A DNA stretch of 20,485 nt from Octopus sinensis (GCF_006345805.1 NW_021823975.1:1-20485); one strand, 5' to 3'; numbered from the stretch's first letter, positions 1 through 20,485 are shown. Notes: generated by a model not told the origin, from the sequence alone. Made by a program: numbers and translations.

Positions 1-105
1 AACGTAAAACACCCTTTCTTTCCTTCCTTCTGTGAGCGTCTTATTAACAATTTGCATGTACCATGTTGTTGTTTTTCTTATCTTTTTTGGCCATTTTTTA
101 TTAAT
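1..105 (+). mobile_element. Penelope-like element (PLE) terminal fragment, cut by the window edge
   Basis: aacgtaaaacaccctttctttccttccttctgtgagcgtc...ttaatta resembles the reverse complement of 4069-4180, the sequence directly after a GAAAC hammerhead core. The core itself would lie just outside the window. Confidence 0.5.
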
Positions 106-256
<151 letters not shown>

Positions 257-296
257 GAGAATAGAATCATTTTTAAGGTATCAATTTCTTCTGTTA

Positions 297-1567
297 CGAG
301 GGGCGTTCAATAAGTAATGCCCCTGACCCACTTCCCATAGCAGTAGAGCAACGAAACTTGGCACAGTTATTAGTCTTTTTCTACATAGGAACCATCCAGA
401 GTTACGCATTTCTCCCATCGTTTGATGCGGCTCTGGAGACCGTTTTTGTAGAAGAACCCAGCTTGGTCCTCCAACTTCAACGTGACTTCAGAAATCAAGG
501 CTGCATCATCTGGGAAACACTTTCCTTTCAAAAACAACTTCATGATTGGGAAGAGGTGAAAATCAGAGGGTGCAAGGTTAGGAAAGTAGGGGGATGGGGA
601 GGAGTTCATAGCCATACGCCTGTGCTTCTGATCTGGCGACAAGCGAGTTGTGGACCGGAGCGTTGTCCTGCAGGAGGAGGATGCCTTTGCTGATCTTGCC
701 CCGCCTCTTGATTTTGATAACTTCTCTTAATTTCCTCAAAAGTGAAGCATAATAGGCTCCTGCAATTGTGGTACCCTTTGCCAGGAAATCTGTCATCACT
801 ACTCCGTCCTGGTCCCAGAAGACTGTGAGCATGACCTTGCCAGCGGAGGGCTGCACCCTTGCCTTCTTTGGAGGGGGTGAGTCACGGTGCTTCCACTGCA
901 TTGACTGCGCTTTGGTCTCTGGATCATCGTGATGGACCCAGGTTTCATCCTGTGTAATCAGTCTTTTGAAAAATTTTGTCTCAAATTCACCCTCGAGCAA
1001 TCGACGCGTTCTTGCTTCTGGAAAGGTGTGAGCAACTTGGGAATCCATCTGGCAGACACCTTTTGCATATGCAAATGGTCATGAATGATAGTTTCCACAG
1101 ACCCGGTACTAATCTTGACCTCATGGGCTATTTGGCGAATAATTATGCGTCGATCTTCCAAAATGGCAGCCTCAACTTGACGGACAGATGCCTCATCAAT
1201 GGCAGAAGGGGGCGACCAGATCTGGGAGCTGTTTCCACAGAGTTCCGACCATGTTTGAATTCACGATGCCAGCGTTTTACAAGGTCATATGATGGGGCAT
1301 CATCACCATAAGTTACTTTCATTTCATCAAAAGTCTTCCGTGGTGTGCGTCCTTTCAAATACAAAAACCGGATCACTGCTCGACACTCAACAGGCTCCAT
1401 TTCACACTTGACTCGGTTCAAACACCTGTAAATCAGAAACCACAATTAATTCAGAGCTGTAATTTGCCACTTACTCTATAGAGATATAAATGATTGCACA
1501 TGCAAAATTTCAGCTAGATCAAACAACTGCAAGTTGGTCAGAGACATTACTTATTGAACGTCCCTCG
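297..1567 (-). mobile_element. Mariner (Tc1/mariner, DD34D) DNA transposon, full length (1271 bp)
   Basis: 37-bp TIRs: left 297-333 cgaggggcgttcaataagtaatgcccctgacccactt; right 1531-1567, reverse complement cgagggacgttcaataagtaatgtctctgaccaactt (4 mismatches). TA duplication at 295-296 and 1568-1569. Confidence 0.97.
370..1400 (-). pseudogene. Frameshifted mariner transposase
   Basis: ATG at 1400 (MEPVECRAVIRF). HTH region and GRP motif, ARWIPKLL (WVPHEL-like), catalytic DETW and QDNA, and YFPNLAPSDF (YSPDLAPSD-like). 34 residues lie between the 2nd and 3rd Asp once the frame is restored. Frame breaks near 1210, about 985 and about 595; stop at 370. Confidence 0.93.
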
Positions 1568-1919
1568 TAAGTTTAATTTCTCCACCTTTTCTGCCATTTT
1601 CAGCATATTTCTGCTTTCCTCTTTGAAGAATTGCCTCTTTCTGAATTCTCTCTTAATTTCTTAGCTTCCTTTGATCTTTGTTTATCTCTCAGCCTTCATC
1701 TCTAACTAAATCAATCCTTCTGTGCATAACTTTTCACCTGCCATTTTATTCCTTAAATCTGGGTTTCTTTTCCATTGTCTCAATTTCTTTCCATGCAATA
1801 ACACAACTTTTCTATTCGACGTTCACAGCTAAAGGATAAAGACTTAAAGATTTATATTTATACACATCATGACAATTCATTTTACTAACCTGGAATTTTA
1901 CCATTTATTGATTTTGCAG

Positions 1920-1968
1920 ACTAGAACGTCAAGAAATCGCTGAGGTATCTGGTCAGAAACCCAAACAA
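1920..1968 (+). CDS. Predicted 49-nt coding micro-exon A of an unidentified host gene (x-LERQEIAEVSGQKPKQ; phase 2 in, phase 0 out)
   Basis: TACTAAC branch point 1883-1889, ttttgcAG acceptor (1918-1919), GTAAGC donor at 1969. Only one of three frames is open. Flanks are conserved in a paralogous copy at 20.2-20.5 kb. Confidence 0.7.
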
Positions 1969-2432
1969 GTAAGCTTTTGTTTTTTAATCTTAAAATATTC
2001 TTGAATAGTTCTGAATTGGGATGAATGATTTCTTGAGAATTTCATCAAAGGATTTGCTTAAAATGAACGCTGTATATTCTGTTTATGAATAATTTCATAA
2101 ATTTTCTCACATTGATACGACTGGTTGCTATCTTTTATACTGGTAGACCAAGCTATTATTCTTCAGACTGGTAGAGCTATCTGCAATTTTTGAAGAAGGT
2201 AGAACTCTATTTTATCTCTTTTTGGTAGATCCAGCTACTAAATTCTATATATTTATTTCAGGCTTCCATTTTGTTATATTATTACAGCCAGTGTGGTGGT
2301 TTTCATTTTAATATCACGGGGGACAATTTTTAATATTAGAAAAAAACAGCTTCTATATATCATATTATTAGAGATGAAAAGAATCATCGTATTATATGTC
2401 AAACCAGTAGAACCAGTTTCTAAATTCCCCAT

Positions 2433-2434
<2 letters not shown>

Positions 2435-2469
<35 letters not shown>

Positions 2470-2533
2470 TGTATGTATGTATGTATGTATGTATGTATGT
2501 ATGTATGTATGTATGTATATGTGTATGTATATG

Positions 2534-2609
<76 letters not shown>

Positions 2610-2632
2610 ATATATATTATATATATATATAT
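2435..2632. repeat. Compound microsatellite (TATG)n(TATC)n(TA)n
   Basis: Directly visible; forms the left flank of the LINE. Confidence 0.98.
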
Positions 2633-2635
2633 TAA

Positions 2636-3931
2636 GATGACACCCAGCATGGATTTCGACCAGGTAGAGGCTGCCTAACACAGCTCCTGCAACACTATGA
2701 CTGGGTGTTGAAACAGCTACTAAATGGCTCAAATGTGGATGTAATATATCTTGACTTTGCAAAAGCCTTTGATAAAGTCGACCATGGTATGATCTGTCAC
2801 AAACTGCGTGGTCTCGGCATAGGCGGGAAACTTGGAGAGTGGCTGCACAACTTCCTAAAAGACAGAAAACAGGCAGTTGTGAGCAATGGAGCCACCTCCA
2901 GGGAAACGCAAATAACAAGCGGTGTCCCACAGGGCACTGTCTTGGGGCCACTGATGTTCATAGTGGCCCTTTCAGACATGCCTTCAGTTGCTACGATGAC
3001 CACCCTTGCTAGCTATGCAGATGACACAAAGGTCTCCCACGCAATACAAAACCCTGAAAATATTGCGCATCTGCAACATGAGCTGGACACAATATACAGG
3101 TGGGCTGAGGACAACAACATGCAGTTTAATGCAGGTAAGTTCCAGGCCCTGCGCTACTGGCACACAAAGGTAAATGACGTGAAGACTGGATACACTGGCC
3201 CAGGAAGAATTGCAATCCCTGAGTCAAAATCAGTGCGTGACCTGGGCATTGACATGAGCAATGATGCATCTTTCCAAATGCATATTGCTACTCTGGTGAT
3301 AAAATGCAGACGGCTAGCTGGATGGATTCTCCGAACTTTCAGAACAAGAGAGAAGGAGACACTGATGGTCCTATGGAAAACATTTGTCCTCAGCCGCTTG
3401 GACTACTGCTCCCAACTTTGGTCACCACACAATATAAAACAAACAGCAGAACTCGAAGCAACTCAGAGAAGCTACACAAAGAAAATCGTCTCAATGCAAA
3501 ATGTCAGCTACTGGGAAAGACTGAAGGTATTAAACCTCTTCTCCCTGGAGCGGAGGCGGGAGAGATATGCAGTAATATACATCTGGAAAATCCTGGAGGG
3601 TCTTATCCCAAACTTTGGCATTCAAAGTTACTCCAACCGCAGAACGGGGCGCCGCTGCGTGGTGCCAAGGATTCCAACATCACCATCAAAATACAGGTCC
3701 AGATACTGCAACAGCTTGGGTTTCAGAGGACCACAGCTTTTCAACATCCTCCCTAAATGCCTGAGAGACTTACATGGTGTGGATGTGGGTTTCTTTAAAA
3801 CTAAACTGGATCTCTTCTTGTTGGGAGTCCCAGATGAACCTACCTCACGACAGGAGACACGGATGCGGGCAGCAGCATCGAACTCCCTTGTTGATCAAGT
3901 GCCACGTATCAGAGGTGGATTCACAAACTAG
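2636..3931 (+). CDS. C-terminal part of LINE ORF2 (reverse transcriptase and C-terminal domain); no start, 5' truncated
   Basis: Uninterrupted frame extending upstream of the listed GTG to 2636 (DDTQHGFRPGRGCLTQLL). Motifs YLDFAKAFDKVDH, GVPQGTVLGP, YADDTK, LDYCSQLWSP, LERRRER. Confidence 0.9.
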   Translation, partial: DDTQHGFRPGRGCLTQLLQHYDWVLKQLLNGSNVDVIYLDFAKAFDKVDHGMICHKLRGLGIGGKLGEWLHNFLKDRKQAVVSNGATSRETQITSGVPQGTVLGPLMFIVALSDMPSVATMTTLASYADDTKVSHAIQNPENIAHLQHELDTIYRWAEDNNMQFNAGKFQALRYWHTKVNDVKTGYTGPGRIAIPESKSVRDLGIDMSNDASFQMHIATLVIKCRRLAGWILRTFRTREKETLMVLWKTFVLSRLDYCSQLWSPHNIKQTAELEATQRSYTKKIVSMQNVSYWERLKVLNLFSLERRRERYAVIYIWKILEGLIPNFGIQSYSNRRTGRRCVVPRIPTSPSKYRSRYCNSLGFRGPQLFNILPKCLRDLHGVDVGFFKTKLDLFLLGVPDEPTSRQETRMRAAASNSLVDQVPRIRGGFTN

Positions 3932-4005
3932 TGTGGCTCATTCAGCGGTGGTGCCCCAGCATGGCCGCGGCCTTCGGGCTAAAACATTTTTAAGGATTTA
4001 AGGAT
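2636..4005 (+). mobile_element. 5'-truncated CR1-group (CR1/L2-like) LINE with 3' UTR and tttaagga tail repeats
   Basis: RT-coding frame followed by a short 3' UTR with a gcc-TTCG-ggc hairpin (3970-3979) and the tail tttttaaggatttaaggat. (TA)n lies on both sides. Confidence 0.9.
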
Positions 4006-4024
4006 ATATATATATGTATGTATG

Positions 4025-4068
<44 letters not shown>
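4006..4068. repeat. (TA)n/(TATG)n microsatellite
   Basis: Directly visible. Confidence 0.97.
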
Positions 4069-4072
<4 letters not shown>

Positions 4073-4275
4073 ATCCAAACATGAAAACACAAACATAAAA
4101 TACAACAACGCGAGGACGTGGAACATGTAGAGTATTATTGGACGCCCAAGAAAGAAGGAAAGAAGAAGGGTTTAACGTTTCGAGCGGAGCACTTCGTCAG
4201 AACCATACGAAAAGGAAAGATCCAAAGAAGGGAAGACGGAGGAAAAAGAATCTCCAACGGTGCATACACGGTCAT
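4069..4275 (-). mobile_element. Penelope-like element terminal (pLTR-type) fragment
   Basis: Contains ctgacgaagtgctccgctcgaaacgtta on the minus strand, a PLE-type minimal hammerhead; homologous to 1-105. Confidence 0.6.
4169..4204 (-). ncRNA. Minimal type I hammerhead ribozyme motif
   Basis: Minus strand: GGUU-CUGACGA-A-GUG cuccg CUC-GAAA-CGU-UA^AACC. Stem I GGUU/AACC; stem II has one mismatch; stem III is 1 bp within the palindrome AACGUU. Confidence 0.6.
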
Positions 4276-4359
4276 ATATATATATATGTAACATATGGTA
4301 TAATAAACAGGGCAAATTTTAGGCATTTCTCCACAGATTGAAAAAAAAGATAATGAACA

Positions 4360-4402
4360 ACCTTAATTGATTTTCAACCCTTGTTGCGTTCTCATCAGAG
4401 AC
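4360..4402 (-). ncRNA. Degenerate second minimal hammerhead motif
   Basis: Minus strand: GUCU-CUGAUGA-G-AACGC AACAA GGGUU-GAAA-AUCAAU-UA^AGGU. Stem II AAC/GUU; stem I GUCU/AGGU includes wobble pairs. Confidence 0.45.
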
Positions 4403-4547
4403 ATCCACATCATTCTGACAGTGTCCAGAAAACAAGCAGCCAAACTGTTTCTATACTCAACAAATGCTGCAGTTACTCTATGTAAGGGTCTCTAATTTGC
4501 ATACCGAAAGTATTTGACATTATAAGTACCAGTGGCCAGTCAAAGGG

Positions 4548-4573
4548 TATGTATGTATGTATGTGTATATATA

Positions 4574-4660
<87 letters not shown>

Positions 4661-4680
4661 TGTGTGCGCGTGTGTGTGTT
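4548..4680. repeat. Compound microsatellite (TATG)n(TA)n(TG)n(AG)n
   Basis: Directly visible. Confidence 0.97.
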
Positions 4681-4689
4681 TCACCGATC

Positions 4690-4800
4690 ACAGGACTTTC
4701 GGCTTCATGGAAGAGACTGAATGTTGATCTCAGAATCTTGGACAACATGGAGGAGATTACATGGGATCAAGATGACTGGCGATATGCACAACTGGATGCT
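4690..4800 (+). mobile_element. Probable RTE-clade LINE C-terminal remnant
   Basis: Translation SWKRLNVDLRILDNMEEITWDQDDWRYA resembles the RTE C-terminal pattern (W...DL..L......DR..WR); recognised from memory. Confidence 0.4.
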
Positions 4801-5430
4801 TCACTCAGTTTCCCTCCTTTTCAAGACACTCACCACCACCCATCGCCTACCTAACACCAGTTCTTCCATGCCACTGTTTTTCTACCCAGAATCATTTCAC
4901 AATTTATCCACCCTTCATCCTTCATTACTGTTCTCTCCACCCATACTTTCAATCCTCGCCCCTTCCCCAACCCTTCCGTACCTCCAATTTATCTCCCCTC
5001 ACCCACCACCACTCACTTTTCTCATACACTGTGCATTCCTATTTCTCTCCCCCATCCACTCCTCCAACCTACCCAACAACGTGTCACCTCTCTCACTCTT
5101 CCTTCTCCTTTTTACAATATCACCATTTCTTTTCTGTGGTTCTGCATTAAAAGATATTCCCTACTCCCCACTCATCCTACCCACTTCGTACTGTCAATGT
5201 TCACCCTGACGCCTCATCACACCTATCTTTTTTTTTAACTCTCTTGCTCCATCTGATCACCTCCATCCTCTCTTCTAAAATACGAAAGGTCATCTTACTC
5301 CTTTATAACAGCAAACTCCTGCTGCTCCGACCCTTTTCTCTCATACTTTACTCCTTTCTACTCCTTCTCCTCGCTTAAACTTGCTCCACCTTGGTGTTTA
5401 TAATCTTGTAAGAAACATGGTAACCCCACT

Positions 5431-5981
5431 TATGCTGATGGAATGAAAATTACACCCAGATTATGTTGAAATGTGGCATTATGGTGTATTAAACATGCCA
5501 AAGCACACAGGAGCACGATTCCAGCCCGGAACAGGATGACTTTGACGATAATGTTGATGCTCATAATGGGGAGAAGGGGGATACAGTATACCACTGTATC
5601 GACCAGATTATTATTATGCTGATGGAATGAAAATTACACCCAGATTATGTTGAAATGTGGTATTATGGTGTATTAAACATGCCAAAGCACACAGGAGCAC
5701 GATTCCAGCCCGGAACAGGATGACTTTGACGATAATGTTGATGCTCATAATGGGGAGAAGGGGGATACAGTATACCACTGTATCGACCAGATTATTATTA
5801 TGCTGATGGAATGAAAATTACACCCAGATTATGTTGAAATGTGGTATTATGGTGTATTAAACATGCCAAAGCACACAGGAGCACGATTCCAGCCCGGAAC
5901 AGGATGACTTTCACGATAATGTTGATGCTCATAATGGGGAGAAGGGGGATACAGTATACCACTGTATCGACCAGATTATTA
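5431..5981 (+). repeat. Three head-to-tail copies of a 184-bp unit
   Basis: The unit start tatgctgatggaatg occurs at 5431, 5615 and 5799; I saw only 2 internal substitutions between copies. Confidence 0.97.
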
Positions 5982-6539
5982 AATGCTGCTATACTTCGCT
6001 ACGGACTGGTCACAGTGAGCTCTTTCTTGATTGCATGATTCTTGTCCATTTTGACCCCAATTTTTGAACTAAATAATGTTCTCATAGTCATGGAGGCCTT
6101 CTGTGTGGCCCTGTCCAGTCTGTCGGATATCACTCAGCAGCTGTGTTGGATTGGTGCATCGCCAACAAGGGACGATGGTCAAATGTGTTGCTATGATTTA
6201 GGAGAAATAAACAAGCAACAAAAATATCACTGAGAGAGAAAGAGAGAGAGAGAGAGAAATACAATTATCACTATAAGTGGGCGCGGGGGAGAAAGAGAAA
6301 TGTTATAATATCGGAATTTCAACTTTTCGTAAAAAGAGGACTGTTTTTGCAGGGAAAAAACATAAAAAGGAATTAGTTCAACTTACATGAAGACAATTTA
6401 CCGGGTGTTCTATCGGTATAAACGTCTTCAGCAGCATGTTTCCGTATATATATATATATATTATATATATATATATAAACGAATGAGTGGACAAACAAAA
6501 GGAGGGCCCTCAATCAATTTATTGAGAGTTACATATATC

Positions 6540-6689
6540 AATCAGAACAGTTTGATTCAAATTCGTTGGTACTTTTGAGTTTCAAACGCGATGCTGGTCG
6601 TCAGCCATTTTGAATTTGAGTTCAAATTCAAAATGGATAACGACTTGCATCGCGCTTAAATCTCAACGAATTTGAATCAAACTGTTTTG

Positions 6690-6692
<3 letters not shown>
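6540..6692. repeat. About 150-bp imperfect palindrome (foldback/MITE-like)
   Basis: Perfect 15-bp arms ccattttgaatttga (6605-6619) and tcaaattcaaaatgg (6622-6636). Pairing continues outward through cgcgatgc/gcatcgcg and aacagtttgattcaaattcgttg/caacgaatttgaatcaaactgtt. Confidence 0.9.
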
Positions 6693-6759
<67 letters not shown>

Positions 6760-6775
6760 ACACACACACACATAC
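6693..6775. repeat. (CT)n(CA)n microsatellite
   Basis: Directly visible. Confidence 0.97.
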
Positions 6776-7384
6776 ATATTGTTCGGGATTATGGGTTTGT
6801 TTTGGGGTTTGTGTATGTATGTGTACGTGTCTATATGCATATATACACGTGTATATTTCCTTAGGTGGATAGATAAATCATTTGTTTGACCGCACATTAC
6901 AGGTTGACGCTCCACCTACCAACCTCCCCAATGACACATCTCAAGCCACGTCTGGTTCCTAGTGGTTTAGTATCCCTAAAATATGATTCACTTAATTACT
7001 CCTTATCTATAACCCTACTGCGCCTTTGTGATCCGATGTGACTCTTGTCTTGTTCCTCGCCTCTTCTCTAATTTCGTCAGAGAATTCTACTGACATCCTT
7101 TTCTATCGGTCTTTTGATGACTCTAACTCCTTCCTTATACCAATGCTTTCCTTCTTGTCATTATTTATAATACTAAGTCACTGTGGGTGCCCACCCCATC
7201 TCACTCTCCAAACTCACATTAGTTCACATACATTTCCTGGAAATTTAAATACGCTGCTAGCTTGTGGTTTCTTGCTGTTTCAACTTTCTGTCTCTTAGGT
7301 CGATCACATTTACCGTATTTAAGAATCAATACAGAAATTGTTTTACGCATCAAGAATATGTAGAATACTGATTTAAAAACTTTC

Positions 7385-8075
7385 TGCAGTCCTATGCAAA
7401 ATCAATGGGCACTACAAGCTGAGAAAGAATGGACCTCGTCTCACCTCTTATGGCTGATTTAAAACTTTTCGCAAACAGCAGAGTCTGAAAAGGAAAGGCT
7501 GGTATTGAGGCTGTGCAAATGTGCAACATGGCTATAGGGACGGAAGTAGGTATCTCGAAGTTTTCGGTGCTTACTTTGAAGCGGGAGAAAAGAGTAAAAT
7601 GTAGGGGCAAAGAATTGCCAAACGGGGAGAGAATGCGCATTACTGTTTCTTCGCGGACTCTCGTTTATACATCAACAATTATTATAAATACGAAAGAAAC
7701 GTCAACACATTCCATGGGCGGTGTTCTGCGGAAAAGTAAACGCTGTAAAGAATGACCCATAGCAAAACCAGCCAATAGAAAGTTACTTGAAGCAATCAGT
7801 TGTTGAAAAATAATGGTGATGACGATGGTGAAAAGGAAAGTCTGAAAAGGAAAGGCTGGTATTGAGGCTGTGCAAATGTGCAACATGGATATAGGGACGG
7901 AAGTAGGTATCTCGAAGTTTTCGGTGCTTATTTTGAAGCGTGGGAAAGAGTAAATTGTATGAGTATAGGAGGGCCAAACTGAGAGAGAATGGAAGACCCG
8001 GATGCTGATGGGTACAAGTAATTTGGGATCCTGGAGCTGGACAATATATTGCACAAAAAAATGAAGAACAAGGTC
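7385..8075 (+). mobile_element. Decayed R4/Dong-like non-LTR RT fragment (domains about 5-7) with an internal direct duplication of about 125 bp
   Basis: SHLL-MADLKLF (LFMDDLKL-like), IGTEVGISKFSVLTLKR..ELPNGERM, then MEDPDADGYK*LGILELDNI (YKYLG-like). The segment at 7482-7605 is repeated at 7839-7962. Confidence 0.8.
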
Positions 8076-8079
8076 GTCG

Positions 8080-9940
8080 CTGCATATTTGATGAAAATAA
8101 GAGAAATAATCTGTCAATCCTTAATGAAAGTAATAGACAATCAACACTACTAATTAACAAGAAAACAAGAAAAATACTCAATAAATACAAAATTGCAGAA
8201 CAAGGTAGGCCTGAGTTAAAAGAACAGCTGAAGCAAAATATCCTTACCAAAGCACAAAGAATCCGCCAGTATGAGAAACGCCAACATTTCTTGGAACAAA
8301 AGAAAAAGTTCAACTCTAACCCCAAAAGATTCTACCAAGAACTTGGCAAAAATAACTTAGAGATCAATGCAGCAGCACCAGCAGAAATGGAAGAATTTAG
8401 GAAAGAAATATGGTCGTCGATGGAACTACCTCAGAAAATGTCTTTTAAAATAACAAAAACAGCACCTGAACAACTCTGGCCCCTATAACAACTGAAGAGG
8501 TCACCCAGGCACTGAAAAACCTAAACAACTGGAAGGCACCTGGGCACAAGATCCTTAAGTCCTGGTTAAAATACCTGCCAAGAAAACATAAAAGGCTGGC
8601 TGAGAAATTTAATGAAATACTAGCAAAGCCAGAGACAATGACTGAATGGCTCACGGAAGGGAAAACTATCCTAATTCCCAAGTCCTCTGAAACGGTAAAC
8701 CCACAAAATTACAAACAGAATACTTGTCTCTCTGCATCTTACAAAGTCTTTACTTCAATAATATCACAGCGAATGGGTAAGCGTATCGAAGAAAATAGCT
8801 TTTGTTTCCAGAAGAGCAGAAGGGATGTTGCAAGGGCTGTAAAGATCAGCTACTTATCACTAAAGCCATAACTGAAAACAGTCGCAGAAAGAAGAAGGGT
8901 CTAATTATGGCCAGGGTAAGAAACAACAAACGAAAACGAAAGAGAAGATAAGAAAAGAATGCTATAGACGAGTTAGAGTAATACTGAAAAAGAGCTCAAT
9001 GCAAAAAACAAGATAATAGGTATCAACACTCGCCGTCACAGTTACCGTGACAATATTCTTAACTGGACGCTAAATGAACTAATCAAAATAGACTGGAAAA
9101 GAAGAAAAATAGTGACAGAATTTAGGATGCACCACCCAAAATCTGACATTAAAATGTTTTGTATACAACGTATGGAAGGTGGTAGATGCCTTATACAGTT
9201 AGAAAACCTTTACAAAATAACCACCTAGGACTACAGAAATACCTACTTCAGACGCAAGGAAAACTATTACAAATAGCCACAAAAACGATCAAAACCGAAA
9301 AGAGTCGTAGTATCTAACAGGTATGAGGAAAAAGAAGAAAAAACAAACGATATAAAATAACTGAAATCCAAACTAAAACTGGAACAGCAACGGATCATGA
9401 TAAAACGATGGCAAGAAAAGCCTATTATGGCAAATATTGGGTTAAACTAAACGCAAAATAGACAAAGCAAAATCCCAACAATGGCTGAGAAGCTCAGGAC
9501 TCAGAGTAGAGACTAAAGGATTGTTATTTTCAACACAAGACCAAATCTTCCTCAATACACACAGATAGAGAAATTAAGGCTATCAGGTCGGGTATAGTTG
9601 CTAGAGATCATCAATAAAAAAATGCTTTCTACTTGATATATCAATACCAACAGATGACAAAGTTTCTCTAAAATAAATAGAGAAACTATCAAAATGCAAG
9701 AATCTGGCAGTAGAGGTAACACGAATGTGGAATCTAAAAACAGAAACAAATAATTTGTATCACACTAGGTATGATAAAAAGTATTCAGAAAAATGCATAA
9801 GAAAAATACTAGGACTTACAAGTAAATATAAACATAGAAAATAGCACAAATATGAAAATAAGAGGACCACAACAAACCGCAGCACATACCCAAGGTGCTC
9901 AGAGCTATGCTCGGTAGTGCAGTGACAACATGAGATAAAA
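8080..9940 (+). mobile_element. Decayed, internally deleted R4/Dong-like RLE retrotransposon
   Basis: Broken frames give AQRIRQYEKRQ..NSNPKRFYQELG, NNWKAPG, EWLTEGKTILIPK, CLSASYKVFT, YRRVRVILK.ELNAKNKI, MHHPKSDI, WQEKP, WLRSSGL and an RLE-like region, followed by a 3' UTR-like segment. Confidence 0.85.
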
Positions 9941-9944
9941 ATAA

Positions 9945-10396
9945 GAGGTTGAGCAGGGACTCCGCCTGTGCTTGTTTTCAATGTGTCATTACTGAGAGCA
10001 TGAGGCCTTCGGGCCATTTGACATTGGCGAAGTTGAAATCACGCATAAGAAATATGCTCACGTGGTGTTCCAGTTGCATGAGGATTTCATTAATTCTTGT
10101 GAGGCAATCTTCACACTTGCCTGTGTGGTTTGGAGCCTCAGGTGGGCAATATGTATTGCATATGACTATTGTGTTGCTTTATGCATACAATTAGAGTGGC
10201 ACATACTGAATTTGAGTATGACAGTAAGACCTTGGGTTTGAGGTCATTACGGATGTATACAGCAACTCTATGGTTCCTTTCCCTTCTGTCTGTTCGCAAT
10301 ATAATATATTTTGGTACGTGTACTTCTGCATCCTCTATTTCAGGGCTGAGGTGAATTTCCACGAGTGCTATGCTTAGGGCTTGATTGCATGCAGCA

Positions 10397-10400
<4 letters not shown>
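9945..10400 (-). mobile_element. Decayed CR1-like ORF2 AP-endonuclease fragment
   Basis: Minus-strand translations EIHLSPEIEDAEVHVPKYIILRTDR..VAVYIR, IYCPP and FLMRDFNFANVKWP (ETHL, DR..GGV, YRPP and GDFN motifs of APE domains). Confidence 0.75.
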
Positions 10401-10479
<79 letters not shown>

Positions 10480-10495
10480 TACATATATATATACA
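10400..10495. repeat. (CT)n/(TA)n microsatellite
   Basis: Directly visible. Confidence 0.95.
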
Positions 10496-10632
10496 CTTTT
10501 AAATCGAATTTATAACTATGTATTCCGTGTAAAACAAAGTTGATTGCCGAATTTGAGATATTTTTAAATTCCTATCATTTGTCTTGGGTTCGACCCGAAT
10601 ACTTCTTAAGCAGTTCTATATATTTTGTAAGA

Positions 10633-10710
<78 letters not shown>
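10633..10710. repeat. (AAT)26 microsatellite
   Basis: Directly visible; produces the poly-N run in ORF 10540..11247. Confidence 0.98.
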
Positions 10711-10712
<2 letters not shown>

Positions 10713-11445
10713 GGACCACCTAATCTCTGGATGTAAAGTCTTAGCACCAGTGGAGTATAAATTAAGACATGACAGAGTTGGCCAATATCTCCACTGGCTA
10801 ATAAGTCGGCATTACAATATCAAAACTGCCGACAAGTGGTATAATCACCACCCTGAGGCTGTAACTGAAGGAGAAAATGTAACCATTCTGTGGGACTTTC
10901 CAGTACATACAGACCGAACCATCAAGGCCAATAAACCAGATATTGTTGTGAAAGACCAAAACAATAAAGTTTGCTTATTGATCGACATGAGCATCCCCTG
11001 TGATCATAATATCTCAGCGAAAGAGTTTGACAAGCTCAGAAAATATAAAGACCTACTCATTGAAATTGAGAAAATGTGGCATCTCAAGGCGGTTACAATA
11101 CCAGTGATCGTAGGAGCACTAGGAATGATCAAGAAGGGAACCGAAAATTATATGAGAATGATCCCTGGCTTACCATCCCTGCAAGAAGTGCAAAAGATTG
11201 TCTTAACTGGTACATCACACGTATTGAGAAGAGCATTGTCGATGTGAGAACTGTTGCTGCTCATGTATTTTAATTTAACTTAAAAAAAAAATTTTTTTTA
11301 ATAAAAATGAATGAACTACTGAGTTTGGTTTAATGGCCTACCAATATACACTATGAGTTTCTTTGCCCTAGGAGTCGGGAAGACACTCGGCAAGAAATGG
11401 AAGAAAATTTGAAAGAAGAAAAAAAAAAGTAATAATAATAATAAT
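10711..11445 (+). mobile_element. 5'-truncated R4/Dong-like element: intact zinc-knuckle 3' half and RLE endonuclease frame, 3' UTR and (AAT)5 tail
   Basis: DHLISGC..RHD (3' half of CCHC knuckle), KPD..IDMSIP..KEFDKLRKY (PD-(D/E)xK RLE), IVGALG..LRRALSM*, stop at 11247. (AAT)n lies on both sides. Confidence 0.92.
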
Positions 11446-11596
11446 GTATATATGTATGTATATATATATATATATGTATGTATATATGTATGTATATATA
11501 TATATATATGTATGTATATATATATATATATATATATGTAATGTATATATATATATGTATGTATATATATATATGTATATATATGTATGTATGTAT

Positions 11597-11636
<40 letters not shown>

Positions 11637-11638
11637 AT

Positions 11639-11672
<34 letters not shown>

Positions 11673-11673
11673 G

Positions 11674-11734
<61 letters not shown>

Positions 11735-11817
11735 GTATGTATGTATATATATATGTATGAATATATATGTATATATATATATATATATAGTATATATATT
11801 ATATGTATATATATATG

Positions 11818-11864
<47 letters not shown>

Positions 11865-11968
11865 GTATATATATATATGTATGTATATATAATATATGTA
11901 TGTATATATATATATGTATGTATATATATATGTATGTATATATATATGTATGTATATATGTATGTATG

Positions 11969-12056
<88 letters not shown>

Positions 12057-12424
12057 AATGTATGTATATATATATGTATGTATATATATATGTATGTATA
12101 TATATATGTATGTATATATGTATATATATATATGTATGTATATATATAAATGTATGTATATATATATATGTATATATATATATATGTATGTATATATATA
12201 TATGTATATATATATATGTATATATATATATGTATATATATATATGTATGTATATATATATGTATATATATATGTATGTATATATATATGTATATATATA
12301 TATGTATATATATATATATGTATGTATATATATATGTATGTATATATGTGTATGTATGTATATGTATGTATATATATATATGTATGTATATGTATGTATA
12401 TATATATATGTATATATATGTATG

Positions 12425-12455
<31 letters not shown>

Positions 12456-12466
12456 GTGTATGTATG

Positions 12467-12497
<31 letters not shown>

Positions 12498-12554
12498 GTG
12501 TATGTATGTATATATACATATATATATGTATATATGTATATATATATATGTATG

Positions 12555-12587
<33 letters not shown>

Positions 12588-12627
12588 GTATGTATATATA
12601 CATATATGTATATATATGTATATATAT
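11446..12627. repeat. About 1.18-kb (TA)n/(TATG)n cryptic microsatellite
   Basis: Directly visible; the source of six long spurious Y/I/H/T/M/C/V ORFs. Confidence 0.99.
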
Positions 12628-13518
12628 GCTGTACTCCAGTCAGGTTTGCATTGTTGATGCCTATGTTATCTTCTGAGAATATAGATGCTTTTGTCACAAG
12701 AACTAATGCCCTAGTGTAGCGAGGAAGCGTTCATAAGTGAATAGTATTTGTGCAAGACACCTGCAATCATGGGTGAATTGAGAAATATAAGAAGTTAGTT
12801 CTTGTTTAGATTGCACAATCCTTGCAAAAGTTCTACAAATTTCATGTAAAATATTGTATCAAAATATGTCCGTTTTTCAATTGGGAAAATGTACAGCTAA
12901 AATATACACGCTTAAATAAACTTACATTAAATGATATTTATACGTTCATCATAATTTTTAAAAAAACTTTCTATAACTTATAAAACTATTTAATGTCTTT
13001 ACCGTTTTTCTTCTTTGAATTTTAGTCTCTTGGGAGTCTTTTGATGATTTCAGGATGTGAACTTTATAATTCATGTATACATATATAAATTGTGTTTCAT
13101 ATTGCATCTGAGGATACTATTTTCCTAAAGATTTTATTTAATTAGGCCTAAATTAGTAAGATATTAAAAGGATCTGCATTGATATCATAAACACTGGACT
13201 TCATAAAAATAAAATAGTTGTAAATACGATTTCAGATCTTTATTTGAATTCCATTATGCTAACCATATTGACATCTCTAAAACTAAATTGAAAATAAAAC
13301 TGTTTATCTTTTTCTGTCAATGGATTTTTCTGTGTCTATATCCGTGTGTAGTTGTTAGACTTTTAGATGTGGTTATTCTTTGTCTCTTGCTTACTACTGT
13401 TACTTATATACCTCCTCCTTCAAACATATATTTTACTAAAAACTTGTTTTCTATACCTAGAAATACTAACCCAAACGTTTCTTTCAACAATTAACATTGT
13501 TTTTCCTCTTTTCTCTAG

Positions 13519-13577
13519 CCTCAAAAACCAGAAACACTAATCCAAACGTCTTTGACAACGACATTATTTTCGGATAT
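13519..13577 (+). CDS. Predicted 59-nt coding exon X of the same host gene (PQKPETLIQTSLTTTLFSD+at; phase 0 in, phase 2 out)
   Basis: TACTAAC at 13464-13470, strong polypyrimidine tract ttgtttttcctcttttctctAG, GTAAGT donor at 13578. The frame is open and its phases match exon A upstream and exon B downstream. Confidence 0.65.
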
Positions 13578-14869
13578 GTAAGTAGACAGACATTTCCAGA
13601 TAACTTTTCTTCAACATATTGAAAGACCCACTAAACACCTACATCTCTCGATAACTGATTCTTAAAGAAATTAAAATATTGATTTTTATCCTGAGGTATT
13701 TGGACAATTTCAGCAATAATGAAATATTCAGTAAACTGCATCAAAACCAAAATATCACTGGTATTTATATAAAATAAAAGTGATGGAGTGAAGTAGGTTC
13801 AATGTTGAAGGGATGAACGCCTATAGAGGAGGGTTAAAAAGCAATATCTGGCAAGCATTTAATACAGCACCTTAAGTTCAGCAAAAATGACAAGCATAAG
13901 ACAATTAGGGTTTTGATAATTTTGATCAATTTAAATTATTACAAATTAAAAATACTATAACCATCTTGTTATTATATGCACACGTACATCCACACATTAA
14001 CTATATATTAAAGCTTCATCCAAATGAAATTTTGTATTACTTTCTTTCTCTGAAGAATTTCTAATAGGAGAATTCTTACATATTCCTGTTCCCTGTTTAT
14101 CTTGGCGACTCGTATTAGGAAATTAAATATATGTAAATAGTAATAAATTATACAAAATATTTTTCCTGTGTACTGTGTGCCCCACGTTATCTCTCCAAGC
14201 GTTGTGTTTTCCACATGTACCGTTAATATCTTATGCCTAATATTATCAATAAAGTCGAAGTGAAAACCAAATATATAGTAGGAGTGGTTAACTGGAAAAT
14301 ATATGACCAAATGTAACAAGAGTTGTTTCATCAATGTCCAATGTGAAATTTGGCATAATTTCTACAGTTGGCTTCCTTTCCTAATCCTAACCACTTTACA
14401 GAGTGTACTGGGGACCTTTTTGCATGCCACCATCAATACTGAAGCTTCCATGCAGCTGCTAAGAATATGGGTAGGTTTTAAGTTGGGGAATGAAGAGATA
14501 CAGTAAGGAAAAAGTGGGTTGCAGAGAAGGTTCTTCTTTTCGTGTTTTAGCTGTTTATCTTTAGAGGTTTGGGCGAGAATAATGAAGAGCTGAAAAGGTA
14601 TAGATTGTAATGCTCAGGTGTCTAGGTGGCGCTTCAACGTGAATAGAAGTGGGTAGGAACAAGGAAATAGGTGTGTGGATTGGTGGGGTTGTAAAAAGGA
14701 TTTGGTTAGCAAAAGATGGAGAAATGGGAAACGGAAAGGGAGGCAAGGACCAACTGTAAATATTGGATAAAGATGGGGTTGAACAAATGAGCCAAGACCA
14801 AAGAGAAGTGCACTTTCAAAATAAGAAAGAGATCAACAGAATCGGGAACACATGAGTCAAACGCAAAGA

Positions 14870-14924
14870 CAGCTGCACTTCGTGAGGGGATTTGGTAGAC
14901 GGAAACTGAAAGAAACCCGTTATG

Positions 14925-14985
<61 letters not shown>

Positions 14986-15198
14986 ATTTGTGTCTGTATT
15001 TGTGCCCCTCACTACCATCGCTTGACAACCGATGCTGGTATATTTGCGTCCCCGTAACCTAGCTGTTCGGCAGAAGAGTTTGCTAGAATAAGCACCAGGC
15101 TTACAAGAAATAAGTCCAGAAGTCGATTTCTTCGACTAAAGTGCGATATTCCAGCATCGTCACAGTCAAATAACTGAAACAAGTAAAAGAGTAAAAGA
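14870..15198 (+). mobile_element. Octopus-type SINE, 3' portion with internal (TA)/(TG) microsatellite
   Basis: ggatttggtagacggaaactgaaaga..(TA/TG)n..gcttgacaaccgatgctgg..ttcggcagaagag..agaataag..ccagcat..cagtcaaataactgaaacaagtaaaagagtaaaaga; recognised from memory as an abundant octopus SINE. Confidence 0.75.
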
Positions 15199-15350
15199 AT
15201 AGCAGAAGTAGGTTCCGTTCCACTAAACCAAGAAGGTTCTTTGAATATGTGCGATGTATTTTATGGCTAACTAGTAATACTGCTTACGTATGCGTAACTG
15301 AGATATTTGGGTTGGATTATATAGTTATTGCTTTTTTTTCAATTTATTCT

Positions 15351-15580
15351 AAGGCGGTTAGCTGACAGATTCGTTAACAGACTGGACAAAATGCTTAGCG
15401 GTACTTCCCCCCGTCACTACGTTCTGAGTTCAAATTCTGCCATGGTCGACTTTGTCGTTCATCCTTTCGGGGTCGATGCAATAAGTACCAGTTCCGTACA
15501 TGCGTTGATGTAATCGTGTTATCGCGTCTCCCCAAATTTCAAGCCCTGTGCCCAGGGTAGCAAGGGTTATATAATTACTG
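15351..15580 (+). mobile_element. tRNA-derived SINE (octopus-type, CORE-like central domain)
   Basis: aaggcggttagctgacaga head with an A-box-like sequence, B box gagttcaaattc at 15426-15437, and central ttcatcctttcggggtcgat..aataagtacc. Confidence 0.8.
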
Positions 15581-15744
15581 ATTTTACACCACTTTCTATA
15601 TTCTGTAATTGTCACAATACAGAAACATTTCTCATAGCACACGCACACAATTTACAGATGCTTACATTTTTATTTTCCGTGACATTTTAACGAGTCCAGT
15701 TATTTATTATTATTATTATTATTATTATTGATTGATTGATTGAT

Positions 15745-16210
15745 TGATTGAAAGAACCGCGCATGCAATCAAAATGACAGTGGAATGAAATATATGAAGC
15801 CTAGTATAACCATCATGACTACCCTTCTGATAAGGGTACACCTAGCACATGCAACACAGCCACCCAGTTTAAGTAGATCACTCCGCTCAAGAGGTTCCTG
15901 AATAAGGCTTGTTTTAAGGATGATGAACGAAGCATCCATATCTCCAGACGTGAATTATTCAAAACCCGCAAAGAATTCCTCTCAACACATGGCTATGATA
16001 CTCCCTCACTACTTCTGCACAAATCGACAGCCACTAAAGGACATGCTCAACTGATTAAAGTCAAACATCTGACAAGTAAATCTGTGATATTAAGCAGAAT
16101 ATTTGCTGTAGCACATCTTTTATACCAAAACAAATCAATGTAAATGATAGCATTTCCAATCAGTTAAGATCAGAAGACATGAGAGCCAGTGTCTGGTAAT
16201 GCATCAGGGA

Positions 16211-16212
<2 letters not shown>
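15745..16212. mobile_element. Copy 1 (internally deleted) of an unclassified repeat of about 545 bp flanked by (ATT)n
   Basis: Collinear similarity to 16631-17175 (catcatgact, aggttcctgaataagg, aagaattcctctcaacacat, aaatctgtgatatt, catcttttatacc, gcatcaggg). Confidence 0.8.
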
Positions 16213-16272
<60 letters not shown>

Positions 16273-16274
<2 letters not shown>

Positions 16275-16415
16275 TACTTGTAATCTGCATGTTTGTTACA
16301 ATCACTAGCTGAGCCACACCTAGCGTCATAGGGCGAGTGAAGGATAAGAGATGTAACAGTATAACTGAAAGCTGGTGGATGCGAAAAATACTAAATAGAA
16401 ACTTCAATCGATAAG
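16273..16415 (-). mobile_element. Probable extremely 5'-truncated R4/Dong-like copy (last codons plus 3' UTR) ending in (AAT)n
   Basis: The minus strand reads RTLSIEVSI* (compare LRRALSM* at 11247), then a 3' UTR with cccta..ctagg..ctcag, then aataataat. Confidence 0.5.
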
Positions 16416-16482
16416 GTTCTTCTTCTTCTTCTTCTTCTTCTTCTTCTCTTCTTCTTCTTCTTCTTCTTCTTCTCATTATTAA

Positions 16483-16526
<44 letters not shown>

Positions 16527-16572
16527 ATTATTATTGTTGTTGTTGTTGTTGTTGTTGATGATGTTGTTATTA

Positions 16573-16630
<58 letters not shown>
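16416..16630. repeat. Compound (TTC)n(ATT)n(GTT)n(ATT)n trinucleotide array
   Basis: Directly visible; the source of the poly-R/E/N/K/T ORFs. Confidence 0.97.
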
Positions 16631-16631
<1 letters not shown>

Positions 16632-17175
16632 GAGTGAGAGAGCAGTGCATGCTTTCATAGTGAAACCGGGGCAAAATATAGGAAGCTCAGTATACCCATC
16701 ATGACTAACCTTCTAATGAGGTTACACCAAGCACATACATTACACACATATGTGCGCAGCATGGTGACGTCATATCAAGATAAATACCACATAACCATGC
16801 GGGTGGAATTTTCTTCAGGTCGAGTAGCCCACCTCGCTCAAAAGGTTCCTGAATAAGGTGGGGCCCAGTTAGATGAACGAAGTACCCGTGTCTCTAGAGG
16901 TGAATTAATTAAACCCCAAAGAATTCCTCTCAACACATAACTATGATGGTCCCCACTACTGCTACCCGTGATCAGAGATGCAAATATTGTCAGCCATTAA
17001 GAGACATGCTCAATTGGTTATGGTCAAACAACTGACAAGCAAATCTGTGATATTGAGCAGAAAATTTGCTGTTGCCCATCTTTTATACCAAAACCAAATC
17101 AATGTATATGATAACACTTCCAATCAGACAAGATGAGAAGCCACGAGGGACAGTTTCTGGTACGGCATCAGGGCA
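16631..17175. mobile_element. Copy 2 (apparently full length, about 545 bp) of the unclassified (ATT)n-flanked repeat
   Basis: Runs from tgagtgagagagcagtgcatg to ggcatcagggca with (ATT)n on both sides; no coding signature seen. Confidence 0.8.
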
Positions 17176-17192
17176 TTTATTATTATTATAAT

Positions 17193-17435
17193 TGAGTGAG
17201 AGGGCAGTGCACGCCATCAAAGTGACACTGGGGTAAAACATACGATGCCCAGTATACCAATCGTGACTAAGCGCTTGATAAGAGTACACCAGGCACATGC
17301 ATCACAAGCATAAGTGCGCGACATGGTGACGTCATATCAAAATAAACAGCGCATGGCCTTGCAGGTGGGGCCCAGTTAGAATTTTCTTCGGGTCGAGCAG
17401 CGCATCCCACTCCAATGGTCCCGGAATATGGGTCC
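17193..17435. mobile_element. Copy 3 (truncated) of the same repeat, abutting the Gypsy relic
   Basis: tgagtgagagggcagtgcacgccatcaaagtgacactgg.. matches the start of copy 2; similarity stops at tttaaggatg. Confidence 0.8.
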
Positions 17436-20130
17436 TTTAAGGATGTATTTTTGCAGCTAGGGCACAGCCTCTGCATGATTTTACTAGTTCTTCAATGTCA
17501 CGGTCCATTGTTGACCAATATGCGTAACTTTTCATTAATGATTTCATTCCCGAAATCCCTGGGTAACTAATGTGAAATTACTTTAGTAATCGCTTCTGCA
17601 GTGCGGCTCTTTGTGCATACATGAACACATTGTCGTCTTCCGCTTTTACTTTTTATGTCTTGCAATGTAACTGGCAATTCACGTATGACGTTACACAAAA
17701 CAAATCAGATGTTAATGTTTTTTTCTTAATTTCATCGAACACCTGACCATTTCAGATCAATTCCAATTTATATCTTATTTTAGTAGATTGTTTAGTGGAA
17801 TTCTTACCTTGTGCATATTTGGTATATAATTTTGATAATAATTTTCAACTTCCAAAAAAGCTTGTAAGATCGATATGTTTAATGGATGGCGCATATTTTT
17901 AACTGCATCTGCCCTCAATACATCTAGTCGACGTCCATTTGTCGATGATTTGCTCTAGAGATTTTATTTTCGGTAAGAATTCACACTTCTCCTCACTCAA
18001 ATTGAAGCTGTAATCCTTTATTCTTTCGAACACATATTTCACTTGCCCTACATGCTGGTCCTGGGATTCGCTTTTAATGAGTATGTCATCCATGTAGGCT
18101 ATTGCGAAATCCGCAACTGCGAGCATAGTGTCCATGACTCGTTGGAAAATACCTGGTGCTGCCTTTACACCAAAATGAAGTCTGTTAAATTTATATACTC
18201 CTCTCTGTGCATTTATTGTTAATCATTTTTAACATTCCTCCTCAAGTTGTACCTGTAGGTGTGCTTCAGATACGTTCAACTTTGAAAAAAAATTCCGCCA
18301 TTTAACTTGGCGAATATTTTTTCCGGACTTGATAGTGGGTAATTATGTGTCATCAAATACTCGTTTAAACCTGTTAGAAAAATCAGCACATACCTGGATT
18401 TTATTGCTTTTCCTTGACGTAAACTGTTGGTGATGCCCATTCAGCATAAACAATTTTTTCCGTAACCCCAAGCTTTTTACGTCTATCAAATTCTTCATTT
18501 ATTTGTTTCAACGCTGCGAAAGGCGGAGTTCGTTTTGGTTTAGATACCGTTATAGCATTTCCTTGTAGTTGAAACTTCGCGTTTGTTTTTGGTGCACAAA
18601 TCTAATTCATCAGAAAAAAACTTCAGGAAAAATCTTTTAAATTTTATTTTTCATCCGTCCGACGCCTTATTTGTACTGGCAGAAAAGCAATTCATATTTT
18701 TACAGAAACAATTTATGGAGAGATCCCATAAGTTAAATAATTCCATCCAGTCTGTTCGGAATAAATTTTCCGTATTATTCAACACAAAAACTTTGGCTTT
18801 TAAAGTTTTTTCACGAAATGTAATCTCGCCCTTAAAATGTAATTTTTTTCCTGAAGCATCATGGTGCAATTTTCGACTTTCTTTTAAACTTAGACCCCCG
18901 ATTTTTTTTCCATGTATCTGCGTTAATTATAGAGATATCACTTTCCATATCTGATTGTAGTTTGGTATCAACATCATTCATTTTTATGAATACAAATTTT
19001 CTTATTTGATTACTATTGACAATACAGATTTCCCAGAATTTTTTTCTTTCGAGCTTTTTTTTTCTGTTACTCTCTATAGTGTGAGCTTTTTATGCCCATT
19101 TTTACTACTCTTAAAACGTTTTTTTTTTAAACGGACAGTTATTTTTAAAATGCAGACCACCCCACTCATAACATGGATTCAGTCTTCACATATTTTTCTT
19201 TTTTACTACTCGTTACAGGTCGACACACATGATTATGAGAGCAATCTTTTTCTTCAATTTTACCTGTGTTATATCTTAAATTCATAACCCTTTGGCATGC
19301 TTCTGCCACTACCTGGAGAATTAATTTTTGGTCCTGTTCTACTTTCGTTAATATCTGGGAACGTATATCTGCATCTTTGCTTGCAGTTAGTCTTTGAACA
19401 AAAATTAGACATTTGAACATGTCCAAAGTTAATTCCTTTAATTTGAATTTTTCACAATCTGTTAACAATCCCAGGGAGTATTGAACAGGGAACTTGTTTC
19501 ACTGATAAGTTTCGATAAATAATTGTTTCATCGAAACAAATCTCACTTGGTTTCTTGGGCATAATATAGTTACTATAATTTTCATGTTTGGCAGGCAATA
19601 ACTTTCTTAAAAGTAGTCGTACTTTTTTCTCGTCAGAACAACTTTTACATTCTTCTTTGAAACTTTCTACGTATCTTCAAAAACATGCAGAGAACGTAGT
19701 TCCTTTTTTCTTGATTAAAACTGAACTCTCCAATGGCGTTTGCTACACTGTCTGGCGAGTATAAACCTGAAGTATTTTCAGACTGCTTCCATATTAACTC
19801 CAGCAAATGCTGGTTTTGTTGTTGTTGTTATAATCGCTATTGCAGCTGTTGTTGCTGGTGCAACTACACCACCCAGGTCAATAAGTCCTCCATGTTAACG
19901 ATTTTTTTCTCTGGTTCCATACCGAAACATTTTAACCCAAGCTTCGAATATCTCGTCACCACTTTTAAATCCTGGTGCTGGATAAAACAATTTAACGAAT
20001 TTGGGTAGAGGGGAGAAAGTATTTACGCGATACACTACTGTTACTGCTGCATGAGGCTAATTCCCCTCTATAAACTGCTCACAGTCAATTGCTGCTGTCA
20101 ACTCGACAGTTGTTGATTTTAAAGAAATGT
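17436..20130 (-). mobile_element. Decayed Ty3/Gypsy LTR retrotransposon (K02A2.6-like gag-PR-RT-IN) with large deletions
   Basis: Minus strand: gag FKCLIFVQRLTASKDADIRSQILTK; eroded protease KLQSDMESDISIIN (DTG site at about 18943-18951); RT FGVKAAPGIFQRVMD..AYMDDILI (YMDD at 18085-18096); integrase zinc-binding HISYPG..YWSTMDRDIEELVKSCRGC (17462-17574). The LTR boundary near 20130 is uncertain, and no 3' LTR was seen. Confidence 0.88.
19952..19961 (-). promoter_or_regulatory. Putative primer-binding site of the Gypsy element (TGGTGACGAG)
   Basis: TGG-starting motif about 60 nt upstream of the gag ATG (19893); resembles the TGGCGACGAG PBS I recall for this lineage. Confidence 0.55.
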
Positions 20131-20290
20131 GTCAGTGCACTTTTAGTCACTTGAGGTGGTCAGAATCCTTCCATATCACTTATATTCCCCATTCTCAGTT
20201 AAAAGATAAAGAGTGAATCATTCGATTCTAGACTCATCATGACAAATTCACTTTACTAATCTGGAATTTTCTCATTTATTCAATTTGCAG

Positions 20291-20336
20291 ATTCTCAAAC
20301 AAACCTACCGTAGAAGGTTTTACCAACAAAAGTAAA
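20291..20336 (+). CDS. Predicted 46-nt coding micro-exon B, paralog of exon A (x-FSNKPTVEGFTNKSK; phase 2 in, phase 0 out)
   Basis: TACTAAT branch point 20254-20260, tttgcAG acceptor (20289-20290), GTAAGT donor at 20337. Only the frame equivalent to exon A is open. Length differs from A by exactly one codon. Confidence 0.7.
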
Positions 20337-20485
20337 GTAAGTCTTTTTAAATTTTAAAATACTTTTCTTTTGTTCTATTTGCCTGAATTGTGATGAATGG
20401 TTTGTTGAAATTTTCGTCAATGGATATGTATAAAAAGAATACTGTATATCCTTTTTGTGAATATTTTTATATATTTTCTCACATT

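Follow-up and report, generated by a model that had tools for sequence, protein, structure and literature searches.

Tandem exon duplication inside genes has reportedly been described (Kondrashov and Koonin 2001; Letunic et al. 2002), and in the titin PEVK and nebulin arrays short exons and introns have been duplicated together. These arrays share several properties with the locus analyzed here, an unplaced 20.5-kb contig of Octopus sinensis (the window, meaning the whole stretch of 20,485 nucleotides) that harbors two copies, A and B, of a micro-exon module: in both systems a short exon and its flanking intron are copied repeatedly within one coding region, the phase is kept, and the protein grows by modules into a low-complexity, extensible or disordered product. 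The octopus unit differs in being an asymmetric pair (an M1 exon of 1 mod 3 and a partner M2 exon of 2 mod 3) and not one symmetric exon, in its introns of 2-75 kb, and in having lost all coding similarity while the flanks are still 56-84% identical. Classical neural microexons of bilaterians, which are reported to be regulated by SRRM4 or the eMIC domain (Irimia et al. 2014; Raj et al. 2014; Torres-Mendez et al. 2019), are highly conserved in sequence, mostly symmetric and at most 27-51 nt long. The octopus array resembles them in its very short exons, unusually conserved flanking introns, strong splice sites and, in part of its exons, UGC just before the acceptor (TTGCAG in five of the eight M1 classes, A, B, C, E, and F; absent from D, G, H, and the M2 exons), whereas the exon sequence is here the least conserved part.

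The sequence-only reading of this DNA had likened it to conotoxin genes, Schistosoma micro-exon genes (MEGs) and immune genes, a comparison that gave way before the absence of a signal peptide and the asymmetric, paired exons in the N-terminus of a SLOG-domain channel. The array does share with MEGs many very short serial exons, fast coding change and gene models that differ in the exons used; however, the exons of MEGs are symmetric and singly skippable, and their products carry a signal peptide and are secreted, whereas the octopus exons are asymmetric, paired and contribute to a TRPM-type N-terminus that, from knowledge of the family, we take to be cytosolic. MEG membership was rejected since none of these micro-exons is symmetric (M1 exons are invariably 1 mod 3, and M2 exons and X, a further micro-exon between A and B, invariably 2 mod 3) and since the gene models begin with polar, non-hydrophobic N-termini (MQIGRGGGRRPVAMASSANG..., MPSTQEHDSSPEQDD...). 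Exons diverging faster than introns are also seen in conotoxin genes, but no model exhibits a signal/pro-region/mature layout or a cysteine framework, and the octopus exons are internal and repeated. Dscam clusters likewise hold arrays of homologous same-phase exons, which in Dscam are alternative; Dscam-type mutual exclusion was discarded because in annotated octopus proteins exons of classes D, C, F, G, and H follow one another, with an M2 between each. Docking/selector RNA pairing was not found by RNAalifold on the downstream flanks of the eight classes (-4.6 kcal/mol, 0 compensatory pairs), nor was a conserved RNA fold in these flanks, where single-sequence folds differ between classes. 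On the distribution of the copies and the ends of their alignments, a dispersed TE family was also set aside: apart from small contigs, a 1-Mb stretch of a single scaffold accounts for nearly all copies, the copies are colinear with annotated exons, and the module alignments have no shared TE-like end boundaries.

Comparison of the two copies revealed that 1810-2113 and 20180-20485 are homologous, the whole match (BLASTN E=6.6e-35) being far beyond chance. Within it, 49 of 56 columns are identical with one gap between 1865-1919 and 20235-20290, and 84 of 103 positions are identical and gap-free between 2011-2113 and 20383-20485, which reproduces the flank coordinates and identities first reported; an extra block (1810-1875 vs 20180-20245, repeat family D19) reaches 73% identity. 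The A and B flanks are 73-88% identical, and the 49- and 46-nt exons align at random-level identity. Copy B is truncated by the contig end, so the A-B match stops there and not where the homology ends; in other copies the M1 homology reaches some 350 nt beyond the exon on the upstream side and some 450 nt on the downstream side. A and B belong to a family that comprises at least 27 M1 modules, sorted into eight exon classes, with a partner family of at least 23 M2 modules; the nhmmer profile was built from 14 copies, and all 26 and 23 initial candidates were scored. The claim of a duplicated coding micro-exon of constant phase, part of a repeated peptide module, is upheld. Nearly all M1 and M2 copies are on scaffold C17 (12.8-13.8 Mb) and small contigs. 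The copy A module is 66-73% identical to classes B-H and 92-95% identical to six other class-A copies (BLASTN). Over the 28 pairs of M1 classes, exon identity is 37%, with 34% in a shuffled control, against 56-84% in the flanks, where identity peaks at -50..-1 (84%) and +51..+150 (77-82%), amounts to 70% at +1..+50, and declines smoothly outward. The features of the window are listed in table 1.

Table 1. Positions of the micro-exon modules and associated elements in the window
Feature	Position	Strand	Evidence
M1 module copy A, repeated intron-exon-intron unit	1548..2501	+	nhmmer E=8e-229
Branch-point consensus TACTAAC, 30 nt upstream of exon A acceptor	1883..1889	+	sequence reading
49-nt M1 micro-exon A, phases 2 (start) and 0 (end)	1920..1968	+	splice sites read and tblastn
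Intron block conserved downstream of exon A (+51 to +150 from its donor), ...TTGAGAATTTCATCAAAGGATTTGCTTAAAATGAACGCTGTATATTCTGTTTATGAATAATTTCATAAATTTTCTCACATTG	2019..2118	+	class alignment
184-nt tandem repeat, three copies (5430-5981), last extending to ~6031	5430..6031	+	repeat family D9, 99% identity
59-nt micro-exon X between A and B, phases 0 (start) and 2 (end)	13519..13577	+	tblastn and splice-site reading
M1 module copy B, truncated by contig end	19850..20485	+	nhmmer E=1.5e-139
Branch-point consensus TACTAAT upstream of exon B	20254..20260	+	sequence reading; aligned with other classes
46-nt M1 micro-exon B, phases 2 (start) and 0 (end)	20291..20336	+	splice sites and RefSeq protein match

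Exon A is bounded by AG at 1918-1919 and GT at 1969-1970 (acceptor TTTTGCAG, donor GTAAGC) and exon B by AG at 20289-20290 and GT at 20337-20338 (acceptor ATTTGCAG, donor GTAAGT); each is open in frame 2 only, with the peptides (x)LERQEIAEVSGQKPKQ and (I)FSNKPTVEGFTNKSK, respectively. Micro-exon X (peptide PQKPETLIQTSLTTTLFSD(I), acceptor TTCTCTAG, donor GTAAGT) is 95% identical to residues 58-77 of XP_036366207.1 (tblastn) and restores the frame, A, X, and B being in frame when joined. Throughout the family, the M1 classes measure 49, 46, 37, 43, 28, 28, 52, and 76 nt, all 1 mod 3, open in frame 2 only and running from phase 2 to phase 0, and the M2 exons measure 32, 35, 38, or 41 nt, all 2 mod 3, open in frame 1 and running, like X, from phase 0 to phase 2 (M2 and X together span 32-59 nt). 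Since M1 and M2 alternate along the DNA of both O. sinensis and O. vulgaris, each M1-M2 pair adds whole codons. A spliced virtual peptide, used as a query, found CAI9735608.1 of O. vulgaris with the exon joins exactly as predicted. The branch point TTTACTAAT/C is present in seven of the eight M1 classes, class G exhibiting TTTACCAAT.

The window reproduces, at 92-98%, the 5' end of LOC115221041-like genes on C17, and positions 11417-20485 are 98% identical to C17:13045001-13054115 (BLASTN), where the exons of XP_036366207.1 map, from C17:13047092 onward. In this O. sinensis protein (LOC115221041), X, B, and M2 come ahead of three LSDAT_euk (SLOG) domains (PF18139; E=3.6e-180); the 15 residues coded by exon B are identical to residues 78-92 of the protein, after which come KSDKKWIEENIKL and the TRPM SLOG domain. 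The SLOG exons are off the contig, and the window stops at exon B. Exon A matches residues 21-36 and 85-101 of CAI9735658.1 and residues 88-106 of CAI9735606.1 (tblastn), two O. vulgaris gene models that suggest its use; with exon B in RefSeq and exon A in these models, the gene is not the unannotated one it had been supposed to be. Each copy of the 184-nt tandem repeat carries the RefSeq first coding exon sequence of LOC115221041 (MPSTQEHDSSPEQDDF...), and residues 3-56 of XP_036366207.1 match this repeat (tblastn). In the window the three copies all have ATGCCAAAGC, which sets the ATG in a different frame from the STQEHDSS frame matched by tblastn, and comparison with the protein points to an extra base in the window copies relative to the chromosome copy. 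The window copy might itself be a haplotig or a duplicate in decay.

What follows the micro-exons is shared with TRPM/TRPS channels, namely the conserved exon for KKWIEENIKLR, the PxDAFG motif and the SLOG domain (LSDAT_euk). Set beside vertebrate sequence, KKWIEENIKLR would correspond to the WIExxFxKREC motif at the N-terminus of TRPM proteins. In O. bimaculoides, XP_052830018-21 (TRPM2-like isoforms X1-X4) hold the whole array and then the SLOG and TRPM2 domains, extending to the TRPM2-like domain and the first transmembrane segments; the XP_036366207.1 model stops within the micro-exon array, and the pore domain (Ion_trans) is seen in the O. bimaculoides paralog XP_014774531.2. Judged from these sequence matches, the host is the N-terminal region of a TRPM/TRPS-type SLOG-domain channel gene cluster. 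The micro-exon peptides fall on the disordered side of a charge-hydropathy plot, with the SLOG control on the folded side, and the exons encode a charged, low-complexity, probably disordered N-terminal tail or linker before the SLOG (MHR1/2) domain. The relatives are named TRPM2-like or TRPM-like 2 by NCBI, and octopus "TRPM-like 2" proteins have been reassigned to TRPS (PMC13143021, PMC7306681). The models with multiple SLOG domains may be read-through fusions of tandem genes. In our literature search, no published account of TRPM or TRPS was found to mention micro-exon pairs arrayed at the N-terminus, or several tandem SLOG units in one gene model.

The best explanation for these observations, and one that we consider fairly probable, is tandem duplication of M1-M2 pairs in TRPM/TRPS-type genes under which splicing and frame are kept and the coding sequence is little constrained. 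A and B descend from a single ancestral micro-exon M1, which, together with its partner M2, was duplicated many times in tandem in the 5' coding region of the cluster on C17. Selection would keep the frame, through length class and the lack of stop codons, as well as the splice apparatus of very short exons, comprising a perfect branch point, the polypyrimidine tract, the (T)TGCAG acceptor, the GTAAGT donor and the block of about 100 nt at +51..+150, while the coding letters would evolve at the neutral rate or faster until all similarity was gone. Flank conservation would serve splicing, and the downstream block of copy A is a candidate splicing enhancer.

Among recent paralogs, 27 of 231 exon sites vary (11.7%) against 139 of 3466 flank sites (4.0%, p=2.6e-6), with equal divergence in near, middle, and far flanks, so that the faster divergence of exons than introns claimed by the sequence-only reading is confirmed. 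The first cause that this reading offered was strong diversifying selection; acting at the protein level, it would make the N-terminal peptides a recognition or regulatory surface whose new variants were favored after each duplication. Such selection would accord with an exon divergence roughly three times that of the neutrally behaving flanks, with clustered substitutions that change charge (in a recent tandem copy of class C, 6/37 nt differ, five of them non-synonymous, three residues switch between E/Q and K, and the flanks differ by 2.6%), with the M2-postC exon (O. sinensis and O. vulgaris differ at 10/32 nt there, against 5% in the flanks), and with the repeated tolerance of in-frame length changes. 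Pure neutral drift cannot explain fast copies such as B at C17:13537549 (7-8/46), C on C9010 (6/37) or M2-postC, because in recent paralogs exon sites vary about three times as often as flank sites. However, the N:S count is 42:8, which matches the 82% N expected under neutrality (p=0.46), the seven class-A copies exhibit no excess (6.6% in the exon vs 5.4-8.5% in the flanks), and neither do 10 of the 11 orthologous exons between O. sinensis and O. vulgaris (8/405 exon changes vs ~2.2% in the flanks, the outlier M2-postC apart). The counts are also small, several "synonymous" steps lie within multi-nucleotide codon changes, and some fast copies, such as L010, carry flank deletions and are possibly decaying. 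Given a neutral N:S ratio and, in most orthologous exons, no excess of change, we regard diversifying selection as possible but unproven, and as doubtful for the main explanation; we infer that the exon excess stems from low constraint with occasional bursts and not from pervasive diversifying selection. Part of the array is under constraint, as O. bimaculoides and O. sinensis show good conservation of exons G and H and of the KKWxQENIKL-type M2.

Some copies, especially exon A, could alternatively be redundant pseudo-exons, that is, dead duplicates strung together by gene predictors, with an old duplication decaying around a functionless coding part. The window has no M2 after A, the RefSeq model starts downstream of A, the class-A copies are scattered (8.8, 12.8, 13.6, and 13.7 Mb) with substitutions of 8 N : 1 S, the annotated-start copies are out of frame as described above, and regions R1 and R3 of O. 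sinensis map to a single O. vulgaris locus, suggesting assembly duplication. Against this, all six fully read class-A exons and all eight M1 classes keep frame, length class, AG/GT, and branch point, for which our own arithmetic gives chance values of about 2e-4 (117 stop-free codons) and (1/3)^7 (lengths); moreover, A-X-B is in frame, A appears in two independent O. vulgaris models, and evolution faster than neutral is impossible for pseudo-exons. We regard such decay as quite improbable. Intron-restricted gene conversion, the other cause offered at the outset, would homogenize the flanks and leave the exons with their older divergence, and it would fit both the greater likeness of flanks than exons at all time depths and the dense tandem cluster in which conversion is plausible. 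Its tracts, though, would have to span both flanks yet skip 30-50 nt midway (28-76 nt over the classes) in every class, and the between-class flanks, at 56-84% identity, are too diverged for ongoing conversion. That flank identity peaks at the splice positions and falls smoothly outward points to constraint and not to conversion tracts, which makes this cause hardly credible.

Tandem M1-M2 duplication with retained splicing and frame is the reading that we prefer. In a bolder reading, the array might consist of pair-wise skippable cassettes that give a sensory TRPM/TRPS-type channel a fast-evolving, alternatively spliced N-terminal tail, with variants positively selected after duplication and inclusion governed through the intron element of about 100 nt and the UGCAG acceptors. 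We consider this bolder reading unlikely. If true, it would represent an octopod-specific, ion-channel analogue of micro-exon gene diversification, in a channel possibly equipped with several tandem SLOG ligand-binding modules.

Positions 1810-2113 and 20180-20485 of the window were found to be homologous by local alignment, by repeat search and by BLASTN (E = 6.6e-35), copy B being cut by the window end (20485). The repeat search recovered repeats D17 (2011-2113 versus 20383-20485, 82%) and D19 (1810-1875 versus 20180-20245, 73%), and the identity counts on which the sequence-only reading had based a duplicated micro-exon with conserved introns were reproduced (49/56 columns upstream and 84/103 downstream). 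Exons A (49 nt) and B (46 nt), read directly within positions 1700-2300 and 20000-20485, both have an AG acceptor and a GTAAG donor and are each open in frame 2 only, and their alignment is no better than that of random sequence. The expectation of further copies was borne out by a BLASTN search of the 2.72-Gb O. sinensis genome with positions 1800-2130, which returned 27 matches, most of them on scaffold C17 at 12.79-13.83 Mb, the remainder falling at 8.8 Mb, at 26.2 Mb and on small contigs. Once oriented and aligned, the copies of this module (M1) formed eight exon classes, A to H, all with a pyrimidine tract and a GTAAGT-type donor, and five of the eight with a (T)TGCAG acceptor; the branch-point motif is TTTACTAAT/C, replaced in class G by TTTACCAAT. 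The exon lengths of 49, 46, 37, 43, 28, 28, 52 and 76 nt are all 1 mod 3, and frame 2 was the one frame open in 8 of 8 classes. By our own arithmetic, such lengths would arise by chance with a probability of about (1/3)^7, and the 117 stop-free codons, at this base composition, with one of about 2e-4. Lengths and open frame together indicate that these exons are coding and that their phase (2 to 0) is conserved.

When about 190 kb of C17 and of the small contig C9010 was compared both to the window and to itself, another repeated module, M2, emerged 0.5-5 kb downstream of M1 copies. Its alignment describes another micro-exon (TTTCTTTTATTTYCAG, exon, GTAATGCAAGAAATATG), of which a genome search found about 23 copies in the M1 cluster. 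Every M2 exon read is 32, 35, 38 or 41 nt long, all 2 mod 3 and all open in frame 1, and the encoded peptides are of two types, one conserved (xxKKW[IM]QENIKL) and one acidic (e.g., KDEMDCSDEE and EDDVDTSEEA). Along the DNA of both O. sinensis and O. vulgaris, M1 copies alternate with M2 copies and, given their complementary lengths, each pair adds whole codons. No M2 homolog was detected by nhmmer between A and B in the window, where exon X, either unrelated to M2 or very diverged from it, fills the M2 role and restores the frame, so that A, X and B read as ...GQKPKQ PQKPETLIQTSLTTTLFSDI FSNKPTVEGFTNKSK.

The window layout was established by tblastn of the N-termini of gene models and by direct reading (see table).

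Features of the Octopus sinensis window
Feature	Position in window	Length	Remarks
Transposon remnants	578-1445 (-), 2636-3931 (+), 17899-18222 (-), 19452-19676 (-)		
Exon A	1920-1968	49 nt	
Tandem repeat, three copies	5430-5981, continuing to ~6031	184-nt unit	99% identity
(TA)n/(TATG)n-type microsatellite	11400-12700	1.3 kb	18-21% G+C, long imperfect palindrome
Tracts similar to this microsatellite	100-260, 2420-2620, 3990-4070, 4540-4660		
Exon X	13519-13577	59 nt	phase 0 to phase 2
Diverged tandem copies, three	15704-17431	560-950-nt unit	76-85%, flanked by (TTA)n runs
Exon B	20291-20336	46 nt	

Outside the exons and the 184-nt repeat, the window consists of transposon debris and microsatellite. 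The four remnants comprise a Mos1/mariner-type transposase (HTH_48 and Transposase_1), two RVT_1 reverse-transcriptase fragments and a DUF7083 fragment; a reverse-transcriptase element at 2638-4068 recurs within the cluster in both orientations. The diverged tandem unit, in which no exon was recognised, recurs on C17 and C9010 in the stretch separating exon D from exon C. Positions 11417-20485 share 98% identity with the 5' end of LOC115221041 (C17:13045001-13054115), and over its full length the window is colinear with C17:13736-13767 kb at 92-97%; a first exon (MQIGRGGGRRPVAMASSAN) of this second locus is found 7.5 kb before A. The LOC115221041 model, XP_036366207.1, maps to C17 from 13047092 (exon X) to 13287859, about 250 kb. 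Each copy of the 184-nt repeat carries the start or first coding exon sequence of this model (MPSTQEHDSSPEQDDF...), and all three read ATGCCAAAGC, which places the ATG out of frame with the STQEHDSS frame matching the RefSeq protein. Judging from the protein, the window's copies appear to have one extra base relative to the chromosome copy; a frame switch against the window is also seen in the remainder of the model's first exon.

Gene identity was settled by an exhaustive HMMER search followed by protein names and Pfam. A virtual peptide spliced from the micro-exons retrieved a single protein, O. vulgaris CAI9735608.1 (E = 1.4e-21), which joins M2-D-M2-C-M2-F-M2 exactly as predicted and whose exons map to the O. 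vulgaris locus L059. Its N-terminal part matched only TRPM channels in PDB, and weakly, while the micro-exon peptides themselves had no significant match in Pfam or PDB; on the charge-hydropathy plot these peptides fall on the disordered side, unlike the SLOG control. The gene had been regarded as unannotated, which does not hold, since exon B is present in RefSeq XP_036366207.1 and exon A in O. vulgaris models. The former, of 1272 aa, contains ...PQKPETLIQTSLTTTLFSDI, FSNKPTVEGFTNKSK (exon B), KSDKKWIEENIKL and RNSKDEEPSKPCDAFG... in series, then SLOG, and has three LSDAT_euk 'SLOG in TRPM' domains; exon A occurs twice in CAI9735658.1 (LELQEMAEVSGQKPKQ followed by PETTETLIQ...) and is joined directly to an M2 exon in CAI9735606.1. 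The TRPM2-like isoforms X1-X4 of O. bimaculoides (XP_052830018-21) carry the entire D-to-H array, followed by SLOG, TRPM2 domains and transmembrane segments; they are distinguished by an insert of 13 residues and an alternative first exon preceding exon G. The insert (SEKTESLDFNPIY, residues 99-111) separates X1 from X2 and follows the first M2 exon, ahead of exon D, its 39 nt being the size expected of one more M1 and M2 pair or of a symmetric exon; X4 begins at the alternative first exon. The O. bimaculoides ortholog extends over 404 kb and the gene at the O. vulgaris A/B locus over 192 kb. The KKWIEENIKLR exon presumably corresponds to the WIExxFxKREC motif of the vertebrate TRPM N-terminus, and PCDAFG to PTDAFG. 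In models P0002, P0006 and P0007, SLOG domain matches follow one another, two to four in number and with micro-exon linkers in between, an arrangement that may represent either multi-SLOG proteins in octopus or tandem SLOG-only genes fused by the predictors. Between the models of the three Octopus species there is no agreement on the micro-exon content of a gene or on its number of SLOG units. Octopus 'TRPM-like 2' proteins have been moved to TRPS by a 2026 phylogeny (PMC13143021, following PMC7306681).

Regarding the assembly, C17:13255001-13295000 and C17:13815001-13845000, 550 kb apart and overlapping at exon F, both map at 94-98% to the one continuous locus L059, which suggests a gene split, duplicated or misassembled in the O. 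sinensis assembly. The window, which is the entire contig C446, and the small contigs C9010, C9011, C11018 and C2662 are near-copies of C17 pieces and may be haplotigs, and C9010 holds two C copies 4.1 kb apart.

Exon and flank divergence was compared at depth in the 28 pairs of the eight M1 classes under strict gap costs, with gaps counted as mismatches, lenient costs being unusable for the pairwise identity scan because shuffled controls reached up to 72%. Exon identity was 37% (shuffled control 34%), and flank identity, against a shuffled control of 47.5%, was 56-62% at -250..-101, 70% at -100..-51, 84% at -50..-1, 70% at +1..+50, 77% at +51..+100, 82% at +101..+150 and 59-66% at +151..+300. 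No residual exon similarity remains between classes, and two intron blocks rise above a decaying background. Among recent paralogs within a class, some of which may be haplotypes given the signs of duplicated or misjoined segments within the cluster, variable sites numbered 27/231 in exons versus 139/3466 in flanks (Fisher p = 2.6e-6), so that the proposal of exons diverging faster than introns was upheld both within and between classes (37% versus 56-84%). Divergence is similar in near, middle and far flanks (~2-3% in classes B and C), and the flanks are therefore usable as a neutral yardstick at shallow depth. The excess is concentrated in few copies, namely B at 13537549 (7-8/46), C on C9010 (6/37) and D (2/43), and is absent from class A (6.6% versus 5.4-8.5%). 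The exon C copies at C9010:1838-2124 and C17:13272673-13272960 differ at 6/37 nt; single-step counting makes five of these non-synonymous, and three residues switch between E or Q and K (DLLDEYFEQLKR versus DLLDKIFKKLKR), with flanks differing by 2.6%. Ten orthologous exons of O. sinensis and O. vulgaris showed 8/405 changes versus ~2.2% in flanks, and the M2-postC exon showed 10/32 versus 5.2%. The latter difference (C17:13278250-13278285 versus L059:47308-47343, KDDKDSSEED versus KHGIGSSDEQ, with the surrounding 600 nt ~5% different) is a tightly confined burst.

Purifying selection appears to act on the frame and the splice apparatus and not on the coding letters. Micro-exons of such length have no room for exonic enhancers and depend on strong sites and intronic elements, and the flank constraint fits this known behaviour. 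Minimum-free-energy (MFE) folds and RNAalifold indicate that the +51..+150 block has kept its sequence rather than a fold; the block had no Rfam match at gathering level, sub-threshold matches being microsatellite-driven (mir-297, mir-1277) or weak. Pairing of the upstream box CATCATGACAAATTCA with the downstream box TGAATTGTGATGAATG looked plausible by eye and was rejected, as the changes seen in other classes fail to compensate each other, the classes have unlike MFE folds and RNAalifold gave no covariation. As to the diversifying selection initially proposed for the exons, divergence above the neutral yardstick in some copies indicates that drift alone is not the whole story; N:S over all the comparisons above was 42:8 where 82% N is expected, that is, a dN/dS of about 1. 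The excess may come from positive selection, multi-nucleotide mutation events or micro-conversion, among which a neutral ratio with small counts allows no choice.

The array itself is a tandem exon duplication, a known kind, from whose described cases it differs in that the unit comprises two phase-complementary micro-exons and that the intron is the conserved part. Reading each copy as the second exon of a gene for a small secreted peptide, built from signal, pro-region and mature peptide, or the copies as mutually exclusive exons, is contradicted by the M2 exons, of complementary phase, lying between copies and by the annotated proteins, which join the copies in series. A transposable-element origin was rejected on copy number and location, and the array fails the defining tests of transposable elements and of Dscam-type clusters; the conotoxin-type and schistosome MEG analogies drawn earlier failed theirs as well. 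Our literature search, TRP surveys included, found neither this array nor tandem SLOG units described for octopus TRP genes.

Considering the disagreement among the gene models of three Octopus species, the array is a warning for annotation. If confirmed by transcripts, it would show the upkeep of exons too short for their own splicing information, in which introns carry the signal and the exon is free to change, and how a protein linker can lengthen when a phase-complementary micro-exon pair is duplicated as one unit. The SLOG units in tandem, together with the variable N-terminal tail, would then comprise a lineage-specific elaboration of TRPM/TRPS channels in octopus.
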